This document shows positions 1-64,000 of a DNA stretch of 64,000 nt, in pieces. Where the stretch lies: the IMG/VR virus record IMGVR_UViG_2823949316_000001, positions 5,531-69,530 of that record, one strand, 5' to 3'. The notes under the pieces were generated by a model. That model saw only the letters and a list, made by a program, of their open reading frames with translations, searched no databases and was not told the DNA's origin. The stretch is from a virus (Duplodnaviria; Heunggongvirae; Uroviricota; Caudoviricetes). A program made the translations under genes and the position numbers. Position 1 is the first letter of the stretch; every line of letters starts with the position of its first letter.

Positions 1-359
1 TCGACCTCGGACTTGCCGTCGCCGCGCGACAGCTCGCGGTGGCCGTACTGGAAGTTGCCGTAGACGCGGGCCACTTCCTCGGCAAAACGGATGCTCGGGC
101 CGCTGCCGCGGTTCGGTACGCTGTAGAAGGCCTGGGCAGCAAACGCCGGGCTCTTGCAGGCGGCCATCAGCTCGGCATGGGCGCCGTTCAGGTCGCGCGG
201 GAACTTCTTGGCCAGGATCAGCTGACCCTGGGCCTCGGCGATCGCGCGCTCCTGTTCGATCGCCACGGCGCCGGCGTTCACGCTCGTCGGCATCTGGCTG
301 CGACTGGCGAAAGCAGGAAGGTTAGGCTGCTGCTCGCGGGTAACCAATTCTTGAGACAT
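1..359 (-). CDS. Putative phage recombination (single-strand annealing) protein, C-terminus cut by window edge; N-term MSQELVTREQQPNLPAF...
   Basis: ATG at 359 (complement) preceded by GAGGA RBS about 8 nt upstream. Clean protein-like reading frame runs to position 1 with no stop, so it is absent from the ORF track. The SSAP role is inferred only from synteny with the exonuclease/ATPase operon. Confidence 0.4.
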   Translation of the reverse strand, partial: MSQELVTREQQPNLPAFASRSQMPTSVNAGAVAIEQERAIAEAQGQLILAKKFPRDLNGAHAELMAACKSPAFAAQAFYSVPNRGSGPSIRFAEEVARVYGNFQYGHRELSRGDGKSEV

Positions 360-398
360 CTTGCGTCCTCGTTGTGATGTTGCGTTGATTATAAATGA

Positions 399-1730
399 TT
401 AGTCTTCGGAAGTGGCAGTATTTACTGCGAATTCTTCGTCAGATACTCGGGTGATGAAGAGCTGCAGGCCAGACTCCAGCGCGCGATCGCGGAACGCCTC
501 GAACGCACCCTTGTCCAGCAGCTCCAGGCCGTCACAGCAGATCACGCCCAGCGATCCGGCGCGCAGCTTGGCGATCTCGACAGCGATATCGACCTGCTGC
601 GCAGTGTTGAGGCGATCGAACGGAACAGCGTCGCGGAACACTTCGCCGTCGACCACTTCCAGCCCTGGAATCGGGAGGCTGGCGAGCAGGTCGGACTTGT
701 ACTTGTCGATATCGGTGATGGCCTGGGACTGCGCGGCGGCATCCTGCGTCAGCTCTTCCAGCTCCGTCTCCATCTGCTTGATGGTGGCCTCGGCCTGCTC
801 GCGCTTGGCGTGGGCGCTACGGTTGGCGCTGATCGACGCAATGGCCTGGTTGAGCGGTGCCACGGTGTCGGTGTGCTTCTGGATGGCCTTCTCGCGCTGC
901 TGGCCGGCCAGGCCTTCGATGCGGCGCTCCTCGGTCTGGATGGCCTCAACCTCAGCGAGGGCCTTAGCCTTCAGCTCGTCGATCTGGCGCTGGGTCTCAG
1001 AGCGGATTGCGTCGACCTTGGTCTGATTCTCAGTCTTGATGCCATCCAGCTTGTTGCGGATGCGCTCCAGCTCCTTGTCCTTCTCAACGGTGGCCGCATC
1101 CACCTGGCTGCGCAGCTCGTCCTCGCTGCCTTCCACGCCGCCTGGAGCGTCCGGCATGGCCAGGCGCAGCTGGTTGATCGTCGCGTCCTTCTCCTTGATG
1201 GCGCGGTTGGTACCGGTGCGATCGTCGTACACCTGCTTGCGCACCGCCTCGATCACCTGCAGGCCATGGACATTGGTGTCGACCATCACCGGTGCGTTGG
1301 CGATCTGCTCCAGCTTCTTGGCGTCGACCACTATCGGCATCGACTCCAGCAGGACTTTGACGCGATCCTGCTTGCGGGCGGTCAGGAACTCGACCGGGTT
1401 CACGCTGATGCTGTCGATCAGCTCGCGCAGGGCATCGGTCGGCTTCTTCACCTTTTCGCCGTCACGGGTGACGCTGAGCGGGCTGGAGCTCTGGGTCACG
1501 CGCTTGCGGATCTCGGTGCTGTCGTCGAGCACCAGCACGACTTCGCCCTTCTCCTCACCCTTGCGCAGCAGGGTCGCGTCGTGGCCGCCTTGCAGCGCGG
1601 TCTTGATCGCTTCCAGGACGCTGGTTTTGCCTTCACCGTTGCGGCCGCTGATTTCGTTGAACGTGCCGGCTTCGAACTCCAGCTGCTTGATGCCGAGGAT
1701 GTTGCTGATAGAGAGCTTCGCGATTTTCAT
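399..1730 (-). CDS. SMC/SbcC/RecN-like AAA ATPase (Walker A GRNGEGKTS, long coiled coil, C-terminal D-loop LGVICCDGLELLD)
   Basis: 443-aa ORF-track protein with an N-terminal P-loop, a central Glu/Lys/Ala/Gln-rich coiled coil and a C-terminal Walker-B/D-loop. Same strand and tightly spaced with the exonuclease and SSAP-like genes. Confidence 0.75.
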   Translation of the reverse strand: MKIAKLSISNILGIKQLEFEAGTFNEISGRNGEGKTSVLEAIKTALQGGHDATLLRKGEEKGEVVLVLDDSTEIRKRVTQSSSPLSVTRDGEKVKKPTDALRELIDSISVNPVEFLTARKQDRVKVLLESMPIVVDAKKLEQIANAPVMVDTNVHGLQVIEAVRKQVYDDRTGTNRAIKEKDATINQLRLAMPDAPGGVEGSEDELRSQVDAATVEKDKELERIRNKLDGIKTENQTKVDAIRSETQRQIDELKAKALAEVEAIQTEERRIEGLAGQQREKAIQKHTDTVAPLNQAIASISANRSAHAKREQAEATIKQMETELEELTQDAAAQSQAITDIDKYKSDLLASLPIPGLEVVDGEVFRDAVPFDRLNTAQQVDIAVEIAKLRAGSLGVICCDGLELLDKGAFEAFRDRALESGLQLFITRVSDEEFAVNTATSED

Positions 1731-1760
1731 TCTGGTTTTCGTCCGTGTTGGCCTTTCGGT

Positions 1761-2339
1761 TTACTGTTGGGCGCTGGCGAAGATGCTCTTCATCAGCGCG
1801 TAGGTTTTTGGTGCGCTGCCGCGGCCTTCGCGCCAGTCGGGCGACTCCTCGTCCATCAGCGCGCAGAGCTCGTCCCAGCGCGGCACCAGGGCAGCCCATT
1901 CAGGCCCCGCGGCGGCGACGCGCGGCAGGCAGCTGACCAGCTCCGGGCACTGATCGAGCAGTTTGCGGCAGCGGCTCAGGTCGTCGGGATCGTGCGGGTG
2001 GCTGTAGCCCCAGTCGCCAGTGCAGTCGTGTCCGGTGGTCAGCGTGAACAGCGTCTCGCTGCTGGTGCCGCGCTCGCCGGTGGCCAGCCACATGATTGCG
2101 TTCTGGCTCAGGCCGCTGTCGGCCTGAGCTACCTTGGCCTCAAGCACGGCCCCGGCCTCTAGCCGCTCGCGCAGCTTCGCCAGCTCGGCAGGCGTGCCGG
2201 CGGCCAGGTTGGCGCCCGCCATGCGCGCCGTGTCCGGACACATCACCGCGGTCTTGCCGCACAGTTTCGCAGCCTTGCTGATGAAATCGATCGGTTGCGG
2301 GCCGAAGCCCAGAACCACCACCCCTTCCTGTTCACGCAT
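1761..2339 (-). CDS. Hypothetical protein (192 aa), translationally coupled to upstream exonuclease gene
   Basis: Start MREQEGVVVLGFGPQ... (ATG at 2339) overlaps the exonuclease stop in ATGCGTGA. It is the in-frame 3' part of the 407-aa ORF-track entry 1761..2984, whose 5' part overlaps the exonuclease gene in another frame. Confidence 0.55.
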   Translation of the reverse strand: MREQEGVVVLGFGPQPIDFISKAAKLCGKTAVMCPDTARMAGANLAAGTPAELAKLRERLEAGAVLEAKVAQADSGLSQNAIMWLATGERGTSSETLFTLTTGHDCTGDWGYSHPHDPDDLSRCRKLLDQCPELVSCLPRVAAAGPEWAALVPRWDELCALMDEESPDWREGRGSAPKTYALMKSIFASAQQ

Positions 2340-3339
2340 GATCAAACTCCCGGTCAGCCCAATAGGGCAGTTTCGCTTGCAGCAGGTCGCCACCATCGGC
2401 GCCCGGCCAGTAATTTTCCTCGCGGCAACGCACGATGCGCAGCAGGTCGCGCTGGTACAGGCGCCGGCCGCGCTCCAGTGCTGGGTGATCGGCCTGCATG
2501 TAGTGGACGGCCACGTCGTATGGGCGGGTCTTCTGCGCGGCGATGAACGCAAAGCCACGCGGTGCGTCACGGCCATACAGAGCCTTGAGGATGTCCAGGT
2601 ACCAGGCCGCCTGCACTTCGTAGCGGCGACGTGCGATTGTGGTGCCGAAGCCTGCCTCGCTGACATCGTCGGTGGTCTTGAGGTCGACCACCCATTGGCC
2701 GTCATGCGTGATGGCGTCCGTCCGGCATTTGCGCAGCACGCGAACGGTGACGACCTTGCCGGTGTCGTGGTCGATATAGTCCTGGTCGTTCTCGATGAAG
2801 AAGGACTGCTCGACCTCGGCGCCGGACAGCAGCCCGCCTGCGAACGGGTGCCGGTTGACCGCCTGAAGCATGCAGAGCATGTCTTTGTAGTCTTTCGCCG
2901 GGATGATGATCTTGTTGCCCAGCGTGGCGTTGTAGTCCTGCTCCAGGTACATGAGGATCTTGTCGCGCGGGTAGCCTTCCTCATCTACCAGACGGCGCGC
3001 CAGCTCAGGCTTGGTGCCGCTGGTCATCGCCATCTTCTTGGACAGCTCCTGCTTCATGTCGTCGACGGTGGCCAGTGCTTGCGGATATGCGCTCTTGTCG
3101 AAGCCGACCGCGTAGGTCTCCTCGAACGTGCCAGGCTCCAGCACCAGCTTGTGGGTGCCATCGCCGACCGCAAAGCAGTGTTTAAACACCTCCGGCTCGC
3201 GAGCAGGATTGATGCGCTTGTCCCAGTAGTTGAGCGGGCTGACGGCAATGTCGTCCAGGTGGCTTTTACTGATGCCAGGCCCTGAGTGATATTGCTCGTT
3301 GGTCAGCTCCACCAGCCCATGCAGCTGTTGTTCGCTCAC
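2332..3339 (-). CDS. YqaJ/lambda-exonuclease-like phage recombination exonuclease
   Basis: Start taken at GTG 3339 (GAGGAAAT RBS), internal to ORF 2332..3423. Sequence ...HSGPGISKSHLDDIAVSPLNYW..., ...VVDLKTT..., size and position fit YqaJ-type exonucleases paired with an SSAP. Confidence 0.7.
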   Translation of the reverse strand: MSEQQLHGLVELTNEQYHSGPGISKSHLDDIAVSPLNYWDKRINPAREPEVFKHCFAVGDGTHKLVLEPGTFEETYAVGFDKSAYPQALATVDDMKQELSKKMAMTSGTKPELARRLVDEEGYPRDKILMYLEQDYNATLGNKIIIPAKDYKDMLCMLQAVNRHPFAGGLLSGAEVEQSFFIENDQDYIDHDTGKVVTVRVLRKCRTDAITHDGQWVVDLKTTDDVSEAGFGTTIARRRYEVQAAWYLDILKALYGRDAPRGFAFIAAQKTRPYDVAVHYMQADHPALERGRRLYQRDLLRIVRCREENYWPGADGGDLLQAKLPYWADREFDHA

Positions 3340-3380
3340 AGAATTTCCTCGGTGGGTGGATTTGGTGAGCGAAGTGTAAG

Positions 3381-3497
3381 TGCAAATTTGAGCAACGCGC
3401 AAGCATTTCACCTGCAATTTCACGGCTTTTACTTATGTGTCATAGATTTGCACGCGGAACTATTGTGGTTGATTGCTCAAATACGATAAACTTGAGC
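3381..3497. promoter_or_regulatory. Divergent early control region with operator-like half-palindromes (TGCAAATTTGAGCAA 3381-3395; TTGCTCAAATACGATAAACTTGAGC 3473-3497)
   Basis: 186-bp non-coding gap between the leftward exonuclease operon and the rightward cro-like gene. The sequences are related to the perfect palindromes at 12670, 15686 and 16492. Confidence 0.45.
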
Positions 3498-3525
3498 TTC
3501 ATTTACTGACCACGAGGATGCCCCC

Positions 3526-3762
3526 ATGGGCAGCATCAAAGAGATCGACACCAATCAGCGCGCCTTCCTGGGCAAGCTCGACGAGCTTGAGAACCGCGCT
3601 CACGCGGTAGGCCACACGCTGACCAGCATTTGCGAGCTGTCCGGCGTTGCCCGGGCCACCCCTGATCGCTGGCGCAAGAGCACGCCCAACACCATCAAGC
3701 TCGTCGACAAGCTCGAGGCCGTGGTGGTCGAGGCGGAAAAGCAGGCGGCCAAGGCCCAATAG
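3526..3762 (+). CDS. Cro-like small HTH DNA-binding regulator (78 aa)
   Basis: ORF-track protein with putative HTH ...TLTSICELSGVARATPDRWRK... First gene of the rightward replication operon, divergent from the recombination operon. Confidence 0.5.
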   Translation: MGSIKEIDTNQRAFLGKLDELENRAHAVGHTLTSICELSGVARATPDRWRKSTPNTIKLVDKLEAVVVEAEKQAAKAQ

Positions 3763-3811
3763 CAACCCAATCAGCGGGGCCGCGACCTATCGATAAAGCG
3801 CGGCTTACTTA

Positions 3812-5413
3812 ATGAAAATCACTCCTCGCGACTATCAAGAAGCCTTGATGGCCAAGGCACTGGCAGCGTTCCAGTCAGGCAAGAAGCGACCTCTGGTCGT
3901 TGCTGCGACCGGTGCCGGCAAGACCGTGGTGTTCAGCTGCATTGCCCAGCGCGCCAGCGCCAAGGGCAACAAGGTGCTGATCCTGGCGCACCGTGACCAG
4001 CTGATTAAGCAGGCCAGCGGAAAGCTGCGCGACTACGAGGTGCAGCACGGCATCATCATGGCCGGCTTCACGCCGAACCCGAATGCGAAGGTTCAGGTGG
4101 CGTCCGTCCAGACGCTGGTGCGGCGCCTGAAGAAGATGCGCTTCATTCCTGACCTGATCATTATCGACGAGGCGCACCTGTCGGCCGCCAAGTCGTACAT
4201 CGACATCATCAACCACTTCTCGAAGGCTCGTGTGCTCGGATTCACCGGGTCGCCGTGCCGGCTGGATGGCAAGCCCCTGGGCGCCGATTCTGGCGGCATC
4301 TACGACGACCTGATCCAGGCCATCACCATTCGCCAGCTGATCGACCGCGGCTTCCTCGTGCAGCCCAAGGTCTACGGTGCACCCCAGGAGATCGACCTGA
4401 CGGGCATCAAAAAGTCGATGGGCGACTACAACACCGAGCAGCTGGCCGAGGCCGTCGACAAGCCGCGGATCACCGGTGACGCGATCGCCCAGTACAAGAA
4501 GATTTGCCCGGGCGCTCCGGCGGTGGCCTGGTGCGTGACTGTACAGCACGCCCAGCACGTGGCCGACGAGTTCAACGCCGCCGGCATCAAGGCGGTGATG
4601 CTCTGCGGCGAGCACGACACGGCCTACCGCGACGCAGCCCTGCGGGGGCTCGAAACCGGCGAGATCCAGGTCGTCACCTTCGTCGGCATCCTGGTCGAGG
4701 GCGTCGACTGCCCGGCGATCAGCGCCATCATCCTGCTGCGCCCGACGATGTCGCTGTCGAGCTACCTGCAGGTGATCGGCCGCGGCCTGCGCCCATACAC
4801 CAACGCGGCCGGGGTGAAGAAAGAGGTCTGCTACGTCCTCGACCACGCCAGCCTGTGGCGCAAGCACGGCTTCGCCGACGAGGAGCGCGAGTGGGATCTG
4901 AACGGCGAGGTGAAGCTGCCGGGCAAGAAGAAGGATAAGGAGAAGGGTGTCGACCTGATCCAGTGCGGCGGCTGCTTCGCCGTGTTCGAGCCGGCGCCCG
5001 TGTGCCCGAACTGCGGCAAGCCTGTCGAAACCAAGGCCCGCAAACTCGACCAGGTCGACGGCGAGCTCGTCGAGATCACCGCCGAGATGCGCGAGGCGGT
5101 GCGCAAGGACAAGCAGCGCGAAGTCAAGGGCGCCAAGACGCTGGAGGAGCTGCAGCGCATCGCGGCCCAGCGCGGGTACTCACCAGGCTGGGCGAAGGCG
5201 ACCTTCGAGGCCCGCAAGCGCACCCGCGAGAAGTACCGGCCGGCCAGGCCGAAGGAGCCGAGCATGGCGGAGCTGCAGAGCATGACCCTGGAGCAACTGG
5301 AGCGCGTGGCCAACGAGCAAGGCTGGCCTCGCGATTTCCCGAGCGAGTTTTTTTACACCAAAGGCGCCGGTGCCCAACCGGACAATAACCAACAGACCCT
5401 TGGAGGGTTCTAA
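3812..5413 (+). CDS. Superfamily-2 DEAD/DEAH-box DNA helicase with C-terminal CxxC...CxxC zinc ribbon
   Basis: Walker A AATGAGKT, DEAH-like IIIDEAH, motif III TGSP, motif VI QVIGRGLRP. Zinc ribbon CGGCFAVFEPAPVCPNCG. Confidence 0.85.
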   Translation: MKITPRDYQEALMAKALAAFQSGKKRPLVVAATGAGKTVVFSCIAQRASAKGNKVLILAHRDQLIKQASGKLRDYEVQHGIIMAGFTPNPNAKVQVASVQTLVRRLKKMRFIPDLIIIDEAHLSAAKSYIDIINHFSKARVLGFTGSPCRLDGKPLGADSGGIYDDLIQAITIRQLIDRGFLVQPKVYGAPQEIDLTGIKKSMGDYNTEQLAEAVDKPRITGDAIAQYKKICPGAPAVAWCVTVQHAQHVADEFNAAGIKAVMLCGEHDTAYRDAALRGLETGEIQVVTFVGILVEGVDCPAISAIILLRPTMSLSSYLQVIGRGLRPYTNAAGVKKEVCYVLDHASLWRKHGFADEEREWDLNGEVKLPGKKKDKEKGVDLIQCGGCFAVFEPAPVCPNCGKPVETKARKLDQVDGELVEITAEMREAVRKDKQREVKGAKTLEELQRIAAQRGYSPGWAKATFEARKRTREKYRPARPKEPSMAELQSMTLEQLERVANEQGWPRDFPSEFFYTKGAGAQPDNNQQTLGGF

Positions 5414-5416
5414 TCG

Positions 5417-5875
5417 ATGTCGTCTCTCAACCAAGTAAACCTGATCGGCCGCCTGGGGCAGGATCCCGAAGTGAAGTACCTGCCCAATGGCGACGCGGTC
5501 TGCAACCTGAGCCTGGCGACGTCCGAGCGCTGGAAGGACAAGCAGACCCAGGAGCAAAAGGAAAAAACCGAGTGGCATAAGGTGGTGGTGTTCGGCAAGC
5601 TCGCCGAGATCGCCGGCCAGTACCTGCGCAAGGGCGCCCTGGTCTACTTCCAGGGCAAGCTGGAAACTCGCCAGTGGGAGAAGGACGGCGAGAAGCGCTA
5701 CACCACCGAGATCCGTGCGAGCGAGATGAAGATGCTCGGCAACAAGGACGATGCCGGCGGTCGTGATGGCAACAATACCCAACAGCAGCCCCGCCAACAG
5801 ACGCCGCAGCGTACTGCCCCGCAGCAGCCGAAGGGCGGAGCGGCTGACCAATTCGACGATGACGTGCCGTTCTGA
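5417..5875 (+). CDS. ssb: Single-stranded DNA-binding protein
   Basis: OB-fold N-terminus ([21 protein letters not shown]...[12 protein letters not shown]...), Gln/Pro-rich linker, canonical acidic tail DDDVPF. Confidence 0.9.
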
Positions 5876-5896
5876 CACGGCAACATCGACAACAAC

Positions 5897-5920
5897 AAAG
5901 GGGCCTCTGGCCCCTTTCCT
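5897..5920 (+). terminator. Rho-independent terminator after ssb
   Basis: GGGGCC-TCT-GGCCCC stem-loop followed by TTTCCTT. Confidence 0.55.
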
Positions 5921-5936
5921 TCGACCCGAGGGACTT

Positions 5937-6167
5937 ATGAAAGAAAGGATTTTGCAGGCGTACCAGAAGATGCGCGCAGCCGCACGTGGCGCCAAGGGCG
6001 TGGCGCCCGAGCTGACCGACAGTGACCTTGCCGCGGCCGACGTCGCCGCCAAGCATCCCGAGCATGTGCTGCGCCAGGCTGTCGTCATGCGCGCCGCATT
6101 CGAGCGCGAGGCGCTGAAGAACCCGCCGAAGACTGTCGGCCTCGACCTTCCGGTGGTGCCAGCATGA
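5937..6167 (+). CDS. Hypothetical protein (76 aa, MKERILQAYQKMRAAARG...)
   Basis: In-frame ATG inside ORF 5751..6167, after the terminator and with a GGGAC RBS. Stop overlaps the next start (ATGA). Confidence 0.45.
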   Translation: MKERILQAYQKMRAAARGAKGVAPELTDSDLAAADVAAKHPEHVLRQAVVMRAAFEREALKNPPKTVGLDLPVVPA

Positions 6168-6616
6168 GCGATCAAAAACCGACCAACCCCAAGGACATCA
6201 TCGGCAGCACCAAGCTGCCGCTCCACCTCTGGCCAACCACGGCGACCGCCATGGGCTGCATCGGCCTGCTCGAGGGCATGCTGAAGTACGGCCGCCAGAA
6301 CTGGCGCGAGGCAGGCGTGCGCGCGTCGATCTACGTCGATGCCTGCAAGCGCCACCTGGACGCCTGGTTCGAGGGCGAGGAGTGCGCGCCGGACAGCGGC
6401 TCGCCGCACCTGGCCAACGCCATCGCCTGCCTGGCCATCATTATCGACGCCAAGGCTGCCGGCAAGCTGGTGGATGATCGCGCCTACAACGGCGAGGGCT
6501 ATCGCAAGCTCGTCGAGGAGCTGACGCCGCAGGTGGCGCACCTGCAGGAGCTGTTCAAGGACAAGACCCCGCACCACTACACCATCGCCGACAAGGATGC
6601 CGCCAGTGGCCAGTGA
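6164..6616 (+). CDS. Hypothetical phage protein (150 aa); resembles dATP/dGTP diphosphohydrolase N-terminal domain proteins
   Basis: ORF-track protein, ATGA-coupled to the upstream gene. The motif LPLHLWP...KYGRQNWREAG is recalled from phage DUF proteins; the functional assignment is weak. Confidence 0.5.
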   Translation: MSDQKPTNPKDIIGSTKLPLHLWPTTATAMGCIGLLEGMLKYGRQNWREAGVRASIYVDACKRHLDAWFEGEECAPDSGSPHLANAIACLAIIIDAKAAGKLVDDRAYNGEGYRKLVEELTPQVAHLQELFKDKTPHHYTIADKDAASGQ

Positions 6617-7052
6617 AGGTACAACCCAGCGCCAAATCTGGCTCGCCCTGGGTCGAGTGTCCCGCCTGTTCCGGCTCAACACCGGTCGTGGCTGGATCTC
6701 GAACCTTGGGCCGAATGGCGTGACCCGCCTGCAGGACGGCTCGGTGCTGGTGAAGGCTGCGCGATCGATCTCGCTCGGCCTGGCCATGCCGAATGGCGAC
6801 CCGGTGAAGGGCGCATGTGACTTGCCCGGCTGGACGACCGTCGAAGTAACGCCTGAGATGGTTGGCAAGAAGATTGCTGTGTTCACGTCCGTCGAGGCCA
6901 AGGCGTCAAAAGGTGGTCGGGTGTCGCCTGATCAGAAGAACTGGCTCGACCAAGTAAAAGCCGCTGGCGGTATCGCCGGCGTTGCCAACTCGCCAGAATC
7001 CGCACGCGAAATTATTTCCGAGTGGGCTGCGCAGGTCGGTGCAAATTTGTAG
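6597..7052 (+). CDS. VRR-NUC domain nuclease
   Basis: ...QIWLALGRVSRLFRLNTGRGW... followed by D/E/K catalytic residues. Size (about 150 aa) is typical of VRR-NUC. The start is ATG 6597 or in-frame GTG 6606. Confidence 0.6.
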   Translation: MPPVASEGTTQRQIWLALGRVSRLFRLNTGRGWISNLGPNGVTRLQDGSVLVKAARSISLGLAMPNGDPVKGACDLPGWTTVEVTPEMVGKKIAVFTSVEAKASKGGRVSPDQKNWLDQVKAAGGIAGVANSPESAREIISEWAAQVGANL

Positions 7053-7267
7053 TAGCATTGTGACTTGTTGGATCAGCCGGGTGGCAGCCCGGCTAATTAC
7101 AGCTTCATCCCAGATATTCACGGCTTCATTGCTGCGACTCCCGCGGCCATAGGCCACTGTAGGTTAAGGGCTAGACACCGGTTAGCTCCCGGTGTCGAAG
7201 AGCGCTTTCTGCTGAGCGCCTGCCCGCTTTTTATTTACCAGCGGATAGACCCCGGGCAGAGGGACAA

Positions 7268-10150
7268 ATGGCTCAAGTACCAGCATCAACAATAGAAAGG
7301 GCAAAAGCTGACATCGTCGGTACGATTTCCAAGTACCTTGAACTCAAGAAAGTAGGCCAGGAATACGAGGCCTGCTGTCCATTCCATTCCGAGAAGACTC
7401 CGTCTTTCCGTGTCGTACCGGAAAAGCGCTTCTTCTACTGTTTCGGCTGCGGAGCTGGCGGTGATGCCACTGACTTCGTCCAAGACTTCGAAAGCATCGG
7501 CTTTCGTGATGCCATAGCGCGCATTGTTAATGACCAGTCCATTGGTGACGCCGTTCCCAAGGCCCGACAGACGGTCAAAAAAGAGGTCGAGGCCGAGTGG
7601 GAGCCAGTCGTTCCAGTGCCGGCCAATATCAAGCAGCGGCCCATGGATACCTTCAACCGTCGCAAGGGCGGTGAGTGGGAGAGGCTGGTCAGCAGCAAGC
7701 GCTGGGAGTACCGCGACGCCAATGGCGGACTGATCGGCTACATCTGCCGCTTCGAGCTGCCCGGTGGTGGCAAAGACGTCATCCCTCAGACCTACTGCGT
7801 TAACAAGCAGACCGGCGAGATGCGCTGGAAGTGGCTGTCGTTCGCGAAGCCGCGCCCGATCTATGGTCTCGACAAGCTGGCGAAGCATCCGCTCGCCCAG
7901 GTGATCCTCGCTGAGGGCGAGAAGGCGGCAGACGCCGCCCAGGCGCTGTACGAGGCGGCTGGCATCTCGCGTGACAAGCTGGTGGTGGTCTCCTGGCCGG
8001 GCGGCGGCAAGGCCGTGCCTCACGTCGACTGGTCACCCCTGGCGGGCCGCAACGTGGGCCTGTGGCCCGATGCCGACCAGAAGCCTTACGTCGACACGCA
8101 CCCCAAGGCCGGCCAGCTCATGCCCTTCATCGAGCAGCCGGGCGCCGTGTGCATGCTCGACATCGCCGAGCGCATCGAGGGTCAGGTCAACTCCCTGAAA
8201 TTCATCATGCCGCCGGAAGGTGTCGAGGATGGCTGGGATCTGGCCGACGCGCTGCCGGCCGGCTTCAACCTGCTGGCTCACACCCGGGCAGCAGCCATGC
8301 CGATCGCCGACTTCCGTGAGAAGCACGTTCCGGCCGCTGAGCCAGAGCAGATCATGCCCTGGGACGACGAGCCGGACGCTGATGACATCGCGCTGGCCTG
8401 TGGGGTCGATCCTGCGCCGGTCGCCGAGCAGCAGGCCCAGGCCCCAGCACCAGCCGCCCCGCAGCCGAAGCCGGCGCCGGGTGATGACTGGGAAGACCCG
8501 CTGATCAAGAACGGGCACTTCACCATCCTGGGCTACGACCGCGGCAAGTATTACTTCTTCGTCCACGAGAAGCGTCAGGTCATGGCCTACCAGAAGGGCG
8601 ACTTCAGCGACGCGGGCATGCTCGAGCTGGCTGAGATCAACTGGTGGGAGGAGCACTTCCCGGGCGAGCGGGGCAGCATGAACAAGAAGATGGCCCTGAA
8701 CTGGATCTTCCGCACCGCCAACCGCCGCGGCGTCTACGACCCGGAGCGCGTGCGCGGCCGCGGCGCCTGGACGGACAACAAGCGGGCCGTGTTCCACCAT
8801 GGCGGCCATCTCACCGTCGACGGCGTCTACACCGACATCACGGCCATGCGCTCTGCCTACGTCTACCAGGTCGAGCGGAGCATCCCGGCTCCAGCCGTCG
8901 AGCCCATGACCGACGAGGAGGGTTCCTGGCTGGTCAGCGTCGCCGAGATGGCCCGCTGGAGCATGGCCGGCAGTGCTGCCCTGCTCGCTGGCTTCGTCAT
9001 GCTCGCGCCGATCTGTGGCGCGCTGCCGTGGCGCTCGCACATCTGGCTGACCGGCGGCGCCGGGTCGGGCAAGTCCACCCTGCAGAGCAAATACGCGGCC
9101 TCGCTGCTGCGCGGCGTGTCGGTGTACGCCACCGGCGACAGTACCGAGCCCGGCATCCGCCAGAGCCTGCAAGCTGACTCCCTGCCGGTGCTGATCGACG
9201 AGATCGAGTCGAACAACGACAACGACAAGCGCCGCGTCGAGAACATCATCGGCATGATCCGCAAGACCTCGACCGAGAGCCAGGCCCAGACGCTGAAAGG
9301 CACTGTGTCCGGAGACGGCCAGAGCTTCCACGTCCGCTCCATGTTCTGCCTGGCGTCGATCAACGTGAACATGCCCAGCAAGGCCGACACCGACCGCCTG
9401 ACCAAGCTGGTGCTGCGCCCGCCGATCGCCGACAGCCGCGACCACTGGGACAAGCTCGAGGCCGAGCTGAACAAGATCGAGGAAGACGAGGACATTTCAA
9501 GCCGCCTGCTGGCGCGCGCCCTGGGCATGATGCCGGTCATCCTGGAGACCGTGAAGGTGTTCCGCCGGGCTGCCGCCAAGCACTTCGGCACCCAGCGCCA
9601 GGGCGACCAGTTCGGCACCCTGCTCGCCGGCTCCTGGTGCTTGCAGAAGAGTACCGTGCCTTCCGAGGAGGAGGCCATGGTGCTGATCCGCGGCTACAAC
9701 TGGAATGAGCACGTCGAGGACAACGACCAGGACGACGCGGCCCGCGCTGTCGAGGCCCTGCTGGGCGCCAAGCTGCGCGCCAAGAGCCTCGGCGGTAGCA
9801 CCGACGAGTACAGCGTCTACGAGCTGATCCGCGAGTGCTCTCCGATGCACCGCCACAACGTCATTGATGTCGGGGTCGCAGACGCGACCCTGAAGCGCCA
9901 CGGCATCCGCGTCGAGCACGCCACCGGCGAGCTGTGGTTCGGTACCAGCGTGACCAACCTGGTGCAGATGGCCAGCGGCATGTCCTTCGTCACCGACCTG
10001 CGCGGCCAGCTGCTCAGGGTCAAGGGCGCCAAGCGCATCAGCGGCAGCAAGAAGTTCAACGGCTCGGACAGCAAGGTGGTGAGCATCCCGCTGGATCCGA
10101 TCCTGGGCGATGAGAAGGAGGCGGGCAGCAGCGACGATCTGCCGATCTAG
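7268..10150 (+). CDS. Phage DNA primase (CHC2 zinc finger, DnaG-like) fused to a P-loop NTPase (helicase/origin-binding-like) domain, 960 aa
   Basis: N-terminal CCPFHSEKTPSFRV...FYCFGCGAGGD zinc finger. Central acidic, Pro-rich linker. C-terminal Walker A LTGGAGSGKST and Walker B VLIDEIE. Confidence 0.85.
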   Translation: MAQVPASTIERAKADIVGTISKYLELKKVGQEYEACCPFHSEKTPSFRVVPEKRFFYCFGCGAGGDATDFVQDFESIGFRDAIARIVNDQSIGDAVPKARQTVKKEVEAEWEPVVPVPANIKQRPMDTFNRRKGGEWERLVSSKRWEYRDANGGLIGYICRFELPGGGKDVIPQTYCVNKQTGEMRWKWLSFAKPRPIYGLDKLAKHPLAQVILAEGEKAADAAQALYEAAGISRDKLVVVSWPGGGKAVPHVDWSPLAGRNVGLWPDADQKPYVDTHPKAGQLMPFIEQPGAVCMLDIAERIEGQVNSLKFIMPPEGVEDGWDLADALPAGFNLLAHTRAAAMPIADFREKHVPAAEPEQIMPWDDEPDADDIALACGVDPAPVAEQQAQAPAPAAPQPKPAPGDDWEDPLIKNGHFTILGYDRGKYYFFVHEKRQVMAYQKGDFSDAGMLELAEINWWEEHFPGERGSMNKKMALNWIFRTANRRGVYDPERVRGRGAWTDNKRAVFHHGGHLTVDGVYTDITAMRSAYVYQVERSIPAPAVEPMTDEEGSWLVSVAEMARWSMAGSAALLAGFVMLAPICGALPWRSHIWLTGGAGSGKSTLQSKYAASLLRGVSVYATGDSTEPGIRQSLQADSLPVLIDEIESNNDNDKRRVENIIGMIRKTSTESQAQTLKGTVSGDGQSFHVRSMFCLASINVNMPSKADTDRLTKLVLRPPIADSRDHWDKLEAELNKIEEDEDISSRLLARALGMMPVILETVKVFRRAAAKHFGTQRQGDQFGTLLAGSWCLQKSTVPSEEEAMVLIRGYNWNEHVEDNDQDDAARAVEALLGAKLRAKSLGGSTDEYSVYELIRECSPMHRHNVIDVGVADATLKRHGIRVEHATGELWFGTSVTNLVQMASGMSFVTDLRGQLLRVKGAKRISGSKKFNGSDSKVVSIPLDPILGDEKEAGSSDDLPI

Positions 10151-10164
10151 AGATCAGGGGTAGA

Positions 10165-10192
10165 GAAAAGCCGGCGCTAAGCCGGCTTTTTC
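10165..10192 (+). terminator. Rho-independent terminator after primase gene (A-run on the 5' side as well, so possibly bidirectional)
   Basis: AAAAGCCGGC-GCTAA-GCCGGCTTTTTC. Confidence 0.6.
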
Positions 10193-10355
10193 TTGCCCCG
10201 CAACATCCCAAAGTCTGCCCATAGATCCTCGCTCGCGCCGCAGTCGCAGCATTCCCTGATTCTCCGGCTGTGGTAGTAGATCCAAGCGTGTTTGCCGCGG
10301 CAGGCAGGCCCTGTCGGCCGCCAATCCCAGACGTCTTTCATCGTTGCTCCAGGTA

Positions 10356-10378
10356 TAAAAAAGCCGCCTTTCGGCGGC
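10356..10378 (-). terminator. Rho-independent terminator ending the leftward 12629->10393 operon
   Basis: On the minus strand: CAGCCGCC-GAAA-GGCGGCTTTTTT. Confidence 0.55.
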
Positions 10379-10392
10379 TGTGGTTGGTGGGA

Positions 10393-10614
10393 CTATTGTG
10401 CCCGATTTCGCGGTGGCGGCATACCCAGTCGGATGGCCAGGTCATCGCAGACCCGGGCGACCCGCTCCCGCATTGCGCGGGCCTCGGCGTCGCGCTGGGC
10501 GGCCGCGGCTCGCCAGTCGAAGGTGGATGCCGCCGCCGGCGCCTGACGCAGCGTGTCACCGGCCCGCGCCTGGGCGCTGTCGGCGTAGAGGTCGAGCTGG
10601 TCAGTCACTGGCAT
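10393..10614 (-). CDS. Hypothetical small protein (73 aa, MPVTDQLDLYADSAQARAG...)
   Basis: Its ATG overlaps the upstream stop within CCATGCCAGTGA. It is the in-frame 3' part of ORF 10393..10779. Confidence 0.4.
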   Translation of the reverse strand: MPVTDQLDLYADSAQARAGDTLRQAPAAASTFDWRAAAAQRDAEARAMRERVARVCDDLAIRLGMPPPRNRAQ

Positions 10615-10772
10615 GGCTCCTTGGCGATGACGGCAATGGCCTGCAGCAGGCGGAGTTTCGCCGCCAGCGTCTCCTGCTTGCGAGTCGAGCGCTGAGCTTT
10701 TGGGCAGCGGTACTCCATGCGCACCGCGCGCTCCAGGCCGTCGACCAGGCCGCGCAGGCGGGGAGGGGTCAT
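10605..10772 (-). CDS. Hypothetical small protein (55 aa, MTPPRLRGLVDGLERAVRMEY...)
   Basis: ATGA overlap with the stop of the upstream 159-aa gene, and its stop overlaps the downstream start. Too short to appear in the ORF track. Confidence 0.35.
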   Translation of the reverse strand: MTPPRLRGLVDGLERAVRMEYRCPKAQRSTRKQETLAAKLRLLQAIAVIAKEPCQ

Positions 10773-11248
10773 GCGGCACCTTCCTGCTGGGCGCGGTGGG
10801 CGGCGAGGGCTGCGCGCGCTACGTTGCCGTAATTTCCTCGGCTGGTAGACTCGTAGAACTCCAGCGCAGAAACCAGCCCGCTCATGTCCTGCGCTGCTGG
10901 CTGCTCACCGCTTACAGGGTGCGGGGCGGCGGCGAGCAATCTCTCAAGCACGCTACTCAGGTAGGAAGATGACGCCGCTATGTCCTCCATGTAGCCAAGC
11001 GCACTGCGCCCCGCCTCGTAATCGACAGCGGCCTTATCAACCAGGCGGTACACCTTCCTAGCTGCGTGCAGCATAGTGGTCAGCTCAAGCCGACTTGGAT
11101 TGCTCGACGCCTCCCCGCCTGCCGGCAACTGGGCGCGGGCTTGCCAGATACGCCATGCAACTTCTCGGACAGTTGTGCTCTGGCTACCGCAAGCTGTTTC
11201 GTATGCCGCCTCGAACAGCGCGCGCTCTTGATCGTTGTGGTTACTCAT
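10769..11248 (-). CDS. Hypothetical protein (159 aa, MSNHNDQERALFEAAYETACGS...)
   Basis: In-frame ATG within ORF 10769..11533. Start/stop overlap ATGAGTAA with the upstream Cys-rich gene. Confidence 0.5.
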   Translation of the reverse strand: MSNHNDQERALFEAAYETACGSQSTTVREVAWRIWQARAQLPAGGEASSNPSRLELTTMLHAARKVYRLVDKAAVDYEAGRSALGYMEDIAASSSYLSSVLERLLAAAPHPVSGEQPAAQDMSGLVSALEFYESTSRGNYGNVARAALAAHRAQQEGAA

Positions 11249-12302
11249 GGCGCTGGGCCTCGGTAGGATAGGCCCACGGCCCGGTGTAGTCGCTGAAGTG
11301 GGTGCAGCACTCACGGCGGAAGCAGCGCGTCTTGCAGTCGTGGTGGCATGTGCCGCCGTCAATGCAGCGCTCACCAAGCACCTCCCCATCGCCGACGTTG
11401 GTGGGCTCTGCGCTGGCGGATAGCAGATAATCCGTCTTGCGCCGCAGGTTGTTGATGGCAGGTGATGACTTGCCAAGGTCGGTGTCCAGCCAGTCACGCA
11501 ATATAGCGAACGCCGCATCGCGCTTTCGCTCAATGCCGTTTAGCTCTACGAGCGAATTACGCAGATCGGCCGCATGACGCTCAGCCGCATCGGCGCGCTG
11601 GATTGCGGCTTCGAGTTGACCTTCAAGTTCAGCGGCCTTTTTGAGCACTTTCAGACAGTTGCTGGCCCACCTTTCTTTGTCGGCCAGCAGCCGCTCCCCC
11701 TCGGACGGGTCGGCGTGGGTGAAGAGCGGCCCCAGCTTGGCTATCTCGTCAAGACATTGATTCCAAGTACCATGCCCGTGCTCAGCTATCTCTTGAGTGT
11801 CTTTGCGTTTTGGCAGCGTCACCGGCTGCTGCTCGGACAACGGCTCCCCGTCTTTCAAGCGTTCAATCTCCGGCTCTGTCAACCCTTTGGTGCCACGCCC
11901 AGGAAAACCGCAGTCACGGTTGGGGCAGTAGATGGTACATACGCCGGTAACGCACAATTTCGTACCGCAAAGGCGGCAGAATGTGCCGCCTTTTACCCAC
12001 GCCACCGGCTCCTGCTCAGGCGCGGCGCCAACCTGCTTACATGAGCATGGCAAGCGCCCTTGGTTGCAATCACACGTTTTTGCTTGCTCCGGCGCGGCGC
12101 TGGCCTGGGCCTGCTTCACCTGGTGCAGCTCCTCAGCCAGACGAGCGTTGCGGCCAGCCATGTCGACCGCGGCCCACTCCATGCCGGCGAGGATGGTCTG
12201 CTGCAGCCGGGCGGTGGCCTGGGCGCTAGGTCGGCCAGGATCTTGGGCCAAGCCCTGCGCCAGCTCGAAGGCCTTCAAATCCATTTCAGCGCGCGTGTTC
12301 AT
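11241..12302 (-). CDS. Cys-rich (putative metal-binding) protein, 353 aa, with coiled-coil middle region
   Basis: In-frame ATG (MNTRAEMDLKAFELAQ...) within ORF 11241..12383. Three Cys clusters: CDCNQGRLPCSCKQ, CRLCGTKLCVTGVCTIYCPNRDCGF, CIDGGTCHHDCKTRCFRRECCTHF. The start overlaps the stop of the 37-aa gene (ATGA). Confidence 0.6.
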   Translation of the reverse strand: MNTRAEMDLKAFELAQGLAQDPGRPSAQATARLQQTILAGMEWAAVDMAGRNARLAEELHQVKQAQASAAPEQAKTCDCNQGRLPCSCKQVGAAPEQEPVAWVKGGTFCRLCGTKLCVTGVCTIYCPNRDCGFPGRGTKGLTEPEIERLKDGEPLSEQQPVTLPKRKDTQEIAEHGHGTWNQCLDEIAKLGPLFTHADPSEGERLLADKERWASNCLKVLKKAAELEGQLEAAIQRADAAERHAADLRNSLVELNGIERKRDAAFAILRDWLDTDLGKSSPAINNLRRKTDYLLSASAEPTNVGDGEVLGERCIDGGTCHHDCKTRCFRRECCTHFSDYTGPWAYPTEAQRHE

Positions 12303-12412
12303 GCCAGCCACCCCGCGACGTCCAGCAGGTTGACGGTGATCACCGCCGCAAGGCTGACGGCCATGAAGGTGATGATCTTCCACTTTGCGATTTGCGTCTC
12401 TGCGTTGCGCAT
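12299..12412 (-). CDS. Small hydrophobic protein (37 aa, MRNAETQIAKWKIITFMAVSLAAVITVNLLDVAGWLA)
   Basis: RBS GGAAAGGAAG immediately 5' of the ATG. One predicted TM helix. Coupled to the downstream Cys-rich gene. Confidence 0.4.
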   Translation of the reverse strand: MRNAETQIAKWKIITFMAVSLAAVITVNLLDVAGWLA

Positions 12413-12422
12413 CTTCCTTTCC

Positions 12423-12629
12423 TCACTGAGCGTGTTGTTGAGCGCACCGGTCGACGGTGCGCGTGAAGGTCTTGAGGTCTTTCCCGACGCCGTGCTGAGT
12501 GTACGGCGCCGGGCAATTGTGAGGGGGCTCCGCCATCGGTACCGGGCCGGCGATGATCGGGGCGAGTAATGCCCAGGTCAGCCAGGTGGTACATATGGCC
12601 ATGACATGGCCGGCGATGAGTTTCGGCAT
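12423..12629 (-). CDS. Small membrane protein (68 aa, MPKLIAGHVMAICTTWLTWALLAPIIAGPVPM...)
   Basis: In-frame ATG in ORF 12423..12860 with an AAGGGGCAACG RBS. N-terminal TM helix. First gene downstream of the operator/promoter at 12670. Confidence 0.45.
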   Translation of the reverse strand: MPKLIAGHVMAICTTWLTWALLAPIIAGPVPMAEPPHNCPAPYTQHGVGKDLKTFTRTVDRCAQQHAQ

Positions 12630-12668
12630 TGCGTTGCCCCTTGTATTTGTTGGGGCAATACTACGCCA

Positions 12669-12685
12669 TTGCTCAAATTTGAGCA
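12669..12685. promoter_or_regulatory. Perfect 16-bp palindromic operator TGCTCAAATTTGAGCA with minus-strand -10-like TAGTAT 5 bp downstream
   Basis: Lies between the end of a 62-aa gene and the start of the leftward operon at 12629. Same family as the sites at 15686 and 16492. Confidence 0.6.
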
Positions 12686-12709
12686 CGAGAACGCTTAGAA
12701 TGTTTTCTT

Positions 12710-12898
12710 CTATGCGTTGCTGTGAGCTGCGGTAAAAGTATTGATCTCGTTCGCCAGCTTCTGCGCACCGATGGTCGGATGGCGGCTGACGATGATCTTG
12801 GCCTGGCGCAGGAGGCGCATGGCTTCGTCGGTGTCGAAGGGAGCAGACGCACCAGCGCACTGGGCTTCGATGCGGCGTTGAGCAGCTGACTTGTCCAT
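12710..12898 (-). CDS. Hypothetical small protein (62 aa, MDKSAAQRRIEAQCAGASAPFDTDEAMRLLRQAK...)
   Basis: In-frame ATG in ORF 12710..13117. Weak call. Confidence 0.3.
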   Translation of the reverse strand: MDKSAAQRRIEAQCAGASAPFDTDEAMRLLRQAKIIVSRHPTIGAQKLANEINTFTAAHSNA

Positions 12899-12947
12899 GG
12901 CGGGAACTCGGCAGGAGGTGGGCTCACTGCCGAGTTTGGTGTCACGA

Positions 12948-14036
12948 TCAGTCGGGGCGCTTGCCCAGGGCGACGATCTGGTTCGGGGCCTTGGCCCAGC
13001 CCTGCAGCTCGGCGCGAGTGAATTTCCCGGCGTCCATCTGCTCGGCGGCGTACCCACTGAAGCCTGCGCAGTGATAGAGCTTGTGCTCGGTATGCCATAG
13101 GCAGAACACCGGCTCACCTGGCGGCCAGATCAGGTCGCGCAGCACCTCGGCGCGGCGGTAGTCCATTCGCGCCACGGCGGCGTTCAGCTCGCTCTCCAGG
13201 CGCTTGCGACGCAGAGACTTGTTGCGCTTGCAGCGCAGGTCGCCTGGGTTGTCGACATAAAGCTCGAAGCTGGCTTCGTTGGTGACAGCATACTTGCCGC
13301 TGACCACCCACCACATGTTGTTGATGTTGTAGTGGGCGATGCCGGTCTGCGCGCGACCCTTCCGGTCGAAGAAGTAGACGGGCTGGCCATGCTCGAGCAG
13401 CTTGCCATCGGCTGACTTGCGGTTGCTGTTGAAGCAGCTGGAGAGGCCAGGGCTGCTATTGGCGTCGCGGTAGGCCTGCCAGTCTCCCTTGAAGTGCCAG
13501 CTCTCGGAATAGCAGCCATTCAGGTATTCCATAGCCGTTGGCGGCTTGAGTCCGCGCCGCCGTGAACCTCGTCCAGGGCTCTGCTCTTCGAAGGTATAGC
13601 CGATGAACACGTTACAGAGGTAATCGCGGATCCGGCGCCGGGTTCGCTCCATCTCCAGGCGCAGAAGGTAAGGTGCGACGGCTTCTTTGTTCGACTCGTA
13701 GCGGCCCTTGTGATCTGGCCTGGTCGGGGTATTAGCCGACTGCCACATTTCCAGCCTGATGCAGCGCCCACTGAGATCCAGCAGGGCGTGCAGGTGTTCA
13801 CCCTTGCTGCATGTGCGATGGTTGTTGGCGATGATTTTATATTGATCAGCTTCATCCCACGGGCCGACAGTCCAGCCGATGCGGTTCAGTTGCTGGATGA
13901 TCCGAGCGAAAACTTCCCGCTTGAACTTCTTCCCCCAAGCGGTGCGCTCTTCCCAGCTCCCGCCCAGGCCTTCCTCCGAGATATACAGGGCGGCATCGCC
14001 GAAGCGGACAGTGCCCTGTCGATTGATTTGTGGCAT
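12948..14036 (-). CDS. Hypothetical protein (362 aa)
   Basis: ORF-track protein with balanced composition. Its start is preceded by TAAGGAAAGGAAATG and an upstream GCGCCCC-AGC-GGGGCGC hairpin. Confidence 0.7.
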   Translation of the reverse strand: MPQINRQGTVRFGDAALYISEEGLGGSWEERTAWGKKFKREVFARIIQQLNRIGWTVGPWDEADQYKIIANNHRTCSKGEHLHALLDLSGRCIRLEMWQSANTPTRPDHKGRYESNKEAVAPYLLRLEMERTRRRIRDYLCNVFIGYTFEEQSPGRGSRRRGLKPPTAMEYLNGCYSESWHFKGDWQAYRDANSSPGLSSCFNSNRKSADGKLLEHGQPVYFFDRKGRAQTGIAHYNINNMWWVVSGKYAVTNEASFELYVDNPGDLRCKRNKSLRRKRLESELNAAVARMDYRRAEVLRDLIWPPGEPVFCLWHTEHKLYHCAGFSGYAAEQMDAGKFTRAELQGWAKAPNQIVALGKRPD

Positions 14037-14074
14037 TTCCTTTCCTTAGCGCCCCAGCGGGGCGCGGTAGTTGA

Positions 14075-14686
14075 TCAGGACGCGGCCTGCAGCGCGTCGT
14101 TGTGCTTCTTGATTTCAGCGTGCAGGGCTCGCTCCGTCACCTCGACGAACCCGTCTGGGATGACAACCGGGGCGGCTTCCGTCGAGTCGTCATCGCGGTA
14201 TGGCAGGCTGCATGCGACCATCGTCTTTCCGTGGAGCAGGTAGGTCGATGCGTAATTGATCGAGCGGCCACTGAACACGCCGTCTGGCAGGCCAAGGCGA
14301 GCCGCGAAAACCGTGTCGATGGTCGGCCGACGGTATGAATTGGCGCCCTTCAGCTCATCGGGAATCGCGGGGGCACCCTCGCACAGGGTGTCGTAGAACT
14401 TCTTGCCGCGGCCCCGGACGGTGTACTTGAAGTAGTAGACCCCGTTCTCGCAGATGCGCTCGCCGCCCTTGAAGTCAGCGAGCGACGGGCCTACGCGCGG
14501 CGGGTTCTCTTCCTGGCAACGCTTGCAGAAGAACATGGGCACGCTGAATGGGTGCATGCCGAGCTCGTCGAATCCGAGCGCTTCGACCTTCTCCTTGAAG
14601 AACCGATAGCGGTTGGCGGCCTGGGCAGTGATTTCCTTGAGCACTTCAACGTGACGCGGGTCTGTCGAGGTGATGTAGTAGCGCAT
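14075..14686 (-). CDS. Hypothetical protein (203 aa, MRYYITSTDPRHVEVLKEITAQ...)
   Basis: Real start is an in-frame ATG at 14686, preceded by TAAGGAAAGGAAATG and a GCGGCC-AGC-GGCCGC hairpin. The upstream 224 codons of ORF 14075..15358 are Pro/Arg/His-rich read-through of other genes. Confidence 0.7.
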   Translation of the reverse strand: MRYYITSTDPRHVEVLKEITAQAANRYRFFKEKVEALGFDELGMHPFSVPMFFCKRCQEENPPRVGPSLADFKGGERICENGVYYFKYTVRGRGKKFYDTLCEGAPAIPDELKGANSYRRPTIDTVFAARLGLPDGVFSGRSINYASTYLLHGKTMVACSLPYRDDDSTEAAPVVIPDGFVEVTERALHAEIKKHNDALQAAS

Positions 14687-14727
14687 TTCCTTTCCTAAGC
14701 GGCCAGCGGCCGCGGTGTTGGTGGTCG

Positions 14728-15027
14728 TTATGCTGCTGCGAAGTGATGGCTGCCGACGCTGACGGCGACGATGCGGCGCCCGGCGCGGTACTCGGTTGCG
14801 GTGGTGGCGGTGTTGTAGCGGGTGCGCAGCCGGCCTGCGGTGGTCAGCGGCAGCAGGATCTTGTCCAGCTGTTCGGTGGTGACGGCGATGATCTTGCGCT
14901 TCATGGTGCGTTCCTTGATGTAGGAGGAGGCTTCCGCTTCCGTGGTGAATACAGCGAGCAGGCGGCCAGTGGTCACGCGGGTGACGCGGTGCAGGCCAGC
15001 GCAGTCGACGGTGATGGCGAGGGTCAC
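14728..15027 (-). CDS. Hypothetical protein (about 99 aa, ...TLAITVDCAGLHRVTRVTTGRLLAVFTTEAEASSYIKERTMKRKIIAV...)
   Basis: GTG start overlapping the upstream stop (GTGA). An alternative in-frame GTG lies at 15036. It is the 3' part of ORF 14728..15171. Confidence 0.4.
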   Translation of the reverse strand: MTLAITVDCAGLHRVTRVTTGRLLAVFTTEAEASSYIKERTMKRKIIAVTTEQLDKILLPLTTAGRLRTRYNTATTATEYRAGRRIVAVSVGSHHFAAA

Positions 15028-15383
15028 AGCTTGCACCCTGCAGCCAGGACAGCAGAGGTGCGGTGCACGTCGCCTTGGGTGCCCAGGCCAACCAGGGCAG
15101 AGCGGGCGGCGCGCTCGCTGTCGAAGGTATTGCCCTCGACGCCGGCCTCCTCGTCCGCCAGCTCGAACCAAGCCTTGCCGAAGCGGCCGTGGTGGAGCTT
15201 GCCGATAATGAAGGGTTTGGTTGGCAGCAATTTGCCTTCGGCCTGCAGCTCGGCGATGGTCGGGCCGGTGGCGACCAGGGCGTCGAAGTCGACGGTGGTG
15301 GCGGGTGCCTGGCCGGCGTTGACGCGCACGATGGCGCCCGCGTCTTCCAGCTGCTCAAGCATGAGTTGGGTTTGCGTATTCAT
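15024..15383 (-). CDS. Hypothetical protein (119 aa, MNTQTQLMLEQLEDAGAIVRVNAG...)
   Basis: ORF-track protein. GAGGATCAACCCGCC RBS. A GCCCC-TTAACT-GGGGC hairpin lies upstream. Confidence 0.55.
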   Translation of the reverse strand: MNTQTQLMLEQLEDAGAIVRVNAGQAPATTVDFDALVATGPTIAELQAEGKLLPTKPFIIGKLHHGRFGKAWFELADEEAGVEGNTFDSERAARSALVGLGTQGDVHRTSAVLAAGCKL

Positions 15384-15460
15384 GGCGGGTTGATCCTCGC
15401 TCGTGTGTTGGCTGGTACTGCCAAAGCCCCAGTTAAGGGGCGTGTGGGTGGCGGGGTTGG

Positions 15461-15634
15461 TTACTCAGCGAGCATGTAACCTTCGCCGTCAACAACAAAG
15501 CGGCTTCCATCCTTGAGCAGATAGATGCGGCTGCCGTCTTCAGCATCGATAATTTGATTGCTGAGCATGCGCGCCTGAATACGTGCACCAGTAACGCTTT
15601 TTGCGGTCTCGAGGATGTCTTGTGCGTCGGTCAT
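15461..15634 (-). CDS. Hypothetical small protein (57 aa, MTDAQDILETAKSVTGARIQARMLSNQIIDAEDG...)
   Basis: In-frame ATG with strong CTGGAGGGCAAGACG RBS. First gene downstream of the promoter/operator at 15686. Confidence 0.45.
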   Translation of the reverse strand: MTDAQDILETAKSVTGARIQARMLSNQIIDAEDGSRIYLLKDGSRFVVDGEGYMLAE

Positions 15635-15685
15635 CGTCTTGCCCTCCAGGGCGTTGTTCGTTTCGATGGGGCAATTATGCTTGAG

Positions 15686-15703
15686 TTGATCAAATTTGAT
15701 CAA
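15686..15703. promoter_or_regulatory. Perfect 18-bp palindrome TTGATCAAATTTGATCAA overlapping a leftward sigma70-like promoter (-35 TTGATC, 18-nt spacer, -10 CATAAT)
   Basis: Read on the minus strand: TTGATCAAATTTGATCAACTCAAGCATAAT, then a GGAGGG RBS and the start of the gene at 15634. Confidence 0.65.
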
Positions 15704-15826
15704 GCAACGCATTAGATCAGTTTGGCATAAGAGCGTGCGAATACTGGCTTGCCATCATCAGCGGGCGGGTAGCCATCCCGGCCCGGACAACCCCAGCTCG
15801 GTGCAAGCCTGGGGCGGTTTCGGCGG

Positions 15827-16087
15827 TTACGCGATGTCGTAGCGGGCGTGCCTCTGCTTGATGTCGCTGAGGCGGATGTTCAACGAGGCCATCATCGCTT
15901 TCTGGAAGCCTTCCCAGGTGGCCTGGGTCTCCGGATCGAAGTAGCGATCGAACTGACCGTTCACAGTGATGGTGCCGAGCGGGAGGACGGGTGTCAGGGT
16001 CGACGTCCAAGCCTCGAAATGCTTCTGGGTCATGCGGCCGGCCGCATTGGTGATCTCGACCGGCAGGTGGCTGGCGATGATGGTCAT
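15827..16087 (-). CDS. Hypothetical protein (86 aa)
   Basis: ORF-track protein MTIIASHLPVEITNAAGRMTQKHFEAW..., downstream of the 95-aa gene in the same leftward unit. Confidence 0.5.
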   Translation of the reverse strand: MTIIASHLPVEITNAAGRMTQKHFEAWTSTLTPVLPLGTITVNGQFDRYFDPETQATWEGFQKAMMASLNIRLSDIKQRHARYDIA

Positions 16088-16135
16088 GTCAGTTCCTTGT
16101 GGTGGTTGGCCCGGCTGCCCGGGCGTGATGGTCGG

Positions 16136-16423
16136 TTATGGCTTGTAGTGGGTGGCCAGCTCGAAGCTGCGCGCCAGGTCTTTCTTCAGCGCCTCGATCG
16201 TTTCATGGCTCAGGCCGTCGCGGATCACCACCGGCTTGATGATCTCGCGGCCGCCCAGCACGGTGAGCTGCAGCAGGACACCGGAGGCCATCAGGTGGTC
16301 GGTGGATGCCTTGGCGATGTCCTTCGAAGCGAACGCATAGACGTAGGCCAGCTGACCATTCAGCTCCATGACCTTGCGCTCGAGGTCGCGGTAGGTCGGT
16401 TTTTTGGTGGTGTTGCGAGCCAT
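16136..16423 (-). CDS. Hypothetical protein (95 aa, MARNTTKKPTYRDLERKVMELNGQ...)
   Basis: ORF-track protein. GAGGGGGG RBS. First gene downstream of the operator/promoter at 16492. Confidence 0.55.
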   Translation of the reverse strand: MARNTTKKPTYRDLERKVMELNGQLAYVYAFASKDIAKASTDHLMASGVLLQLTVLGGREIIKPVVIRDGLSHETIEALKKDLARSFELATHYKP

Positions 16424-16491
16424 GGTGATTGCCCCCCTCGGTCGGTTGCTGTCCGGAGTGTGTCTCCGTGTTGGGTTGCATTGTGCCTGCG

Positions 16492-16513
16492 TTGCTCAAA
16501 TTTGATCAAGCAA
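16492..16513. promoter_or_regulatory. Palindromic operator TTGCTCAAATTTGATCAAGCAA overlapping a leftward promoter (-35 TTGATC, 18-nt spacer, -10 CACAAT)
   Basis: Same family as the sites at 12670 and 15686. Lies in the 117-bp gap between the Rha-like gene and the 95-aa gene. Confidence 0.6.
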
Positions 16514-16540
16514 TTGCGATGACCGTTCGTCGGGTTTCCC

Positions 16541-17224
16541 TTAAAACAAACGCTCTTCCGCGCTACCTACCAATGCCTCAAGCAGCAGGTCGGCTTGCAC
16601 AGACACGACCTTCGACGAGTGCCCGCCAAAGCTCTTGGTGCCGTGGCGCTCGGCGCCATCAATGGCGCAGAACATCTGGCCCAGGCTGGCGGTCTCGACG
16701 CCGGCGCGCTGTGCCAGGCCGACCATCGCTGGCGTGGACATGCCGAGCCAGATCCGATCGCCGACCTTGCGCAGTCCGAACTCCTTGACGATTTCGCGTC
16801 GTTCGCCGGTGCCGTCTGCCAGCTTCTCTATGGCGGCCACGAACCCCATCTGACTGCCGACCGAGGCACGCAGCTCTGTGTGATCGACGTATGTCCTGAC
16901 CAGCGGGACAGCCGGCTGTATGCGGTTGAACACTGCGCCGATGCTGTCGCACTGGGCTTTCTTCAGGTTCAAGTGAACGGCCAGCGCCATCAAGTCGCCG
17001 ACCCGCAGCCGCGTATCCTTCTCATAAGCGAGCGAACCATCACGCTGCGGCAGCACGTCTTTGTCGAGTGTTCCGGCCGTCACCATGTCGCAGAGGTGGC
17101 GGATAAAGGCGCGGTGATCCATGCCGAGTTTATCGGCGACGATTTTGCTGTTGATGCTTGCTGCCATGGCGAGCCCCATAAAGTGGTTGTGGTTGTTGCG
17201 GTTGGAATTGTCCCATGCCCACAA
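16541..17224 (-). CDS. Phage regulatory protein, Rha-family-like N-terminus (antirepressor-like), about 227 aa
   Basis: N-terminal ...SINSKIVADKLGMDHRAFIRHLCDM... matches the Rha pattern S.LIAE.FGK.H.NVLR.I recalled from phage Rha proteins. The start codon is ambiguous (17224, 17179 or 17167). Confidence 0.5.
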   Translation of the reverse strand: MWAWDNSNRNNHNHFMGLAMAASINSKIVADKLGMDHRAFIRHLCDMVTAGTLDKDVLPQRDGSLAYEKDTRLRVGDLMALAVHLNLKKAQCDSIGAVFNRIQPAVPLVRTYVDHTELRASVGSQMGFVAAIEKLADGTGERREIVKEFGLRKVGDRIWLGMSTPAMVGLAQRAGVETASLGQMFCAIDGAERHGTKSFGGHSSKVVSVQADLLLEALVGSAEERLF

Positions 17225-17269
17225 CCTTGTCGCAACCGTTGCAACCTAGTTGACGGGCAGGGCGCGCAG

Positions 17270-17740
17270 CCAGAAAGCAGGGGCGACCGACCGCAAAAAC
17301 TGCGGAAACTGCTTTTTCGCCTGTATTTGCTGGCTGTTTGATCGAGGGGCGACCGACAAATGCAGTCTGGTCGCTCTTTTGGTCGCGCCCAGTGCCGCGA
17401 CTAATGCCCAAAAGGCGACCGGGCCGCGTCTCCCGTTTCTGCCAATGAATACAGGGCATTTGGCGGGGAGCGTCCAAAGCGACCGCTCCAGCCGGAAAAA
17501 GGTATAAGTAGGAATATACGGTTGTGCTGGTTGTGAATTGATAACACAACTATCACAACCAAGTTTAAGTCCTATAGGGGGCTTATATATATGGTTTCTT
17601 GGTTTCTCTTATTATTATTATTTAAATAAGTTATTGTTTTTATTATTATTATAGGGCCTTTTATGGGGCAACCAGAGGGGCAACCAAGGAGCAACCAGCA
17701 GCAGCGACCGGTCGCCCTAGTGACCGTCCGTCAACTTCTC
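17270..17740. repeat. Iteron-rich, AT-rich island (candidate replication origin / regulatory hub)
   Basis: At least 7 copies of GCGACC(G/A) in both orientations (17283, 17345, 17367-17390, 17412, 17479, 17708). About 100 bp of very AT-rich DNA (17560-17660) carries two (TTA)3-4 runs in a 63% GC genome. Three direct GGGCAACCA-like repeats at 17665-17700. TTGTG...CACAA dyad at 17531-17560. Confidence 0.5.
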
Positions 17741-17820
17741 GCAAATTACTCGGAATTATTTACCACCAGGCCAAGTCACCTGTAGAATTGCCCGCAGCAC
17801 TTACCGCTGGGGCAGCAGCA

Positions 17821-18345
17821 ATGGTCGAATACTTCACGCTGGAAGAACTACCGGACAGACCCATGTTCCGGTGCGAACGCAGGAACGCCACGCTACAGGT
17901 CTCGGCATGCGCCGGGATGTGGAGCGAAGCCAACGGCAAAGCCGCACCCGAACGTCTCGACCGTTGCAAGAATTGCCCACTGGGCGCAAAGCATGCCGGG
18001 GTCGGTGAAATCTCACTGTCACCGCTCAGGGGCATGAGCATCTGCGCTCGCTGTCACCAGGGCACCACCCGGCTCATTCGCAAGCACCTGTGCGTCAGCT
18101 GCTACAACCGCGAACGCGAGTTCAACCTGGGCCGCAATGCCAAGGGCTCAGCACCCGTCAAGCATCCTCCGCTGCACAACATCGAGATCCGCTACCAGGC
18201 CGGGGAAGTTCTCCAGCGCCTGGCGATGCCTGTTGTGTCGAGCGAGGAACTGGTGGTCGCAGCGCTCAGGGATACGAGCAAACAAGTTACATTCGCATTC
18301 AGCGGTAAGCGGCCAGAGATGCCGCAGGGAGAGTTGTTTGTATGA
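17821..18345 (+). CDS. Hypothetical Cys-rich protein (174 aa)
   Basis: In-frame ATG (MVEYFTLEELPDRP...) in ORF 17788..18345. First gene of the long rightward gene string. Several CxxC-type pairs. Confidence 0.5.
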   Translation: MVEYFTLEELPDRPMFRCERRNATLQVSACAGMWSEANGKAAPERLDRCKNCPLGAKHAGVGEISLSPLRGMSICARCHQGTTRLIRKHLCVSCYNREREFNLGRNAKGSAPVKHPPLHNIEIRYQAGEVLQRLAMPVVSSEELVVAALRDTSKQVTFAFSGKRPEMPQGELFV

Positions 18346-18728
18346 GCGCGCAGAATTCACAGGGTCGGCCGGCTGATAGCGTTATCATCGGGCAAAATCA
18401 CGTGCGCGCGATAGAGAGGGAAAACACCTCCGGTTGGCGCCTCGAGCAGCACTGCTGCCGGAACTGCTTCGGGCGCATCGCCTCGATCAAGCATCCTGAC
18501 GGCGGTCGCACGTACCAGTGCACCAACTGCGGCCTGGAAGGCCACGGCCACAAGCCTGACGTGGTGTGCTCGTGCGGCACCAAGCTGCGCAAGTACAAGG
18601 GCGACGGCCGCACCGGCGTGGTCATGGTCGACGCGGGCATCCGCTGCCACCCGAACAAGCGGGTCTCGCCTGAGTTCCCGTCGCTGATCGTGGCCAGCTA
18701 TGGCGGCGCCCAAGCGGAGGGTGTGTGA
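18342..18728 (+). CDS. Zinc-ribbon protein (128 aa; CCRNC...CTNCG...CSCG)
   Basis: ORF-track protein. ATGA-coupled to the upstream gene. Confidence 0.5.
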   Translation: MSAQNSQGRPADSVIIGQNHVRAIERENTSGWRLEQHCCRNCFGRIASIKHPDGGRTYQCTNCGLEGHGHKPDVVCSCGTKLRKYKGDGRTGVVMVDAGIRCHPNKRVSPEFPSLIVASYGGAQAEGV

Positions 18729-18934
18729 TGCGGACTGCTCGCTCTTTGCTGTTCGGTGCACGTGTCGCGCTGGCCGCCTGGTGCTTTCCGTTCCTGATCG
18801 GGCCAAGAACGCCTGAGAGAAGCGCCGCGATGGCCAAGTGCGGGCGCTGGGCAGCGCGATAACCAGATGACCAATCAGGGTTTCAAGACGCCAGAACCCT
18901 TGCGCCACAAGGCTTTCAGCCTAACGCCAAGGTT

Positions 18935-18954
18935 TTCGGGCGCACATAGGGCTC
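18935..18954 (+). repeat. TTCGGGCGC-N5-GGGCGC family motif, copy 1 (TTCGGGCGCACATAGGGCTC)
   Basis: Intergenic. Followed by an extended -10 TGgTACAAT at 19005-19014 and the gene at 19049. Confidence 0.55.
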
Positions 18955-19048
18955 AGATCGCCAAAAGTGATCAAGTGTAAAGCCCGGGCATTGATCAGAA
19001 ATGATTGGTACAATTCAGGCTCAACCCCAACACATCGCAGAGGCTCAC

Positions 19049-19282
19049 ATGAGCGAATTCCAACCGGTCACCACCGTGCGCGACCTGGCGACCATCGACG
19101 AGAACGAGTGCATGGCCGGCTACCTGGCTGGCCTGCGTGGCGCGCCTGAGCCTGGCAACACCGCGACGCGCTCCGCGTGGCATGGCTGGCGCAACGGCAT
19201 GGTCGACGGCGGTCACCGCGAGAAGGACTGGCACCAGTCCGTGCTGGCTGCTGACGTCTGCCTGCGGATGCCGCTGCAGTGA
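19049..19282 (+). CDS. Rmf/CrpP-like small protein (78 aa; ...CMAGYLAGLRG...SAWHGWRNGM...)
   Basis: In-frame ATG with AGAGG RBS downstream of the promoter-like TGgTACAAT. The pattern GY.AG..G......W.GWR resembles ribosome modulation factor / CrpP-like domains. Confidence 0.45.
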   Translation: MSEFQPVTTVRDLATIDENECMAGYLAGLRGAPEPGNTATRSAWHGWRNGMVDGGHREKDWHQSVLAADVCLRMPLQ

Positions 19283-19461
19283 GGTCTTTCTGGTGGCTGA
19301 TGGCCGGGCTTGGGTGCTGCGGCCTCGCGCTGGTGGCGATGATCGCCGGCGTCGCGGTCGACGCTACTCCGCGCTGGCTGGCCGGATGCACGATGGGGGC
19401 TGTCGCCGCGTCCATGGTCTGCGCGCTGCTGGCCTTGTCGGCCGATAGGGTGTCGGCATGA
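19279..19461 (+). CDS. Small membrane protein (60 aa)
   Basis: GTGA overlap with the upstream stop. Two hydrophobic segments. Confidence 0.4.
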   Translation: MRSFWWLMAGLGCCGLALVAMIAGVAVDATPRWLAGCTMGAVAASMVCALLALSADRVSA

Positions 19462-19832
19462 ACGTCTGCACCTGGAAGGCGCCCATGGTCACCCTGTACA
19501 CCGGCGAGCAGGTGCCCAGCGACAGCGAGGCCTGGCGCGCTGAGTGTGAGGCGCGCCACATCCTGACCATGACCCAGGCCCAGCGCATGGAGTTCTTCAC
19601 CATGGTCGAGAAGCGCCGCGGCACCGACGCAGCCAAGGCCCTCAAGATGCGCTGCTACGAGCTCGAGCCGCACTACGTGCTCAACCTGCCGAACAAGCAG
19701 CAGCGGCAGCACTACCTGGACGCCGTCGAGCTGCGCTTCGGCAAGAACCCATGCGACACCCTGAAGGCCAAACTGCTCGCCCTGCACGCCGCGCGACAAC
19801 CAGTTGCAGCGCAGGTTCAACAAAGCGCATAA
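19458..19832 (+). CDS. Hypothetical protein (124 aa)
   Basis: ORF-track protein. ATGA coupling. Confidence 0.5.
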   Translation: MNVCTWKAPMVTLYTGEQVPSDSEAWRAECEARHILTMTQAQRMEFFTMVEKRRGTDAAKALKMRCYELEPHYVLNLPNKQQRQHYLDAVELRFGKNPCDTLKAKLLALHAARQPVAAQVQQSA

Positions 19833-19876
19833 TTGCTCAAATACAACGCACCGGCGGAGCCGGTAAGGGGAAAGGG

Positions 19877-20128
19877 GTGAGCAAACTTCTCAGGCTGCTG
19901 GATATCATCGTCCCGCGCTTCATTTCCGAGGACACGGCAGTTCGCCGCGTCGGAAAATCGTCGATGTACGAGCCAGTGTGCTCGATGAAAGACATCGACC
20001 CAGGTGAGCGTTTCGATGGGATCGCCACCTACGTGATGTTCAACCTGTTCGGCCAGGGCCTGTTCCCTCGCCAGGTGGGCAGCATCCGCCCCTGGGTGAA
20101 CCCGCACGACGCGCAGGTGGCATCGTGA
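19877..20128 (+). CDS. Hypothetical protein (83 aa, MSKLLRLLDIIVPRFISEDTAV...)
   Basis: GTG start after an ACCGGC-GGA-GCCGGT hairpin and the AAGGGGAAAGGGGTG cassette. In-frame 3' part of ORF 19751..20128. Confidence 0.45.
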   Translation: MSKLLRLLDIIVPRFISEDTAVRRVGKSSMYEPVCSMKDIDPGERFDGIATYVMFNLFGQGLFPRQVGSIRPWVNPHDAQVAS

Positions 20129-20541
20129 TCCGCGCCGCGGCATTGGCCGCTGCACTGGTGGTGCTGGGTGGGTGCGACGGTGGCAGCCCCTCATACGGCG
20201 AGCTGAAGCCATACGATCAACCTGTCGGCCTGAAGGCTCGCGACGCTGATCGCTACGACCTTCTGGTTCTGCGCGACCCAGAGCGCGGGGTTACCTGCTG
20301 GCGACCCAGCAACGACAATCGAGCGCTGTCCTGCTTGCCAGACTGGATGCTCCAGGCCCAAGGGCCATCGGAAGCCATTGCCCATCAGCCGACCTGGGGC
20401 GATGGTCGCCCTTGCGCTGGGCACAAGGTGTGCGAGGGGTTCAGCAACCGTCGTGAGGCCCTGGCCTGCGCCGAAGGCCGACTGACCGGCCCAGCGTGCG
20501 ATGCTTGGGCTGAGCGCCAGCGTGAGGATCGTGGCCTATGA
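20125..20541 (+). CDS. Predicted lipoprotein (138 aa; signal peptide + lipobox LGGC)
   Basis: MIRAAALAAALVVLGGCDGG... GTGA-coupled. 6 Cys in the mature part. Confidence 0.5.
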   Translation: MIRAAALAAALVVLGGCDGGSPSYGELKPYDQPVGLKARDADRYDLLVLRDPERGVTCWRPSNDNRALSCLPDWMLQAQGPSEAIAHQPTWGDGRPCAGHKVCEGFSNRREALACAEGRLTGPACDAWAERQREDRGL

Positions 20542-20762
20542 TCCGCGCAACCACTCTCCTGCTCGCCGTGGCGGCCGCCGGCCTCCTGGCCAAAGCGCCC
20601 GCTGCAATCATGCCGACGCGCCGCCCTGAGTGGCAGCCTGGCTACGACATGAACGCGCTGCTTGACGATGCCGGCCGCCGGGCCGAGCGCGCGCTGCGCA
20701 AGGTGGCGCGCCGTTCCAAGCTCCAGCAGCTGCAGGCCCAGGCAGCAGGCGGTGCCGCATGA
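20538..20762 (+). CDS. Small secreted/membrane-anchored protein (74 aa)
   Basis: ATGA-coupled. N-terminal hydrophobic signal-like segment. Confidence 0.4.
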   Translation: MIRATTLLLAVAAAGLLAKAPAAIMPTRRPEWQPGYDMNALLDDAGRRAERALRKVARRSKLQQLQAQAAGGAA

Positions 20763-21043
20763 GGATCGCCTACAGCGCAGTATGCCGCGGCTACGCCAAG
20801 ACCGACCACACCGCCACCGCGGCGAAGAGCAAGGCCACCGGCAAGATCCGCGGCAATGCCCCGCTGATGACCGACGAGCAGATCCTGGAATGCCGGGCGC
20901 TCGACCAGTTCGCTGGCTGGGGCACCGAGCAGCTGCAGCGCCGCTACGGCGTCGACGCGGCCATGATTCAGCGCGTGCTGTCGGGCATCACCCGCTCGCG
21001 CCTGGTGGCCACCCGCAAGCACCTTCCAGCGGTGGCAGCATGA
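20759..21043 (+). CDS. Hypothetical protein (94 aa)
   Basis: ATGA-coupled ORF-track protein. Confidence 0.45.
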   Translation: MRIAYSAVCRGYAKTDHTATAAKSKATGKIRGNAPLMTDEQILECRALDQFAGWGTEQLQRRYGVDAAMIQRVLSGITRSRLVATRKHLPAVAA

Positions 21044-21171
21044 GCGCCGGGCAGTTTGTGGCGCTCTGCGCTGGCGTGTGGGTTCTGGCGGCGCTCGGCC
21101 TGCTCGCGTTCTTCCATGCTGCCACGCGCAATGACCCGGCCAGCATCATCGACGAGGAGGATGCCCTGTGA
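21040..21171 (+). CDS. Small membrane protein (43 aa, MSAGQFVALCAGVWVLAALGLLAFF...)
   Basis: ATGA overlap with the upstream stop. Single TM helix. Below the ORF-track size cutoff. Confidence 0.35.
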   Translation: MSAGQFVALCAGVWVLAALGLLAFFHAATRNDPASIIDEEDAL

Positions 21172-21566
21172 ACATCCAGCAACGCACCGAGGAGCGCTGG
21201 GGCATGCCGTTCTGGGATCTGGTCGGCGACTTCGCTGACCAGGGCCTGACCCGCAAGGACACGGCACGGGCGCTGGGCGTCGACTACTGCAACTTCCAGA
21301 AGAAGCTCGCTGACAACCCAAACAGTGACCCGTTCGATGCCTCGAACGTGGTCGCGCGCTACGTCGCCGAGACCGGCGAGCCGTTCCGTGATGCGGTGAT
21401 CAGGCTGGCCAAGACGCACACGGCCCAGGCCGCTGCGCTCGCGATCGGCTACTCGCACCGCAACCCATTCCTGCACGCCCTGCGCGCTCGCGGCATCGAG
21501 GTGCAGTTCCAGCGCCGCACGGCGCCAGATGCCCTTCACCAACTCTACGGAGATCACTCGAAATGA
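21168..21566 (+). CDS. Hypothetical HTH-containing protein (132 aa)
   Basis: GTGA-coupled. ...LTRKDTARALGVDYCNFQKKL... is HTH-like. Confidence 0.45.
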   Translation: MNIQQRTEERWGMPFWDLVGDFADQGLTRKDTARALGVDYCNFQKKLADNPNSDPFDASNVVARYVAETGEPFRDAVIRLAKTHTAQAAALAIGYSHRNPFLHALRARGIEVQFQRRTAPDALHQLYGDHSK

Positions 21567-21736
21567 ACGAGAACTACACCCACACGGAGCTCGTCGAGCT
21601 CGCAGCCATCCAGAAGCGCGCCGAGAAGCGCCTGCGCAAGTCTGTCCGCAAGCTGATCCGCGCCGACCTGCAGCGCCGGGCGATCACCGGCGAGCCGTCG
21701 CAGTTCAAGCGCGCTGCCTACGGCGCCCAGCTGTGA
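21563..21736 (+). CDS. Hypothetical small basic protein (57 aa)
   Basis: ATGA-coupled. MNENYTHTELVELAAIQKRAEKRLRK... Confidence 0.35.
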   Translation: MNENYTHTELVELAAIQKRAEKRLRKSVRKLIRADLQRRAITGEPSQFKRAAYGAQL

Positions 21737-21963
21737 GCAAGACCGCTCAGCGCCGGCGATCGGCCTACCAGAACGGCTATCGCGTGGGTCGCTACGGCTG
21801 GCCCGAAGGCGTGAAGAGCTACCGCGTGGGCGTGATCGGCGATGCAGCCTACGAGCGTGGCCTGCGCGATGGCCGCAAAGACCGCCGCGCCGCCCAGGAT
21901 CTGGGGCAGTCCATGCCGCGCCGCGTGCTCGCCTGGCTCAGCGGCCTGATGACCAAGCCCTGA
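21733..21963 (+). CDS. Second Rmf/CrpP-like small protein (76 aa; ...SAYQNGYRVGRYGWPEG...)
   Basis: GTGA-coupled. It is the 3' in-frame part of ORF 21529..21963. Confidence 0.4.
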   Translation: MSKTAQRRRSAYQNGYRVGRYGWPEGVKSYRVGVIGDAAYERGLRDGRKDRRAAQDLGQSMPRRVLAWLSGLMTKP

Positions 21964-22030
21964 CTAGCAATCTGGTGCTCTGGGTCGCCGGCCCCAGGGA
22001 ATACGCCACTTCCAGCCGGTATAAACCATC

Positions 22031-22051
22031 ATCGGGCGCCATTAGGGCGCC
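22031..22051 (+). repeat. TTCGGGCGC-N5-GGGCGC family motif, copy 2 (ATCGGGCGCCATTAGGGCGCC), fused to the ACAAGGGGAAAGGAAATG cassette
   Basis: Immediately upstream of the ACP gene. Confidence 0.55.
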
Positions 22052-22066
22052 ACAAGGGGAAAGGAA

Positions 22067-22309
22067 ATGGGCAAGACCGTAGAGCAGCGCGTCATCGAGA
22101 TCGTCGAGCAGCAGCTGGGCCTGGGCGGCAATGAGCCAGTGACCGCCGAGCAGCACATCCTGAACGACCTGGGCGGCGATAGCCTCGACTTCATCGAGAT
22201 TGTCATGGCCATCGAGGAGGAGTTCGAGATCGAGATCAGTGACGACGCCGCCGAAGGTGCGCAGACCGTTCAAGAAGCCATCGATCTGGTCAAGCGCCTG
22301 GTCGACTGA
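22067..22309 (+). CDS. Acyl carrier protein-like (80 aa; DSL phosphopantetheine-attachment motif LGGDSLDFIE)
   Basis: Acidic 4-helix-sized protein with Ser in the DSL motif. Preceded by motif copy 2 and a strong RBS, followed by a GGCGCC-TGCG-GGCGCC hairpin. Confidence 0.7.
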   Translation: MGKTVEQRVIEIVEQQLGLGGNEPVTAEQHILNDLGGDSLDFIEIVMAIEEEFEIEISDDAAEGAQTVQEAIDLVKRLVD

Positions 22310-22355
22310 TCACCACCACGGCGCCTGCGGGCGCCAACCTACCGAGGAAAGGAAA

Positions 22356-22781
22356 TTGAAACCACGTATCTTCGCGTACCTGTTCTTCATCGCCGTCATG
22401 TCCATGCTCATTGGCTCGGTGCGGCTCGACAGCCCAGGCCTGGCAAACATGGCCGCCGTCAGCCTTTGGGCGTTCTCCGCGCTCGGCATCTTCGGGGGTG
22501 TGATGGCCGCCGTAATGGGGCTCGGCGTCACGCACGCCACCGGCGAAGCGCGCGACAAGATCATTGCGCAAGCGCGCGACCTGATCGGAAAGACCACCTA
22601 CGGCCCTGTTCGCAAGACCATCTCCTGGCTGATGACGCTCGCCATCGTGCTGATGTCCGCATACGTCGGCTTGATCGCCACCGCGGTCATGTACTGCCTG
22701 GCGGTAGCTGCGACCCAGTTTGGCAAAGCCATGATCAAGTCAGCCTTGGCCGACTACGACGCCGAGGCATCCGCCGCCTAA
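22356..22781 (+). CDS. Integral membrane protein (141 aa, 4 predicted TM segments), TTG start
   Basis: TTG at 22356 after the hairpin + GAGGAAAGGAAATTG cassette. In-frame part of ORF 22200..22781. Confidence 0.5.
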   Translation: MKPRIFAYLFFIAVMSMLIGSVRLDSPGLANMAAVSLWAFSALGIFGGVMAAVMGLGVTHATGEARDKIIAQARDLIGKTTYGPVRKTISWLMTLAIVLMSAYVGLIATAVMYCLAVAATQFGKAMIKSALADYDAEASAA

Positions 22782-22822
22782 CCACCCCGCGCCACGGACG
22801 GCGCACCTATCGAGAATTGAGC

Positions 22823-23107
22823 ATGAACCTCGAAGACCACCGCAACCCCAACGGCACCTACGACGGCGTTGGCGTGATGGCTGAGCTGACCAGCCTACCG
22901 CGCGACGAGATTCGCGCGATCGCCGAGCAGGTGAAGGCGAACAGCGCGAAGCTGCGCGCCTGTCCTTGGCACGAGTTCGAGCAGCTGATCACCGCCCCGC
23001 CCGGCAATGGCAAGTACCGCTGCCGGCACTGCCAGGGTGAGGTCAGCGCGAGCGCCTACCACTGGCACCAGCAGGGGCGCCGGCCGATGCCGGTGGGCGA
23101 GCCATGA
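22823..23107 (+). CDS. Zinc-ribbon-containing hypothetical protein (94 aa)
   Basis: In-frame ATG in ORF 22466..23107. ...CPWHEF...CRHCQG... Confidence 0.45.
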   Translation: MNLEDHRNPNGTYDGVGVMAELTSLPRDEIRAIAEQVKANSAKLRACPWHEFEQLITAPPGNGKYRCRHCQGEVSASAYHWHQQGRRPMPVGEP

Positions 23108-23265
23108 GCGGCTGGACGATGATCGGCTTCGTGCTGATCGCCCACCACATTGGTCGGCCAGAGCTCGGCCTGGGCGCGTTCCTGATCTGGTGCCTGGTCG
23201 ATACGCCACGCCAGCGCTGCGAGAAGCTGGAGAAGCGGATTGCGGAGCTGGAGGGCAGACCGTGA
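23104..23265 (+). CDS. Small membrane protein (53 aa)
   Basis: ATGA-coupled. MSGWTMIGFVLIAHHIGRPELGLGAFLIWCLV... Confidence 0.35.
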   Translation: MSGWTMIGFVLIAHHIGRPELGLGAFLIWCLVDTPRQRCEKLEKRIAELEGRP

Positions 23266-23510
23266 GCAGGTCAATTACCGGAAGCAAAGGCCCAGGCTAC
23301 GACTTCTGGTCGCGCAGGCCATTCAGCGGTCGAGGGCATGGCGCGGTGGTCAAGCACTTCTGCCACAAGGCGGAGCGGCAGCAGGGTCGCCGCGCACCTG
23401 CCCAAGCGTTGCGCGCGGAGCACAAAGCCGATGCGGCTGACGATGCATTTGAGGTATGGGAGTGCGATCAGATTGATCGGCTTTACGGGCTTCGCGAACT
23501 ACAACCCTGA
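23262..23510 (+). CDS. Hypothetical protein (82 aa)
   Basis: GTGA-coupled. In-frame 3' part of ORF 23007..23510. Confidence 0.4.
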   Translation: MSRSITGSKGPGYDFWSRRPFSGRGHGAVVKHFCHKAERQQGRRAPAQALRAEHKADAADDAFEVWECDQIDRLYGLRELQP

Positions 23511-23576
23511 TACACCATCAGGGCATCAACGCTCGCCACGCCAGACGCTGCAAGGGCTGGCGAGCACACCGCACAC

Positions 23577-23600
23577 CTTCGGGCGCCATTCGGGCGCACC
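23577..23600 (+). repeat. TTCGGGCGC-N5-GGGCGC family motif, copy 3 (CTTCGGGCGCCATTCGGGCGCACC)
   Basis: Intergenic, upstream of the HTH protein / ParB-MTase pair. Confidence 0.5.
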
Positions 23601-23736
23601 AGCCCCGCAGCAAGGCACCTTTCGTCGTGACGGCACACTGGCGCCATCGCAACCGCCAGATGATGCAAGTGTGACCGACGACTCCTTCCACCACCGACTG
23701 GGCGATGCCCGGGCCATCTACGAAGGCACCCATGGC

Positions 23737-24189
23737 ATGACCATGGCGGAGCTGACCGAGGTGACCGGCATCCCGTCGCGCGTGCTCGCCGCGCAAAAGC
23801 GTGCAGAGGGCTGGGCCAAGGTGGTCAAGTCCGGCCAAACCGAAGAGGCCGCAGAGGCGGTGATCCGCTTCAACGAGTGGAAGATGCAGGTCGCCGAGGT
23901 CAACGCCCGCGATGGCGAGGCCATGCCGAACCTGGCCGTGCCCCTGCACGAGGACGCCGTGCACAAGCTGCTCGAGCGCCACAAGGCCGAACTGATCGCG
24001 CCGCGCGTCCTGTCGCAGGAGGCGATCAAGATCCGGCACAGCGACCCGAACATGGCGTTCCAGAAGGCGAAGCTGGCCAAGATCACGGCCGAGACGCTGG
24101 ACATCCTGCATCGGGCCGAGCGCCGGGCCTTTGGCGTGAAGGACGACGAGAAGCCGGGCGGCGGCGTGGTGGTGGTGGAGCGGACATGA
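23737..24189 (+). CDS. HTH DNA-binding protein (about 150 aa); possibly a small-terminase-like or regulatory protein
   Basis: ATG 23737 (alternative in-frame GTG at 23671) in ORF 23338..24189. N-terminal ...MAELTEVTGIPSRVLAAQKRAEGW... Stop overlaps the ParB-MTase start (ATGA). Confidence 0.4.
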   Translation: MTMAELTEVTGIPSRVLAAQKRAEGWAKVVKSGQTEEAAEAVIRFNEWKMQVAEVNARDGEAMPNLAVPLHEDAVHKLLERHKAELIAPRVLSQEAIKIRHSDPNMAFQKAKLAKITAETLDILHRAERRAFGVKDDEKPGGGVVVVERT

Positions 24190-25694
24190 GCGACCTGAGC
24201 AAGATGATGGGCCTCGACCCGGACGTGCCGCAGATCAAACTGCGCCCGCTCGACAGCCTGGTGGCCTACGCCCGCAACAGCCGCACGCACTCGCCGGCCC
24301 AGGTCGAGCAGCTGCAGGCCCTCCTGCTGGAATACGGCTGGACGAACAGCGTCCTGATCGACGACATGGGCATCGTCGCCGGGCACGGGCGCTGCATGGC
24401 CGCTGAGGCGATCTACAAGCGCGGCGAGCAGATCAAGTTCCCGAATGGCACGCCGATCCCGATCGGCATGGTGCCGACCATGGACGTCACCGGCTGGAGC
24501 GCGCAGCAGCGCCGGGCGTACATCATCGCCGACAACCGCTCCGCCCTGTCCGCGGGCTGGGACGACGAAATGCTGAAGCTGGAGCTGGCCGAGCTGAAGG
24601 AAGCCGACTTCGACCTGTCGCTGACCGCCTTCGACGAGGACGAGCTGGCGGCGCTGCTGGCGCCGGAGATCGAGCTGCCCGAAGACAAGGATCCGGACGC
24701 AGCACCTGCAGCACCCGATGAGCCCGTCAGCGTGCCGGGCGACGTGTGGGTGATGGGCGCGCACCGGCTGTGCGTCGGTGATGCCACCAGCGTCGATGCC
24801 TGGGATCGCCTGCTGGGCACCGAGCAGGTCGATATCGTCTGGACAGATCCACCCTACAACGTCGACCAGGGCCGCAAGAACCGCGAGCAGGACAAGTGGG
24901 ACGGCGGCAACCGCGCGGACACGGGCGCGATCGCCAACGACAAGATGTCGCCGGCCGAGTTTTCCGAGTTCCTGCAGACCACCTTCGCCACCCTGTTCGG
25001 CGTGATGAAGCCAGGGGCGCCGATCTACGTGGCGCACTCCGACCTCGAGGGCCAGACCTTCCGCAACGCCTTCGCCGACGCCGGCCTGCACCTGCAGTCC
25101 TGCCTGGTCTGGAAGAAAGACCGGATGGTGCTGGGGCGCATGGACTGGCAGAGCATCCACGAGCCGATCCTGTACGGCTGGAAGAAGGGCAGCGCGCACC
25201 GCTGGTACGGCGGCCGCAAGAACACCAGCGTGATCGACCTGGGCGACGGCTCGCCGTTCACCCGCATGGAGGATGGCCGGTACCAGGTGCGCATCGGCGA
25301 GAGCGTGCTGGTGGTGTCGGCGGATGCCATGGTCGAGCAGCATCCGTCGTCGATGTTGTTCGAGCCCAAGCCGGCGAGCAGTGGCCTGCATCCGACGCAG
25401 AAGCCCGTTGCCCTTGTCGAGCGGATGCTGAAGCAGTCCGCACGTGCCGGCGACCTGGTGGCCGATGCCTTCGGCGGATCCGGCAGCACGCTGATCGCCG
25501 CCGATCGCCTGGGCATGTCGGCACGCCTGATGGAGCTCAGCCCGAAGTTCGCCGACGTGATCGTGCGGCGCTGGGAGCACTACAGCGGGCGCAAGGCGGT
25601 GCACGCGGTGACCGGCGAGGAGTTCCCGGGCGAGGGCGAGGCCCGCGCGCTACCGCCGCAGGTTGATGACCTTGACGACGAAGCGTTGTTCTGA
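24186..25694 (+). CDS. ParB-like nuclease domain fused to beta-class N6A/N4C DNA methyltransferase
   Basis: In-frame ATG (MSDLSKMMGL...) in ORF 23877..25694. ParB-like N-terminus (KLRPLDSLVAYARNSRTHSPAQVEQL). Motif IV VWTDPPYN followed by C-terminal motif I DAFGGSGST. Confidence 0.85.
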   Translation: MSDLSKMMGLDPDVPQIKLRPLDSLVAYARNSRTHSPAQVEQLQALLLEYGWTNSVLIDDMGIVAGHGRCMAAEAIYKRGEQIKFPNGTPIPIGMVPTMDVTGWSAQQRRAYIIADNRSALSAGWDDEMLKLELAELKEADFDLSLTAFDEDELAALLAPEIELPEDKDPDAAPAAPDEPVSVPGDVWVMGAHRLCVGDATSVDAWDRLLGTEQVDIVWTDPPYNVDQGRKNREQDKWDGGNRADTGAIANDKMSPAEFSEFLQTTFATLFGVMKPGAPIYVAHSDLEGQTFRNAFADAGLHLQSCLVWKKDRMVLGRMDWQSIHEPILYGWKKGSAHRWYGGRKNTSVIDLGDGSPFTRMEDGRYQVRIGESVLVVSADAMVEQHPSSMLFEPKPASSGLHPTQKPVALVERMLKQSARAGDLVADAFGGSGSTLIAADRLGMSARLMELSPKFADVIVRRWEHYSGRKAVHAVTGEEFPGEGEARALPPQVDDLDDEALF

Positions 25695-25776
25695 TTGTGC
25701 AAACCCAGATCACCAGTCTGGGAATCCAAGCCTATAAAGCTGAGTCCTTTCAACAACTTACGCCAAATAGCAAGGG

Positions 25777-25798
25777 TCTCGGGCGCGTATAGGGCTCA
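25777..25798 (+). repeat. TTCGGGCGC-N5-GGGCGC family motif, copy 4 (TCTCGGGCGCGTATAGGGCTCA)
   Basis: Intergenic, in a lower-GC stretch upstream of the AraC-family gene. Confidence 0.5.
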
Positions 25799-25907
25799 AA
25801 TTAGCGTTATCTCTGGATAGCGGGGATATGTAATAAGATTCGTTCTAATCTGGACTTAACCTAGGTTATTGCGCTGCCCAGATTTTCATCTTTGGCAGTA
25901 ACCCATT

Positions 25908-26888
25908 GTGGCAGGACTTCCCGCAACCCCCGGCATCGAGATCCAGCATTTCGAAAACGCGGGCATCCGGATATTCACCGGCAAGTACACTGGACAGATA
26001 GACAATTTTACCGTGCCTGAGCACGTCGTGGTTCTGTCGCACTCGGATTACAAGCCGATCAGTTATGCTCCGGTAGAGCGCTGGAAGGTGAACGATGTCT
26101 GCTTCCTCCCCAAGGGATACACGCAGACCGGGCACCTGGCTGAGCTCGCCGAGCTGACTGCTATCAGGATGAGCGACGACCTCTTCACCAAGGTGGCCGA
26201 GGATCACGTCGACCACTCCCGCATCGAATTCCGCTATGCCGACATCACCGGGCCGACGACGCAGTCTCTGTCCGGAGCGCTTCGGCACATGTCCATGACC
26301 GAAGGATTCCGCGAGTGGCCGCTGCTGATCGAGAGCACGGCGATTGCCCTGGCTGTCGCTGCCGTGCGCAAGCTGTCGCCCAAGGCGTCGGTTGCATTCG
26401 ACAAGCAGAGCGAGCTCAGCGCGGCCAGGCGCCGGCGGGTGATGGACTTCATCGACGACAACATCCACCGGCAGATCACCCTGGCTGAGTTGGCAGCAGC
26501 GGCCAACCTGAGCGCCTTCCACTTCGCGCGCCGGTTCAAGGCTGCGACCGGCCAGACGCCGCTGCGGTTCATCGCCGAGCGGCGGGTGGTGGAGGCCAAG
26601 AAGCGCCTGCGTTCAGGGGTGATGCCGCTGGCACAGGTCGCACTGGAATGCGGCTACACCGGCCAGAGCCACTTCACCACAGCGTTCAAGGCCGTTACCG
26701 GCGTCACCCCGGGCATCTACCGCCGGGGAGCTCAGGCGGTGCTGATCGCCGGCCTGCTCTGCTTTTCCCTCATGTACAACGTCGCGACCCAGGCGGGCGC
26801 CATGGATGTCCTGATGGCCGCTATGCATGAGTTCGGCCACGAAGTCGTCGAGTTCGCGGTCGATCTGGATGACTTTCTTGAGCCGTAG
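25908..26888 (+). CDS. AraC/XylS-family transcriptional regulator (326 aa)
   Basis: C-terminal double HTH (...ITLAELAAAANLSAFHFARRFKAATGQTPLRFIAERRVVEAKKRL...ALECGYTGQSHFTTAFKAVTGVTPGIYRR). N-terminal sensor domain. The GTG start at 25908 has no clear SD, so the start is uncertain. Confidence 0.75.
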   Translation: MAGLPATPGIEIQHFENAGIRIFTGKYTGQIDNFTVPEHVVVLSHSDYKPISYAPVERWKVNDVCFLPKGYTQTGHLAELAELTAIRMSDDLFTKVAEDHVDHSRIEFRYADITGPTTQSLSGALRHMSMTEGFREWPLLIESTAIALAVAAVRKLSPKASVAFDKQSELSAARRRRVMDFIDDNIHRQITLAELAAAANLSAFHFARRFKAATGQTPLRFIAERRVVEAKKRLRSGVMPLAQVALECGYTGQSHFTTAFKAVTGVTPGIYRRGAQAVLIAGLLCFSLMYNVATQAGAMDVLMAAMHEFGHEVVEFAVDLDDFLEP

Positions 26889-26955
26889 TTCTGCTGCGCC
26901 ATCATTCGTGACGCGACAATCCTGATCAGGGTTAGTTCTGATCAGGAAAGGCACA

Positions 26956-28134
26956 TTGAAAAAGTCCAATGATTTGCAGCGTGCTGAGTACCAGCACCCG
27001 TTCAAGAAAGCGACTGACGAGCAAGTCATGGAGTGCATACGTGCAAACCTGACCGGCAAGCAGGCGGCCGCCAAACTGGGTATCCATGAGCGCGTCTACT
27101 TCTCCCGCAAAGCTGCGTTGGTGAAGAAGGGCTTCAGCCCTGAGCACGACATGGTGCACACGGTGCCTGACGGCTTCCTGGTGAAGGGCGTCAGCACCTA
27201 CTACGACGTGGATGGCAAGCCGCGCGGCCAGTGGGTCAAGAGCCAGGTCGACCGCGAGCGCCAGATCGAGCTGCTGCGCGAGGCCTGCGAGGCCATGGTC
27301 GAAGAGCTGCCCAAGCTCAAGCCGCGCAAGGATAACGGCCAGTACCTGTCGCACCTGATGGCAACCTACCCGATCGGCGATGCCCACATCGGCATGCGCG
27401 CCTGGGCCGAGGAGACGCAGGGCCAGAACTGGGATCTTGAGATCGGTGAGCGGATTCAGTGCGGCGCGATGGCCGCCCTCGTCGAGATGTCGCCGCCAGC
27501 CGAGAAGGCGGTCATCATCAACCTTGGGGATTGGTTCCACGCCGACAACATGGAAGGCACGACCAGCCGTAGCGGGCACATCCTGGACATGGACGGCCGC
27601 TACGCCAAGATGATCCGCGTCGGCATCAAGGTCATGCGCCAGTGCATCGAGTCAGCCCTGGGCAAGCACCGCACCGTGCGCGTCATCAACGTGATCGGCA
27701 ACCACGACGACACCGGCGCCATCTGGCTGGGCATCGCCCTGGGCCACATCTACGCCAACGAGCCGCGCGTCGAGATCGACAACAGCCCGGCGCCGTTCAT
27801 GTACGTCGAGCACGGCAAGGTGCTGATCGGCATGCACCACGGCCACACCTGCAAGCCCGACCGCCTGCCTGGCGTGATGGCTGCAGACCAGGCCAAGGCC
27901 TGGGGCCGCACCGAGTACCGCTACTGGTTCCTGGGCCACGTCCACCACCAGAGCGTCAAGGAATACGCCGGTGTCACCGTCGAGTCGTTCAACACGCTGA
28001 CCGCCAAGGACGCGTATGCTGCCTGGGGCGGCTACCGCGCGCAGCAGAACATGAAGTGCATCGTCATGCATTCGGAGTTCGGCGAAGTCGCGCGCCACAT
28101 CGTCAACCCGGCCATGCTCGAAGGCGCGGCCTGA
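26956..28134 (+). CDS. Calcineurin-like metallophosphoesterase with N-terminal HTH-like region (392 aa)
   Basis: Motifs GDAHIG, GDWFH, GNHDD, GMHHGH, GHVHH in canonical order. The 5' end of the gene is lower GC. Confidence 0.7.
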   Translation: MKKSNDLQRAEYQHPFKKATDEQVMECIRANLTGKQAAAKLGIHERVYFSRKAALVKKGFSPEHDMVHTVPDGFLVKGVSTYYDVDGKPRGQWVKSQVDRERQIELLREACEAMVEELPKLKPRKDNGQYLSHLMATYPIGDAHIGMRAWAEETQGQNWDLEIGERIQCGAMAALVEMSPPAEKAVIINLGDWFHADNMEGTTSRSGHILDMDGRYAKMIRVGIKVMRQCIESALGKHRTVRVINVIGNHDDTGAIWLGIALGHIYANEPRVEIDNSPAPFMYVEHGKVLIGMHHGHTCKPDRLPGVMAADQAKAWGRTEYRYWFLGHVHHQSVKEYAGVTVESFNTLTAKDAYAAWGGYRAQQNMKCIVMHSEFGEVARHIVNPAMLEGAA

Positions 28135-28156
28135 TCAACCATCACAAGGAGCACCC

Positions 28157-28432
28157 ATGAAGTATTTCGAACTGCCCGTAGGCGTCGTCCTGACCGGCCT
28201 GGGCAACGCCCGCCTGATCCACCAGGGCGGTGGCGTCTTCGTCTGTTCTGACGCACACGCGCCGAAGGTATTCGAGGTGGCTGCGCCGGAGGGCGAGGCC
28301 CTGGACACCAGTGCGGTGCCGGAGCTCGAGTCGATCGCCGACTACGGCGGTGTGTGGCAGCTGGGCAAGCGCGACATCGAGCAGCCAGCGCCGGCCGAGG
28401 AGCCTGAGCCCGTCGAGGAGCCTGCCGAGTGA
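28157..28432 (+). CDS. Hypothetical acidic protein (91 aa)
   Basis: ORF-track protein with good RBS AGGAGCACCC. Confidence 0.45.
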   Translation: MKYFELPVGVVLTGLGNARLIHQGGGVFVCSDAHAPKVFEVAAPEGEALDTSAVPELESIADYGGVWQLGKRDIEQPAPAEEPEPVEEPAE

Positions 28433-28728
28433 GCCTCGTTCTCTGGTTCCTGCTCCTGGTCGTCCAGAACGCCGCCTTCACCTGGGTTAGCCGCGCGCGT
28501 AACTCCGGCAGCTACGGCTACCACGCGATCGCCGCGGTGTTCAGCAACGGCATCTGGTTCGTATCGCAGTTCCTCCTGATCGGCATGGTGGTGCGCCCGG
28601 GCATGCAGCTGAGCGACGCCTACCACCTGGGCGCGGTCTACATCGCCGGCACGGTCACCGGTTCGGTGCTGATGCACTGGGTGTCGGTGCGCTGGCTGGA
28701 GCAGGGCAAGCGCAAGGTGGGCGGGTAG
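28429..28728 (+). CDS. Membrane protein, 3 predicted TM segments (99 aa); holin-like topology
   Basis: GTGA-coupled. MSLVLWFLLLVVQNAAFTWV... No endolysin gene was seen nearby, so a lysis role is speculative. Confidence 0.45.
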   Translation: MSLVLWFLLLVVQNAAFTWVSRARNSGSYGYHAIAAVFSNGIWFVSQFLLIGMVVRPGMQLSDAYHLGAVYIAGTVTGSVLMHWVSVRWLEQGKRKVGG

Positions 28729-28768
28729 CCAGACTGCGAGTCTGGGTGTCACCACCTGCAACACCAGC

Positions 28769-28800
28769 AGCGGCGCGCCATCTGAGCGCGCCGCTCTGTT
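28769..28800 (+). terminator. Terminator-like hairpin (AGCGGCGCGC-7nt-GCGCGCCGCT) followed by motif copy 5
   Basis: 10-bp perfect stem followed by a weak T tract (TCTGTTTC). Confidence 0.45.
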
Positions 28801-28820
28801 TCGGGCGCGTATCGGGCGCC
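28799..28820 (+). repeat. TTCGGGCGC-N5-GGGCGC family motif, copy 5 (TTTCGGGCGCGTATCGGGCGCC)
   Basis: Upstream of the higBA-like pair. Confidence 0.5.
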
Positions 28821-28872
28821 TCGGCATGGATTCACACTTGACCGCTATACCGCCTCACGGTATAGGCTGATC

Positions 28873-29163
28873 ATGATATCGAGCTTCCGAGATGCCTGGC
28901 TGCATGAGTTCTACGTCAACGGTACCGGGCACCGGCTGATCCCTGGCGCTATGGAAGGGGCTCTGGCCAGGAAGCTGGACATCATCCGCTTCGCCACGAC
29001 CGAGGGCGATCTGCGGGTACCGCCCGGGAACCGGTTCGAGCACCTGCACGGCAAGCTGGCCGCCTACTGCTCGATCCGGGTCAACAAGCAGTACCGCCTG
29101 ATCTTCCGCTGGAACGACGGCAAAGCGAGCGACGTATACCTGGATCCGCACACGTACCGGTGA
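28873..29163 (+). CDS. higB: HigB-like (RelE/ParE superfamily) toxin
   Basis: 96 aa. C-terminal ...RVNKQYRLIFRWNDGKASDVYLDPHTY matches the HigB/killer-protein pattern (..WRITF.F.NGDAY.L.Y.DYH). Confidence 0.7.
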   Translation: MISSFRDAWLHEFYVNGTGHRLIPGAMEGALARKLDIIRFATTEGDLRVPPGNRFEHLHGKLAAYCSIRVNKQYRLIFRWNDGKASDVYLDPHTYR

Positions 29164-29168
29164 GAGAC

Positions 29169-29474
29169 ATGATCGAGACCAACCGCAAGCCCACGACTGT
29201 CGGCGAGATCCTGACCGCCGAGTTCCTGGAGCCGATGGAGCTGACCCAGACCGACCTGGCCCGGGCCATGGGCGTGCAGACGCGCCTGGTCAACGAGCTG
29301 TGCCGCGATCGCCGGGCCGTGACCGCGGACACCGCCCTGATGCTGGCCGGCGTGTTCGGCACGTCGCCTGAATTCTGGCTCAACGCCCAGCAGGCCACCG
29401 ACCTGTGGGAGGCCATGCACGACGAGAAGCGCCGGCAGCGTATTGCCCGGGCGCGGCCGCTGCAGGCTGCCTGA
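29169..29474 (+). CDS. higA: HigA-like XRE-family HTH antitoxin
   Basis: ...ELTQTDLARAMGVQTRLVNELCRDRRAVTADTALMLAGVFGTSPEFWLNAQ... Overlaps the higB stop (GTG at 29160 or ATG at 29169). Confidence 0.7.
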   Translation: MIETNRKPTTVGEILTAEFLEPMELTQTDLARAMGVQTRLVNELCRDRRAVTADTALMLAGVFGTSPEFWLNAQQATDLWEAMHDEKRRQRIARARPLQAA

Positions 29475-29572
29475 TAGGTTCACGCTGTCTCCCGTGATTG
29501 CACGCAATATCGTTACTCAGATATGATGCGTGAAATCACGATCAAGCCAGGAAACAACCTGGCGGGAGACTT

Positions 29573-30787
29573 ATGGAAGCGCCGTACCAGCTTCACCTGG
29601 GCGACTGCCTGGCAGTGCTCAAAACCCTACCTGACAACTCCGTCGACAGCATCGTCACCGACCCTCCCTATGGCCTGAGCAAAGAGCCCGACATGCTCGA
29701 GGTGTTGCGCCACTGGATGGCCGGCGACGACTACCAGCACAAGGGCGGCGGTTTCATGGGCAAGACCTGGGACAGCTTCGTGCCCGGGCCGAGCGTGTGG
29801 CGCGAGAGCCTGCGCGTGCTCAAGCCTGGCGGCCACCTGCTGGCGTTCTTCGGCACGCGGACGCAGGACATGGGCACGCTGGCTATTCGTTTGGCTGGCT
29901 TCGAGATCCGCGACAGCATCGCCTGGGTGTACGGGTCGGGTTTCCCGAAGTCGCACAATCTTGAGGGCGAGTGGGAAGGCTGGGGTACTGCGCTCAAGCC
30001 GGCGCTGGAGCCGATCGCGGTGGCGCGCAAGCCATTCCGCGGCACCGTGGCGACCAACGTGCTGGCGCACGGCACTGGGGCGCTGAATATCGATGGGTGC
30101 CGGGTCGGTACGACGGTCGAGACATGGCCAAAGTCGAAAAGTTACACTCGACAGGAGCCTGGCGGTCGAGGCGAGAAGGAGTACCAGCTTACAGGAGAGG
30201 CGCCCGCCGGCCGCTGGCCCGCCAACCTGATCCACGACGGCAGCGACGAGGTGGTGGAGCTTTTCCCTGCGCAGGCCGGCGCAGCTGCTCCGGTGCGAGG
30301 CACTGAGGACAGCAAGGCCAGCGTCGGCAATGTGACTGGCGAGCGTGAGCGTGTTCCTGGCGCCTTCCACGCCGACAACGGCAGCGCTGCCCGCTTCTTC
30401 TACTGCGCCAAGGCCAGCCGCAAGGATCGCCACGAGGGCCTGGATGATCCTGGCGCTCAATTCAAGCGCGGCACCACCCTGCGCCAGGTCGAGAACACCG
30501 CGACAACCGGCAACAACCACCCGACCGTCAAGCCCACCGACCTGATGGCCTACCTGTGTCGGCTGGTGACGCCGCCGGGCGGTGTGGTGCTTGACCCGTT
30601 CATGGGTAGCGGCAGTACCGGCAAGGCCGCCATGCGCGAGGGCTTCCGCTTCATCGGCTGCGAGCTGTCGCCGGAGTACCTGGCGATCGCCGAGGCGCGC
30701 ATCGAGCACGAGCTGGTGAAGCGCGCGCCTGAGCCAGCGGTCGTGCAGGCGGTGCAGCAGGATATGTTCGCCCAGGAGGCCGTGTGA
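29573..30787 (+). CDS. Beta-class N6-adenine/N4-cytosine DNA methyltransferase (404 aa)
   Basis: Motif IV SIVTDPPYGL near the N-terminus and motif I DPFMGSGSTGKAA near the C-terminus. Confidence 0.85.
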   Translation: MEAPYQLHLGDCLAVLKTLPDNSVDSIVTDPPYGLSKEPDMLEVLRHWMAGDDYQHKGGGFMGKTWDSFVPGPSVWRESLRVLKPGGHLLAFFGTRTQDMGTLAIRLAGFEIRDSIAWVYGSGFPKSHNLEGEWEGWGTALKPALEPIAVARKPFRGTVATNVLAHGTGALNIDGCRVGTTVETWPKSKSYTRQEPGGRGEKEYQLTGEAPAGRWPANLIHDGSDEVVELFPAQAGAAAPVRGTEDSKASVGNVTGERERVPGAFHADNGSAARFFYCAKASRKDRHEGLDDPGAQFKRGTTLRQVENTATTGNNHPTVKPTDLMAYLCRLVTPPGGVVLDPFMGSGSTGKAAMREGFRFIGCELSPEYLAIAEARIEHELVKRAPEPAVVQAVQQDMFAQEAV

Positions 30788-31434
30788 GCCTCCTTATCCC
30801 GATGTCGCACGCCGACCTGTGCGCCACCGCGGTGAAGTGGCTGAAGCGGGCGAACTCGGCCGGCGGCCCGGGCTGCCACGTGGCGGTCAGCGAGTGCCGG
30901 TCGGGCTGGACTGGTGAGGTGCCGGACGCGATCGGGTTCCGCGCTGCTGGCAGCTACGACGACGGGTCGGTCGTGGTCGAGTGCAAGACCAGCCGTGCCG
31001 ACTTCCTGGCCGATCGCAAGAAGGCGCACCGCACCACCGGCGGCTGCGGCAACTGGCGGTATTTCATGGCGCCAGAGGGGCTGATCAGCCCTGACGAGCT
31101 GCCGCCAGGCTGGGGCCTGCTCACGGTGAACAGCCGCGGGCACGTGAAGGCAGTGGCCGGCCCTGCGGCGCACTACGGCGGGCGGTACGACGCCAGGCTC
31201 GAGGCCATCGAGGCCTTCCGCCACGTCGCCGATCGCGACCGCGAGCAGTTCCTGCTGACGAAGTTGCTGCACCGTGTCGGCGATGCCGAGGAGATGAACC
31301 GGAAGATCAAGGCTGTCTACGCGGAGCAGACCAGGCTGATCAATCGCGTGAACTCGCAGATCAGGGAACTCGACGAGCTGCGCAACGAGAACTGGCGCCT
31401 GAAGCACGCGCTTGAGCAGGCTCAATCCAGATAG
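30784..31434 (+). CDS. Putative PD-(D/E)xK-type nuclease with C-terminal coiled coil (216 aa), GTGA-coupled to the methyltransferase
   Basis: ...GEVPDAIGFRAAGSYDDGSVVVECKTSRADF... gives a D ... E-x-K arrangement. The nuclease assignment is a motif-level inference. Confidence 0.45.
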   Translation: MSLLIPMSHADLCATAVKWLKRANSAGGPGCHVAVSECRSGWTGEVPDAIGFRAAGSYDDGSVVVECKTSRADFLADRKKAHRTTGGCGNWRYFMAPEGLISPDELPPGWGLLTVNSRGHVKAVAGPAAHYGGRYDARLEAIEAFRHVADRDREQFLLTKLLHRVGDAEEMNRKIKAVYAEQTRLINRVNSQIRELDELRNENWRLKHALEQAQSR

Positions 31435-31467
31435 ATAATCAGGGCGTCACAGCTCAGGAACACAAGG

Positions 31468-31498
31468 ACGGCGCGGCCTGCGAGGGTTGCGCCGTTTT
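31468..31498 (+). terminator. Rho-independent terminator-like hairpin + TTTT
   Basis: ACGGCGC-14nt-GCGCCGT then TTTTCATT. Immediately followed by motif copy 6. Confidence 0.5.
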
Positions 31499-31519
31499 CA
31501 TTGGGCGCACATAGGGCGC
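31498..31519 (+). repeat. TTCGGGCGC-N5-GGGCGC family motif, copy 6 (CATTGGGCGCACATAGGGCGCA)
   Basis: Upstream of the SPFH gene. Confidence 0.5.
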
Positions 31520-31603
31520 AGGTGTTGCAATTGATCAGAAAAGAGTAATAGAATTGCGTCACTGCCGAGGCATGAGCCAGGCAGAACTCCAGAGGAAAGG
31601 AAT

Positions 31604-32470
31604 GTGGAAAGTAACGTTCGCGGTTATGCGGTAAAAGGTCTTGTGGCAGTGGCGGCTCTGCTTCTGTTTGTGGCAGCCATTCTGAGCTTCTACACCGTCG
31701 ACGAGAAGGAACGTGGCGTGGTGCTGCGTAACGGTGCGTTCGTCGAGGTGGCGGATCCCGGCCTGCACTGGAAGATCCCCTTCATTGACACGGTGAAGAC
31801 CATCTCGGTGCAGAACAACGCCAACAACTGGAACGGTCTGCAGGCCTACAGCCGCGACCAGCAAGCCGCATCGCTGGTGGTGTCGGTCAGCTGGCACGTT
31901 CCACCAGGCGAAGTCGCTGCCGTGTACCGTGGCTACGGCGACCTGGAAGGTCTGCTGGCCCGAGCCATTGCCCGCCACGTGCCGACCCAGGTCGAGAACG
32001 TGTTCGGCCAGTACACCGCCGTCAACGCTGTGCAGCAGCGCGGCAAGCTCGTCACGGACATTGCTTCGGCGATCAAGGGCGCCATTACCGGCCCAGTGGT
32101 GATCGACAGCGTCCAGGTCGAGAACATCGACTTCAGTGATGCCTACGAGAAGTCGATCGAAGAGCGCATGCGGGCCGAAGTCGCCGTGAAAACCCGCGAG
32201 CAACAGCTGGCCACCGAGCAGATCCAGGCGCAGATCGTGGTCACCCAGGCCCAGGCCACGGCTGACTCAGCGCTCGCTGCCTCCCGTGCCAAGGCTGAAG
32301 GTATCGCGCTGCTGGGTGCCGCGGAAGCCGAGGCGATCAAGGCTCGTGCTCAGGCCCTGGGCAGCAACCCGGAGCTGGTGGAGCTGACCAAGGCAGAGCG
32401 TTGGAACGGTGCCCTGCCTTCGACCATGCTGCCGAACCAGGCGCTGCCGTTCATCGAAGCCAAGAAGTAA
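31604..32470 (+). CDS. SPFH/Band-7 (prohibitin/HflK/C-like) membrane protein, GTG start
   Basis: N-terminal TM helix, then ...VDEKERGVVLRNGAFVEVADPGLHWKIPFIDTV... and a long Ala/Glu/Gln-rich coiled coil. Start GTG 31604 after GAGGAAAGGAAT. Confidence 0.75.
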   Translation: MESNVRGYAVKGLVAVAALLLFVAAILSFYTVDEKERGVVLRNGAFVEVADPGLHWKIPFIDTVKTISVQNNANNWNGLQAYSRDQQAASLVVSVSWHVPPGEVAAVYRGYGDLEGLLARAIARHVPTQVENVFGQYTAVNAVQQRGKLVTDIASAIKGAITGPVVIDSVQVENIDFSDAYEKSIEERMRAEVAVKTREQQLATEQIQAQIVVTQAQATADSALAASRAKAEGIALLGAAEAEAIKARAQALGSNPELVELTKAERWNGALPSTMLPNQALPFIEAKK

Positions 32471-32537
32471 TGCAATCGGGCGCCCCGGCGCCCAACCCTT
32501 AGAACAACAGCAGGCGCGGCCTGCAGGGGAAAGGAAG

Positions 32538-32831
32538 GTGAGCAAACAGAACGAGCTGGAGCTGAACAGTACCAGCACTCTCGCCCTAACGGGCAACGCC
32601 CTGGGCCACGAGTTCGGGCATCAGGACTACGGCACGCTGCAACTGAATGGCGTGCGCCTGGTGAATGAGGCCTGGCTGCTCGGCATGATTGAGCAGCGCG
32701 ACCAGCTCCTGGCGGCGCTGGAGAATGCGGAGGAGTGCCTGGCCGGCGTCGATGCAACGGACTACCCGGTCAGCGAAGAGCTTGCGCAGGTGCGCGCCGC
32801 CATCGCCGCGGTGAAGGGTGGTGCCCAATGA
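32538..32831 (+). CDS. Hypothetical protein (97 aa) ending ...KGGAQ
   Basis: GTG start after two GC hairpins + AGGGGAAAGGAAGGTG. In-frame 3' part of ORF 32409..32831. Confidence 0.5.
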   Translation: MSKQNELELNSTSTLALTGNALGHEFGHQDYGTLQLNGVRLVNEAWLLGMIEQRDQLLAALENAEECLAGVDATDYPVSEELAQVRAAIAAVKGGAQ

Positions 32832-33442
32832 GCGCCAAACCAGTGAAGGCCTTCATCATCGAGACCGATGATCCGGAAGAATCCACAATCCAATTCGCTA
32901 CCACCAACGTGGCGGCCCGCCGGCAGGGCGCCGATGAGATAGGTACCGACTTCGAGGCTGTGTCCTGCAAGCGCCTGCCGTGGGCCGATCAGTATGTGGA
33001 CAGCGGCATCCCGGCGCTGGCCTACATCGAGAACGACTGGCATGTCAGCTGCGCCAACTGCGGCGCCATGGTGCACAAGGAGTCGGGTTCGACCGACGAT
33101 GACGGCAACTACGAACCGCACGAACCTGTGTATCGCGGCGAGCATGTGTTCTGCAGTCCTGGCTGCGAGACTTCGCACGACTCCAAGGTGGCTGAGCAAA
33201 ACGCGAAGTTCGCCGCCTTCGAGAGCCGTGTGCGCGAGCTGCGGCCCGACCTGCAGTACAAGTCGTTTCGCGGTGCCTATCCGTACATCACCATGACCGG
33301 CGAGTTCATGTTCGATGGCGCCAAGTACGGCGGCTCAGTGCGTGACGAAGGTGACGGCGCGCTGTTGTGGTTCGTGGCCAATGGTGACAAGGCCGCATGG
33401 GATCAATACGAGGCCGACCAGGCCAAGTCAGGTGCCCAATGA
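32828..33442 (+). CDS. Hypothetical Cys-containing protein (204 aa) ending ...KSGAQ
   Basis: ATGA-coupled in-frame ATG in ORF 32735..33442. CANCG...CSPGC zinc-ribbon-like pairs. Confidence 0.5.
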   Translation: MSAKPVKAFIIETDDPEESTIQFATTNVAARRQGADEIGTDFEAVSCKRLPWADQYVDSGIPALAYIENDWHVSCANCGAMVHKESGSTDDDGNYEPHEPVYRGEHVFCSPGCETSHDSKVAEQNAKFAAFESRVRELRPDLQYKSFRGAYPYITMTGEFMFDGAKYGGSVRDEGDGALLWFVANGDKAAWDQYEADQAKSGAQ

Positions 33443-33657
33443 AGCCCATCCCAATCTCCGCCGCCGAGCGCATCGCGAAAGAGTTCGGCTACGACCAGGT
33501 GATCATCGTCGCCCGCAAGGTCGGCGACGATCCTGATCCGCATGGCGAGCACGTGACCACCTTCGGCGTCACCAAGGCGCATTGCGCCGTGGCGGCCAGG
33601 GCCGGTGACTTCCTCAAGTACAAGGTGATGGGCTGGGTTAAGGACGGTGAGAAATGA
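33439..33657 (+). CDS. Hypothetical protein (72 aa)
   Basis: ATGA-coupled. MKPIPISAAERIAKEFGYDQVIIVARK... Confidence 0.45.
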   Translation: MKPIPISAAERIAKEFGYDQVIIVARKVGDDPDPHGEHVTTFGVTKAHCAVAARAGDFLKYKVMGWVKDGEK

Positions 33658-34052
33658 CGCGCATGATCGAGGTGAAGGTCGCCGAGCTGAGTGGGCGCGC
33701 GCTGGACTGGGCTGTCGACGCGGTTGTTTCTGGCAGGCCGCTGGAGGTGCGCCACCACAAGAGCGGTAACGGCGAGTGGGCGTTCTTCCACGAGGACATC
33801 CCGTACCAGCAGGGGCCGGCGCCGTACTCGACCGACTGGGCGAAGGGCGGGCCGCTGATCCAGAAGTACCGTATCAGCGTGACAGGCCCAGGCCATTCGC
33901 TCGGGTTCTGGTCAGCACACATGCTCGGAAGCGAGGTCATGAGCTCCTGCCAGGGGCTCAACGCCTTGCAGGCCGCGTGCCGCCGCTTGGTCTACGAGCG
34001 CCTGGGCGACACCGTCAGCGTGCCGGCTGAGCTGGTGGGAGGTGGCGTGTGA
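33654..34052 (+). CDS. Hypothetical protein (132 aa)
   Basis: ORF-track protein. ATGA-coupled. Confidence 0.5.
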   Translation: MTRMIEVKVAELSGRALDWAVDAVVSGRPLEVRHHKSGNGEWAFFHEDIPYQQGPAPYSTDWAKGGPLIQKYRISVTGPGHSLGFWSAHMLGSEVMSSCQGLNALQAACRRLVYERLGDTVSVPAELVGGGV

Positions 34053-34243
34053 GTAGCACTCGCGTGTCATCACGCCAGATCCCATGCTGGCCTACGCCGT
34101 GCAGTAAAGAGGGATGCGTTTACCTCAATGCTGACGGCGTTTGCGGCGAGCCCAGAATTAACCGAGGGAATAGCGATGCCGCGTGCCATCGAATGAATCC
34201 GAAGGACGTCCTGGCGGCTCTGTCGATCACTCCCAGACACTGA
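34049..34243 (+). CDS. Small Cys-rich protein (64 aa)
   Basis: GTGA-coupled. 6 Cys. Confidence 0.35.
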   Translation: MSSTRVSSRQIPCWPTPCSKEGCVYLNADGVCGEPRINRGNSDAACHRMNPKDVLAALSITPRH

Positions 34244-34275
34244 ATCAGGGTGTCACAGTATCAAGATCAAGCAGC

Positions 34276-34305
34276 GGCGCGGCCTTAAAGGCTGCGCCAT
34301 TTTTC
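34276..34305 (+). terminator. Rho-independent terminator (GGCGCGGCC-TTAAA-GGCTGCGCC + ATTTTTC)
   Basis: 9-bp stem with one mismatch, followed by a T-run and then motif copy 7. Confidence 0.55.
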
Positions 34306-34326
34306 TAGGGCGCCAATAGGGCGCAA
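34305..34326 (+). repeat. TTCGGGCGC-N5-GGGCGC family motif, copy 7 (TCTAGGGCGCCAATAGGGCGCA)
   Basis: Followed by GAGGAAAGGACATG and the gene at 34345. Confidence 0.5.
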
Positions 34327-34344
34327 AATATTTGAGGAAAGGAC

Positions 34345-34761
34345 ATGTCATTCCCGAACAAAGCAGGCGATCACCAAGACACCGACGACATTCTGCGTGC
34401 CGAGCTGAAGGCGGCCGGCATCCCGACCATTCAGGAAGCGGATGGAAAAGGCCCTGAGCACATGGCCGAGCTGCTGCGCAAGATGTCGGGCGAGGTCAAA
34501 ACCTCCGTAATCGGCATCCTGCACGGCTGGAAGTTCACTCGTGCCTGGTACTACTGGGTCTGCGAAGGCCCGGGCATCGAGGTTGCGGCTGCAGAGGAAC
34601 TGCACGCCTCACATGGTCGTTCGGTTCGCGTTGACGGCCACTGCGGCTGCCCTAGCCCTCGCGAGCAGTACAAGGGGCTGGCTGTCGGTCTCTACCATGT
34701 AGACGACGCGGACGGCCTCAAGGCCCTGGCCGACACCATCCGCAAATTGGTCGGTGAATAG
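34345..34761 (+). CDS. Hypothetical protein (138 aa)
   Basis: ORF-track protein with strong RBS. Confidence 0.55.
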   Translation: MSFPNKAGDHQDTDDILRAELKAAGIPTIQEADGKGPEHMAELLRKMSGEVKTSVIGILHGWKFTRAWYYWVCEGPGIEVAAAEELHASHGRSVRVDGHCGCPSPREQYKGLAVGLYHVDDADGLKALADTIRKLVGE

Positions 34762-34846
34762 CGCAGGCGTTGCGCATATTTGAGCAAGTAAGTTACACTC
34801 GCCACAAGACAAACAACCGCCGGCATGACCGGCCAAGGAAAGGAAG

Positions 34847-35434
34847 GTGGAAGACAATATTCAGTGGGAGGAATGCGCTATTGGCGCCTTCGCTAACGTG
34901 AGCGGCATGTTCCGTTCATTCCAGGTATCCACGAAAGTCCGTGACGACAACTGCGTTCAGCCAGGTCGCGCAGGTTTTGTTGGCAAGAAGGTCGATGGTG
35001 CTGAGTACCACGTTTTCTCCGACATCTGGCTCTGGATTCCGCGCCCCGTGAAATGGAACGGCGAAGGCCTTCCACCGGTTGGGGCTGAACTCGAGTGCGG
35101 ATTTGCATGCGAAGGCTTCAAGGCCTGGCACAAAGGTGTCTGTGTCGCTATCGGCATTGATCCGGAAGACCGTGAAGAAATCTGCGTCGTGAAGAGCGGC
35201 GAGAAGATCGCCATGTACACGACCTATGGCGGCAGGATGCGCCCCATCCGCACCGCCGAGCAGATCGCGGCCGAGGAGCGCAATGAACGCATTGCAGCCA
35301 TGTGCAAGCTGGTGCAGGCGCATCCAACGTATCCAGTTCACAATCTTGACATCTCCCACTCTGCCGCCATGCGCCTCACTGTCGAAGCCCTGCACGACGC
35401 CGGCTACCGCCGTGTCGAAGGCGGTGCGCAATGA
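34847..35434 (+). CDS. Hypothetical protein (195 aa) ending ...EGGAQ
   Basis: GTG start after a GCCGG-CATGA-CCGGC hairpin + CAAGGAAAGGAAGGTG. Confidence 0.5.
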   Translation: MEDNIQWEECAIGAFANVSGMFRSFQVSTKVRDDNCVQPGRAGFVGKKVDGAEYHVFSDIWLWIPRPVKWNGEGLPPVGAELECGFACEGFKAWHKGVCVAIGIDPEDREEICVVKSGEKIAMYTTYGGRMRPIRTAEQIAAEERNERIAAMCKLVQAHPTYPVHNLDISHSAAMRLTVEALHDAGYRRVEGGAQ

Positions 35435-35721
35435 GCCTGGTCGAGCAGCGGCGCGATGCGTTCGAGCAGGCAGTCATCGAGCGCTTCAAGGAGAGCGGGT
35501 TCCTCGAGGTCGAGATCCGCGTCGAGTGTCTGGGCCGCAGCGGCGATGGCTACGCCGACAGCTCGGTCGATGCGTACTGGGCGTTCTGGAACAAGGCGCT
35601 GGACAGCGTGGTGATCGAGCTGCCGATGGTCTGGGCCGGCGGCTCCTTCAAGGAAGGCGCGATGAGCGCTGTCGGTGTGCGTGACGCAATCGAGGCCGCC
35701 GGCCTGAAGGTGGCGTCATGA
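35431..35721 (+). CDS. Hypothetical protein (96 aa)
   Basis: ATGA-coupled ORF-track protein. Confidence 0.45.
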   Translation: MSLVEQRRDAFEQAVIERFKESGFLEVEIRVECLGRSGDGYADSSVDAYWAFWNKALDSVVIELPMVWAGGSFKEGAMSAVGVRDAIEAAGLKVAS

Positions 35722-35876
35722 ACTACCTCATTGCCTTCCTGGTCGTGGTGATTGGCCAGGTCGTCATGCACCTCATCTTCCCGGACAGCCCGGTGAGCCG
35801 AATGGACGTCGTATTCGGCGCATTCTTCGGGTTACTGATGCTCTGGGGTGTGACGTGGGCGAGGGCTAAGCCATGA
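35718..35876 (+). CDS. Small membrane protein (52 aa, MNYLIAFLVVVIGQVVMHLIFP...)
   Basis: ATGA overlap at both ends. Two hydrophobic helices. Confidence 0.35.
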   Translation: MNYLIAFLVVVIGQVVMHLIFPDSPVSRMDVVFGAFFGLLMLWGVTWARAKP

Positions 35877-36139
35877 CCATCACCCGCATCACCATCACCG
35901 CAAGCCGGCCGCGCAAGCAGCCCAAGGCCGGTGACGAACGCTTCCTGAAGGGGCGCCAGGTCACGCAGATCCGCCAGCAGGAGATGCACGTCTACCCGGG
36001 CGGCAACGGGCGCATGGCCGGCGTGGTCAGCAATGGCCGCCCGGTCTGGGAGTGGGTCGATAAGGGCAGCGACCGCGACCGCACGTCCGCTGCGTGGAAG
36101 GCCAAGCGCGCCGCTGAGCTCGCGGAGCGTGCGCCATGA
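35873..36139 (+). CDS. Hypothetical protein (88 aa)
   Basis: ATGA-coupled. Confidence 0.4.
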   Translation: MTITRITITASRPRKQPKAGDERFLKGRQVTQIRQQEMHVYPGGNGRMAGVVSNGRPVWEWVDKGSDRDRTSAAWKAKRAAELAERAP

Positions 36140-36438
36140 ACCTCGACATCACTGGAGATCGCTACGGCATGCTGGTAGCCGTCCGCCGCAATCCTGACGG
36201 CCAGGGCCAGGGCGCGCAGTGGTACTTCGCCTGCGATTGCGGGCGCGAGGCCTCGCTGAGGCTCAAGGACGTGCGCCACGGCAACACGCTGTCCTGCGGC
36301 TGCATGAAGAATGCGCGAGGATACCGCTATGGCGCGCCAAAGCTGATGCAGCCAAGGCCTTGGCGCGACACGCCGACCACGTTCGCCAAGAGCTTCGAGG
36401 CGGAGTGTGCTGGTGCGCGGATTGGGGTGGCGCCATGA
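36136..36438 (+). CDS. Hypothetical zinc-finger-like protein (100 aa; CDCG...CGC)
   Basis: ATGA-coupled. Confidence 0.45.
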   Translation: MNLDITGDRYGMLVAVRRNPDGQGQGAQWYFACDCGREASLRLKDVRHGNTLSCGCMKNARGYRYGAPKLMQPRPWRDTPTTFAKSFEAECAGARIGVAP

Positions 36439-36704
36439 CCCGCGACCTCTGCATCATGGCCTGCATCTTCTGCCGGGATCCGCAGTTCCACCAGTGGGCA
36501 GGCGCCACTGCTCGCGCTCAGCGCTGGCTGTTCATCGGTGACGTCGACATGAAGGTTGACGATGGCCGGTTGGCCAAGCGCTTCATCCTGAGCCAGTGCC
36601 AGGTGAAGTCCCGCAACGAGCTGGACACCAACCCAGACGCAGCCCAGCGCTTCCACGAGCTGGTGCGCAAGCCGTTTCTGGAGTGGAAGGAGGGGAGGAC
36701 GTGA
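36435..36704 (+). CDS. Hypothetical protein (89 aa)
   Basis: ATGA-coupled in-frame ATG in ORF 36219..36704. Confidence 0.4.
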   Translation: MTRDLCIMACIFCRDPQFHQWAGATARAQRWLFIGDVDMKVDDGRLAKRFILSQCQVKSRNELDTNPDAAQRFHELVRKPFLEWKEGRT

Positions 36705-36928
36705 GCGGGACAAGGGTGTTAATTGTCGATGGATGTTCGGCCGCATACCTCGCACGCCTGATCGGCGATCTTACGGAACGTGAAGTAGGGTTCGTGCACG
36801 GCAGCAAATCGGCGCCCGCGCCTCGTCCTGGCGGCATGCTTGGCCTCGCCCCGCTTGATCAGGTTGCCGAAGTGCGGCCTCCGAGTGGATCAGCCGGCCC
36901 GCGCGACCGCTGGGGCAAGGTTCGCTGA
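36701..36928 (+). CDS. Hypothetical protein (75 aa)
   Basis: GTGA-coupled. 3' part of ORF 36596..36928. Confidence 0.35.
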   Translation: MSGTRVLIVDGCSAAYLARLIGDLTEREVGFVHGSKSAPAPRPGGMLGLAPLDQVAEVRPPSGSAGPRDRWGKVR

Positions 36929-37260
36929 TGGCCGTCCTCAACAAGCACCATCACGGCGGCCAGATCCCGCAAGGCGCGGTCAACATCATGCGCGGGACGC
37001 TGTTCGGCAACCCGTTCGTGATCGGCCGCGACGGCGATCGCACCGAGGTGGTCGAGAAGTACCGGCAGTATCTGTGGAAGCGGATTCGCGAGGACTACAC
37101 CTTCATGAATGCCGTCTACAAGCTGCACGGCCGCGACCTGTGTTGCTGCTGCGCACCGGCGGCCTGCCACGGGCACGTACTCGAGCGGGCCGCTGCCTGG
37201 CTGGAGCTGCGTTCGCGCCCAGCCGAAGAAAATCAATCAGACGCGCCCGCCGGGCGCTAG
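36928..37260 (+). CDS. Hypothetical protein (110 aa) with GNPF...C..C..CH motif (DUF4326-like)
   Basis: TGATG-coupled. ...LFGNPFVIGRDGDRTEVVEKYRQYLW...CCCCAPAACHGH... Confidence 0.5.
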   Translation: MAVLNKHHHGGQIPQGAVNIMRGTLFGNPFVIGRDGDRTEVVEKYRQYLWKRIREDYTFMNAVYKLHGRDLCCCCAPAACHGHVLERAAAWLELRSRPAEENQSDAPAGR

Positions 37261-37270
37261 GGGAAAGGAA

Positions 37271-37723
37271 GTGAGCGAACTGATGGATCACGGCATCATC
37301 GGGATGCCGTTCGATATGGCAATGGGCGACGAGCTATCGCGCCAGCAGTTCTATGCCCGGGCTCAGGCGATACTTGCCGAGCGCGACCAGCTGCGCGCCG
37401 AGGTCGAGGCTTTGCGCGAAGATGTCGAGGCGGGCGAGCAGTGGCGCGCACTGGCGCTTCAGTTTGACCGGCACCGCATGTCAGCGATTTGGCACCTGAA
37501 AGCACTGCTGGGCAGCGCCGAGCACGCAGGCGCTGCCCATGATTTCCTCGATGCGCCACCGGTGCAGGGAAATGTGTTGTGGGCTGAGATCGAGGCGCTG
37601 CGGAAGGATGCGGCGCGCTGGAATTGGTATGCGCCGCAGGTAGGCAAGTATGTCGGCGAAGGCATTGATGCCGTGAACGCAGAAGTAGACGCCGCCATGG
37701 CTGCGAAGGAGGGTGACCTGTGA
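37271..37723 (+). CDS. Hypothetical coiled-coil protein (150 aa)
   Basis: GTG start after a GCGCCC-GCC-GGGCGC hairpin + TAGGGGAAAGGAAGTG. Confidence 0.45.
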   Translation: MSELMDHGIIGMPFDMAMGDELSRQQFYARAQAILAERDQLRAEVEALREDVEAGEQWRALALQFDRHRMSAIWHLKALLGSAEHAGAAHDFLDAPPVQGNVLWAEIEALRKDAARWNWYAPQVGKYVGEGIDAVNAEVDAAMAAKEGDL

Positions 37724-37968
37724 GCTACCAACTCGAAGAAGCTGCTGCACTGCTGGATAAGGAGCTGCCAGACTGGTCGTGGTCATTCACGCGCATCCGC
37801 AACCCTGGCCACGCGGTAAGCCCGTTCGGCGAAGGGGTCGGGCTCGATCTGCTTGGCCCTGATGGAAAGCTGCGCGTGTACCAGAAGCACGGAACCTCAG
37901 CATTGGAGGCTGCGCGGCGGGCCATACCGCGCGCTCGTGCGCGCCTTGCTGGCGACTCCGGTGCTTGA
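37720..37968 (+). CDS. Hypothetical protein (82 aa)
   Basis: GTGA-coupled ORF-track protein. Confidence 0.4.
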   Translation: MSYQLEEAAALLDKELPDWSWSFTRIRNPGHAVSPFGEGVGLDLLGPDGKLRVYQKHGTSALEAARRAIPRARARLAGDSGA

Positions 37969-38016
37969 TGACCAGATGCCAAGTCAGGGGCTCAGCCTCC
38001 TGATCGCCTACTGACG

Positions 38017-38045
38017 CGCCGCCTACAAGGGCGGCGTTGTCGTTT
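38017..38045 (+). terminator. Rho-independent terminator (GCGCCGCC-TACAAG-GGCGGCG + TTGTCGTTT)
   Basis: Follows the gene at 37968 and directly abuts motif copy 8. Confidence 0.55.
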
Positions 38046-38063
38046 CGGGCGCTGGTAGGGCGC
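38041..38063 (+). repeat. TTCGGGCGC-N5-GGGCGC family motif, copy 8 (GTTTCGGGCGCTGGTAGGGCGCG)
   Basis: Heads the 240-nt structured leader of the 1295-aa gene. Confidence 0.5.
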
Positions 38064-38215
38064 GCGAGATGTTGTTGCGCGCAGGCTCAGCGGGACGTTA
38101 TGATGAGTTCTCTTTTTTGAATAACCATTGCTTTGGAGGGTCGCATCATGAAGCGCGATGAACACGATGACTTGTAGCAAGCTCGACACCGGCTTCGGTG
38201 AAAGCTGACTCCACT

Positions 38216-38246
38216 CAAAAAGCCCGCCGATGCGCGGGCTTTTTCA
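38216..38246 (+). terminator. Intrinsic terminator/attenuator hairpin inside the leader of the 1295-aa gene (AAAAAGCCCGC-CGAT-GCGGGCTTTTTCAT)
   Basis: Perfect stem + T5, 40 nt upstream of the ATG at 38286. Preceded by a 9-codon ORF (MKRDEHDDL, 38150-38179) and a CACCG-GCTT-CGGTG hairpin in a lower-GC leader. Confidence 0.55.
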
Positions 38247-38285
38247 TGGGCGGCGCGCCACCCGTCGTGATTCCACAATGGGCAC

Positions 38286-41200
38286 ATGACCACTATCGTG
38301 CCCACGTCTATGCATCGCCAAGTCCTGCTGATCAAAGCCCAGGGTGATTTCAAGCACTCTGGAAAATACTTCCTGCAGAACGGGCGGTGGCATAAATTGC
38401 ACCCGGACAAGCCGGCGCCGAAGGGCGCGCCAGTGGCGGCCCACCCGAAGGCCGCCGGTAACCACGCGCCTGTGGCGCACTTCACCGACGACGAGTGGCA
38501 GAAGCTCAAGCTGCCAGCCGAGAACAGCAACGCCGGCACCTTCAACAAGCAGCTCGAACAGCTCAAGCAGCTGAGCGACGCCGGCGACGTGACCGGCATC
38601 CTCGGCATGCAGCTCGGCACGAATACCTACGGAAAAAAGCTCTCGACGATCGCCAACCACCTGCTCGGCCTGCACGGCAGCGAGCACAAGGTCGCGCCCG
38701 GGCAGAAGGCTGGCGAGCATGCGGCTGTGCAGCAGGCGCCGGCTGAGCACAGCGCAGCGTCACCGGCCACCGAGCCCAAGGCGGAGGAGAAGCCAGCCGC
38801 CCCGGCCGAGAAGCCAGCGGCGAGCAAGCCTGACGCCATCGCCAAGTTCCAGGCCTCGCATGCGAAGCAAGGCACACCATCGACAACGGTCGATGGCAAA
38901 GACTGGTTCGTGGTCGGCACTGGCACCACCAATGACGAAGGCAAGGTCTACGCGCACCTGGCGAGCAAGACCGAAGGCCAGGTTCAGAAAAACGGCTTCG
39001 TACCGAAACAGATGGCCGACTGGATCGACCCGGCGACGATCAGCGACCCGAAGAAGACGGCAGCTGCTGCAGCATCGAAGGCGACCGGCTTGCCCATGCC
39101 CGCCTTCGTGGAAGGCAAGACCACCACTGGGGTGGTCAGCTACTACGAGGCCCAGGCCCAGAAAATCCTCGACATGGCCGCCGCCGGCGACGTGGAAGGC
39201 CTGGCGGCCATGAAGGAAGACGGCCTGAAGCCGAACAGCAAAGGCAAGGTCAGCAACACCTTCAAGGGCAAGACCGAGAACAGCAAAACGCTGCTGGCGC
39301 TGCATGCGCAGGCGGTCGTGCATGCCAAGGGTGGCGCCACCGCGGAACAGCCGGCACCAGCGGCCGAGGCCAGCACCCCTGCGCCGGCCGAGCCTTCGCC
39401 GGCCGAGAAAGTGAAGCAGGCCACGCAGGCAGCCACCGCTGCCGTGGCGCAGACGCCAGAGCACCAGGAGGCGGTCGCGATCGCCACTGCCAGCCTGGCC
39501 GGCTCGAAGGTCTCCCAGATCCCGTGGGACAGCCAGCTGCTGCCGGACAGCAACAAGAACGCAAAGAGCCACAACAAGCAGGTCGCGAAGATCCAGGCGA
39601 TGGCCGAGGCCGGTGACCTGGCTGGGCTGGAGGCGCTGAAATTCGGCACCAACACCTACGGCAAGAAGCAGGAGAAGCTGAAGCAGCTGGCGATCGCCGC
39701 GCTGCAGGAGGACGCCGCAGCGCCTGTACCTGCTGCCGCACCTGCGCCTGCCGAGAAGAAGGGCTACGACAAGTACGGCATCTTCGACAGCCTCACGAGC
39801 GACATCGACACTGCCGCCAGCGGCGGCGATGCGTCCACGCTGAAGGACATCGAATCCTACCTGAATACGCCGGCCCACAAGAACGAGCCCGGGCTGGACG
39901 CGATCAAAAAATATCTGGATAGGGCAAAGGCGTCCGTGGCGACACCGGCGGCTCCTGCCGCAGAGCAAGGCCCCAAGGAAGGCGACACCAAGCAAGGCGC
40001 CGATGGCATGCTCGTGTTCAAGGACGGCCGCTGGCACAAGCAGGCCGAGCCGGCAGCAGCCGCTCCTGAGCCTGCCCCAGCCCATCCGATCGACGCAGTC
40101 CCGATGCCGGAGCTCACCTTCTCGAGCGCCGCCAGCAACGCGAAGGTGGCGGCCGCCCTGGAGAAGCTGAAGGAACAGATCAAGGCGGAAGGGCCTGGCG
40201 CGCTCAAGGGCGTAACCAAGCACATGAAGAGCAAGGGCAAGTACATCGTCAGCCTGCCCGGCACATACGGCAGCCTGAAGGTGTACGGCTACGAGCACGC
40301 GCCCGACCATGCTGGCACCAAGGTGCACGCCTACATCGAGGCACTGAAAGCTGCAGCAGGCAAGCCCAGCAAGGCCCCCGCGAAAGCCAAGGCCAAAAAT
40401 CCTGTCGTTGACGCCGATGGCATCCAGTCCATGGACAGCTGGAAGAAGACCGGGGAGCAGGCCGGCTCGAACCCAGGCGGCAAGTTCAAGGACGAGAACG
40501 GCGTCGAGTGGTACTGCAAATTCCCGTCCGACGAGGATGTCGCCAAGTCCGAGGTGCTGGCCGCGAAGCTCTACGCTGTCGCCGGCGTGATCGGCCAGGA
40601 CGCGAAGCTGATCAAGAAGGACGGCAAGCTGGGCATCGCTTCCCGCTGGACGACCGTGAGCAAGGCTGCGCCAAAGGATCTGGCCAAGGCCGCGGGCGCG
40701 CAGTCCGGGTTCGCCGTCGACGCGTGGCTCGCGAACTGGGACGTCGTCGGCATGGGCTTCGACAACCTGCAGGTCGGGCCGGATGGCAAGGCCGTCCGCG
40801 TCGATGCCGGCGGCTCACTCACCTACCGCGCCCAGGGCGGCAAGAAGGCGTTCGGCGCCACCGTCGCCGAGATCGACAGCATGCGCGACGCGAAGGTCAA
40901 CGCCCAGTCGGCGGCCGTGTTCGGCAGCATGACCCAGGCCGACCTGACGGCATCCGTGGCGAAGGTGGCGGCGATCCCTGATTCCGCCATCAAGAACCTG
41001 GTGGAGCTGCACGGCCCAGGCGATGCGGCAGAGCGCAAGGCGCTGGCTGACACTCTGATCGCCCGCAAGAACGACCTGATCGCCAAGTATCCCAAGGCTG
41101 CCAAGACGCCGAAAAAGCGCCTTGACCCGAACAGCCTGCCGGTCGATCCGGATCGCCTGCCGAAGGCGCACGACTTCAACAACTGGCTGGGCGCCGGCAA

Positions 41201-42173
41201 GCCTCTGTCGTCGCAGCCGCACGTCAACGCCGCGAACATGGCGGTTGAGCAGGAGCTGCTGGCGCTCGCCAAGACCGGCAACCTGACCAAGCTGAAAGAC
41301 TTCCAGTTCCACGCCATCGACAAGGCCACGGGCAACCAGACCGGCCAGCTGATCCCGATCGCCGAGCATCCGTCAAAGCACGTCGTTCAGCTGCACGCCG
41401 ACCTGGTGATGGCCCTGGACGAGATCGCCAACCCGCCGCAGCCCCTGAAGGTCTTCCAGGAGACCGACGTCGGCACGATCGACCAGCTGGCCGCGGCGCT
41501 GCCGTCGAAGAAGTTCGGCACCACCGTCACCTCGGTGCACTCGAACGAGAAGCTGGGCTTCTGGGTGGTGCTGGGCACGGCGCACGGCGCAGCGAAGTTC
41601 AAACCGTCCAAGGTGATGGACTATTCGAGCGCGGCGATCGCGGCGGCGAAAGAGAAGTTCCAGCAGGCCAGCCACCTGGCCAAGCACTTCATCTACTCGG
41701 TGCAGGCATCCGGCAGCTACAACGACCTGTTCCGCGCCGGCAAGTCGCACGATCACGCCGGCAACAAGCTGTCGGACGTGGCCAAGGCCGCGCTCGAGCA
41801 CGCGACCACCATGCCGGAAGGCACCAGCTTGTACCGCTGGCAGTCGATACCTGACGACATGGTGAAGAAGATCCTGGACGCGCCGGACGGCACTGTCTTC
41901 CAGGCCACCGGCCCTATGTGCACCTCGTACCACCCAACCGGTACGGCAGGGTTCGGCAAGCACCGCGTGACCGTGCGCTACGCCAATGGCGCCAAGGCGG
42001 TAGAGAGCTTCGCATCCGGGAAGTTTTCCGGTGAAAAAGAGGTGACCACGCTGCCGAACTCGCGCTTCGTGATCCTCAAGAAGGAGATGGTGCCTGACGT
42101 CGAGCACGGGAACCCGGGCGGCAAGCGCCTGGAGCTGGAGGTGCTGATGTTACCTCCCGATATGGGCCTGTGA
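38286..42173 (+). CDS. 1295-aa polyvalent protein: N-terminal tandem repeats (GTNTYGKK-type), Ala/Pro-rich linkers, central atypical-kinase-like domain, C-terminal R-S-ExE mono-ADP-ribosyltransferase-like domain
   Basis: Uninterrupted 3.9-kb ORF. About 45-aa repeats ...AGDVTGILGMQLGTNTYGKK... / ...AGDLAGLEALKFGTNTYGKK..., plus degenerate copies. Kinase-like motifs GSNPGGKFKDENGVEWYCKF (Gly-rich loop + Lys), DAWLANWD (D-x4-N), VRVDAGG (DFG-like). C-terminal LYRW (Arg), CTSY (STS-like), SGEKEV (ExE) at ART-typical spacings. Confidence 0.8.
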   Translation: MTTIVPTSMHRQVLLIKAQGDFKHSGKYFLQNGRWHKLHPDKPAPKGAPVAAHPKAAGNHAPVAHFTDDEWQKLKLPAENSNAGTFNKQLEQLKQLSDAGDVTGILGMQLGTNTYGKKLSTIANHLLGLHGSEHKVAPGQKAGEHAAVQQAPAEHSAASPATEPKAEEKPAAPAEKPAASKPDAIAKFQASHAKQGTPSTTVDGKDWFVVGTGTTNDEGKVYAHLASKTEGQVQKNGFVPKQMADWIDPATISDPKKTAAAAASKATGLPMPAFVEGKTTTGVVSYYEAQAQKILDMAAAGDVEGLAAMKEDGLKPNSKGKVSNTFKGKTENSKTLLALHAQAVVHAKGGATAEQPAPAAEASTPAPAEPSPAEKVKQATQAATAAVAQTPEHQEAVAIATASLAGSKVSQIPWDSQLLPDSNKNAKSHNKQVAKIQAMAEAGDLAGLEALKFGTNTYGKKQEKLKQLAIAALQEDAAAPVPAAAPAPAEKKGYDKYGIFDSLTSDIDTAASGGDASTLKDIESYLNTPAHKNEPGLDAIKKYLDRAKASVATPAAPAAEQGPKEGDTKQGADGMLVFKDGRWHKQAEPAAAAPEPAPAHPIDAVPMPELTFSSAASNAKVAAALEKLKEQIKAEGPGALKGVTKHMKSKGKYIVSLPGTYGSLKVYGYEHAPDHAGTKVHAYIEALKAAAGKPSKAPAKAKAKNPVVDADGIQSMDSWKKTGEQAGSNPGGKFKDENGVEWYCKFPSDEDVAKSEVLAAKLYAVAGVIGQDAKLIKKDGKLGIASRWTTVSKAAPKDLAKAAGAQSGFAVDAWLANWDVVGMGFDNLQVGPDGKAVRVDAGGSLTYRAQGGKKAFGATVAEIDSMRDAKVNAQSAAVFGSMTQADLTASVAKVAAIPDSAIKNLVELHGPGDAAERKALADTLIARKNDLIAKYPKAAKTPKKRLDPNSLPVDPDRLPKAHDFNNWLGAGKPLSSQPHVNAANMAVEQELLALAKTGNLTKLKDFQFHAIDKATGNQTGQLIPIAEHPSKHVVQLHADLVMALDEIANPPQPLKVFQETDVGTIDQLAAALPSKKFGTTVTSVHSNEKLGFWVVLGTAHGAAKFKPSKVMDYSSAAIAAAKEKFQQASHLAKHFIYSVQASGSYNDLFRAGKSHDHAGNKLSDVAKAALEHATTMPEGTSLYRWQSIPDDMVKKILDAPDGTVFQATGPMCTSYHPTGTAGFGKHRVTVRYANGAKAVESFASGKFSGEKEVTTLPNSRFVILKKEMVPDVEHGNPGGKRLELEVLMLPPDMGL

Positions 42174-42207
42174 TGCTACAATACCTGCAAATCAGTGAGA
42201 TGCGACC

Positions 42208-42705
42208 ATGACCGACCCACGTGAAATCGAAGGCAGCCCCGAGCGGGCAGCCGATCGCGGCCGAGCCGAAGACCTCGGCTTCAGCATGGATCCGCGCCCG
42301 TCCCTGGGGAACGTGGACGTGGTTCGCGGCCTGGTGTCCGAATTCGGCTCGGCGATCGTGGGTGTGCGCAAGGACTACCACGAGGACAAGCTGACCGGCG
42401 AGCAGGCCCAGGAGCGCGTTCGCGAGCTCGCCCGCGAGTACGGCGACATCATCCTCGGCCGCAGCGAGAAATACTTCGCGCTGCCCTGGAATGACCCTTC
42501 GCGCCTTGGTCGACGCATCAAGCTCGTAGTGCCGGCAGCCGAAGGCGTCAGCGACCCGGGCGAGCTGCTGTTCGTGACGATCGGCACAAGCCTGATGGCC
42601 ATCGGCAAGGCGCACGAGGAAGAGCGCCTGTCCGACGCAGATGCCGAGCGCCACACCAAGGACATGCTCGAAGACACGGCCAGCCTGATCCTGGGGCATC
42701 GCTGA
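42208..42705 (+). CDS. Hypothetical protein (165 aa) immediately downstream of the polyvalent protein; candidate immunity/chaperone partner
   Basis: ORF-track protein 35 nt after the 1295-aa gene. Stop overlaps the NUDIX gene start (TGATG). Confidence 0.55.
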   Translation: MTDPREIEGSPERAADRGRAEDLGFSMDPRPSLGNVDVVRGLVSEFGSAIVGVRKDYHEDKLTGEQAQERVRELAREYGDIILGRSEKYFALPWNDPSRLGRRIKLVVPAAEGVSDPGELLFVTIGTSLMAIGKAHEEERLSDADAERHTKDMLEDTASLILGHR

Positions 42706-43499
42706 TGGTGCAGGTACTGGCCAAGGCCCGGGTGAAGGGCTACGCGAAAAAGGACGGCACCTACGTCAAGCCGCATGACCGGAAGGAGGCGCCGGCCGCG
42801 GCGCGCCCCGAGCAGAAGCAGCTGCGCCTGCCTACCGAGACGGACGAGATTTTGCATCATCACCCCAAGGCCGGGGAGAACGGAGCCCAGGTCGTGTTGA
42901 AGAAGCCCAGCCACCCGAGCGCGCCCAGCACCTGGCACAGCCCGACCGCCGTGGCGACCTTCGTACCTGACGGCGACGTGCCGCTGTCGATCAACGGCGT
43001 CCGGCTCAGCCCCTGGAAGGATCACCCGACCACCAATGAGGGCTGGGATTACGTCGACGGCGTCAACGACGACCTCTGGGAGCCGGCATTCATCCTGCCA
43101 CCCGGTAAGAAGGCGGCCAGCGGCGTGGTCATCGAAGAGCCTGATGGGCGTGTGTGGTTGATCCACCCGACCAACCAGTTCGGCGGGTACCACGCCAGTT
43201 TCCCCAAGGGCACGGCCGAGCCGGAGCTGTCGCTGCAGGCGAACGCCATCAAGGAGGCGTTCGAGGAGTCAGGCCTGAAGGTCGAGATCACCGGCTTGCT
43301 GGGGGACTACGAAAGGACAACGTCTGTAGCTCGAATTTACACAGCCAGGCGCGTAGGCGGAACGCCAATTGCGATGGGCTGGGAGTCGCAAGCTGTCAGC
43401 CTTTGCCCTGTCGAACACCTCTATGAGCTGCTGAATGTTTGGGCTGATCACGGAATAGCTGAAGCGATCGGCGCCGGGCCGATACCGAAAGTAAAATGA
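42705..43499 (+). CDS. NUDIX hydrolase with basic N-terminal extension (264 aa)
   Basis: Nudix box GGYHASFPKGTAEPELSLQANAIKEAFEESGLKVEI (GX5EX7[RK]EuXEEXGu pattern, Lys in place of Arg). Confidence 0.7.
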   Translation: MVQVLAKARVKGYAKKDGTYVKPHDRKEAPAAARPEQKQLRLPTETDEILHHHPKAGENGAQVVLKKPSHPSAPSTWHSPTAVATFVPDGDVPLSINGVRLSPWKDHPTTNEGWDYVDGVNDDLWEPAFILPPGKKAASGVVIEEPDGRVWLIHPTNQFGGYHASFPKGTAEPELSLQANAIKEAFEESGLKVEITGLLGDYERTTSVARIYTARRVGGTPIAMGWESQAVSLCPVEHLYELLNVWADHGIAEAIGAGPIPKVK

Positions 43500-44137
43500 A
43501 CGTAGTCAGCCGAGCAGAAGCACGCGAGCAGGGCCTAAAGCGCTACTTTACTGGGGCGCCTTGCAAGCGCGGACACATCGATGAACGCTTCACTGCCTCT
43601 ACGAGATGCGTCTCGTGCAACGCGATCATCTGTGCCGGATGGAAAGCCGGGAACAAAGACCTGAAGGATGAGCTTGATCGCGAGTACCGGAGCAACAATC
43701 GCGAGAGGCAGAAGAAAAATTCGTCCGATTGGTACAGCCGGAACCGCGACCTCACCATTGAGAGAGCCCGCCAGCATGCCCAGAAGTCGCCGGAGGCTCA
43801 GGCAAAGAAGAAGCGGGAGTGGAAATTCAGGAATCCTGATAGCTCCACGTTTCACTCCGCACTGCGTCGAGCCAGGAAAAGCGCGGCAATGCCAGCCTGG
43901 TTCGGCGAGCTTGACGAGTTCGTATGGGATGAGGCTGCTGAGCTCGCCATCCTGAGACGCGCTGCTACTGACATCAGCTGGGCGGCTGATCACATGATCC
44001 CGCTAGCTTGCAAAAAGGCCTGTGGGCTGCACGTCTGGAATAACTGCCAGGTGATCCCTGCGTACCTGAATGGACGCAAGGGCAACAAGCTGATCCTCAC
44101 TGAGCCGGACGAATGGCTTGCACGTATAAGCAAGTAA
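43496..44137 (+). CDS. HNH endonuclease (213 aa)
   Basis: Cys-rich N-terminus. C-terminal ...AADHMIPLACKKACGLHVWNNCQVIPAYLNGRKGN (H-N-H/N). ATGA-coupled. GC content is lower than neighbours. Confidence 0.7.
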   Translation: MNVVSRAEAREQGLKRYFTGAPCKRGHIDERFTASTRCVSCNAIICAGWKAGNKDLKDELDREYRSNNRERQKKNSSDWYSRNRDLTIERARQHAQKSPEAQAKKKREWKFRNPDSSTFHSALRRARKSAAMPAWFGELDEFVWDEAAELAILRRAATDISWAADHMIPLACKKACGLHVWNNCQVIPAYLNGRKGNKLILTEPDEWLARISK

Positions 44138-44186
44138 ATAGCAAGTATTCACAAGTAATGGCGTGATGCAGTTGCCTACTTGCGCA

Positions 44187-44204
44187 ATTAATCAAATTTG
44201 ATAT
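44187..44204 (+). promoter_or_regulatory. Degenerate operator-family palindrome TTAATCAAATTTGATATA with flanking -35 TTGCGC / -10 TATACG-like elements
   Basis: Intergenic between the HNH gene and the gene at 44247. Same core (TCAAATTTGA) as the leftward operators. Confidence 0.4.
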
Positions 44205-44246
44205 ACGCTAGCCTCATTCCGCTCAACAACGAATGAGGCTTTCTGT

Positions 44247-44600
44247 ATGTGGATCTGTTTAAACAATGCTTTCCTGTCGATCATCGAGCCCGTCAAGGGC
44301 GGCGACAAGCTGCGCGTTCGCGCTCGCCGCAAGGGTGACATCGAGGCGGTCTTCCCGGGCGCCAAGGTCGAGCGCACCCCGGGCCGTGACTATCTCTACC
44401 GCGCCGAGCTGCCGCGCGAGCAGGTGGTCGCGGCCATCGCCAGCCAGGTGGCCGGCATCAGCTACCCGAACTTCAAGGACAGCGTGAAGAACAAGCCCCT
44501 GCACGATGCCTATGCCCGCTTCTGGGGCATCATGGCCAACCTGCAGGAGCTGCGCCCTTACTCGACCACCAAGCGCCGCGGCCAGGGAGCGTTCCTGTGA
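44247..44600 (+). CDS. Hypothetical protein (117 aa)
   Basis: ORF-track protein with GAGG RBS. Stop overlaps the MTase start (GTGA). Confidence 0.5.
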   Translation: MWICLNNAFLSIIEPVKGGDKLRVRARRKGDIEAVFPGAKVERTPGRDYLYRAELPREQVVAAIASQVAGISYPNFKDSVKNKPLHDAYARFWGIMANLQELRPYSTTKRRGQGAFL

Positions 44601-46246
44601 ACGCCGTCGTAGGCCAGGTGACTGGCGAAATCATCGAGGACGTGTCCGAGTTCTTCGCGCCGATGTCGGCTGACTTGGTGGACAGCCTGATCGGCCAGTA
44701 CAACGCCGCCCGCGGCAACGTCGAGGCCCTGGCGGCTGCCGTGCGCGCCGGCCAGAACGCCTCGGTGCTGCACTACTTTGTCGAGGGCAACGTGCGCGAA
44801 GAGCGCTACACCCTGCCGAAGACGGTCGAGGCCCTGTTCCGCACCGAGGGCGCCATCGCTCAGCTCAACGCCGACTTCTGGAACCGTGCGCTGCGCCTGA
44901 CCGACGTGCTCGACTACATGCCGCAGAAGCGCCGCGACGAGTGGTTCGAGCAGATCCGCAACCCGGAAGGGCGCAAGGCCGGCCGGCACACCAGCGACAC
45001 GGAGCTGCCGCCGCTGCCTGAGTTCGAGGAAGCCACTGTGCGCTCGACCCTGGCCGGCCTGCTGCACAACCGTGCCCAGTTCCTGGCCGAGCGTGTCGAC
45101 GGCATCTTCCGCGCGCTGAGCCGTGCCCACGTGACCAACCAGCCCCAGGGCTTTGGCAAGCGCATGATCATCGCCAACGTGTTCGGCTACCAGACCCACG
45201 GCCACATCAACGACCTGCGCTGCGTGATCGCCAAGTTCATGGGGCGCGACGAGCCGAAGCACGGTGCCACTGACCCAGTGATCAAGGCCGCCCGCCGCCA
45301 GAACGGCCAGTGGATGAACGTCGACGGTGGGGCTCTCCGGATCCGTGTTTATGGCGGCGTCGGTACCGCGCACCTCGAGGTGCACCCGGACATGGCCTGG
45401 CGCCTGAATGCCATCCTGGCCAGCCTGCACCCCCTCGCTATCCCGGCCGAGTTCCGCACCAAGCCGAAGCGCGTGAAGAAGATCAAGGACTTCGAGCTCT
45501 TCGACCGTCCGCTGCCGTTCGCGGTGATCCATCTGCTGGCAGGCATGCGCCAGGTTCGTGAGCGCATCGAACCAGCCTATCCGGAGCGCTACCGCGACGT
45601 GCCGAACGCGCTCAGCTGGGACTACGGCCAGCACGAGAAAGCGGCAATGGCGGAAGCCGAGAAGGTGCTGATGTCCATCGGCGCGGTGAAGGAGAAGCAC
45701 TACTGGCAGTTCGACTACAACCCGCAAGAGGTGCTTGATCAGGTGGTGTGCTCCGGCTGCATCCCCGACCACAAGTCGCACCAGTTCTACCCGACCCCGG
45801 CGTCAGTGGCCGAGAAGGCGATCGAGCTGGCCGAGATCCAGCCAGGGCATCAAGTGCTGGAGCCGAGCGCCGGCCAGGGTGGTCTGGCTGACCTGATCCC
45901 TGAACTTGCCTTCACCAGCTGCGTCGAGATCAGCCCGCTGCACTGCCAGATCCTCAAGGCCAAGGGCCACAACGTGATCGAGGCCGACTTCCTCAAGTGG
46001 CGCGGGATCGGCGCGTTCCACCGGGTGGTGATGAACCCGCCTTTCAGCGAGGGCCGCTGGCAGGCGCACCTGCAGCACGCCGCGACCATGCTCTACCCGG
46101 GCGGCCGTCTCGTCGCCATCCTGCCTGCCAGCGCCAAGGGCAAGCAGGTGCTGGAAGGCTTCGACCTGCAGTGGTCGCCGGTGATGGAGAACCAGTTCGC
46201 CGGAACGAGCGTGGACGTGGTGATCCTGACCGCTACCCGCCTGTAA
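44597..46246 (+). CDS. Gamma-class N6-adenine DNA methyltransferase fused to an N-terminal ~350-aa domain of unknown function (549 aa)
   Basis: C-terminal FYPTP ... VLEPSAGQGGL (motif I) ... VVMNPPFSEG (motif IV, NPPF) in gamma-class order. Confidence 0.8.
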   Translation: MNAVVGQVTGEIIEDVSEFFAPMSADLVDSLIGQYNAARGNVEALAAAVRAGQNASVLHYFVEGNVREERYTLPKTVEALFRTEGAIAQLNADFWNRALRLTDVLDYMPQKRRDEWFEQIRNPEGRKAGRHTSDTELPPLPEFEEATVRSTLAGLLHNRAQFLAERVDGIFRALSRAHVTNQPQGFGKRMIIANVFGYQTHGHINDLRCVIAKFMGRDEPKHGATDPVIKAARRQNGQWMNVDGGALRIRVYGGVGTAHLEVHPDMAWRLNAILASLHPLAIPAEFRTKPKRVKKIKDFELFDRPLPFAVIHLLAGMRQVRERIEPAYPERYRDVPNALSWDYGQHEKAAMAEAEKVLMSIGAVKEKHYWQFDYNPQEVLDQVVCSGCIPDHKSHQFYPTPASVAEKAIELAEIQPGHQVLEPSAGQGGLADLIPELAFTSCVEISPLHCQILKAKGHNVIEADFLKWRGIGAFHRVVMNPPFSEGRWQAHLQHAATMLYPGGRLVAILPASAKGKQVLEGFDLQWSPVMENQFAGTSVDVVILTATRL

Positions 46247-46249
46247 TGC

Positions 46250-46279
46250 TTGCTCATATCTGAGCAACACAGGTACAAT
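46250..46279 (+). promoter_or_regulatory. Sigma70-like promoter (-35 TTGCTC, 18-nt spacer, -10 TACAAT) overlapping the palindrome TTGCTCATATCTGAGCAA
   Basis: Directly after the MTase stop. Followed by a GCCGGGC-AAC-GCCCGGC hairpin, AGGGGAAAGGAAGGTG and the gene at 46327. Confidence 0.55.
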
Positions 46280-46326
46280 TCAGCCAACACAACAGAGCCG
46301 GGCAACGCCCGGCAGGGGAAAGGAAG

Positions 46327-46845
46327 GTGAAATTAGTAGAGTTGCTGGCACGGAAGCTGGGCGAGTGGCCTGATAGCTGCATGGTTATCGCCCAGGACTT
46401 AAGCGGCATAGTATTTCTTTGGAAGTATCAAGACATCGAGTTCGAGGGTAATGGGTGGCGTCACCGAACGAACATGGGTCTTTGTGATTTCGAGTATGAA
46501 ATCGGCCAGCACGAGACTTGCACTGACCACGCCACCGCCATCGTCACCCGCGAGCAGTGGCAGGCCGAGCGTGATCGACTGATCGCCAGCGGCGAAGAGC
46601 TGCCCACCCATCGCATCGTCGGTGACGCCAACGATGCCGAGGGCGCGCTGGCCGGCGCCCAGGCCGAGGCCGACACCTGGGAGCAGCGCGCCGTCAAAGA
46701 GGCAACCCGCGTCGTCGAGCTGGAGGCGGAGCGAGCCGATCTCGTAGCGGCACTGGAAGCCATTATCACCATTTCCGACCGCAAGCACGACGCATGGGAT
46801 CACGCCAAGGCGCTGATTGCCCGCGTCAAGGGCGGTGCGCAATGA
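46327..46845 (+). CDS. Hypothetical protein (172 aa) with a low-GC N-terminal domain and a C-terminal coiled coil ending ...VKGGAQ
   Basis: GTG start. The first ~200 nt are markedly AT-richer than the rest, suggesting a chimeric gene. Confidence 0.5.
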   Translation: MKLVELLARKLGEWPDSCMVIAQDLSGIVFLWKYQDIEFEGNGWRHRTNMGLCDFEYEIGQHETCTDHATAIVTREQWQAERDRLIASGEELPTHRIVGDANDAEGALAGAQAEADTWEQRAVKEATRVVELEAERADLVAALEAIITISDRKHDAWDHAKALIARVKGGAQ

Positions 46846-47138
46846 ACCATCATCTCCTGATCGGGCAGAAGCTCCAGCAGCTGCTGGATCTTGCCGAGCG
46901 CGCGCGGCAGAACACCGACCTGCTCAGCAACCACTTCGAGAGCAAAGTCCCGCAACGCCTGACCGACCACTTGGCAGCGCTGCTTGATCACCAGCAGAAG
47001 ATCATGGCAGCGGACGGTGGCGAGAGCGCCGGCGCCGACTACATGACGTCAATCGATGCTGATATCCGCAAGGTAAAGCACGCCCTCACCGCGTATGTTC
47101 CTGAAGCGGCGGGCCTGGTGAGCGGAGGTGCGCAATGA
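46842..47138 (+). CDS. Hypothetical protein (98 aa) ending ...SGGAQ
   Basis: ATGA-coupled in-frame ATG in ORF 46794..47138. Confidence 0.45.
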   Translation: MNHHLLIGQKLQQLLDLAERARQNTDLLSNHFESKVPQRLTDHLAALLDHQQKIMAADGGESAGADYMTSIDADIRKVKHALTAYVPEAAGLVSGGAQ

Positions 47139-47356
47139 GCATCATCGAGCAGATCGCCGGGCGACTGTTCGCCATCGAAATGCTGCGCAGCGTAGACGGC
47201 ATGCCGAAGTCGATGTTTGCCGATGGTGGCGGCCTGGACACCGTGGCGCGCAATCTGGAAGCCACTGCAGCGCGCTATCCCGCTGACTACGCCGCCGGCA
47301 TCCGCCAGGTGACCGGCCAGGTGCTCGCCAAGCTGGCGGCTGGGGGTGGGAAGTGA
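47135..47356 (+). CDS. Hypothetical protein (73 aa)
   Basis: ATGA-coupled. Confidence 0.4.
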   Translation: MSIIEQIAGRLFAIEMLRSVDGMPKSMFADGGGLDTVARNLEATAARYPADYAAGIRQVTGQVLAKLAAGGGK

Positions 47357-47712
47357 GCATCGTCAAGGTCAAAAAGGCTTTGGTCATCACCCTTGGTGCC
47401 GGGAGCGTGCTGGTCGGGCAGGCCGTCACGCGCCACCAGGCGGCACTGTGCTTCGTCCGGCCAGCAGAGTCGAAGGCGCCAGGAACGCCTGCGCCTGAGC
47501 TGGACAACACCATGCAGGTTGAGGATGTCGACGCAGCCATCGCCTTCCCGGACGTCCTGGCGATCGATCGCATGATCAACAACCTCACCCAGCTGCGCGC
47601 CGCCTTCGCGGAAGCCAGGAAGCAGCCGGCCAAATGCGTCGAGTGCGACGACGGCATGTGCGGCGGCACCGGCATCTACGAAGGCCGCAAGTGCGATGGG
47701 ATACCGTTCTGA
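47353..47712 (+). CDS. Hypothetical protein (119 aa) with C-terminal CVECDDGMCGG...C zinc-binding-like motif
   Basis: GTGA-coupled. Confidence 0.4.
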   Translation: MSIVKVKKALVITLGAGSVLVGQAVTRHQAALCFVRPAESKAPGTPAPELDNTMQVEDVDAAIAFPDVLAIDRMINNLTQLRAAFAEARKQPAKCVECDDGMCGGTGIYEGRKCDGIPF

Positions 47713-48089
47713 TGGGCTGTGTCATCGAAGGGGAGCGCTGTACTCGATGCTGCGAAGCAATCACTCTGAAAATGAGCCGGTCGCAACTTCTGGCTCATCC
47801 ATCTTCAGATGCCCAGTTCATCCGCGAGCACTGGAAGCCGATCAGTAAGCGTAGGGCGAAGAAGAAAAACCCTTACCTGTTTCAGCGGCACCCGCGCCTG
47901 CAATCTGCAAAGGCATGGCGCCTGTACCACTGCACGGCTCTGACAAGTGAGGGATGCGGAAAGTACGAGGATCGTCCGGCGGTGTGCAGCGGTTACCCTC
48001 TGTATGGGGCGGGCGGCCTGCACAGCAGGCCTGACTATCACCCGCAGTGCGTGGAGTGGAAAATGATCGACGTGGTGCAGAATCCCTGA
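47712..48089 (+). CDS. YkgJ-like cysteine-cluster protein (125 aa; CTRCCEAI...C...C)
   Basis: TGATG-coupled in-frame ATG in ORF 47634..48089. The 5' half is lower GC. Confidence 0.45.
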   Translation: MGCVIEGERCTRCCEAITLKMSRSQLLAHPSSDAQFIREHWKPISKRRAKKKNPYLFQRHPRLQSAKAWRLYHCTALTSEGCGKYEDRPAVCSGYPLYGAGGLHSRPDYHPQCVEWKMIDVVQNP

Positions 48090-48154
48090 TCCCAAAGCAG
48101 GGCATCAACACCGCCTCACCCTCGGTGCAGTAAGGCTGCAGTGGTGAGGCGAAA

Positions 48155-48178
48155 ACTTCGGGCGCGTATAGGGCGCTC
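48155..48178 (+). repeat. TTCGGGCGC-N5-GGGCGC family motif, copy 9 (ACTTCGGGCGCGTATAGGGCGCTC)
   Basis: Follows a long CGCCTCACC...GGTGAGGCG hairpin (48112-48151). Upstream of the phosphatase gene. Confidence 0.5.
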
Positions 48179-48206
48179 CAGCAAACAGCCCGGGAGGGCA
48201 GAAAGG

Positions 48207-48932
48207 ATGTCGGCTCCACCACTTCTCAAGCGTTTCCCCGCCAACACAGTCGGTCGCGATTTCGCGGTCGGCGATATCCACGGCCATTTCACCCGCCTGC
48301 AGGCCGCCCTGGACGCAATCGGCTTCGACCCTGCCGTCGATCGCCTGTTCTCGGTCGGCGACCTGGTCGACCGCGGGCCAGAGTGCGAGGAGGTGATCAA
48401 GTGGCTGAACAAGCCCTGGTTCCACCCCGTGCGCGGCAACCATGACGACTACGTGTGCCGGTACGACACGTGCGACATCGGCAACTGGCTGCACAACGGC
48501 GGCTCCTGGTTCCTGGGTCTGCCCAGCCTGGAGCAGGCCAACTACCAAGTCATGTTCAACGAGCTGCCGATCGCCATCGAGGTCGAGACGCCGGAAGGCC
48601 TGGTCGGCCTGTTGCATGCCGACTGCCCATTCCCATCCTGGTTCGAGCTCCAGTTCGAGCTGACTGGTGCGACCGAGCACAAGCGCCTCAAGTTGGTGAA
48701 GAACACCTGCATGTGGTCGCGCAACCGCATCGAGTTCGGCGATGCCAGCGGCGTTGCGGACGTCCGCGCGGTAGTCTGCGGCCACACGCCAGTGCGGCAG
48801 CCTGTTGTTCTCGGCAACGTGTACCACATCGACACCGGCGGCTGGTTCCCGGACGAGAGCGGGCACTTCACGCTGCTCGACCTGCAGACGCTGGCGGCAA
48901 CACCACCGATCCCTGCGAAGCTGGAGTGGTGA
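48207..48932 (+). CDS. Lambda-type Ser/Thr protein phosphatase (PPP family), 241 aa
   Basis: GDIHGHF, GDLVDRGPE, RGNHDD, GHT motifs in order. In-frame ATG (MSAPPLLKRF...) in ORF 48141..48932 with GGCAGAAAGG RBS. Confidence 0.8.
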   Translation: MSAPPLLKRFPANTVGRDFAVGDIHGHFTRLQAALDAIGFDPAVDRLFSVGDLVDRGPECEEVIKWLNKPWFHPVRGNHDDYVCRYDTCDIGNWLHNGGSWFLGLPSLEQANYQVMFNELPIAIEVETPEGLVGLLHADCPFPSWFELQFELTGATEHKRLKLVKNTCMWSRNRIEFGDASGVADVRAVVCGHTPVRQPVVLGNVYHIDTGGWFPDESGHFTLLDLQTLAATPPIPAKLEW

Positions 48933-48938
48933 CACCAA

Positions 48939-48958
48939 CCCCGCTACGGCGGGGTTTT
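48939..48958 (+). terminator. Rho-independent terminator (CCCCGC-TACG-GCGGGG + TTTTCC) directly upstream of the terminase gene
   Basis: Perfect 6-bp GC stem + T4. Confidence 0.55.
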
Positions 48959-48970
48959 CCGTTGTCGTGA

Positions 48971-48984
48971 CTGCAAAATTGCAG
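48971..48984 (+). promoter_or_regulatory. Perfect 14-bp palindrome CTGCAAAATTGCAG occupying the RBS position 1 nt upstream of the terminase ATG
   Basis: No recognisable SD; the palindrome lies where the SD would be expected. Confidence 0.4.
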
Positions 48985-48985
48985 C

Positions 48986-51589
48986 ATGAGCGAAGTCAAA
49001 ATCCGCCTCCCGGCGCCCCATCCTGTCCAAAAGAAAATCCTCAGTCGCCCGACCCGCTTCAATGCCATCTGCATGGGCGAGAAGGGCGGCAAGACCACGC
49101 TCGGCATCGAGGTGCTGATCATGTCAGCCCGCGGCGCATTGGCCGGCAATGCGCCGGTAGCCTGGTTCGCCGCCACCAAGGAAGAGCTCGTCGAGGTCAA
49201 GCGCATCGTCCGGCGCGCCATCGACCAGGTCATCAAGCGGCAGCCCAACGCGCGCCGCATCGAGCTCGCCAACGGCAACGCCATCGACTTCTACTCGCTC
49301 GACGAGATGCCTAAGAGTTTCCCGCAGTACGGCCTGATCGTGGTCGACGACGTGTGCCAGGTGCCCCTGTTCCTCGATACCTGGGAGGACGTGCTGAGCG
49401 AGTGCCTGCGCGAGCACCAGGGCGAGGGCTGGTTCCTGTCGAACGCCTACGGCAAGCGCAACGACTTCTACCGCCTGTACCAGATCGGCAACCTGGATCC
49501 GGACTGGTCTTGCTGGCAGTTCCCGTCCGACTGCAACCCGTTCCTGCCCGAAGACGCGAAGGCCGAAATGGCCGAGGTCACCGAGCTCGAGCTGCGGCAG
49601 CGGTTCGGCGCCGAGTTTCTGGATGTCGCCGTCGAGCTGACGGCTGCGCAGCGCGTGCTGAAGCAGGGCGAGACCTTCATCCAGTGGTGCGAGCGCCTGG
49701 AGCAGGATGGCCTGAAGGTGGACGGCGTCCCGTTCACGCTGTCCGACCGCCCCGCCATGCGCTTCATCTACGAGCTGATCCCGTCCACCAGGGAGGAGGC
49801 CTTCGAGCGCGTCGACGTGATCATGAAGTGCACCCAGGTGGGATTCACGGTGATGGAGATGCTGGCGGCCATCTACCTGGCCCTGCGGTTCGCCCCGGCC
49901 AAGATCGGCATGTTCATGCCGTCGACGTCCCTGGCGTCGGGCAAGTCCTCTGAGCGCTTCCTGCCGATCGCGCGCACCGTGCCGGCCGTGCACCGCCTGA
50001 TGACCGAGAAGAACGCCTCTGGCGGCCGCGGTGGCGAGGGTAACGTTCTGATCAGGAACCTGGGGCCGTCGCGCTTCCACTTCCTCTGGACGTCCGGCGC
50101 GACCGCGACCGAGTCGTTCCCGATGGACGTCATCTCCTTCGACGAGGTGCAGGAGATGCTGATCGCCGACATGGAGAAGGTGGTCGAGCGTCTGTCGGCG
50201 TCCAAGCTGAAATACACCCTCATGGGCAGCACGGCCAACTGGCCAGACAGCGACATCCACTGGTGGTACCAGCGCGGCACCCAGCACCAGTTCCACACCG
50301 AGTGCCCGCACTGCGGCCTGGGCCAGGTGCTCGACGAGCACTTCCCGGAGTGCATCCAGTTCGACCCGCAGCACCCGAAGCGCAAGCAGCGCGGCGACAC
50401 CATCCTGCTCGGCGAGTACCGCTACCAGTGCCACTCGTGCAAGGGCTGGATCGACGACCCGCAGCAGGGCGAGTGGATCGCCAAGAACCCGGCGGCCGAC
50501 ATCCGGTCGGTGCACTTCCCGCAGTTCCTGTCGCCGACGATCAGCCCGCGCAACATCATCGAGGCGTTCCGCAACAACGACAGCATGAAGGGCTTCTACA
50601 ACCGGAAGCTGGGCAAGCCGTACACCGACCCGTCGCAGGTGCCGGTGAACCTGGAGATGCTGAACCAGTGCGCCGCGGAAGGCATGCGCCGGGGCGTGGT
50701 CTGGAAGGATCGGGCGCGCAACACCTTCATGGGCATCGACCAGATGGGCGCCTACAACGTGGCGATCATCAAAGAGCGCATGGACAGCGGTCACCAGGCC
50801 GTGATCCACCTCGAGTACATCTTCGACGCAGACCCGTTCATGCGCTGCAGCAAGCTCATGGAGCTCTACGGCGTGCAGTGCTGCGTGGTCGAGACGCTGC
50901 CTAACTACAACGATGCGAAGCGCTTCGCCCAGCGCCACTCCGGCAAGGTGTTCCTGGCCGGCTACGGCAACATGGACAATGAGATGCTGATCTGGGGCGA
51001 CACCCCGAAAAGCAACTCATCCGATCGCCGCACGGACGAAGAAGCGCTCGACCGCTACACGGTTCGCCTCGACCAGTACAAGTGCATGCAGGTTTCGATG
51101 GCCCGCTTTGCGACGCAGAGCTGCCTGTTCCCGGATCCTACCGCGCTGGTGCAGATGTATGCCGAGAAGGGCGAGAAGGCGCTGACGCCGGTCTGCAAGG
51201 ACGTGGCATTCTTCCACTTCACGCGCACGGCGCTGGTGGTCGAGAAGGACGAGGACGAGAAGAAGTACAAGCGCAAGGTGGTCAAGGTCGGCATCGACCC
51301 GCACACCAGCTATGCCAACATGCTCTGCGACGTGGCCTGGTCGCGCGCGCACGGCACGAGCACGTTCATCCTGCCGAGCGGCGGCACCGATCACCAGAAG
51401 GCCCTGGAGCCCGGGCAGATCGATATTCCTGACCAGATCGCGGCAGTGATGTCTCAGCTGCAGATTTCGAGGGACGAGGTGTGCGGGAACTGCGTCAACC
51501 GCGACGAGGAGACCGGCCTGTGCTCTGAGCAGCGGGTGCTCACCGCGAAGGCCGATCCTGGGTGCTGGGCGTTCATTGCCAAAGGCTGA
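48986..51589 (+). CDS. Putative terminase large subunit (GpA-like: N-terminal ATPase, internal zinc ribbon, C-terminal nuclease), 867 aa
   Basis: Walker A-like MGEKGGKTT. Acidic Walker-B-like IVVDDV and ISFDEVQEM. CPHCG...CHSCKG zinc ribbon. The portal gene follows after an inserted leftward cluster. No small-subunit gene was identified directly upstream. Confidence 0.55.
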   Translation: MSEVKIRLPAPHPVQKKILSRPTRFNAICMGEKGGKTTLGIEVLIMSARGALAGNAPVAWFAATKEELVEVKRIVRRAIDQVIKRQPNARRIELANGNAIDFYSLDEMPKSFPQYGLIVVDDVCQVPLFLDTWEDVLSECLREHQGEGWFLSNAYGKRNDFYRLYQIGNLDPDWSCWQFPSDCNPFLPEDAKAEMAEVTELELRQRFGAEFLDVAVELTAAQRVLKQGETFIQWCERLEQDGLKVDGVPFTLSDRPAMRFIYELIPSTREEAFERVDVIMKCTQVGFTVMEMLAAIYLALRFAPAKIGMFMPSTSLASGKSSERFLPIARTVPAVHRLMTEKNASGGRGGEGNVLIRNLGPSRFHFLWTSGATATESFPMDVISFDEVQEMLIADMEKVVERLSASKLKYTLMGSTANWPDSDIHWWYQRGTQHQFHTECPHCGLGQVLDEHFPECIQFDPQHPKRKQRGDTILLGEYRYQCHSCKGWIDDPQQGEWIAKNPAADIRSVHFPQFLSPTISPRNIIEAFRNNDSMKGFYNRKLGKPYTDPSQVPVNLEMLNQCAAEGMRRGVVWKDRARNTFMGIDQMGAYNVAIIKERMDSGHQAVIHLEYIFDADPFMRCSKLMELYGVQCCVVETLPNYNDAKRFAQRHSGKVFLAGYGNMDNEMLIWGDTPKSNSSDRRTDEEALDRYTVRLDQYKCMQVSMARFATQSCLFPDPTALVQMYAEKGEKALTPVCKDVAFFHFTRTALVVEKDEDEKKYKRKVVKVGIDPHTSYANMLCDVAWSRAHGTSTFILPSGGTDHQKALEPGQIDIPDQIAAVMSQLQISRDEVCGNCVNRDEETGLCSEQRVLTAKADPGCWAFIAKG

Positions 51590-52243
51590 TCAGTCGTAGT
51601 CGAACGAGCTGACAGAGTAGCTGCGCAGGATCGCAGGTGCGCCTGGGTTGTTGATCAGTACGTCTACGGTGTCGCCATTGTCGATCCAGCAGCCCTTGAC
51701 GCCGAATGCGTCCTGCCCGGGCTTGCTCAGGCGGATGTCAGCGGCCTTGCCGGGCACGCCGTGGCAGCTCATGTGGGTGTCCAGGTCGAGACGCACTTCC
51801 ATCTGCCCGTTGGCGCCGAAGGTGTCGCGCAGTACAGGGCGCACCTTCGGCCGCGGCTGGGTGGCTGACACCGGCGACATGTTCCAGTCGGTGAAGTGCT
51901 CGGTCTTCACAAAATCGTTGATGTTGCGGATGAACTCCGCCGGCGCGCCGGTCTCGTTGCTGCGCATGAACAGGGTCACGGTGCCGTCACCGTTCGGCCA
52001 CCAGCAGCCGATGCCCAGGCGATGGATCAGCTTGGGGGCGTTCGGCGACATGCCACCGATCACCGCCGCCGGGTAGCCCGTGCGGCCCTTGCAGGCGCGA
52101 GGCTCGGCCTCGTGGTCGTGCAGCTCCAGGGCGTACATGACCGAGCTGGATGACTTGGTGAGTGCGGCCGCCACGACTTCGGCATGGGCGGAGGTGGTGG
52201 CCAGGACAGCGGCCAGGGCGATGGCATAACGGATCATGGGCAT
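51590..52243 (-). CDS. Secreted/periplasmic protein with cleavable signal peptide (217 aa)
   Basis: MPMIRYAIALAAVLATTSAHA/EVV... GAGGAG RBS. Convergent with and abutting the terminase stop. Confidence 0.6.
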   Translation of the reverse strand: MPMIRYAIALAAVLATTSAHAEVVAAALTKSSSSVMYALELHDHEAEPRACKGRTGYPAAVIGGMSPNAPKLIHRLGIGCWWPNGDGTVTLFMRSNETGAPAEFIRNINDFVKTEHFTDWNMSPVSATQPRPKVRPVLRDTFGANGQMEVRLDLDTHMSCHGVPGKAADIRLSKPGQDAFGVKGCWIDNGDTVDVLINNPGAPAILRSYSVSSFDYD

Positions 52244-52392
52244 ATACTCCTCAGCTTATCGACTACCGGACGTTGAGTCCGGCGTCGACGCACCAGTGGT
52301 TGAGTGAGGCGCCTGGCGCTGTTCTGGTGTGGATGGCTGCTCCTGCAGCTCGCCCCAGGCCTGGCGGCGGCGCTGGGCCGCCCGGGCTTGTG

Positions 52393-53073
52393 TCATTCGT
52401 CGCATTCTTCTTCCTCGGCAGCCATCGGCCCGTGATCTGGGCAGTGTGGCGGCCCTACTTCATCCAGCCATTTGCGCGAGACGCGCGCCACGTAACCGCA
52501 ATCTGCGCAGAGCACCTTCATCAGGCGGGTGGTCTGCTTCTTCGGAGCGTTGGTGATCAGCTCCTGCAGCTTGTCGCCCGCCAGGCCTTCCCGGATGCCC
52601 TTGGCGATCAGGCCGGCGCCTTGTGGGCGTTTGCCGGACGGGAACAGGCCCTCTGGGCGCCACTGCAGCTTGCCGTGTGGCAGTTGGCCCAGCTCGTCGA
52701 TGAAGGGCTGCACCCATGCCTCGAACACTGGTGTCGGCACCGTGCAGGTGAATGGCTTGGTCATGCCGATCAGCATCATGAGCCGTTTGAAATTGCCCTT
52801 GTGGCCCTCCTGGAGCCCGACCGCCACGTGGCAGAGCTCGTGCGCCAGATAGGCGGTCACCATCATCGGGCGATCCTCATCCGGACGGATCAGGATCTCG
52901 AACTTGCCGTCAGCGCTGGCCACGTCCGACCAGACCTCGGCGGCCGCGCGGGCGTTCTGCCCGCCGGAGGTGAAGCCGATCGAGACGCGGAATGGCTTGA
53001 GGGGGAAGCCGAGCTCGGCGAAGCGCGGAGCCATACGCTCCGCGATCGCGTTCAACCATGTTTCCCTGTTCAC
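52393..53073 (-). CDS. SprT-like zinc metalloprotease domain protein with C-terminal zinc ribbon (226 aa)
   Basis: HExxH motif AYLAHELCHVAV. C-terminal CADCGY...CPDHG. Confidence 0.7.
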   Translation of the reverse strand: MNRETWLNAIAERMAPRFAELGFPLKPFRVSIGFTSGGQNARAAAEVWSDVASADGKFEILIRPDEDRPMMVTAYLAHELCHVAVGLQEGHKGNFKRLMMLIGMTKPFTCTVPTPVFEAWVQPFIDELGQLPHGKLQWRPEGLFPSGKRPQGAGLIAKGIREGLAGDKLQELITNAPKKQTTRLMKVLCADCGYVARVSRKWLDEVGPPHCPDHGPMAAEEEECDE

Positions 53074-53789
53074 GGCTTGGCCTGATCAGGTACGCCCTTG
53101 TTCAGCATGCTGCGCACACTCTCGACCAGCTCTACAGGCGCCAGGGCCTGGGTTTTCTTCGCTGGCTGAGGCAGAAGCTTGCCGGCTTCAGGAAAAATAT
53201 CGATCAACTGACGGGATGTGCGGCAAGAGCTGATGACGTTAGTTGCCTTCGCATGGAATTCGACGGCCGCCCTCAAGATATCCAGCAGCTGTTCTTTGAC
53301 TGCGCTGGCCTGTTTGGCGATCTTGCTGCCAGCCTCTACCTCTCCCATGCCGTTCAGACGAGGGACTGAACCATTGGTCGACGTGAACTGGAGCTCGTAG
53401 TTATCGTAGTAGCCTTCCTTGCGAACGAAGCTGGCAACCTGTGCGTACTCAGGTGTTTTGAGGATGGTTTTAAAAATATCGAGACGCGCGCTCTCGTCGC
53501 TGCGGTGGCGGGAGAAGGCGATCCGCAGAGGGTTCCCTTGTCCGGGCACCGAAAGGCTCTCCCGCGTGGTTGCCGCCACGACACCGGCGGCGATCAATTC
53601 TGGGTAGCGCTTCGGATCGATCTGCAGAACCTTCCCGACCGCGGCAGCGTGATCGGCCCAAAACTGCTCGTTCAGCTTGGTAAGAGTTGCACCGATGCGC
53701 TTGCCATGCTTCGCGACAGCCTGCTGTGTGAGTTGGTCTACAACGCGCTCGCGCATCTCTTTGGATAGCGCAAAAGATTGAGTGGTCAT
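53070..53789 (-). CDS. Hypothetical protein (239 aa)
   Basis: ORF-track protein. RBS AGAAGGAAAGGAAATG. ATGA-coupled to the SprT-like gene. Confidence 0.55.
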   Translation of the reverse strand: MTTQSFALSKEMRERVVDQLTQQAVAKHGKRIGATLTKLNEQFWADHAAAVGKVLQIDPKRYPELIAAGVVAATTRESLSVPGQGNPLRIAFSRHRSDESARLDIFKTILKTPEYAQVASFVRKEGYYDNYELQFTSTNGSVPRLNGMGEVEAGSKIAKQASAVKEQLLDILRAAVEFHAKATNVISSCRTSRQLIDIFPEAGKLLPQPAKKTQALAPVELVESVRSMLNKGVPDQAKP

Positions 53790-53848
53790 TTCCTTTCCTT
53801 CTAGAGTAATCGTCAGTATTTAAAGGCCATTTGCTGCGGCCTGGATGA

Positions 53849-53878
53849 ATCATACTTGATCAAAAATAAGTAATGCAA
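53849..53878 (-). promoter_or_regulatory. Strong sigma70-like leftward promoter (-35 TTGCAT, 18-nt spacer containing TTGATCAAG, -10 TATGAT)
   Basis: Read on the minus strand: TTGCATTACTTATTTTTGATCAAGTATGAT. Upstream of the 239-aa/SprT unit. Confidence 0.55.
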
Positions 53879-53890
53879 GCATTTGGTCAA

Positions 53891-53916
53891 AGAAAACCCG
53901 CCGAAGCGGGTCTTTT
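53891..53916. terminator. Bidirectional-looking intrinsic terminator (ACCCGC-CGAA-GCGGGT flanked by A- and T-runs)
   Basis: AAAGAAAACCCGCCGAAGCGGGTCTTTTG. Confidence 0.5.
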
Positions 53917-53928
53917 GCATGGTGCAGG

Positions 53929-54141
53929 TCAAAGCAGAACGAGCGGCTGCTTCGGCACCAACTGATCAGCCAGCATGCGGCGCAGGATACGCTCATGCGG
54001 TGACTGGCTGACCTGCTCGTTCGCCCAAGCTTCCCAGTCGCTGCGCTTGCCGTACTCGGCGATGATGCGCCCGGCCTCGCCGCGGGCGGCCAGCCAGGTG
54101 TCCAGGCTCTTCTGGCGTTGTTGAGCGATGAGGGTCATCAA
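53929..54141 (-). CDS. Hypothetical protein (70 aa)
   Basis: ATGA-coupled to the MazG-like gene. Confidence 0.4.
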   Translation of the reverse strand: MMTLIAQQRQKSLDTWLAARGEAGRIIAEYGKRSDWEAWANEQVSQSPHERILRRMLADQLVPKQPLVLL

Positions 54142-54608
54142 TAGGCCTTCCCGCCGGCCAGCTGCCGGGTTTCCAGCTTGTGATCGGCGCGACGCTGGTT
54201 GTAGGCCAGCTTCTCGATGGCAGCGCTGGTAATGTCGAGCTCGAGGAAGCCACCCAGGTCAAGAATGCGGATCAAGGCGTCCGCCAGCTCAACCTCGATC
54301 ATCTGACGGTGAGGCAGGTGGTCGTCCATCAGCTTTTTGCGATCGCCTTCCATCGCCTCGCTGATTTCCGAGTGGATCAGGCACAGTTTCTCGGCGACGT
54401 TGACCTGCTCCAGGGTCTTGCGCTCCCCAGTCGCTTTGTCAGTCCACCAGCCGCTGAGGCAGGCCAGCGAGTGGCAGAGATCCTGAAGGATATCCAGGCC
54501 CTCGACCGCGCGCTCAATGCCACGGGTATGTTGGATGCCGCCGATGTATGGAGTGGTCGCCATGATGGCTTCGAGTTCTTGTGCTGCCTGGTTGAGTGGA
54601 GTGGTCAC
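54138..54608 (-). CDS. MazG-like nucleoside-triphosphate pyrophosphohydrolase (156 aa)
   Basis: ...EISEAMEG... and ...EVELADALIRILDLG... helices typical of all-alpha NTP-PPase (MazG) proteins. Confidence 0.6.
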   Translation of the reverse strand: MTTPLNQAAQELEAIMATTPYIGGIQHTRGIERAVEGLDILQDLCHSLACLSGWWTDKATGERKTLEQVNVAEKLCLIHSEISEAMEGDRKKLMDDHLPHRQMIEVELADALIRILDLGGFLELDITSAAIEKLAYNQRRADHKLETRQLAGGKAY

Positions 54609-54632
54609 GTTCCTTTCCTCGTTGGTGGTTGG

Positions 54633-54830
54633 TCATGCTGCCGCGCGCCTGGCGGCTGTCTGTTCGGCCCTGCAGGCCTTGCATTCTGAGTGGTAGTGCC
54701 CGCGCGTGGTAATGAAGCTGAAGAATTCGTCAGTCTGCGGCCACCACTCTTCGCAGTGCCCGCACAGCTTTTCTATCTCGCCGTCAATTTTTCTGAGTAC
54801 AGGCCTACCAGCGTAGCGTCGGATTACCAT
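54633..54830 (-). CDS. Small zinc-finger protein (65 aa; CGHCEE...CKAC)
   Basis: ORF-track protein. First gene of the leftward cluster, divergent from the portal gene. Confidence 0.45.
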   Translation of the reverse strand: MVIRRYAGRPVLRKIDGEIEKLCGHCEEWWPQTDEFFSFITTRGHYHSECKACRAEQTAARRAAA

Positions 54831-54922
54831 CGCTTGACTGCTCTGTGGGTGCTGGCGTGCTGATGATACTCAAAAATGAACAAGCAGCGCAACAGCACCC
54901 GTCGTGACGTGAAACTAGCGCC

Positions 54923-56587
54923 ATGAGCGATAAAGCGATCGAAGTAGCACACAACCCAGCAGCGCCTGCCGACGAGCAGCGCGATGCCATGCGCGTCGCT
55001 CAGAAAGACGCGATGCCGTCCACCGTGCGCGATATGCTGCCGGTGGTCGAGTTCATGCAGCGCCAGATCGAAGAGCAGGACATGCACAAGGCTCTGTCGA
55101 AGCCGAATGTGATCCCGTTCCCGTCGACCGCTATCGAGAAGAAGCGCGACGGCATGCAGTCGGTCTTCCTGGACGATCGCCGGATCCAGATGCTTGGCGA
55201 CTACTACGAGCCGCCCGGCAATTTCGGCTTCGACATGATGCGCGCGATGGTCGACCAGACGCCGATCCTGTCGTCGGTGATCTTGACCCGCCAGCGCCAG
55301 ATCAAGCGCTTCTGCCGCGTGCAGGAGAGTGGCAAGGGGCCAGGGTTCGCCATCAAGCTCAAGGACACCTCTGCAAAGCAGGGCGATTCCGAGCGCCAGT
55401 CCATCCAGCTGCTGGAAGGGTTCTTCACCAACTGCGGGTGGGAGGCGAGCCCCAGGGTGCGCAAGCGCCTGCGCCGGGATAACTTCTCCGGCTTCATGAT
55501 GAAGCAGGTACGGGACAGCCTGATCCTGGACAGCGCGCCGATCGAGACCGAGTGGAAGCGCGACCGCAAGCTCGGCATCGACGGGTTCTACGCCGTGGAC
55601 GGCGCGACCATCCGCCTGTGCAGCGAGGAAGGCTACCAGGGCGACGACGAGATTTTTGCCCTGCAGGTCGTCCAGGGCAACCTGCGGGCAGCCTACACCT
55701 ACGACGACCTGATCTACGAGCCGCGCAACCCGCGCACTGACGTGATGGTTGGCGGCTACGGCATGTCCGAGACCGAGCTGCTTATCAAGGTGGTCACCGG
55801 CCTGCTCAATGCCATGACCTACAACCTGAAATTCTTCGACAGCAACAACATCCCGAAAGGGATGCTGCACCTGTCCGGCGACTACTCCGAAAGCGACCTG
55901 AATTCGTTTAAACGCTACTGGAACGCCATGGTGAAGGGTATCAACAATGCCTGGAGCCTGCCGGTGATGGTCTCCAAGAACCAGGAGTCCAAGGCGTCGT
56001 TCGAGAAGTTCGGCGTCGACATCGATGACGTGATGTTCGCCAAGTGGATGACCTTTCTCACGTCGATCGTCTGCGCGATCTACGGCATGGCCCCGGACGA
56101 GATCAACTTCGAGTCGTTCACGGCCGGCAATACCTCGGCGCTGTCCGGCAGCGACACCGAAGAGAAGCTGATCAACTCCAAGGACAAAGGTCTTCGCCCG
56201 CTGCTCAGCCACTTCGAGGACGTCTTCAGCGATTTCATCGTCGCCGAGTTCGGCGACAAGTACGTGTTCCGCTGGACTGGCCTGGACGAGATGAATCCGG
56301 AGCAGGCCTGGAAGGAAGAGGAGGCCCTGAGCACGCTGAACGAGGCGCGCAAGGCCCGCGGCTGGGACGAGATCAAGGACGAGATCCTGGGCAACGCGCC
56401 ACTGAACCCGAACCTGATGGGCGCGTACATGCAGGCCCATGCGCCGGCAGGCGATGAGCCCGAACAGTCGGCGGCACCCCAGGGCAAGCCTGCTCCCAAG
56501 GCCGATCGCAACCCGGAAGACGACGCCGAGGATGGCGAGGATCTGGCGAAGTCGTTCGGCCTGCCAGTTTTCAGGGTCGACCCATGA
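54923..56587 (+). CDS. Putative portal protein (554 aa)
   Basis: Size, position between the terminase and head genes, and a highly acidic C-terminus. Assignment by synteny only. Confidence 0.55.
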   Translation: MSDKAIEVAHNPAAPADEQRDAMRVAQKDAMPSTVRDMLPVVEFMQRQIEEQDMHKALSKPNVIPFPSTAIEKKRDGMQSVFLDDRRIQMLGDYYEPPGNFGFDMMRAMVDQTPILSSVILTRQRQIKRFCRVQESGKGPGFAIKLKDTSAKQGDSERQSIQLLEGFFTNCGWEASPRVRKRLRRDNFSGFMMKQVRDSLILDSAPIETEWKRDRKLGIDGFYAVDGATIRLCSEEGYQGDDEIFALQVVQGNLRAAYTYDDLIYEPRNPRTDVMVGGYGMSETELLIKVVTGLLNAMTYNLKFFDSNNIPKGMLHLSGDYSESDLNSFKRYWNAMVKGINNAWSLPVMVSKNQESKASFEKFGVDIDDVMFAKWMTFLTSIVCAIYGMAPDEINFESFTAGNTSALSGSDTEEKLINSKDKGLRPLLSHFEDVFSDFIVAEFGDKYVFRWTGLDEMNPEQAWKEEEALSTLNEARKARGWDEIKDEILGNAPLNPNLMGAYMQAHAPAGDEPEQSAAPQGKPAPKADRNPEDDAEDGEDLAKSFGLPVFRVDP

Positions 56588-56831
56588 ATCAAGCCCAAGC
56601 ATAACCCTGAATCCTGACAGGGCCTGGCCGGGGCTAAGCGGCCGGGGCATTTTCTACCTCTCGCGGTCGGAGGTCTGCCCATCAGTGATGGTGGTCGGCA
56701 GGAACGACTGAGAAGCGCAGCCCTCTGCTCGGTTCGCCGGGTTCGTCGCTAAGGGGGAAGTTCCAGCCGCCGGCGCAGCGCTAACTGCCCGGCGGCCGGG
56801 GCGCCACCACTCCAGCTGCGAGCCAAGGCCA

Positions 56832-57989
56832 ATGTCCAACCTCTTTCTCGACATCTACCCCCTCTCCGAGCGCGCCACCAACGACGCGCTCGAGTACATT
56901 TTCAAGGCGCACGACCACGGCGGCGACGGCATCTGGTCGCCTCACGAGTCGCCGCTGATCCGGCGCCTGGTCGAGCTGTTCACCAAGCGCGGTCTCGACC
57001 GCCTGGACGCCGTCCAGAAGCAGATCCTGGCCTGGGAGGCAGGTGATCACCACAAGCCCAGCGAGGCGCCGGTGGCCCGCCCTGGCATGATGGAGCGCTG
57101 GAACGAGGCCGAGCTGTCTCTGGTGAAGCTTTACCTGGAGAGCCTGCCGCCCGAGCAATGGGGACTGGATGACCATATGATGGCCGTCGACTACGTCGTG
57201 CAGCGCTACCTGCCGGCCGACGAGCTCAAGACCGAAGCCGAGTGGCTGTCGACCCGCGCCGGCATGATGGGCAAGGTGCAGGCAAACCTCGATGCCGCCG
57301 CCGTAGCAACCATGACGGGCAAGGGCGCCGACGCGATCCTGGCGGCTCTGCCCAGCACGGTTGCCCAGGCCGTCAGCCAGTTCAACCTGCCAGCGCAGCA
57401 GCGCGCCACCCTGGAGTTCGCCCGGGTGCGCACCGCTGAGAACGTGCGGGCGCTGACGGATTCCGTGCGGCACCGCATGCGCAACACCATCGTGCAGCAC
57501 CTGGAGGAGCAACAGACCACCGCCGCAGGCGTGCCTGGCCAGGCCCTGCAGTCGAAGCTGTTCGACCAGTTCGCCATGCTCAACCGGGACTGGCGTCGCA
57601 TCGCCGTGACCGAGGCTGGCGAGGCACAGACGCAGGGTTATATCGCCAGCCTCAAGCCGGGCACGAAGGTGAAGCGGGTCGAGCAATACGCAACCGCCTG
57701 CGGGTTCTGCAAGAAGATCGACGGCGTGATCGCTACCGTGGTGGCCGCCGACGCGCCGGACAAAGACCCGGAGACCCAGATTTGGCCAGGCAAGAACAAC
57801 GTCGGTCGCTCCGCCTCGCCGCGCAAGCGCGTTGGCGACCAGCTGGTGGCGCGTGATCCGGACGAGATGTGGCAGTTGCCGGCAGGCCTGGCGCATCCGC
57901 ACTGTCGCGGGCGCTGGGTGCCGGTGATCGAGGACGAGCCAGGTGACGATCCTGAGTTCGCCGACATGTTGCGCGAGCTGCTGGCGTAG
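56832..57989 (+). CDS. Putative MuF-like minor head (morphogenesis) protein (385 aa)
   Basis: Position directly after the portal in the head module. No motif-level support. Confidence 0.4.
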   Translation: MSNLFLDIYPLSERATNDALEYIFKAHDHGGDGIWSPHESPLIRRLVELFTKRGLDRLDAVQKQILAWEAGDHHKPSEAPVARPGMMERWNEAELSLVKLYLESLPPEQWGLDDHMMAVDYVVQRYLPADELKTEAEWLSTRAGMMGKVQANLDAAAVATMTGKGADAILAALPSTVAQAVSQFNLPAQQRATLEFARVRTAENVRALTDSVRHRMRNTIVQHLEEQQTTAAGVPGQALQSKLFDQFAMLNRDWRRIAVTEAGEAQTQGYIASLKPGTKVKRVEQYATACGFCKKIDGVIATVVAADAPDKDPETQIWPGKNNVGRSASPRKRVGDQLVARDPDEMWQLPAGLAHPHCRGRWVPVIEDEPGDDPEFADMLRELLA

Positions 57990-58042
57990 CGCCACCGCTC
58001 AGCTTGCGCTAAAATGATCAAACCTGACCCGGAGCCAACCAC

Positions 58043-58258
58043 ATGAAAAAGCTGCTGCTGTCCCTGTACATCGCCACCGCCACTGCCTGCATGGCCGGCG
58101 GCCCTGTGTTCGCCGCCGATGCCGGCAGCTGCTATGCGATCGCTGACGCGGATGCGCGGGCCTACTGCCTGGCGAAGGCGCGCGGCGACAGCGGCACCTG
58201 TTACACGATTCAGTCGAGCGGCCTGCGCTCGCAGTGCCTGGCCGAGGTGCGGAAGTAG
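58043..58258 (+). CDS. Small lipoprotein (71 aa) with two tandem CY-x13-C-L-A-x-xR repeats
   Basis: Signal peptide MKKLLLSLYIATATAC (lipobox ATAC). 6 Cys. Own terminator downstream. A strong -10-like TAAAAT lies upstream. Confidence 0.55.
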   Translation: MKKLLLSLYIATATACMAGGPVFAADAGSCYAIADADARAYCLAKARGDSGTCYTIQSSGLRSQCLAEVRK

Positions 58259-58317
58259 TTGCAGGCGCGATAGCTCTGCGCGCATACTACCCGGGCACTT
58301 CCTTTCCTTCCCCAATT

Positions 58318-58341
58318 GCCGCTCCCTGGAGCGGCTTTTTT
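58318..58341 (+). terminator. Rho-independent terminator (GCCGCTCC-CTG-GAGCGGC + TTTTTT)
   Basis: Perfect stem + T6 after the lipoprotein gene. Confidence 0.65.
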
Positions 58342-58387
58342 ATGCCTGCGCTCCCAGCTGAAATCGTCGTGACAGCAAACTGACTTC

Positions 58388-59287
58388 ATGAACGAAGCAG
58401 AGCGCATCGGCGCGAACCCAGAATACCTGAGCATTGGCACCATGCTCAAAGCTCGCCCCTCCGAGGAGGGTGGCGAGCGCTTTATCTATCTGGAAGCCGC
58501 CCGCGAAGGCGTTGACCAGCAGAACGAGTGCGTCCTGGCCAAAGCGCTTGGCGACTCTGCAGAACACTTCCTCAAGTTCGGCAACATCGACATCGATCAC
58601 AAGACCATGCCGGTGATCGCCAAGGCTTACGGTTTGACCCTGGCCGAGGCCCAGTCCCATGAGATCGGCACGCCGGAAGACGTGCAGGTCGACGGCAAGT
58701 CCGTGCTGGTGAAGGCCCGCCTGTACCGTGGCGACACGCCGCTGGCAGCGAACGCGAACATGGTCTGGGACAGCATGACCAAGCTGAACCCGCCGAAGCG
58801 CTGGTATGCGTCCGTGGGCGGCGCGACTCTGGCGAAAGCCGCCGGCATCGACCCGGCCACCAAGAACCGCGTCGAATTCGTGACGAAGGTGCGCTGGTCG
58901 AATCTCGCGATCAGCCAGCAGCCTGTGAACCAGCATGTCTCCCCGGTCAGCACCATTCCATTTGGTGCCCTGGCCAAGTGCTGGACGGCTGAAGGCTTCA
59001 ACATGGCCAAGGCCCTGGAGGCGAGCTTCGCCACCGACGCCGCGGCAAAGACCGGCGGCGCCGCGCTCGGCATGCAGTCGCTCGATACCGGCAGCAACCA
59101 GCCGGTCAGCTACTACGACTTCCGCAACAAATTGGCCGATGCGCTGCAGGGCAGCCTGGTCGGCCAGAACATGCACGCGATGATCGATCACGCGGTGCAA
59201 GAATTCAGTCTGTCGCCAGATGAGGCGGCGGAGTGGGTGGATCGCTTCCTGAGCGATTTGAAATCTAGTCTATCCAAACGGAGCTAA
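58388..59287 (+). CDS. Head-module protein (299 aa), possibly prohead protease or head accessory protein
   Basis: Position between the MuF-like gene and the scaffold. No catalytic motif recognised. Confidence 0.45.
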   Translation: MNEAERIGANPEYLSIGTMLKARPSEEGGERFIYLEAAREGVDQQNECVLAKALGDSAEHFLKFGNIDIDHKTMPVIAKAYGLTLAEAQSHEIGTPEDVQVDGKSVLVKARLYRGDTPLAANANMVWDSMTKLNPPKRWYASVGGATLAKAAGIDPATKNRVEFVTKVRWSNLAISQQPVNQHVSPVSTIPFGALAKCWTAEGFNMAKALEASFATDAAAKTGGAALGMQSLDTGSNQPVSYYDFRNKLADALQGSLVGQNMHAMIDHAVQEFSLSPDEAAEWVDRFLSDLKSSLSKRS

Positions 59288-59289
59288 AC

Positions 59290-59919
59290 ATGAGCACTGG
59301 CAAATTCGATGAATTGCTCGCTCAGCTCAATGCTGAGCAAGAAGAGCAATCCACCCTGGCCAAGGCCCTTCCGGCGGATGGCGGTGAGGACGACAAGGCG
59401 ATCCAAACTGCTTCCGCTGAAGGTGCCGAAGGCGAGAACACCAATCCCGAGGACGAAGGCGAAGAGGGCAAGCAGCCCCTGGCCAAGTCCATGACCACCG
59501 CCGAAGGCGAAGAGCTGGAAATCGTCGACGCAGGTGAGCTGATCAAGTCGCTGCACGACCTGACCGGCCGCACCACCGTGGTCGAGGAAACCCTGACCAA
59601 GGGCCTGGAAGCCGCTCTCGGTCTGATCAAGGGCCAAGGCGACATGATCAAGTCCCTGCAGGGCCAGATCAGCAAGCTGGGTGGCCAAGGCGCTGGTCGC
59701 AAGACCGTGCTGGCTGTGCACGAGCGCGCCGCTCCTGCCGCCGAAACCCTGGCCAAGTCCCAAGCCGAAGAAGGCATGACCAAGGAACAGTTCCTGGCCA
59801 AGTCCGAAGCTGCCTGGCAGGCCAACAAGATCACCGGCATCGAATTCTCCGCAGTGGACGCAGCTTTGCGCACCGGCGGCAAGCTCGACCCGTCGCTGAT
59901 CCAACGCATCGTTCAGTAA
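59290..59919 (+). CDS. Putative scaffolding protein (209 aa, acidic, coiled coil)
   Basis: Highly acidic N-terminus (EGENTNPEDEGEEG), heptad-like middle. Immediately precedes the major capsid gene. Confidence 0.5.
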   Translation: MSTGKFDELLAQLNAEQEEQSTLAKALPADGGEDDKAIQTASAEGAEGENTNPEDEGEEGKQPLAKSMTTAEGEELEIVDAGELIKSLHDLTGRTTVVEETLTKGLEAALGLIKGQGDMIKSLQGQISKLGGQGAGRKTVLAVHERAAPAAETLAKSQAEEGMTKEQFLAKSEAAWQANKITGIEFSAVDAALRTGGKLDPSLIQRIVQ

Positions 59920-59961
59920 CCCGCCGCACTGGCAAAACCATCCACTGAGGATACCAAATCG

Positions 59962-61470
59962 ATGGACGCAAACTCCCTACTCGCTCAGCTTGCCAGCAGC
60001 GCAACTGCTACGAGCGGCGGCAACTCCCAGCTCGGCGGCTCGATGGGCGGCGCAGGCGCTGACCTGCTGAAAGCCCTCGAGGCCAGCAACTACCAGACCG
60101 ACGTCGCCACCCTGGACGGCGGTGGTGCTCTCGGCATCCAGTCGCTGGACACCGCGATGAAGACCGTTGTTCAGGAAGAGAAGCACTTCACCCTGTTCAA
60201 CCGCCTGCAGCGCACCAACGCCACCAACATCGTCGACGAGTACACCCGTCAGAACAACATCGGCGGCTTCCTGGGCGGCTCGACCAACACCCAGATGGGT
60301 CAGGTTCGCGCGGCTACCGGCGAATACAAGCGCGAAGTTGGCTTCGTGAAGTTCCTGATGACCCTGCGTCAGGTCGGTTACGTGCTGAACGTCGGCAACA
60401 ACCTGGCCCAGCCGCTGGCTGTCGAAGAGCGCAACGGTGCCAAGCAGCTGCTCACCGACGCCAACTACCTGCTGTATCACGGCAACGCTGATGCCAGCCC
60501 GACCCAGTACGACGGCATCATCAAGCAGATCGAAGACGGCGTTTCCAAGGGCGAGATCGCTCCGGAAAACGTCATCGACATGCAGGGCAAGAAGCTCGAC
60601 AGCGTCGAGGCCTTCAGCCAGGTCAACGTTTCCGTGGGCAACTACGGTTCGTGGGGCCGCAGCACCGACGTGTTCCTGCCGATGAGCGTGCAGAACGACC
60701 TCAACCAGGGTCTGGATCCTGCCTTCCGCTGGACTCCGCAGGGCATGAACACCCCGATGGTCGGTGGCCATGTCGAAGGCATCCGTCTGCAGGGTGGCGT
60801 TCTGCGCACCAACGAAGACACCTTCATCCATAACGAGTACCACCCGATGGTGTCGCCGTTCGAGGTGACTCAGCCGGTCGTGGCCGCTGCCAACGCCGCA
60901 TTCAAGCCTGCCAGCATCGCCGGCGTGGCTGCTGCCGACGCATCGTCCCAGTTCACCAGCACTCGTGCCGGTAACTACTTCTACGCTGTCGCCGGTATCG
61001 GCGCCAACGGTGAAGGCCTGACTGCTGTCGTGAAGTCGGCCCAGGTCGCAGTTGCTGCGGGCAACAAGGTCACCCTGACCATCACCCCGTCTGCCGCGAA
61101 CTCCGAAACTGGCTACGCGATCTATCGCAGCCGCCAGAACGGCAGCAACGACACCGCCGACATGCGTCTGGTGAAGGTCATCGCGAAGGCCCAGGGTGCC
61201 AACACCGTGTTCGTCGACCTGAACCGCGACATCCCGGGCACCGTCACTGTGCCGCTGCTGAACATGGACACCGGCGCCGATGCCATCGGCTGGCGTCAGT
61301 TCCAGCCGATGACCAAGATCCCGCTGCCCTTCGGTGTCGGTGGTGTCCCGGTTCATTCCTGGTTCCAGTTTCTATTCGGTTACCTCCGCGTGACCAAGCC
61401 GAAGCACCACGGCATGATCAAAAATATCTTGCCCTCAAACTCGAAGTGGCGCCCGCACCAAGGGGAGTAA
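59962..61470 (+). CDS. Putative major capsid protein (502 aa)
   Basis: Large Gly/Ala/Thr-rich structural-looking protein following the scaffold. Very high codon adaptation (third-position G/C). Assignment by synteny. Confidence 0.55.
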   Translation: MDANSLLAQLASSATATSGGNSQLGGSMGGAGADLLKALEASNYQTDVATLDGGGALGIQSLDTAMKTVVQEEKHFTLFNRLQRTNATNIVDEYTRQNNIGGFLGGSTNTQMGQVRAATGEYKREVGFVKFLMTLRQVGYVLNVGNNLAQPLAVEERNGAKQLLTDANYLLYHGNADASPTQYDGIIKQIEDGVSKGEIAPENVIDMQGKKLDSVEAFSQVNVSVGNYGSWGRSTDVFLPMSVQNDLNQGLDPAFRWTPQGMNTPMVGGHVEGIRLQGGVLRTNEDTFIHNEYHPMVSPFEVTQPVVAAANAAFKPASIAGVAAADASSQFTSTRAGNYFYAVAGIGANGEGLTAVVKSAQVAVAAGNKVTLTITPSAANSETGYAIYRSRQNGSNDTADMRLVKVIAKAQGANTVFVDLNRDIPGTVTVPLLNMDTGADAIGWRQFQPMTKIPLPFGVGGVPVHSWFQFLFGYLRVTKPKHHGMIKNILPSNSKWRPHQGE

Positions 61471-61498
61471 TGGCGTCCACACGCTAGAGTGAGTTAGA

Positions 61499-61522
61499 AT
61501 GGCGGCCTTTATAGGCCGCCAT
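61499..61522 (+). terminator. Perfect 9-bp-arm hairpin ATGGCGGCC-TTTATA-GGCCGCCAT + TTCTATTT after the capsid gene
   Basis: Strong stem-loop 29 nt after the capsid stop. The ORF-track start at 61499 runs through it, so the real downstream start is taken at 61535. Confidence 0.6.
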
Positions 61523-61534
61523 TTCTATTTGACC

Positions 61535-62437
61535 ATGCCAAAATTTACGATCGACGAATGCTTTGAAGAGGCAAAAAAATACAGCGCGAGAGTTGATTTT
61601 TTCAAAGGAAGCCCGGCCGCATACGCCGCTCTTCAGAAAAGAAAACTGCTTTCTGATGCTTGCTCCCACATGACGCTTTCTCCCAGGTATTCGTACACGC
61701 GCTGGGACGTTGCATCGGCATTCGCTGAGGCAGCGAAATACAAAAATCGAGCTGAGTTCAAGCGCAAATGTCCTGGCGCCTACGAGTTCGCGCTGGCCAA
61801 CGAAATCCTAGACCAGGCATGCTCAACAATGCGTAGTGGGCATCGCTTTTGGCACCTGTTTGAGCTTATGGCGGTCGCGCTGAAGTATGATGACTGGGGT
61901 CAATTTCAAAGGCATGAGCGTCAAGCCTACACTTACGCTACGAAATACAAGCTGCAGGCTCTAGCTAGCTCTCACATGAAAAAGTTGCGCATCACCTGGA
62001 CAAAGGATTTGGCAATGGCCGAGGCCGCCAAGCACCAGTCGCGCGGACTATTCCAGGCAGCAGCCTCCGGCGCCTACAAGCACGCCGATCAATATGGTTA
62101 CCTCGACGAGGCGTGTGCCCACATGCCGCCACCGGAGTATGGGTTCTCGAAGGAAAAGCCGTCCGTGCTTTACCATCTCCGCATCACCACCCCTAGCGTC
62201 GTGCTCTACAAAATCGGCATTACAAACCGAGATCCTGCCGCAAGGGTGAAAGGCATGGGAGTGCCGGCGGGCACTGATGTCGAGGTTCTGGACATGATCA
62301 AATTTGAATCTGGTCGTGATGCCAGAATCGCAGAGAAGCGTTTGCATCGGCGGCATGCCGAGCATCGCTACACTGGAGCGCCGGTGTTGAAGAACGGAAA
62401 TACCGAGCTTTTCACCGTCAACGTTCTCGAAATTTAG
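61535..62437 (+). CDS. T5orf172/GIY-YIG-superfamily domain protein with four ~60-aa N-terminal tandem repeats, encoded in a low-GC insertion
   Basis: C-terminal ...VLYKIGITNRDPAARVKGM...DARIAEKRLHRRH...GNTELF (T5orf172-like). Repeats KYxxRxxFxxxxxGAYxxAxxxxLLDEACxHM x4. GC content is clearly below flanking genes. Confidence 0.55.
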   Translation: MPKFTIDECFEEAKKYSARVDFFKGSPAAYAALQKRKLLSDACSHMTLSPRYSYTRWDVASAFAEAAKYKNRAEFKRKCPGAYEFALANEILDQACSTMRSGHRFWHLFELMAVALKYDDWGQFQRHERQAYTYATKYKLQALASSHMKKLRITWTKDLAMAEAAKHQSRGLFQAAASGAYKHADQYGYLDEACAHMPPPEYGFSKEKPSVLYHLRITTPSVVLYKIGITNRDPAARVKGMGVPAGTDVEVLDMIKFESGRDARIAEKRLHRRHAEHRYTGAPVLKNGNTELFTVNVLEI

Positions 62438-62455
62438 CGATCAGAGGATCCTTCC

Positions 62456-62884
62456 ATGCCCCGCGTAATTTGTGACCTGCCGTTCGCCAGCGATCTGATC
62501 AACGGCGTTGCATTCCATCCGCTCGACCAGGGCGGCAAGATTTCCGACGACATCGAGACCGAGCTGGCCGAGTGGTTCGCCACCATCCCCGGCTACAAGC
62601 TGGACGAGGAAGGCACCGAGCCCGAGGCGCCGGTAGTGACCCCGCCCCCGAAGCTGACCAAGGCCCAGCAGAAGGCTGCCGATAAGGCTGCCGCGCAGAA
62701 GGCCGCGGAAGAAGCGGCAGCCAAGGCGAAGCCCGAGGCTCCGGCGACCACCGAGACCGCTGCAACCGAGTCCCAGGCCGAGACCCAGTCTGAGGGCGAC
62801 ACCCAGACCGAAACCCAGTCCGAAACCGAAACTGAGACCGAAGCCACGGCCTCGGAAGAAGGTTCGCAGGACGCAGTGTTCTAA
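62456..62884 (+). CDS. Hypothetical protein (142 aa) with Ala/Lys-rich and Thr/Glu-rich low-complexity tail
   Basis: ORF-track protein. RBS GAGGATCC. Confidence 0.45.
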   Translation: MPRVICDLPFASDLINGVAFHPLDQGGKISDDIETELAEWFATIPGYKLDEEGTEPEAPVVTPPPKLTKAQQKAADKAAAQKAAEEAAAKAKPEAPATTETAATESQAETQSEGDTQTETQSETETETEATASEEGSQDAVF

Positions 62885-62893
62885 GGAGGACAC

Positions 62894-63037
62894 ATGAAGG
62901 AGACCATCCGCAAGCTGTTGAACAACCTCAACATCGGCACCAACAAGGCGAAGGTCGGCGACTATGTTGCCAGCCTGGAAGACCGCATCAAGACCCTGGA
63001 GACCAAGGTCGCCGCTCTGGAATCTGCCGCCGCCTGA
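62894..63037 (+). CDS. Small coiled-coil protein (47 aa, MKETIRKLLNNLNIGTNKAKVGDYVASLEDRIKTLETKVAALESAAA)
   Basis: AAGGAGGA RBS 6 nt upstream. Followed by a terminator. Confidence 0.4.
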   Translation: MKETIRKLLNNLNIGTNKAKVGDYVASLEDRIKTLETKVAALESAAA

Positions 63038-63055
63038 CCGGCGTGATGTCACACT

Positions 63056-63081
63056 AAAGGCCGCCGCGTGCGGCCTTTTTC
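63056..63081 (+). terminator. Rho-independent terminator (GGCCGC-CGCGT-GCGGCC + TTTTTCTT)
   Basis: Perfect GC stem + T-run. Confidence 0.6.
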
Positions 63082-63094
63082 TTGAGGATTTTTC

Positions 63095-63969
63095 ATGACC
63101 ACGATCATCGCCGGCAGCCCGGCCAGCTTCTCCGTAACCGTCCAGGCGAACGGCCAGCCTGTGCCGATCACGGGCGGCGTCGAGGCCCGTGTCTTCTCCA
63201 TGGACGGCAAGCAGGAGTTCGTGCCGGCCTTCCCGGCCCAGGGCGACGCATCCGGTGCTGTCGCGGTCGAGCTCGACGATACCCAGACCGGCACGCTGCC
63301 AGCCGGCGACGTCATGCTCGTGCTGTCGGGCGGCTTCGGGATCAAGCGGTTCAAGCTGACAGTGGAGACGCTGTTCGAGCCCACTCGCACATCCCTGTTC
63401 ATCAAAGACATCATCATCGAGGAGCTGCGCAACGATCGCCTGATGGCGGCCGCTGCCGGCGTGCTGCAGGACGTGGTGGTGAGCGACGACTACCTGTGGG
63501 ACAAGATTCGGGCCGCAGAATCCGAGCTGTCGCACACCCTGCGCGTGCCGTTGGTGCCCACCCGCTTTTTCCCGAACCAGCCCACCCAGGAGCAGATCGA
63601 CGCACTGGACGGCATGGCCTGGGCGGTCGAGGTCGGCAACGACTACGACCCGACCATGTGGCAGGGCGACAAGTGGGGCTTCATCGTTACCCGCGAGCGC
63701 CCGATCATCTCGATTGATGACCTGGTGTTCCGGTACCCGGGCGGCAGCTTCGGTGTGGTGAACATCCCGCCGCAGTGGATCAACGTCGACGCGAAGTACG
63801 GTCACGTGCGCATCGTGCCGACCACCAGCGTGGTCTACAACGGCATGGCCGGCGCCGTGATGATGGCCGGCGTCAGCGGGCGGATCATTCCGTCCATGAT
63901 CCAGATGACCTACACCGCGGGCCTGACCGACGTTGCCAACACCTACCCGGAGCTGCTGGACGCCATTAA
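63095..63969 (+). CDS. Phage structural-module protein, 3'-truncated by window edge (MTTIIAGSPASFSVTVQANGQ...)
   Basis: ATG at 63095 (GAGGATTTTTC upstream). Clean frame to the window end with no stop, so it is absent from the ORF track. The overlapping ORF-track entry 63082..63717 is in another frame and is Arg/Pro-rich. Confidence 0.5.
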
Positions 63970-64000
63970 GAAGAAGGCCGTGCTCAAGGTCGTCGGCGAC

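Follow-up and report, generated by a model that had tools for sequence, protein, structure and literature searches.

Ten rightward genes of this phage were noted to begin with nearly the same short sequence, which raises the question of whether this is an ordinary host ribosome-binding site, a scar of recombination or a signal of its own. The stretch of DNA analysed (the window, 64,000 nt, 63% GC) belongs to a Dolphis-like temperate myovirus of ~93 kb, a Pseudomonas phage.

Purine block at gene starts

Direct reading confirmed GGAAAGG 1–4 nt 5' of ATG, GTG or TTG at all ten starts of the preliminary description, the one at 48207 being a degenerate variant, GGGAGGGCAGAAAGG-ATG. The block is near-invariant in this heptamer but not over the proposed 11-mer GGGGAAAGGAA, the exact form of which occurs only four times; with at most one mismatch there are 8 matches against 0.53 expected, and 8 or more were obtained in 0 of 100 shuffles. 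The window contains 17 copies of GGAAAGG (10 on the plus and 7 on the minus strand), 15 of them directly 5' of a start codon, and every site shares the orientation of its gene on either strand. The signal is not confined to the rightward strand, on which it had been described: leftward genes at 12412, 14036, 14686, 53789 and 54608 share the block, four of the five with a hairpin. An automated test (start codon no more than 6 nt from GGAAAGG, heading an open reading frame of at least 40 codons) was passed by 14 sites rather than 15, because the gene at 12412 has only 37 codons.

The complete cassette consists, from 5' to 3', of a C/A-rich, G-poor leader, an almost pure G-C hairpin of 5–8 bp with a loop of usually 3 nt, a gap of 2–4 nt (often TAA or TAG), the purine block with the true consensus RR-GGAAAGG-AA, 0–3 nt and the start codon (Table 1). 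The latter is GTG in two thirds of cases; among starts set by a crude in-house caller with a slight bias to ATG, non-ATG codons begin 9/14 cassette genes and 15/69 others (P = 0.003). Cassettes are found only at the heads of accessory gene blocks, within which genes are joined by 4-nt overlaps.

Table 1. Cassettes and associated elements of the window, named by the start codon of the gene they precede.
Feature	Coordinates	Strand	Composition	Remarks
Cassette 12412	12410..12462	-	8-bp hairpin GCGCACCG-TCGAC-CGGTGCGC (12442-12462), 17 nt, GAGGAAAGGAAG, ATG 12412	
Cassette 14036	14034..14065	-	GCGCCCC-GCT-GGGGCGC (14049-14065), TAA, GGAAAGGAA, ATG 14036	
Cassette 14686	14684..14713	-	Hairpin GCGGCC-GCT-GGCCGC, TTA, GGAAAGGAA, ATG 14686	
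-10-like element of 19877	19828-19833		CATAAT	
Cassette 19877	19850..19879	+	Hairpin ACCGGC-GGA-GCCGGT (19850-19864), purine block AGGGGAAAGGG, GTG 19877	
Box at 22067 gene	22034..22069	+	GGGCGCCATTAGGGCGC (22034-22050), GGGGAAAGGAA, ATG 22067	Acyl-carrier-protein-like gene
Cassette 22356	22320..22358	+	GGCGCC-TGCG-GGCGCC (22320-22335), 8 nt, GAGGAAAGGAA, A, TTG 22356	Intercistronic, without promoter
Variant cassette 26956	26921..26958	+	Repeated palindrome CCTGATCAGG...CTGATCAGG into GGAAAGG, CACA, TTG 26956	Exonuclease-like gene
Promoter of 31604	31525-31554	+	Sigma-70-like TTGCAA-18-TAGAAT	
Cassette 31604	31525..31606	+	Imperfect CTGCC...GGCAG (31562-31584), GAGGAAAGGAA, T, GTG 31604	
Cassette 32538	32510..32540	+	GCAGGC-GCG-GCCTGC (32510-32524), AG, GGGAAAGGAA, G, GTG 32538	Heads 4 overlapping genes
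Composite element 34345	34233..34347	+	Palindrome CCAGAC-N5-ATCAGG (34233-34249), intrinsic terminator (34276-34304)	
Box of composite element 34345	34308-34324	+	GGGCGCCAATAGGGCGC, then GAGGAAAGGAC, ATG 34345	
Promoter-like site of 34847	34770-34799		TTGCGC-17-TACACT overlapping TTGCGCATATTTGAGCAA palindrome	
Cassette 34847	34770..34849	+	CA-rich leader, GCCGG-CATGA-CCGGC (34819-34833), CAAGGAAAGGAAG, GTG 34847	Heads 6 overlapping genes
Cassette 37271	37243..37273	+	GCGCCC-GCC-GGGCGC (37243-37257), TA, GGGGAAAGGAA, GTG 37271	Public gene call: downstream ATG 37283 instead
Promoter-like site of 46327	46250-46279		TTGCTC-18-TACAAT with palindrome TTGCTCATATCTGAGCAA	
Cassette 46327	46250..46329	+	CA-rich leader AACACAACAGA, GCCGGGC-AAC-GCCCGGC (46297-46313), AGGGGAAAGGAAG, GTG 46327	Heads 4 overlapping genes; PHROG 7798 alignment begins at residue 1 from this GTG
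Composite element 48207	48085..48209	+	Palindrome (48085-48101), box GGGCGCGTATAGGGCGC (48160-48176), block GGGAGGGCAGAAAGG, ATG 48207	
Purine block 53789, without hairpin	53787..53800	-	AAGGAAAGGAA, ATG 53789	
Cassette 54608	54606..54656	-	GCCGC-CAGGCGC-GCGGC (54640-54656), 19 nt CA-rich, GAGGAAAGGAAC, GTG 54608	
Orphan cassette complement	58259..58341	+	Promoter-like TTGCAG...CATACT, CTTCCTTTCCTT (58298-58309)	
Terminator of orphan locus	58318-58341	+	GCCGCTC-CCTG-GAGCGGC-T6	

A generic host Shine-Dalgarno consensus accompanied by chance GC hairpins of a 63% GC genome would agree with the AGGA/GGA of the block at the expected position and with the overall number of GC hairpins, of which the window has 50 against 46.7 +/- 7.2 in shuffles. 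This explanation, allowed for in the preliminary description, is largely refuted and highly improbable. Start-associated GGAAAGG occurs at 21.9 per 100 kb in the window, 9.6 in Dolphis, 10.9 in Touem01 and 5.3 in PHB04, and is present in Aeromonas phage ST4, whereas the rates are 1.0 in the P. putida plasmid pWW0, a host control that is a plasmid and not a chromosome, and 1.3 in unrelated GC-rich phage contigs, making the motif ~5–20 times rarer there. The same block is found in relatives on three host genera, namely, Pseudomonas, Bordetella and Aeromonas, and is absent from the lineage's own structural genes, with no GGAAAGG in 83 kb of structural-gene loci from 22 relatives; late genes have a different signal, GTCGTGAY-N14-ATG, without a Shine-Dalgarno sequence. 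The hairpins are linked to the block (P = 2e-10, below) and kept in homologous phages, so that neither half of the counter-explanation in the preliminary description holds. Cassette genes are not predicted to pair more strongly with the 16S tail (mean -7.9 kcal/mol) than others (-7.3 kcal/mol; P = 0.49), and thus a strong ribosome site fails to explain the conservation of 11 nt.

Hairpins and RNA folding

A GC hairpin had been described at each of the ten starts. The six hairpins quoted are exact (19877, 22356, 32538, 34847, 37271 and 46327), and the one at 31604 is present but longer and imperfect (CTGCC-13 nt-GGCAG), whereas 22067, 34345 and 48207 have a direct-repeat box, GGGCGC-N5-GGGCGC. 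The supposed hairpins at 22034, 34308 and 48160 were accordingly rejected as parts of the cassette; they are members of a separate 92-bp element, in which a 17-bp palindrome, often followed by a terminator, precedes the direct repeat. The gene at 48207 is the only one of those listed with homologues in Dolphis and Jeremy.

Of the 17 GGAAAGG sites, 11 have a perfect GC stem (5 bp or longer) ending no more than 14 nt upstream; the frequency at 20,000 random positions was 5.8% (binomial P = 2e-10), and near other gene starts such stems were found in 9/74 cases. Hairpins accompany 34 of 51 start-associated sites from eight sequences; their 5' arms are of 22 kinds, and most of the hairpins end 2–4 nt 5' of GGAAAGG. 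In ten folded leaders the purine block and start codon are unpaired in the centroid structure in every case, with z-scores that are all negative (-0.2 to -2.3), modest values for single hairpins. From -14 to +3, cassette genes have an unpaired probability of 0.54, compared with 0.45 for others (P = 0.024), a small gain.

Hairpins of this kind could instead act as DNA-level operators, i.e., palindromes for a phage regulator, or as attenuators setting polarity between blocks, and their nearness to the ribosome site would then just reflect short intergenic space; both propositions appear very doubtful. The hexamer GGGCGC/GCGCCC is shared by the box and several stems (14049, 37243 and 32478), the hairpin and CA-rich leader read as a weak terminator on the opposite strand, and the promoter-early stem-loops (PeSLs) of T4-type phages have been shown to attenuate transcription (PMC2839356). 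However, 22 stem sequences without a consensus make a single DNA-binding protein unlikely, no U-tract follows the hairpin on the sense strand, no GGGCGC boxes were found in Touem01 despite its cassettes, and the hairpin keeps its distance from the purine block rather than from promoters.

Cassettes in related phages

The preliminary description of a modular junction is supported by the distribution of homologues: none of 10 cassette genes has homologues in Dolphis or Jeremy, compared with 21/39 neighbours (Fisher P = 0.003), and single cassettes are near-unchanged where flanking genes have been replaced or are 34–75% identical. Cassette 14036 is near-identical in seven sequences (the window, Dolphis, Jeremy, Touem01, one IMG/VR contig and two metagenome contigs), the flanking proteins of which are 34–75% identical or unrelated. 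At the 19877 junction the hairpin is kept in Dolphis and Jeremy with the outer A-T pair changed to G-C, and at the 46327 junction Jeremy contains GCGGGGC-GCT-GCCCCGC, a C-G to G-C swap; these are the two compensatory stem changes detected at syntenic junctions (n = 2). The GCAGGC stem of 32538 is constant in Dolphis and Jeremy, although all three loop bases vary (GAT and ATT) and the genes downstream are unrelated. In PHB04 and Touem01, two cassette genes have homologues that no cassette precedes, and the signal is therefore tied to position, not to gene family.

These data also bear on the possibility that the cassette serves above all as a recombination linker, conserved as a short stretch of homology within or beside mobile accessory blocks and with an ordinary, incidental role in translation; such a role has been put forward for the PeSLs of T4-type phages. 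Cassette genes are the variable genes, the same cassette can stand before unrelated genes in different phages, and conservation includes the start codon and then stops, homology to Dolphis at 19877 ending ~10 nt past the start. The phage encodes recombination functions, an exonuclease and an adjoining AAA ATPase, and PeSL crossovers have been located between the -10 element and the Shine-Dalgarno sequence or ATG (PMC2839356). However, the shared block of just 11–15 nt, with hairpins differing between most copies, offers very short homology, and a cassette lies at only 6/11 left borders of non-homologous segments (P = 0.10). Cassette 14036 has stayed at a single syntenic position despite deep divergence, which looks more like in-place purifying selection than traffic; in Dolphis, Jeremy and L126 both of its flanking genes are homologous. 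The fixed distance between hairpin and block, together with the unpaired block, suggests a constraint at the RNA level. A mere recombination scar, as had been suggested, fits poorly with an element that occupies the obligatory position of a ribosome site, is constant in its geometry and points the same way as its gene on either strand. No two relatives similar enough for crossover mapping were found. A primary role as linker is rather unlikely, and the preliminary interpretation as a whole is partly supported.

Complement of the cassette at an orphan locus

The plus strand at 58259–58341 carries an exact complement of the block, CTTCCTTTCCTT, between a promoter-like site and a terminator; read on the minus strand, it is a cassette without a gene behind it (58298–58341), a feature in favour of the recombination linker. 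The 10–12-mer is predicted to lie in a loop. Dolphis and Jeremy retain it as a conserved island, but it is missing from Touem01, PHB04 and ST4, all of which have the cassette, and from 22 further IMG/VR relatives.

This locus would suit a regulon tag, through which a trans-acting factor would toggle all accessory genes together; the tag would be the purine block, either alone or combined with the hairpin. Such a tag would also account for conservation of 11 nt in excess of the needs of 16S pairing, for the limitation of the block to one gene class, for the constant spacing of hairpin and block and for the conserved hairpin sequence of cassette 14036. The candidate factors are an antisense RNA with CUUCCUUUCC and proteins of phage or host origin, either RNA-binding proteins or nucleases. 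However, no CsrA, Hfq, S1, KH or similar domain turned up among the ~50 window proteins scanned, the complement locus is lacking in three phages that have the cassette, and GGA occurs in one hairpin loop only, so the sites are not of the CsrA/RsmA type. A regulon tag of this kind is considered improbable.

Proposed function

The favoured reading, in which confidence is about evenly balanced, is a lineage-specific, start-associated translation cassette acting at the mRNA level and serving also as a portable junction for the exchange of accessory gene blocks. The cassette would mark the head of each independently translated accessory block of non-structural, probably early genes. The first GGA, ~9–11 nt 5' of the start codon, may be the Shine-Dalgarno contact at normal spacing, with the second AGGAA as a purine spacer. 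The hairpin at its fixed distance could be a clamp that ties up adjacent GC-rich RNA so that the purine block and start codon stay unpaired; it may also dock on the 30S platform or slow the entry of nucleases. The conservation of the hairpin of cassette 14036 in sequence, not just in structure, would be better explained by a sequence-specific partner than by a passive clamp. Genes farther along a block would do without a cassette of their own, since 4-nt stop/start overlaps couple them. With ~15 copies per genome, the cassette of ~30 nt, start codon included, would also provide short homology for swapping accessory blocks, and exchange at cassettes between related phages would leave expression intact.

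Comparison with known systems

The closest analogues are the Start-Associated Sequences and Extended SAS (SAS/ESAS) of Cluster K mycobacteriophages and the PeSLs of T4-type phages. SAS/ESAS (Pope et al. 2011, PMC3203893), with a presumed role in translation initiation and a function still unverified in 2025 (PMC12699233), are likewise short asymmetric repeats with a Shine-Dalgarno core, a few nt 5' of a subset of starts, in one direction with the genes and only in the non-structural part of the genome. They too are conserved beyond 16S pairing, precede varied gene families, are rare in the host and have an inverted repeat just 5' in about half to two thirds of copies. However, the SAS sequence, GGGATAGGAGCCC, is unrelated to RRGGAAAGGAA; ESAS arms are 17-bp consensus repeats that form no RNA hairpins, unlike the varied, hairpin-forming GC stems of the cassette; ATG is preferred by SAS and GTG by the cassette; and SAS belong to actinobacterial siphoviruses, whereas the cassette belongs to proteobacterial myoviruses.

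PeSLs (Arbiol et al. 2010, PMC2839356; Comeau et al. 2014, PMC4122927) are similarly small composite repeats of plastic, ORFan-rich regions, with a GC stem-loop and, at the end, the Shine-Dalgarno sequence and start codon of the downstream gene, located at borders of insertion, deletion or replacement between relatives. Their hallmark is a strong sigma-70 promoter, while a promoter-like site was found in only 3–4 of ~15 cassettes. The PeSL stem-loop lies within or beside the promoter and terminates transcription; the cassette hairpin lies between promoter and Shine-Dalgarno sequence or between two genes, and the best-conserved part of the cassette is the purine block. Recombination was demonstrated experimentally for PeSLs and is inferred for the cassette.

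The likeness to the T4 regulators RegB and RegA lies in an early gene class sharing a ribosome-site sequence, through which a phage could shut the class off. RegB cuts GGAG in early Shine-Dalgarno sequences and RegA binds early ribosome sites; the motif differs here, and no RegA/RegB homologue or RNA-binding domain was found in the window. Staphylococcal RsaE/RoxS are small RNAs with C-rich loops that pair through UCCC motifs with G-rich Shine-Dalgarno sequences. Only the CUUCCUUUCC locus resembles them, in an unpaired pyrimidine-rich loop with a terminator, complementary to the Shine-Dalgarno region of many mRNAs; it differs as a putative RNA of three close phages that may equally be a gene-less cassette of the opposite strand. 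The cassette heads the first gene of each swappable accessory block, and comparable signals exist in two other phage groups.

Anatomy of the cassette

Accessory gene blocks of the window are headed by a cassette consisting of a small GC hairpin, a purine block with the core GGAAAGG and a start codon. The core was found 17 times, in 15 of the 17 cases directly 5' of a start codon at a distance of 0-4 nt, always in the orientation of the gene; the consensus is RR-GGAAAGG-AA, 0-3 nt, start codon. The sequence GGGGAAAGGAA, with at most one mismatch, is present 8 times in the window, 0.53 occurrences being expected. The ten rightward starts cited in the preliminary description, which had claimed at least ten with a hairpin and a nearly invariant block, all agree with it on direct reading, but the cassette is also present on the minus strand, where five copies had been missed (Table).

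GC hairpins are not in excess in the window as a whole (50 vs. 46.7 in shuffles). At 11 of the 17 sites such a hairpin lies no more than 14 nt upstream of GGAAAGG; the proportion is 5.8% for random positions (P = 2e-10) and 9/74 for other gene starts. The tight hairpin class has a stem of 6-7 bp, a loop of 3 nt and a distance of 3-4 nt to GGAAAGG. Six of the hairpins reported previously are exact. At the genes starting at 22067, 34345 and 48207, however, what had been taken for a hairpin is GGGCGC-NNNTA-GGGCGC, a direct repeat of 17 bp and the box of a second element that had been merged with the cassette.

Non-ATG starts were found in 9/14 cassette genes vs. 15/69 other genes (P = 0.003), and the 51 start-associated sites of eight sequences comprise GTG (34), ATG (14) and TTG (3). 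Gene starts can be corrected with the cassette: on a near-identical 92.6-kb contig (L133), the public annotation of two cassette genes takes downstream ATGs without a ribosome site, 46381 and 37283, over the cassette GTGs at 46327 and 37271. The GTG at 46327 is supported by a PHROG family, the alignment of which begins with residue 1 of this start.

Relatives, gene layout and position of the cassettes

The window has a G+C content of ~63% and encodes primase, helicase, DNA methylases, a small repressor (3526-3762), the large terminase and the portal; no tRNA genes were found in it. It is collinear with the Pseudomonas putida phages Dolphis (MT711888, 93.5 kb; with integrase and sheathed tail) and Jeremy, with nucleotide identity of ~79-82%, in patches; position 1 of Dolphis corresponds to position 48986 (terminase). 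Pseudomonas syringae phage Touem01, Bordetella phage PHB04 and Aeromonas phage ST4 are remoter relatives. The gene map is based on our own codon-usage gene calls (Table).

Close relatives for crossover mapping were sought in several ways. The query with a 1295-aa protein gave no match in IMG/VR, the methylase query gave only matches of ≤49% identity, the scan of genome contigs yielded two unrelated MAG loci, both without the cassette, and the exact-protein look-up returned only a source-like 92.6-kb assembled contig and one contig of >1 Mb. The 1295-aa protein is common to the whole lineage and annotated as 'ADP-ribosyltransferase' in Dolphis and ST4; no sequence match to it was found in Pfam, PHROG or PDB. 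A stretch of ~300 nt consisting almost entirely of G and A (GAGAGGAAAGG...; Jeremy locus L117:25000-25300), without a counterpart in Dolphis, could have arisen in the assembly or represent an inserted low-complexity sequence.

Cassette-headed genes are located after an intergenic gap, and the genes following them are linked by 4-nt stop/start overlaps. Their products are unrelated, including an exonuclease, an SPFH-like lipoprotein, an acyl-carrier-like protein and several proteins of unknown function. In the window, structural and replication genes are all without a cassette. Promoter-like sigma-70 sites are present upstream of cassettes 31604, 34847, 46327 and perhaps 19877 (named by the start-codon position); in the promoter-bearing cassettes the hairpin lies within the 5' leader, preceded by 10-13 nt of C/A-rich sequence. 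Cassettes 22356, 32538, 37271, 14036 and 14686 are purely intercistronic, with no space for a promoter.

The sigma-70-like promoters of three to four cassettes overlap the palindrome TTGCTCAnATnTGAGCAA (at 46250, 34770, 31525 and perhaps 19828). This palindrome, which recurs over the -35 of such promoters and inside further gaps, is probably the operator of a phage repressor at early promoters of both arms. A second standard junction, GG-N-GGTGC(G/C)CA-ATGA, makes stop/start overlaps and is also present in Touem01 near 11065; owing to it, unrelated small proteins end in ...GGAQ and the next gene begins at the overlapping ATG.

Coordinates of the features annotated in the window
Feature	Positions	Strand	Remark
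Replication genes	1-10 kb		
Accessory arm, leftward	10.6-17.2 kb	-	
Accessory arm, rightward	18-49 kb	+	long
Short block, leftward	51.6-54.6 kb	-	
Structural genes, rightward	from 54.9 kb	+	
Minus-strand cassettes	12412, 14036, 14686, 53789, 54608	-	start codons
Tight-class hairpins	19850, 32510, 34819, 37243, 46297, 14049, 14699		34819: 5-bp stem, 5-nt loop
Cassette-headed accessory gene	22067-22309	+	product acyl-carrier-protein-like (PP-binding, E = 8e-14)
Overlap block	32538 -> 32828 -> 33439 -> 33654	+	
Overlap block	34847	+	and five further genes
Overlap block	46327	+	and three further genes
GG-N-GGTGC(G/C)CA-ATGA junction	32820-32831, 33431-33442, 35423-35434, 46834-46845, 47127-47138	+	
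TTGCTCAnATnTGAGCAA palindrome	46250-46267, 34770-34787, 19833-19848		over -35 of sigma-70-like promoters
TTGCTCAnATnTGAGCAA palindrome	3340-3525, 12413-12709, 16424-16540, 54609-54922		inside these gaps
92-bp element	18863-18954, 21959-22050, 23506-23597, 25705-25797, 28729-28819, 31427-31519, 34233-34324, 37972-38063, 48085-48176	+	
Terminators with T-runs	28769, 31470, 34276, 38017, 58318		separate from cassettes
Gene of 1295-aa protein	38286-42173	+	
GTCGTGAY-N14-ATG	38264-38288, 48964-48988, 54901-54925, 58366-58390	+	late-gene signal
Orphan complement locus	58259-58341	+	CTTCCTTTCCTT at 58298

Class specificity of the start signals

Start-associated copies (GGAAAGG with a start codon within 6 nt and an ORF of ≥40 codons) number, per 100 kb, 21.9 in the window, 14.0 in Jeremy (half of the genome), 10.9 in Touem01, 9.6 in Dolphis, 5.3 in PHB04, 1.0 in the P. 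putida plasmid pWW0 (100 kb; a plasmid, not the host chromosome) and 1.3 in unrelated IMG/VR contigs with G+C ≥55% (304 kb). A generic host Shine-Dalgarno consensus does not explain the cassette, which is ~5-20 times rarer in pWW0, a plasmid proxy for the host, and in unrelated phage contigs; judged against this plasmid rather than the chromosome, the cassette is more than the host Shine-Dalgarno sequence. The same purine block is present in relatives on Pseudomonas, Bordetella and Aeromonas, and the structural loci of 22 relatives (83 kb) contain no start-associated copies. Predicted pairing with the 16S tail is equal in cassette genes and other genes of the window (-7.9 vs. -7.3 kcal/mol, P = 0.49), so complementarity fails to account for the conserved block of 11 nt.

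Late genes, namely those of the 1295-aa protein, terminase, portal and capsid protease, carry the start signal GTCGTGAY-N14-ATG without a Shine-Dalgarno sequence (4 observed vs. 0.08 expected), which also precedes the protease gene in nearly all of 22 IMG/VR relatives (L134-L155). Accordingly, with this signal in late genes and the cassette in accessory genes, start signals are specific to the gene class.

Conservation and proposed exchange of gene blocks

The hairpin is present at 34 of the 51 start-associated sites, with 22 different 5' arms; shape and position are common to the cassette hairpins, and sequence is not. The hairpin of cassette 14036 (-) is conserved in homologous phages. Near-identical copies of GCGCCCC-GCY-GGGGCGC-TAR-GGAAAGGAA occur in the window, in Dolphis, Jeremy and Touem01, in an IMG/VR contig of 94 kb and in two metagenome contigs, although the proteins encoded upstream are 49-75% identical and those downstream 34-50% identical or unrelated (window vs. 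Touem01). In the GCAGGC stem both arms are kept, while all three loop bases vary and the downstream genes are unrelated. Compensatory stem changes were found at the 19850 syntenic junction (A-T to G-C) and, between the window and Jeremy, at the junction 3' of the RE-like gene (C-G to G-C), the orthology being uncertain in the latter case.

The modular junction proposed earlier is in agreement with the variability of the cassette genes: homologues in Dolphis/Jeremy were found for 0/10 rightward cassette-headed genes vs. 21/39 other genes of the arm (P = 0.003). Different gene sets follow the RE-like gene in the window, Jeremy and Touem01, each opening with a hairpin and GGAAAGGAA; in Dolphis the hairpin is followed by another purine block, GAGGAAAA. 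The cassette is not a gene-specific signal: in 33 IMG/VR contigs, homologues of the 31604 gene are without it, and the homologues that two cassette genes have in PHB04 and Touem01 are not headed by it either.

Of the 11 left boundaries of non-homologous segments, 6 coincide with a cassette (P = 0.10), which is suggestive only. Recombination could itself be the primary cause of cassette conservation, as has been proposed by others for the PeSLs of T4-type phages; this is the main rival explanation, and we consider it possible but rather unlikely. At about even probability, the cassette is a start-associated translation cassette of the first gene of each accessory block and, in addition, a portable junction for block exchange. 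The anatomy of the cassette, its enrichment, its restriction to one gene class and its conservation were observed; we infer that the ribosome would make its Shine-Dalgarno contact with the first GGA, which has normal spacing, that the hairpin would act as a clamp held at a fixed distance, and that the cassette would double as a portable junction when blocks are exchanged.

Predicted RNA structure and a putative small RNA

In ten folded leaders the hairpin is the dominant predicted structure, and the purine block and the start codon are unpaired. The z-scores of leader folding (n = 10) are all negative, from -0.2 to -2.3, our Stouffer combination being ~ -4.7. Predicted accessibility from -14 to +3 is slightly higher in cassette genes than in others (0.54 vs. 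0.45, P = 0.024).

Several known identities were considered for the cassette hairpins. No U-tract follows them on the sense strand, the purine block coming next instead, and therefore they are not canonical (Rho-independent) terminators; true terminators with T-runs are separate from the cassettes. The loops GGA (once), GCG, GCC, AAC, GCT, CATGA and TGCG do not fit a CsrA/RsmA target, which has one GGA in the loop of a hairpin and another at the Shine-Dalgarno sequence, and on inspection the leaders do not match the AAnAAnAA motifs of Hfq/Crc. An N4-type hairpin promoter (5-7 bp stem, 3-nt loop) was rejected, as neither a giant virion RNA polymerase nor a T7-like one was found among the scanned window proteins. 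Integron attC-like sites were rejected because of the shortness of the hairpins and the absence of core sites. Rfam 15 gave no matches at the gathering score over the whole window.

There is a slim chance that a trans-acting factor reads the purine block and hairpin as a class tag on early accessory mRNAs. The only lead to it is an orphan exact complement, CTTCCTTTCCTT, located in the gap of two late genes and flanked there by a promoter-like TTGCAG...CATACT on one side and a terminator on the other. The locus is a conservation island in the window, Dolphis (L002:7870-7950) and Jeremy (L130:9837-9920), and the complement is predicted to lie in a loop. The candidate reader is a putative phage small RNA of ~50 nt from 58.29-58.34 kb, in the late region, the loop of which, CUUCCUUUCCUU, is the exact complement of AAGGAAAGGAAG. 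Such an RNA, if real, could silence ~15 cassette genes together, and late genes would escape because of their own start signal, which lacks a Shine-Dalgarno sequence. However, Touem01, PHB04, ST4 and 22 further relatives lack the complement, and the locus could just as well be a minus-strand cassette without a gene as a small antisense RNA.

The 92-bp palindrome-terminator-box element

The GGGCGC-NNNTA-GGGCGC box is represented by nine copies vs. 2.5 expected, all on the plus strand at 18.9-48.2 kb. A 17-bp palindrome, CCWGAY-N5-RTCWGG, precedes each copy at an offset of 75 ± 1 nt; it lies on or beside the stop codon of the upstream gene, and the 58 nt between palindrome and box often contain an intrinsic terminator. 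In the window, Dolphis and PHB04, 22 copies of this 92-bp element align almost gap-free. The element is present on the accessory-gene strand in Dolphis, Jeremy, PHB04 and ST4 (seven copies in ST4). Neither palindrome nor box was found in Touem01, although cassettes with hairpin and purine block are present there; therefore, the two features are separable.

Covariation is absent from the central W positions of the palindrome, which are paired in 13 copies and mismatched in 9, as read from the alignment; this favours a DNA site over an RNA hairpin. The box fits a sigma-54 promoter in its GG-N10-GC spacing, but T-14/T-15 is missing, the start codon is too near in ST4 and PHB04, and no enhancer-binding protein was found; a sigma-70 promoter fits poorly, since there is no -10 element at a fixed distance. 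The scanned window proteins include neither a phage RNA polymerase nor an enhancer-binding protein, and the phyletic profile for a factor present in the box-bearing phages and absent from Touem01 yielded only spurious antisense ORFs. An AraC-family regulator (25908-26888 in the window), conserved in all five phages, is one candidate reader of the element. Clusters of GGGCGC-N5-GGGCGC adjoin the integrase gene and a tRNA-like sequence in Dolphis (L002:40144-40567, five overlapping) and ST4 (L131:33016-33254, two), and whichever protein reads the element may thus also act at the attachment/integrase region.

Comparison with known systems

The literature searched that mentions these phages contains no description of the cassette, the 92-bp element, the operator-promoters or the late-gene motif, and one such paper calls the Dolphis genome unpublished. 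By analogy, the closest counterparts of the cassette are the SAS/ESAS of Cluster K mycobacteriophages (PMC3203893), the function of which was still untested as of 2025 (PMC12699233), and the PeSLs of T4-type phages (PMC2839356, PMC4122927), and it would work like both.

Like SAS/ESAS, the cassette lies a few nucleotides before start codons, is co-oriented with the genes, is confined to the non-structural part of the genome and is rare in pWW0 (a plasmid, not the host chromosome). However, the 13-bp SAS consensus GGGATAGGAGCCC, with no more than two deviations, has no sequence relationship to RRGGAAAGGAA, and ESAS are 17-bp imperfect inverted repeats with a subcluster-specific consensus, whereas the cassette stems are of 5-8 bp, with 22 arms and no consensus. 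As in PeSLs, a stable GC-rich stem-loop carries a Shine-Dalgarno sequence and a start codon at its 3' end and preferentially flanks ORFans in hyperplastic regions (0/10 vs. 21/39). The strong sigma-70-like early promoter of PeSLs has only a partial counterpart in the cassette. The PeSL stem-loop terminates or attenuates transcription, and its copies recombine to give mini-circles, with mapped crossovers (PMC2839356, PMC4122927).

In this lineage, signals are layered: operator-promoters, the 92-bp element and a separate late-gene start motif accompany the cassette, which flags accessory gene blocks and could be used in high-GC hosts as a ribosome-site module, being compact and portable. Next to SAS/ESAS and PeSLs, it is a third, independent case in which a standard start cassette tags the swappable, non-structural genes of phages, which suggests a general solution for keeping newly acquired genes expressed; since the P. 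putida host is genetically tractable, the function of such start sequences becomes testable.

Follow-up and report, generated by a model that had tools for sequence, protein, structure and literature searches.

The acyl carrier protein (ACP) gene described here and the membrane protein gene that follows it appear, judged from related phage loci, to behave as separate cassettes with conserved intergenic boundaries in an early accessory operon, and their pairing is not conserved in the loci compared. We see about an even chance that the ACP is a stand-alone AcpP-type cassette of this operon, that is, an auxiliary or host-takeover gene which sustains or redirects host acyl metabolism, with the LysA-like membrane protein as a separate element.

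The window, by which we mean the whole analysed stretch of 64,000 nucleotides, is phage over its entire 64 kb, with replication genes on the left and terminase, portal, protease and capsid genes on the right. Its source is a large (>64 kb) Microvirga lupini prophage. The ACP is therefore phage-borne, as the preliminary description of this DNA had stated, and the reading of a host gene beside a prophage was ruled out. A rightward operon starts at approximately 17.8 kb, and the ACP gene lies about 4 kb into it. The features around the ACP gene are the following.

21733-21963, + strand: 76-aa gene, the conserved left neighbour of a variable slot (59% identical to the 76-aa gene of the related locus L111)
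22034-22051, + strand: motif copy GGGCGCCATTAGGGCGCC, GGGCGC-N3-TA-GGGCGC, at the head of the cassette group (from the motif count)
22058-22068, + strand: consensus RBS plus start 11-mer GGAAAGGAAAT of the ACP gene (from the copy count)
22067-22309, + strand: ACP gene, AcpP-type, 80 aa, from the ATG at 22067 to the stop at 22309 (family profiles, PDB matches, model)
22181-22183, + strand: codon of Ser39, the predicted phosphopantetheine-attachment residue of the ACP (DSL motif)
22320-22335, + strand: intergenic hairpin hp1, GGCGCC-TGCG-GGCGCC, with the RBS 11-mer next at 22346-22356
22356-22781, + strand: P2 LysA-family membrane protein, 141 aa, TTG start, four TM helices (profiles, AF2)
22789-22804, + strand: intergenic hairpin hp2, GCGCC-ACGGAC-GGCGC, followed by CTATCGAGA
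22823-23107, + strand: 94-aa Cys-rich (zinc-ribbon-like) protein of the next cassette (phrog_9844, 5.7e-10)
23104-23265, + strand: 53-aa small membrane/coiled-coil protein, TM53 (homologues in the related loci L002 and L009)
24186-25694, + strand: N6/N4 DNA methyltransferase, the conserved right anchor of the accessory region (Pfam N6_N4_Mtase, 2.1e-24)

The translation of the ACP gene starts with MGKTVEQRV and contains the LGGDSLDFIE motif. With a GC3 of 0.85 the gene has a value typical for real genes in this window of 63% GC, and its product is very acidic (pI 4.05; 20 acidic versus 4 basic residues among the 80 aa). The curated cut-offs are exceeded for Pfam PP-binding (PF00550; 7.6e-14, 52.2 bits compared to 20.8), TIGR00517 (79.6 bits compared to 70.45) and NF002148 (81.6 bits compared to 71), so that the 80-aa ACP which the preliminary description had read from the letters is borne out. 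The best PHROG match is phrog_5934 “acyl carrier protein” (3e-20), and AcpP chains of the PDB were matched down to 9e-18.

The residues D38-S39-L40 align with D35-S36-L37 of the AcpP of E. coli and P. putida. In the AF2 model (four/five helices, pLDDT 72) the helix 42-53 begins directly after DSL, with Ser39 at the N-terminus of helix II. This “recognition helix” (DSLD-IE-VMAIEEEFEIEISD) is almost identical to that of housekeeping AcpP. A Foldseek search of the PDB with the model returned bacterial AcpP chains in 19 of the 20 top matches (TM 0.62-0.70, probability 1.0), the remaining one being a mitochondrial ACP in an Fe-S cluster assembly complex; the structure-prediction check for a non-ACP fold that had been proposed earlier thus led to AcpP structures. 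By sequence and predicted fold the protein is a bona fide, mainstream AcpP-like ACP. Among its five closest relatives the residues D38, S39, L40, D41, E44, M47, E50, E52 and F53 are invariant, and this invariance of the hallmark residues argues for purifying selection and for a gene that is kept in phages.

The second gene, annotated earlier as a TTG-initiated polytopic membrane protein of 141 aa, also stood up to comparison. All 31 members of its family have M as first residue, in most cases followed by K, and their alignment starts at residue 1, which supports the TTG start; the closest relative has a GTG start behind an identical RBS. The AF2 model (pLDDT 96.1) consists of four long hydrophobic helices (3-23, 27-60, 84-103 and 107-140) and a short connecting one (63-80). 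By profile comparison the product of 22356-22781 is a member of the phage P2 LysA family: the 31-member alignment matches P2 LysA in hhalign with a probability of 96.9% (E 2e-10, 130 columns), 26 of the 31 members match phrog_162 (best 5.9e-15), P2 LysA itself matches the family HMM at 7.9e-11, and precomputed PF28015 LysA matches are on record. The single sequence from the window gives only a weak match (1.4e-4) and pairwise BLASTP against P2 LysA gives nothing, i.e. the relationship is visible only by profile methods.

An enzymatic role of this protein, namely as an acyltransferase, had been raised for checking. No acyltransferase family was found in Pfam at E<=1, NCBIfam returned only one uncharacterised family below its cut-off, and the PDB fold search with the model gave no match with E<0.8; in the viral fold comparison, small uncharacterised membrane proteins of phages came out best. 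Only W38, Y103 and G105 are nearly invariant in the family. With its 141 aa, its four TM helices and a family that conserves no polar catalytic motif, the protein is unlikely to be an enzyme.

The expression signals were described correctly in part. The motif copy and the strong RBS ahead of the ACP gene as well as the GC hairpin after it are present. The 15-nt motif GGGCGCNNNTAGGGC has nine matches in the window, all on the + strand (0.86 expected), and most copies come after terminator-like hairpins. The 11-mer GGAAAGGAAAT occurs at 22058 and 22346 and has eight copies in the window, located at gene starts, compared to 0.45 expected. The bracket of promoter and terminator, which had been proposed as well, found no support: a scan of 21000-24000 revealed neither a sigma-70-like promoter nor an intrinsic terminator on the + strand, and the bracketing elements were ruled out as such signals. 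Both hairpins are without a U-tract and fold with ordinary energies (z of -1.6 for hp1 and -1.2 for hp2); as it has no U-tract, hp1 is not a canonical terminator. An Rfam search of the entire window yielded no RNA family. The own flanking sigma-70 promoter and intrinsic terminator that characterise a moron are thus not found at the ACP-LysA-like unit, which instead carries a motif common to eight other phage gene groups. This argues for expression as part of the phage programme and against autonomous lysogenic expression.

The comparison with related phages covers a few short metagenomic contigs of one phage lineage, and within these the two genes assort independently: the ACP-LysA-like pairing occurs in one of four ACP loci of the lineage and in one of six independent LysA-like loci. 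At least three other contigs of the lineage carry ACP homologues (57-63% identity) with phage-type boundary sequences and RBS. The gene order is Acb2/Tad1 - ACP - Zn52 - TM53 in L009, with no LysA-like gene, and P198 - ACP - X168 in L008. The ACP of L009 is 58% identical to that of the window and lies directly after the Acb2/Tad1 gene (2.3e-14). On the side of the membrane protein the orders are Acb2/Tad1 - LysA-like in L029 (PF24729, 9.5e-17), Tad2-like - LysA-like in L027/L028 (PF11195, 2.6e-25), P175 - LysA-like in L111, where P175 is a 175-aa protein without a known family, and TM57 - LysA-like in L002, where TM57 is a small TM protein. Relatives of the LysA-like gene that neighbour a Tad2-like or Acb2/Tad1 gene are start/stop-coupled to it. 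The variable slot occupied by the ACP in the window therefore holds known anti-defence genes in L027/L028 and L029.

The boundary sequences are conserved irrespective of the genes they flank. The motif GGGCGC-N3-TA-GGGCGC also heads the equivalent cassettes in L002, L008, L027/L028, L029 and L111; in L029 it stands directly before the Acb2/Tad1 gene, and in L027 it is separated from Tad2 by a 54-aa gene. The element of hp1 plus RBS also precedes the ACP gene of L009, and elements near-identical to hp2 occur in L009, L111 and L002, where the genes beside them differ. The neighbouring genes are distributed in a similar manner. In L111 the 76-aa gene precedes a matching intergenic region plus motif, homologues of the 94-aa Cys-rich protein come after the LysA-like gene in L029 and L111, and homologues of TM53 precede the LysA-like gene in L002 and follow the ACP gene in L009. 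The methyltransferase of the window is 60% identical to a methylase at the equivalent position in L027. The 76-aa protein has no match in Pfam, PHROG or NCBIfam, and no informative family match was obtained for it or for the other cassette neighbours P175/P198, X168 and TM53.

Searches beyond these loci added few homologues. Megablast of 21000-24000 against 50,697 phage records gave no match, nor did tblastn of the membrane protein, and tblastn of the ACP reached one jumbo phage only (the BCSR5 ACP). A word-index homologue search yielded only 10 ACP and 2 membrane-protein matches; the LysA-like family of about 30 members was recovered by an exhaustive representative search. Locus searches with the membrane protein or the alignments in viral and genome collections gave no related loci, where for one of the peptide patterns the non-ATG start is the probable reason, and ACP queries of genome and metagenome collections were dominated by housekeeping acpP genes, with no lineage-specific loci. 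Neither an ACP nor a LysA-like gene was present in 80 viral contigs anchored on the methyltransferase or in 64 anchored on the hp2 17-mer; the latter matches were dismissed as chance.

We favor, at the even chance given above, the reading of a stand-alone ACP cassette with a metabolic role. The cassette would be self-contained within the rightward early operon, and each cassette of this region comes with an RBS and conserved boundaries. Host AcpS would convert the apo-ACP to holo-ACP, and the latter could engage ACP-dependent enzymes of the host, i.e. those of type II fatty-acid synthesis and of the lipid A, phospholipid, lipoate and biotin branches. Acting early, the ACP might thereby sustain or redirect the acyl-group metabolism of the host during phage development. 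The LysA-like protein would act separately in the inner membrane, in lysis timing or another membrane function, and would be neither acceptor nor partner of the ACP. We also note two points that speak against a metabolic role: the phage is without a cognate enzyme that would define a pathway, and the slot, occupied in relatives by counter-defence genes, agrees no less with a role outside metabolism. Families of fab genes, acyltransferases and ligases are absent from the precomputed Pfam record of +/-10 kb around the ACP and from the genes scanned elsewhere in the window, and a weak check with two query sequences detected no phosphopantetheinyl transferase (PPTase) in the window.

The idea with which the locus was originally presented, that acyl groups pass from the ACP to or through the membrane protein and that lipid, LPS or envelope is modified as lysogenic conversion, draws on the arrangement of the two genes, which follow one another on one strand with a gap of 46 nt and have identical strong RBSs. 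Against it stand the separation of the two genes in three of four ACP and five of six LysA-like loci, the assignment of the membrane protein to the P2 LysA family, the lack of an acyltransferase family, of a significant PDB fold match and of a conserved polar catalytic motif in this protein, and the absence of a sigma-70 promoter or terminator that would mark a moron, next to a motif common to other phage gene groups. By these comparative data the idea is largely refuted, and we consider it highly improbable. Interference with the fatty-acid metabolism of the host, named earlier as an alternative, may still apply. It is also improbable, although to a lesser degree, that the phage recently picked up a bacterial acpP by illegitimate recombination and that the ACP is a neutral passenger without a phage role. 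Hundreds of bacterial AcpP genes are 48-58% identical to the phage ACP; this mainstream AcpP-like character, with an identity of about 50-58% to AcpP from many phyla, and the lack of partner genes speak for a passenger. However, its homologues recur in the lineage within phage-type boundaries, the hallmarks are invariant across them, and it is closer to the AcpP of Pseudomonas (52% identity, 67 bits) than to that of Brucella (39%, 54 bits). Being nearer to Pseudomonas than to this alphaproteobacterial AcpP argues against a recent capture from the present host.

A further explanation, somewhat unlikely in our view, is that the ACP serves as a counter-defence or host-takeover effector: an AcpP mimic might bind or titrate an AcpP-docking host protein, or replace an AcpP inactivated by defence, and would for this reason be found in an anti-defence island. 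The position before the LysA-like gene, taken by Tad2-like in L027/L028 and by Acb2/Tad1 in L029, points in this direction, as do the motif at the head of Acb2/Tad1 in L029, the ACP following Acb2/Tad1 in L009, and a YAcAr SLOG-domain gene in the stretch of L027 that holds the Tad2-like gene. The DNA methyltransferases of the operon, commonly anti-restriction, the extreme acidity of the ACP and the lack of an enzymatic partner in the phage are consistent with it. While this is suggestive, it is guilt by position in approximately five short contigs of one lineage, and plain metabolic genes also occur in accessory regions. No Tad or Acb gene was recognised in the window, where the methyltransferases are the only anti-defence genes recognised; a pure decoy would not need the full catalytic hallmarks of an ACP; and the literature searched gave no link between ACPs and anti-defence, nor a description of an ACP as anti-defence protein. 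A bolder version appears doubtful to us, though not as improbable as a neutral passenger: the AcpP mimic might represent a novel class of proteins for counter-defence or host takeover, from the slot of the Tad2 or Acb2/Tad1 sponges, that neutralises an ACP-dependent or ACP-targeting immunity or stress pathway of the host, and the LysA-like proteins might shield the membrane from pore-forming abortive-infection effectors instead of timing the phage's own lysis.

Phage ACPs have been annotated in many genomes without a demonstrated function, and the present case leaves that unchanged. It does remove an attractive but unsupported story, in which the ACP would supply a membrane acyltransferase for lysogenic conversion, and it illustrates cleanly how genes are exchanged as cassettes in the early operon of large alphaproteobacterial prophages, here of a poorly sampled lineage. 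The one new lead is positional: in relatives, Thoeris and CBASS sponge genes are found in the slot used by ACP and LysA-like genes. If true, this would be the first functional assignment for phage ACPs and for early-operon LysA homologues.

Phage-encoded ACPs (PHROG 5934 / 4154) are likewise small, stand-alone and located in phage genomes; examples are ORF32 of Erythrobacter phage vB_EliS-R6L, the ACP of Burkholderia jumbo phage BCSR5 and acpP of Rhodobacteraceae prophages. They have been annotated repeatedly, with an unclear function (PMC5463345), and acpP was reported in eight Rhodobacteraceae prophages (PMC8224337). In some roseobacter prophages acpP has fabG/fabF companions, and flavobacterial jumbo phages possess a multi-gene “host-interface island”; the ACP of the window has neither. 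It belongs to a temperate-type element of a rhizobial genus, in a slot used by Tad2 and Acb2/Tad1 in relatives. Phage anti-defence islands (Tad1/Tad2/Acb2 sponges, anti-restriction methylases) resemble the region as a variable early stretch in which small genes are interchanged between conserved anchors, whereas the window has no recognised anti-defence gene except the methyltransferases.

P2 LysA, a proposed antiholin (PF28015, PHROG 162), has the same length and four TM helices as the LysA-like protein and a full-length profile similarity to it. It is nonessential and affects lysis timing, and four TMDs were reported (PMC3091744). The LysA-like gene of the window belongs to the early accessory operon and has the head genes more than 25 kb downstream; it is not part of a holin-endolysin-spanin cassette, and neither its surroundings nor the rest of the window contained a recognised lysis gene. 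Its relatives, too, sit in early or nin-type regions, among them the nin region of a lambdoid prophage.

Compared to housekeeping AcpP (TIGR00517; E. coli AcpP 1L0H/1ACP; P. putida 7PDI), the phage ACP has the same length, acidity, helix layout and DSL serine, exceeds the equivalog cut-off and possesses a nearly identical helix II. The housekeeping acpP is part of a fabD-fabG-acpP-fabF cluster, whereas the phage gene lies among small phage genes of an early operon without fab genes. Loop I of the phage ACP contains a one-residue insertion, and the residue after DSLD, Thr39 in E. coli AcpP, is Phe in the phage protein and varies among its phage relatives.

The two genes under study were confirmed as the preliminary description had drawn them, namely an 80-aa protein read from ATG 22067 to the stop at 22309 and a TTG-initiated hydrophobic protein of 141 aa read from 22356 to the stop at 22781. 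The gene caller placed the second start at ATG 22398 (127 aa). As all 31 of 31 members of the family begin with Met, mostly Met-Lys, and align from residue 1, and as the closest relative has a GTG start behind the same ribosome binding site (RBS), TTG 22356 is the supported start. The motif copy upstream of the acyl carrier protein (ACP) gene and the strong RBS described earlier were likewise found. The 11-mer GGAAAGGAAAT (RBS and start codon) lies in front of both genes and occurs in eight copies at gene starts on both strands compared to 0.45 expected; the pattern GGGCGCNNNTAGGGC has nine matches in the window, all on the + strand, compared to 0.86 expected.

Features of the window
22034-22051, + strand: motif copy GGGCGCCATTAGGGCGCC, upstream of the ACP gene
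22067-22309, + strand: ACP gene
22320-22335: hairpin hp1, between both genes
22356-22781, + strand: gene of the 141-aa membrane protein (LysA-like)
22789-22804: hairpin hp2, 3' of the LysA-like gene
18938, 22034, 23581, 25781, 28803, 31503, 34308, 38047, 48160, + strand: motif copies
14035, 14685, 22058, 22346, 34336, 37262, 53788, 58297: copies of the 11-mer
Left end: AAA ATPase, PDDEXK nuclease, helicase, SSB, MazZ-like diphosphohydrolase domain protein, primase
Middle: three DNA methyltransferases, AraC regulator, HigB/HTH pair, SPFH protein, several strong PHROG families
Right end: large terminase, portal, protease, major head protein

The 15-nt motif GGGCGC-N3-TA-GGGC lies mostly just 3' of terminator-like hairpins, heading gene groups including the terminase group, and is kept at equivalent places in the related contigs L002, L008, L027-L029 and L111. 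We regard it as a candidate promoter or regulator site specific to the phage, with a GG-N10-GC spacing which we take to be that of sigma-54 -24/-12 elements. The proposed bracketing of the unit by promoter and terminator was not confirmed, as a consensus scan of the + strand from 21000 to 24000 detected no sigma-70-type promoter and no intrinsic terminator. Neither hairpin has a U-tract, and Rfam gave no match in the window.

The entire window (63% GC) lies inside a phage element, and a 92.6-kb Logan contig carries the same DNA. The ACP is 100% identical to the NCBI protein 'acyl carrier protein [Microvirga lupini]' from a 1.44-Mb contig of an isolate genome; the label 'temperate' is used because this sequence, and by inference the element, is on record there. 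No integrase or recognised repressor was found within the window. Leftward genes stop near 17.2 kb and rightward genes begin at 17.8 kb. The ACP gene, about 4 kb into the long rightward operon and far from the head genes, is part of this operon behind the phage-wide motif, and its expression is predicted there.

The identification of the 80-aa protein as a phage ACP stands. It passes the curated cut-offs of Pfam PP-binding, TIGR00517 and NF002148, and PHROG 5934 ('acyl carrier protein') is matched at 3e-20. Over its whole length it can be aligned to AcpP chains of solved structure, and D38-S39-L40 then falls on the canonical DSL. The helices expected of an ACP are present in an AlphaFold model built from the single sequence (pLDDT 72), and all but one of the model's best 20 Foldseek matches in the PDB are bacterial AcpP chains (TM 0.62-0.70). 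The protein is strongly acidic (pI 4.05; 20 acidic and 4 basic residues). Helix II of E. coli ACP is the surface recognised by AcpS and the FAS enzymes; this helix is almost unaltered in the phage protein, and all five of the closest relatives retain D38, S39, L40, D41, E44, M47, E50, E52 and F53. Genome and metagenome scans gave hundreds of housekeeping acpP genes with 48-58% identity, and judged by its sequence the ACP is a mainstream AcpP-like protein. Pseudomonas AcpP is nearer to it than an alphaproteobacterial AcpP is, so that it was probably not captured recently from the present host. Phage ACPs have been noted repeatedly, with function unknown (PMC5463345; PMC13573597), are also carried by alphaproteobacterial prophages (PMC8224337) and are already catalogued as PHROG 5934 and 4154, so the ACP of the window joins a known kind.

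The window was compared to the few related contigs found, all of which come from Logan, ENA or JGI assemblies and share clear protein-level synteny with it.

Gene order around the ACP and LysA-like genes (Zn, Cys-rich zinc-ribbon-like protein; TM, small membrane protein; P175, P198, X168, no informative family match; numbers, length in aa)
Window: 76 aa, motif, ACP, hp1, LysA-like, hp2, Zn94, TM53, and further on a methylase
L111: 76 aa (59% identity), motif, P175, hp2-like, LysA-like, 76 aa, Zn106
L029: motif, Acb2/Tad1, LysA-like, Zn94-like
L027/L028: motif, 54 aa, Tad2-like, LysA-like (overlapping start), 174 aa, methylase (60% identity), and further on AraC; YAcAr SLOG gene upstream
L002: TM57, motif, LysA-like, X168
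L009: Acb2/Tad1 (71% identity to that of L029), hp1, ACP (58% identity), hp2, Zn52, TM53
L008: motif, P198, ACP, X168
L007: 173 aa, ACP

The ACP and LysA-like genes are independent cassettes whose pairing is not conserved, and the ACP has no fixed link to the membrane protein downstream; the LysA-like gene follows the ACP at one of four ACP loci, and one of six independent LysA-like loci has an ACP before it. The intergenic elements, i.e. the motif, hp1 (GGCGCC-N4-GGCGCC) with the RBS, and hp2 (GCGCC-ACGGAC-GGCGC) with CTATCGAGA, are kept whichever genes they separate (window 22310-22355, 22782-22822; L009 324-365, 615-657; L111 1943-2003; L002 1451-1490, 575-622), as expected of boundary sequences where cassettes exchange. 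Both hairpin elements resemble boundary or recombination sequences of cassettes. More distant viral contigs with ACPs have unrelated neighbour genes. On an 80-kb viral contig (L004 4984-6369) a 461-aa protein contains an ACP domain, placed between residues about 340 and 425, and on a 358-kb jumbo-phage contig (L003 5761-7011) an ACP gene precedes a spanin-like pair (N-terminal TM protein, then lipoprotein).

As a single sequence, the LysA-like protein gave weak full-length matches to phrog_162 (1.4e-4), NF038378 and, precomputed, PF28015 LysA, and BLASTP against P2 LysA gave no match. An exhaustive HMMER search yielded 30 representatives of the family, which range from 124 to 181 aa and align over their full length. 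The family profile aligns with P2 LysA over 130 columns (96.9% probability, E 2e-10), P2 LysA matches the family HMM at 7.9e-11, and 26 of the 31 members match phrog_162 (best 5.9e-15). On these profile matches the 141-aa protein is assigned to the P2 LysA family, as a divergent member in an atypical position. AlphaFold with the family alignment (pLDDT 96.1) gave four long hydrophobic helices and one short connecting helix; its best fold matches among viral proteins were small, uncharacterised membrane proteins of phages. P2 LysA is nonessential, influences lysis timing and is considered a four-TM antiholin (P2 record; PMC3091744). Whereas P2 lysA sits in a lysis cassette, the LysA-like gene of the window does not; the window has no recognised lysis gene, the relatives likewise lie in early regions, and the subfamily belongs to early operons and not to lysis cassettes. 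In related phages, Tad2-like or Acb2/Tad1 genes have a stop codon that is overlapped or abutted by the LysA-family gene (L027 5396-6426; L029 1160-1902), and a lambdoid prophage (L257 5001-5423) carries a LysA-family gene in its nin region, with the replication genes (Rep O, DnaB) on one side and NinB on the other.

Delivery of acyl groups from the ACP to this membrane protein, as first suggested, is highly improbable in view of the LysA-family identity and the pairing at one in four ACP and one in six LysA-like loci; the membrane protein matched no acyltransferase family and no PDB fold. We rather propose, with about an even chance of being right, that host AcpS would convert the ACP to its holo form, which would plug into host ACP-dependent enzymes, and that acyl metabolism would be sustained or redirected during phage development. 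A weak check with two query sequences detected no PPTase in the window, and no fab, ligase or acyltransferase domains are on record within +/-10 kb of the ACP. The ACP is an intact AcpP-type protein under purifying selection in the phage lineage, and we consider it quite unlikely to be a neutral passenger.

The main rival is that the ACP acts as a mimic for counter-defence or takeover, which is possible but rather doubtful. In three independent relatives, anti-Thoeris/anti-CBASS sponge families scoring above Pfam cut-offs adjoin the ACP or LysA-like gene; in two of them the sponge gene directly precedes the LysA-like gene, i.e. takes the position of the ACP in the window, and in the third an ACP comes directly after it. 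The methyltransferases share the operon with the ACP. This evidence is solely positional, and no link between ACPs and anti-defence was found in the literature searched. While the identities of the ACP and the LysA-like protein would hold little surprise for a specialist, this positional link is the sole element that might open a new direction.

Further genes of the element deserve mention. A protein with a MazZ-like dATP/dGTP diphosphohydrolase N-terminal domain (6164-6616; PF18909, 4.5e-23) and a MazG-like pyrophosphatase (54138-54608; phrog_5658, 1.5e-61) may have to do with the metabolism of modified nucleotides; the window showed no PurZ-like gene. The three methyltransferase genes in this one phage (24186-25694, 29573-30787, 44597-46246) comprise two of N6/N4 type and a third coding for a 549-aa DUF4942 protein (phrog_6263, 731 bits). 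The AraC-family regulator (25908-26888), the HigB-like toxin with HTH_3 antitoxin (28873-29474) and the SPFH/Band 7 protein (31604-32470) of the rightward operon each have the motif at the head of their group. Mid-operon and 3' of a motif copy, a 1295-aa ORF (38286-42173) has good coding statistics and no Pfam or PHROG match. The called 252-aa gene at 23431-24189 contains the motif copy at 23581, and its L027 homologue has 174 aa and aligns with the C-terminal part only; the true start is probably near 23660.
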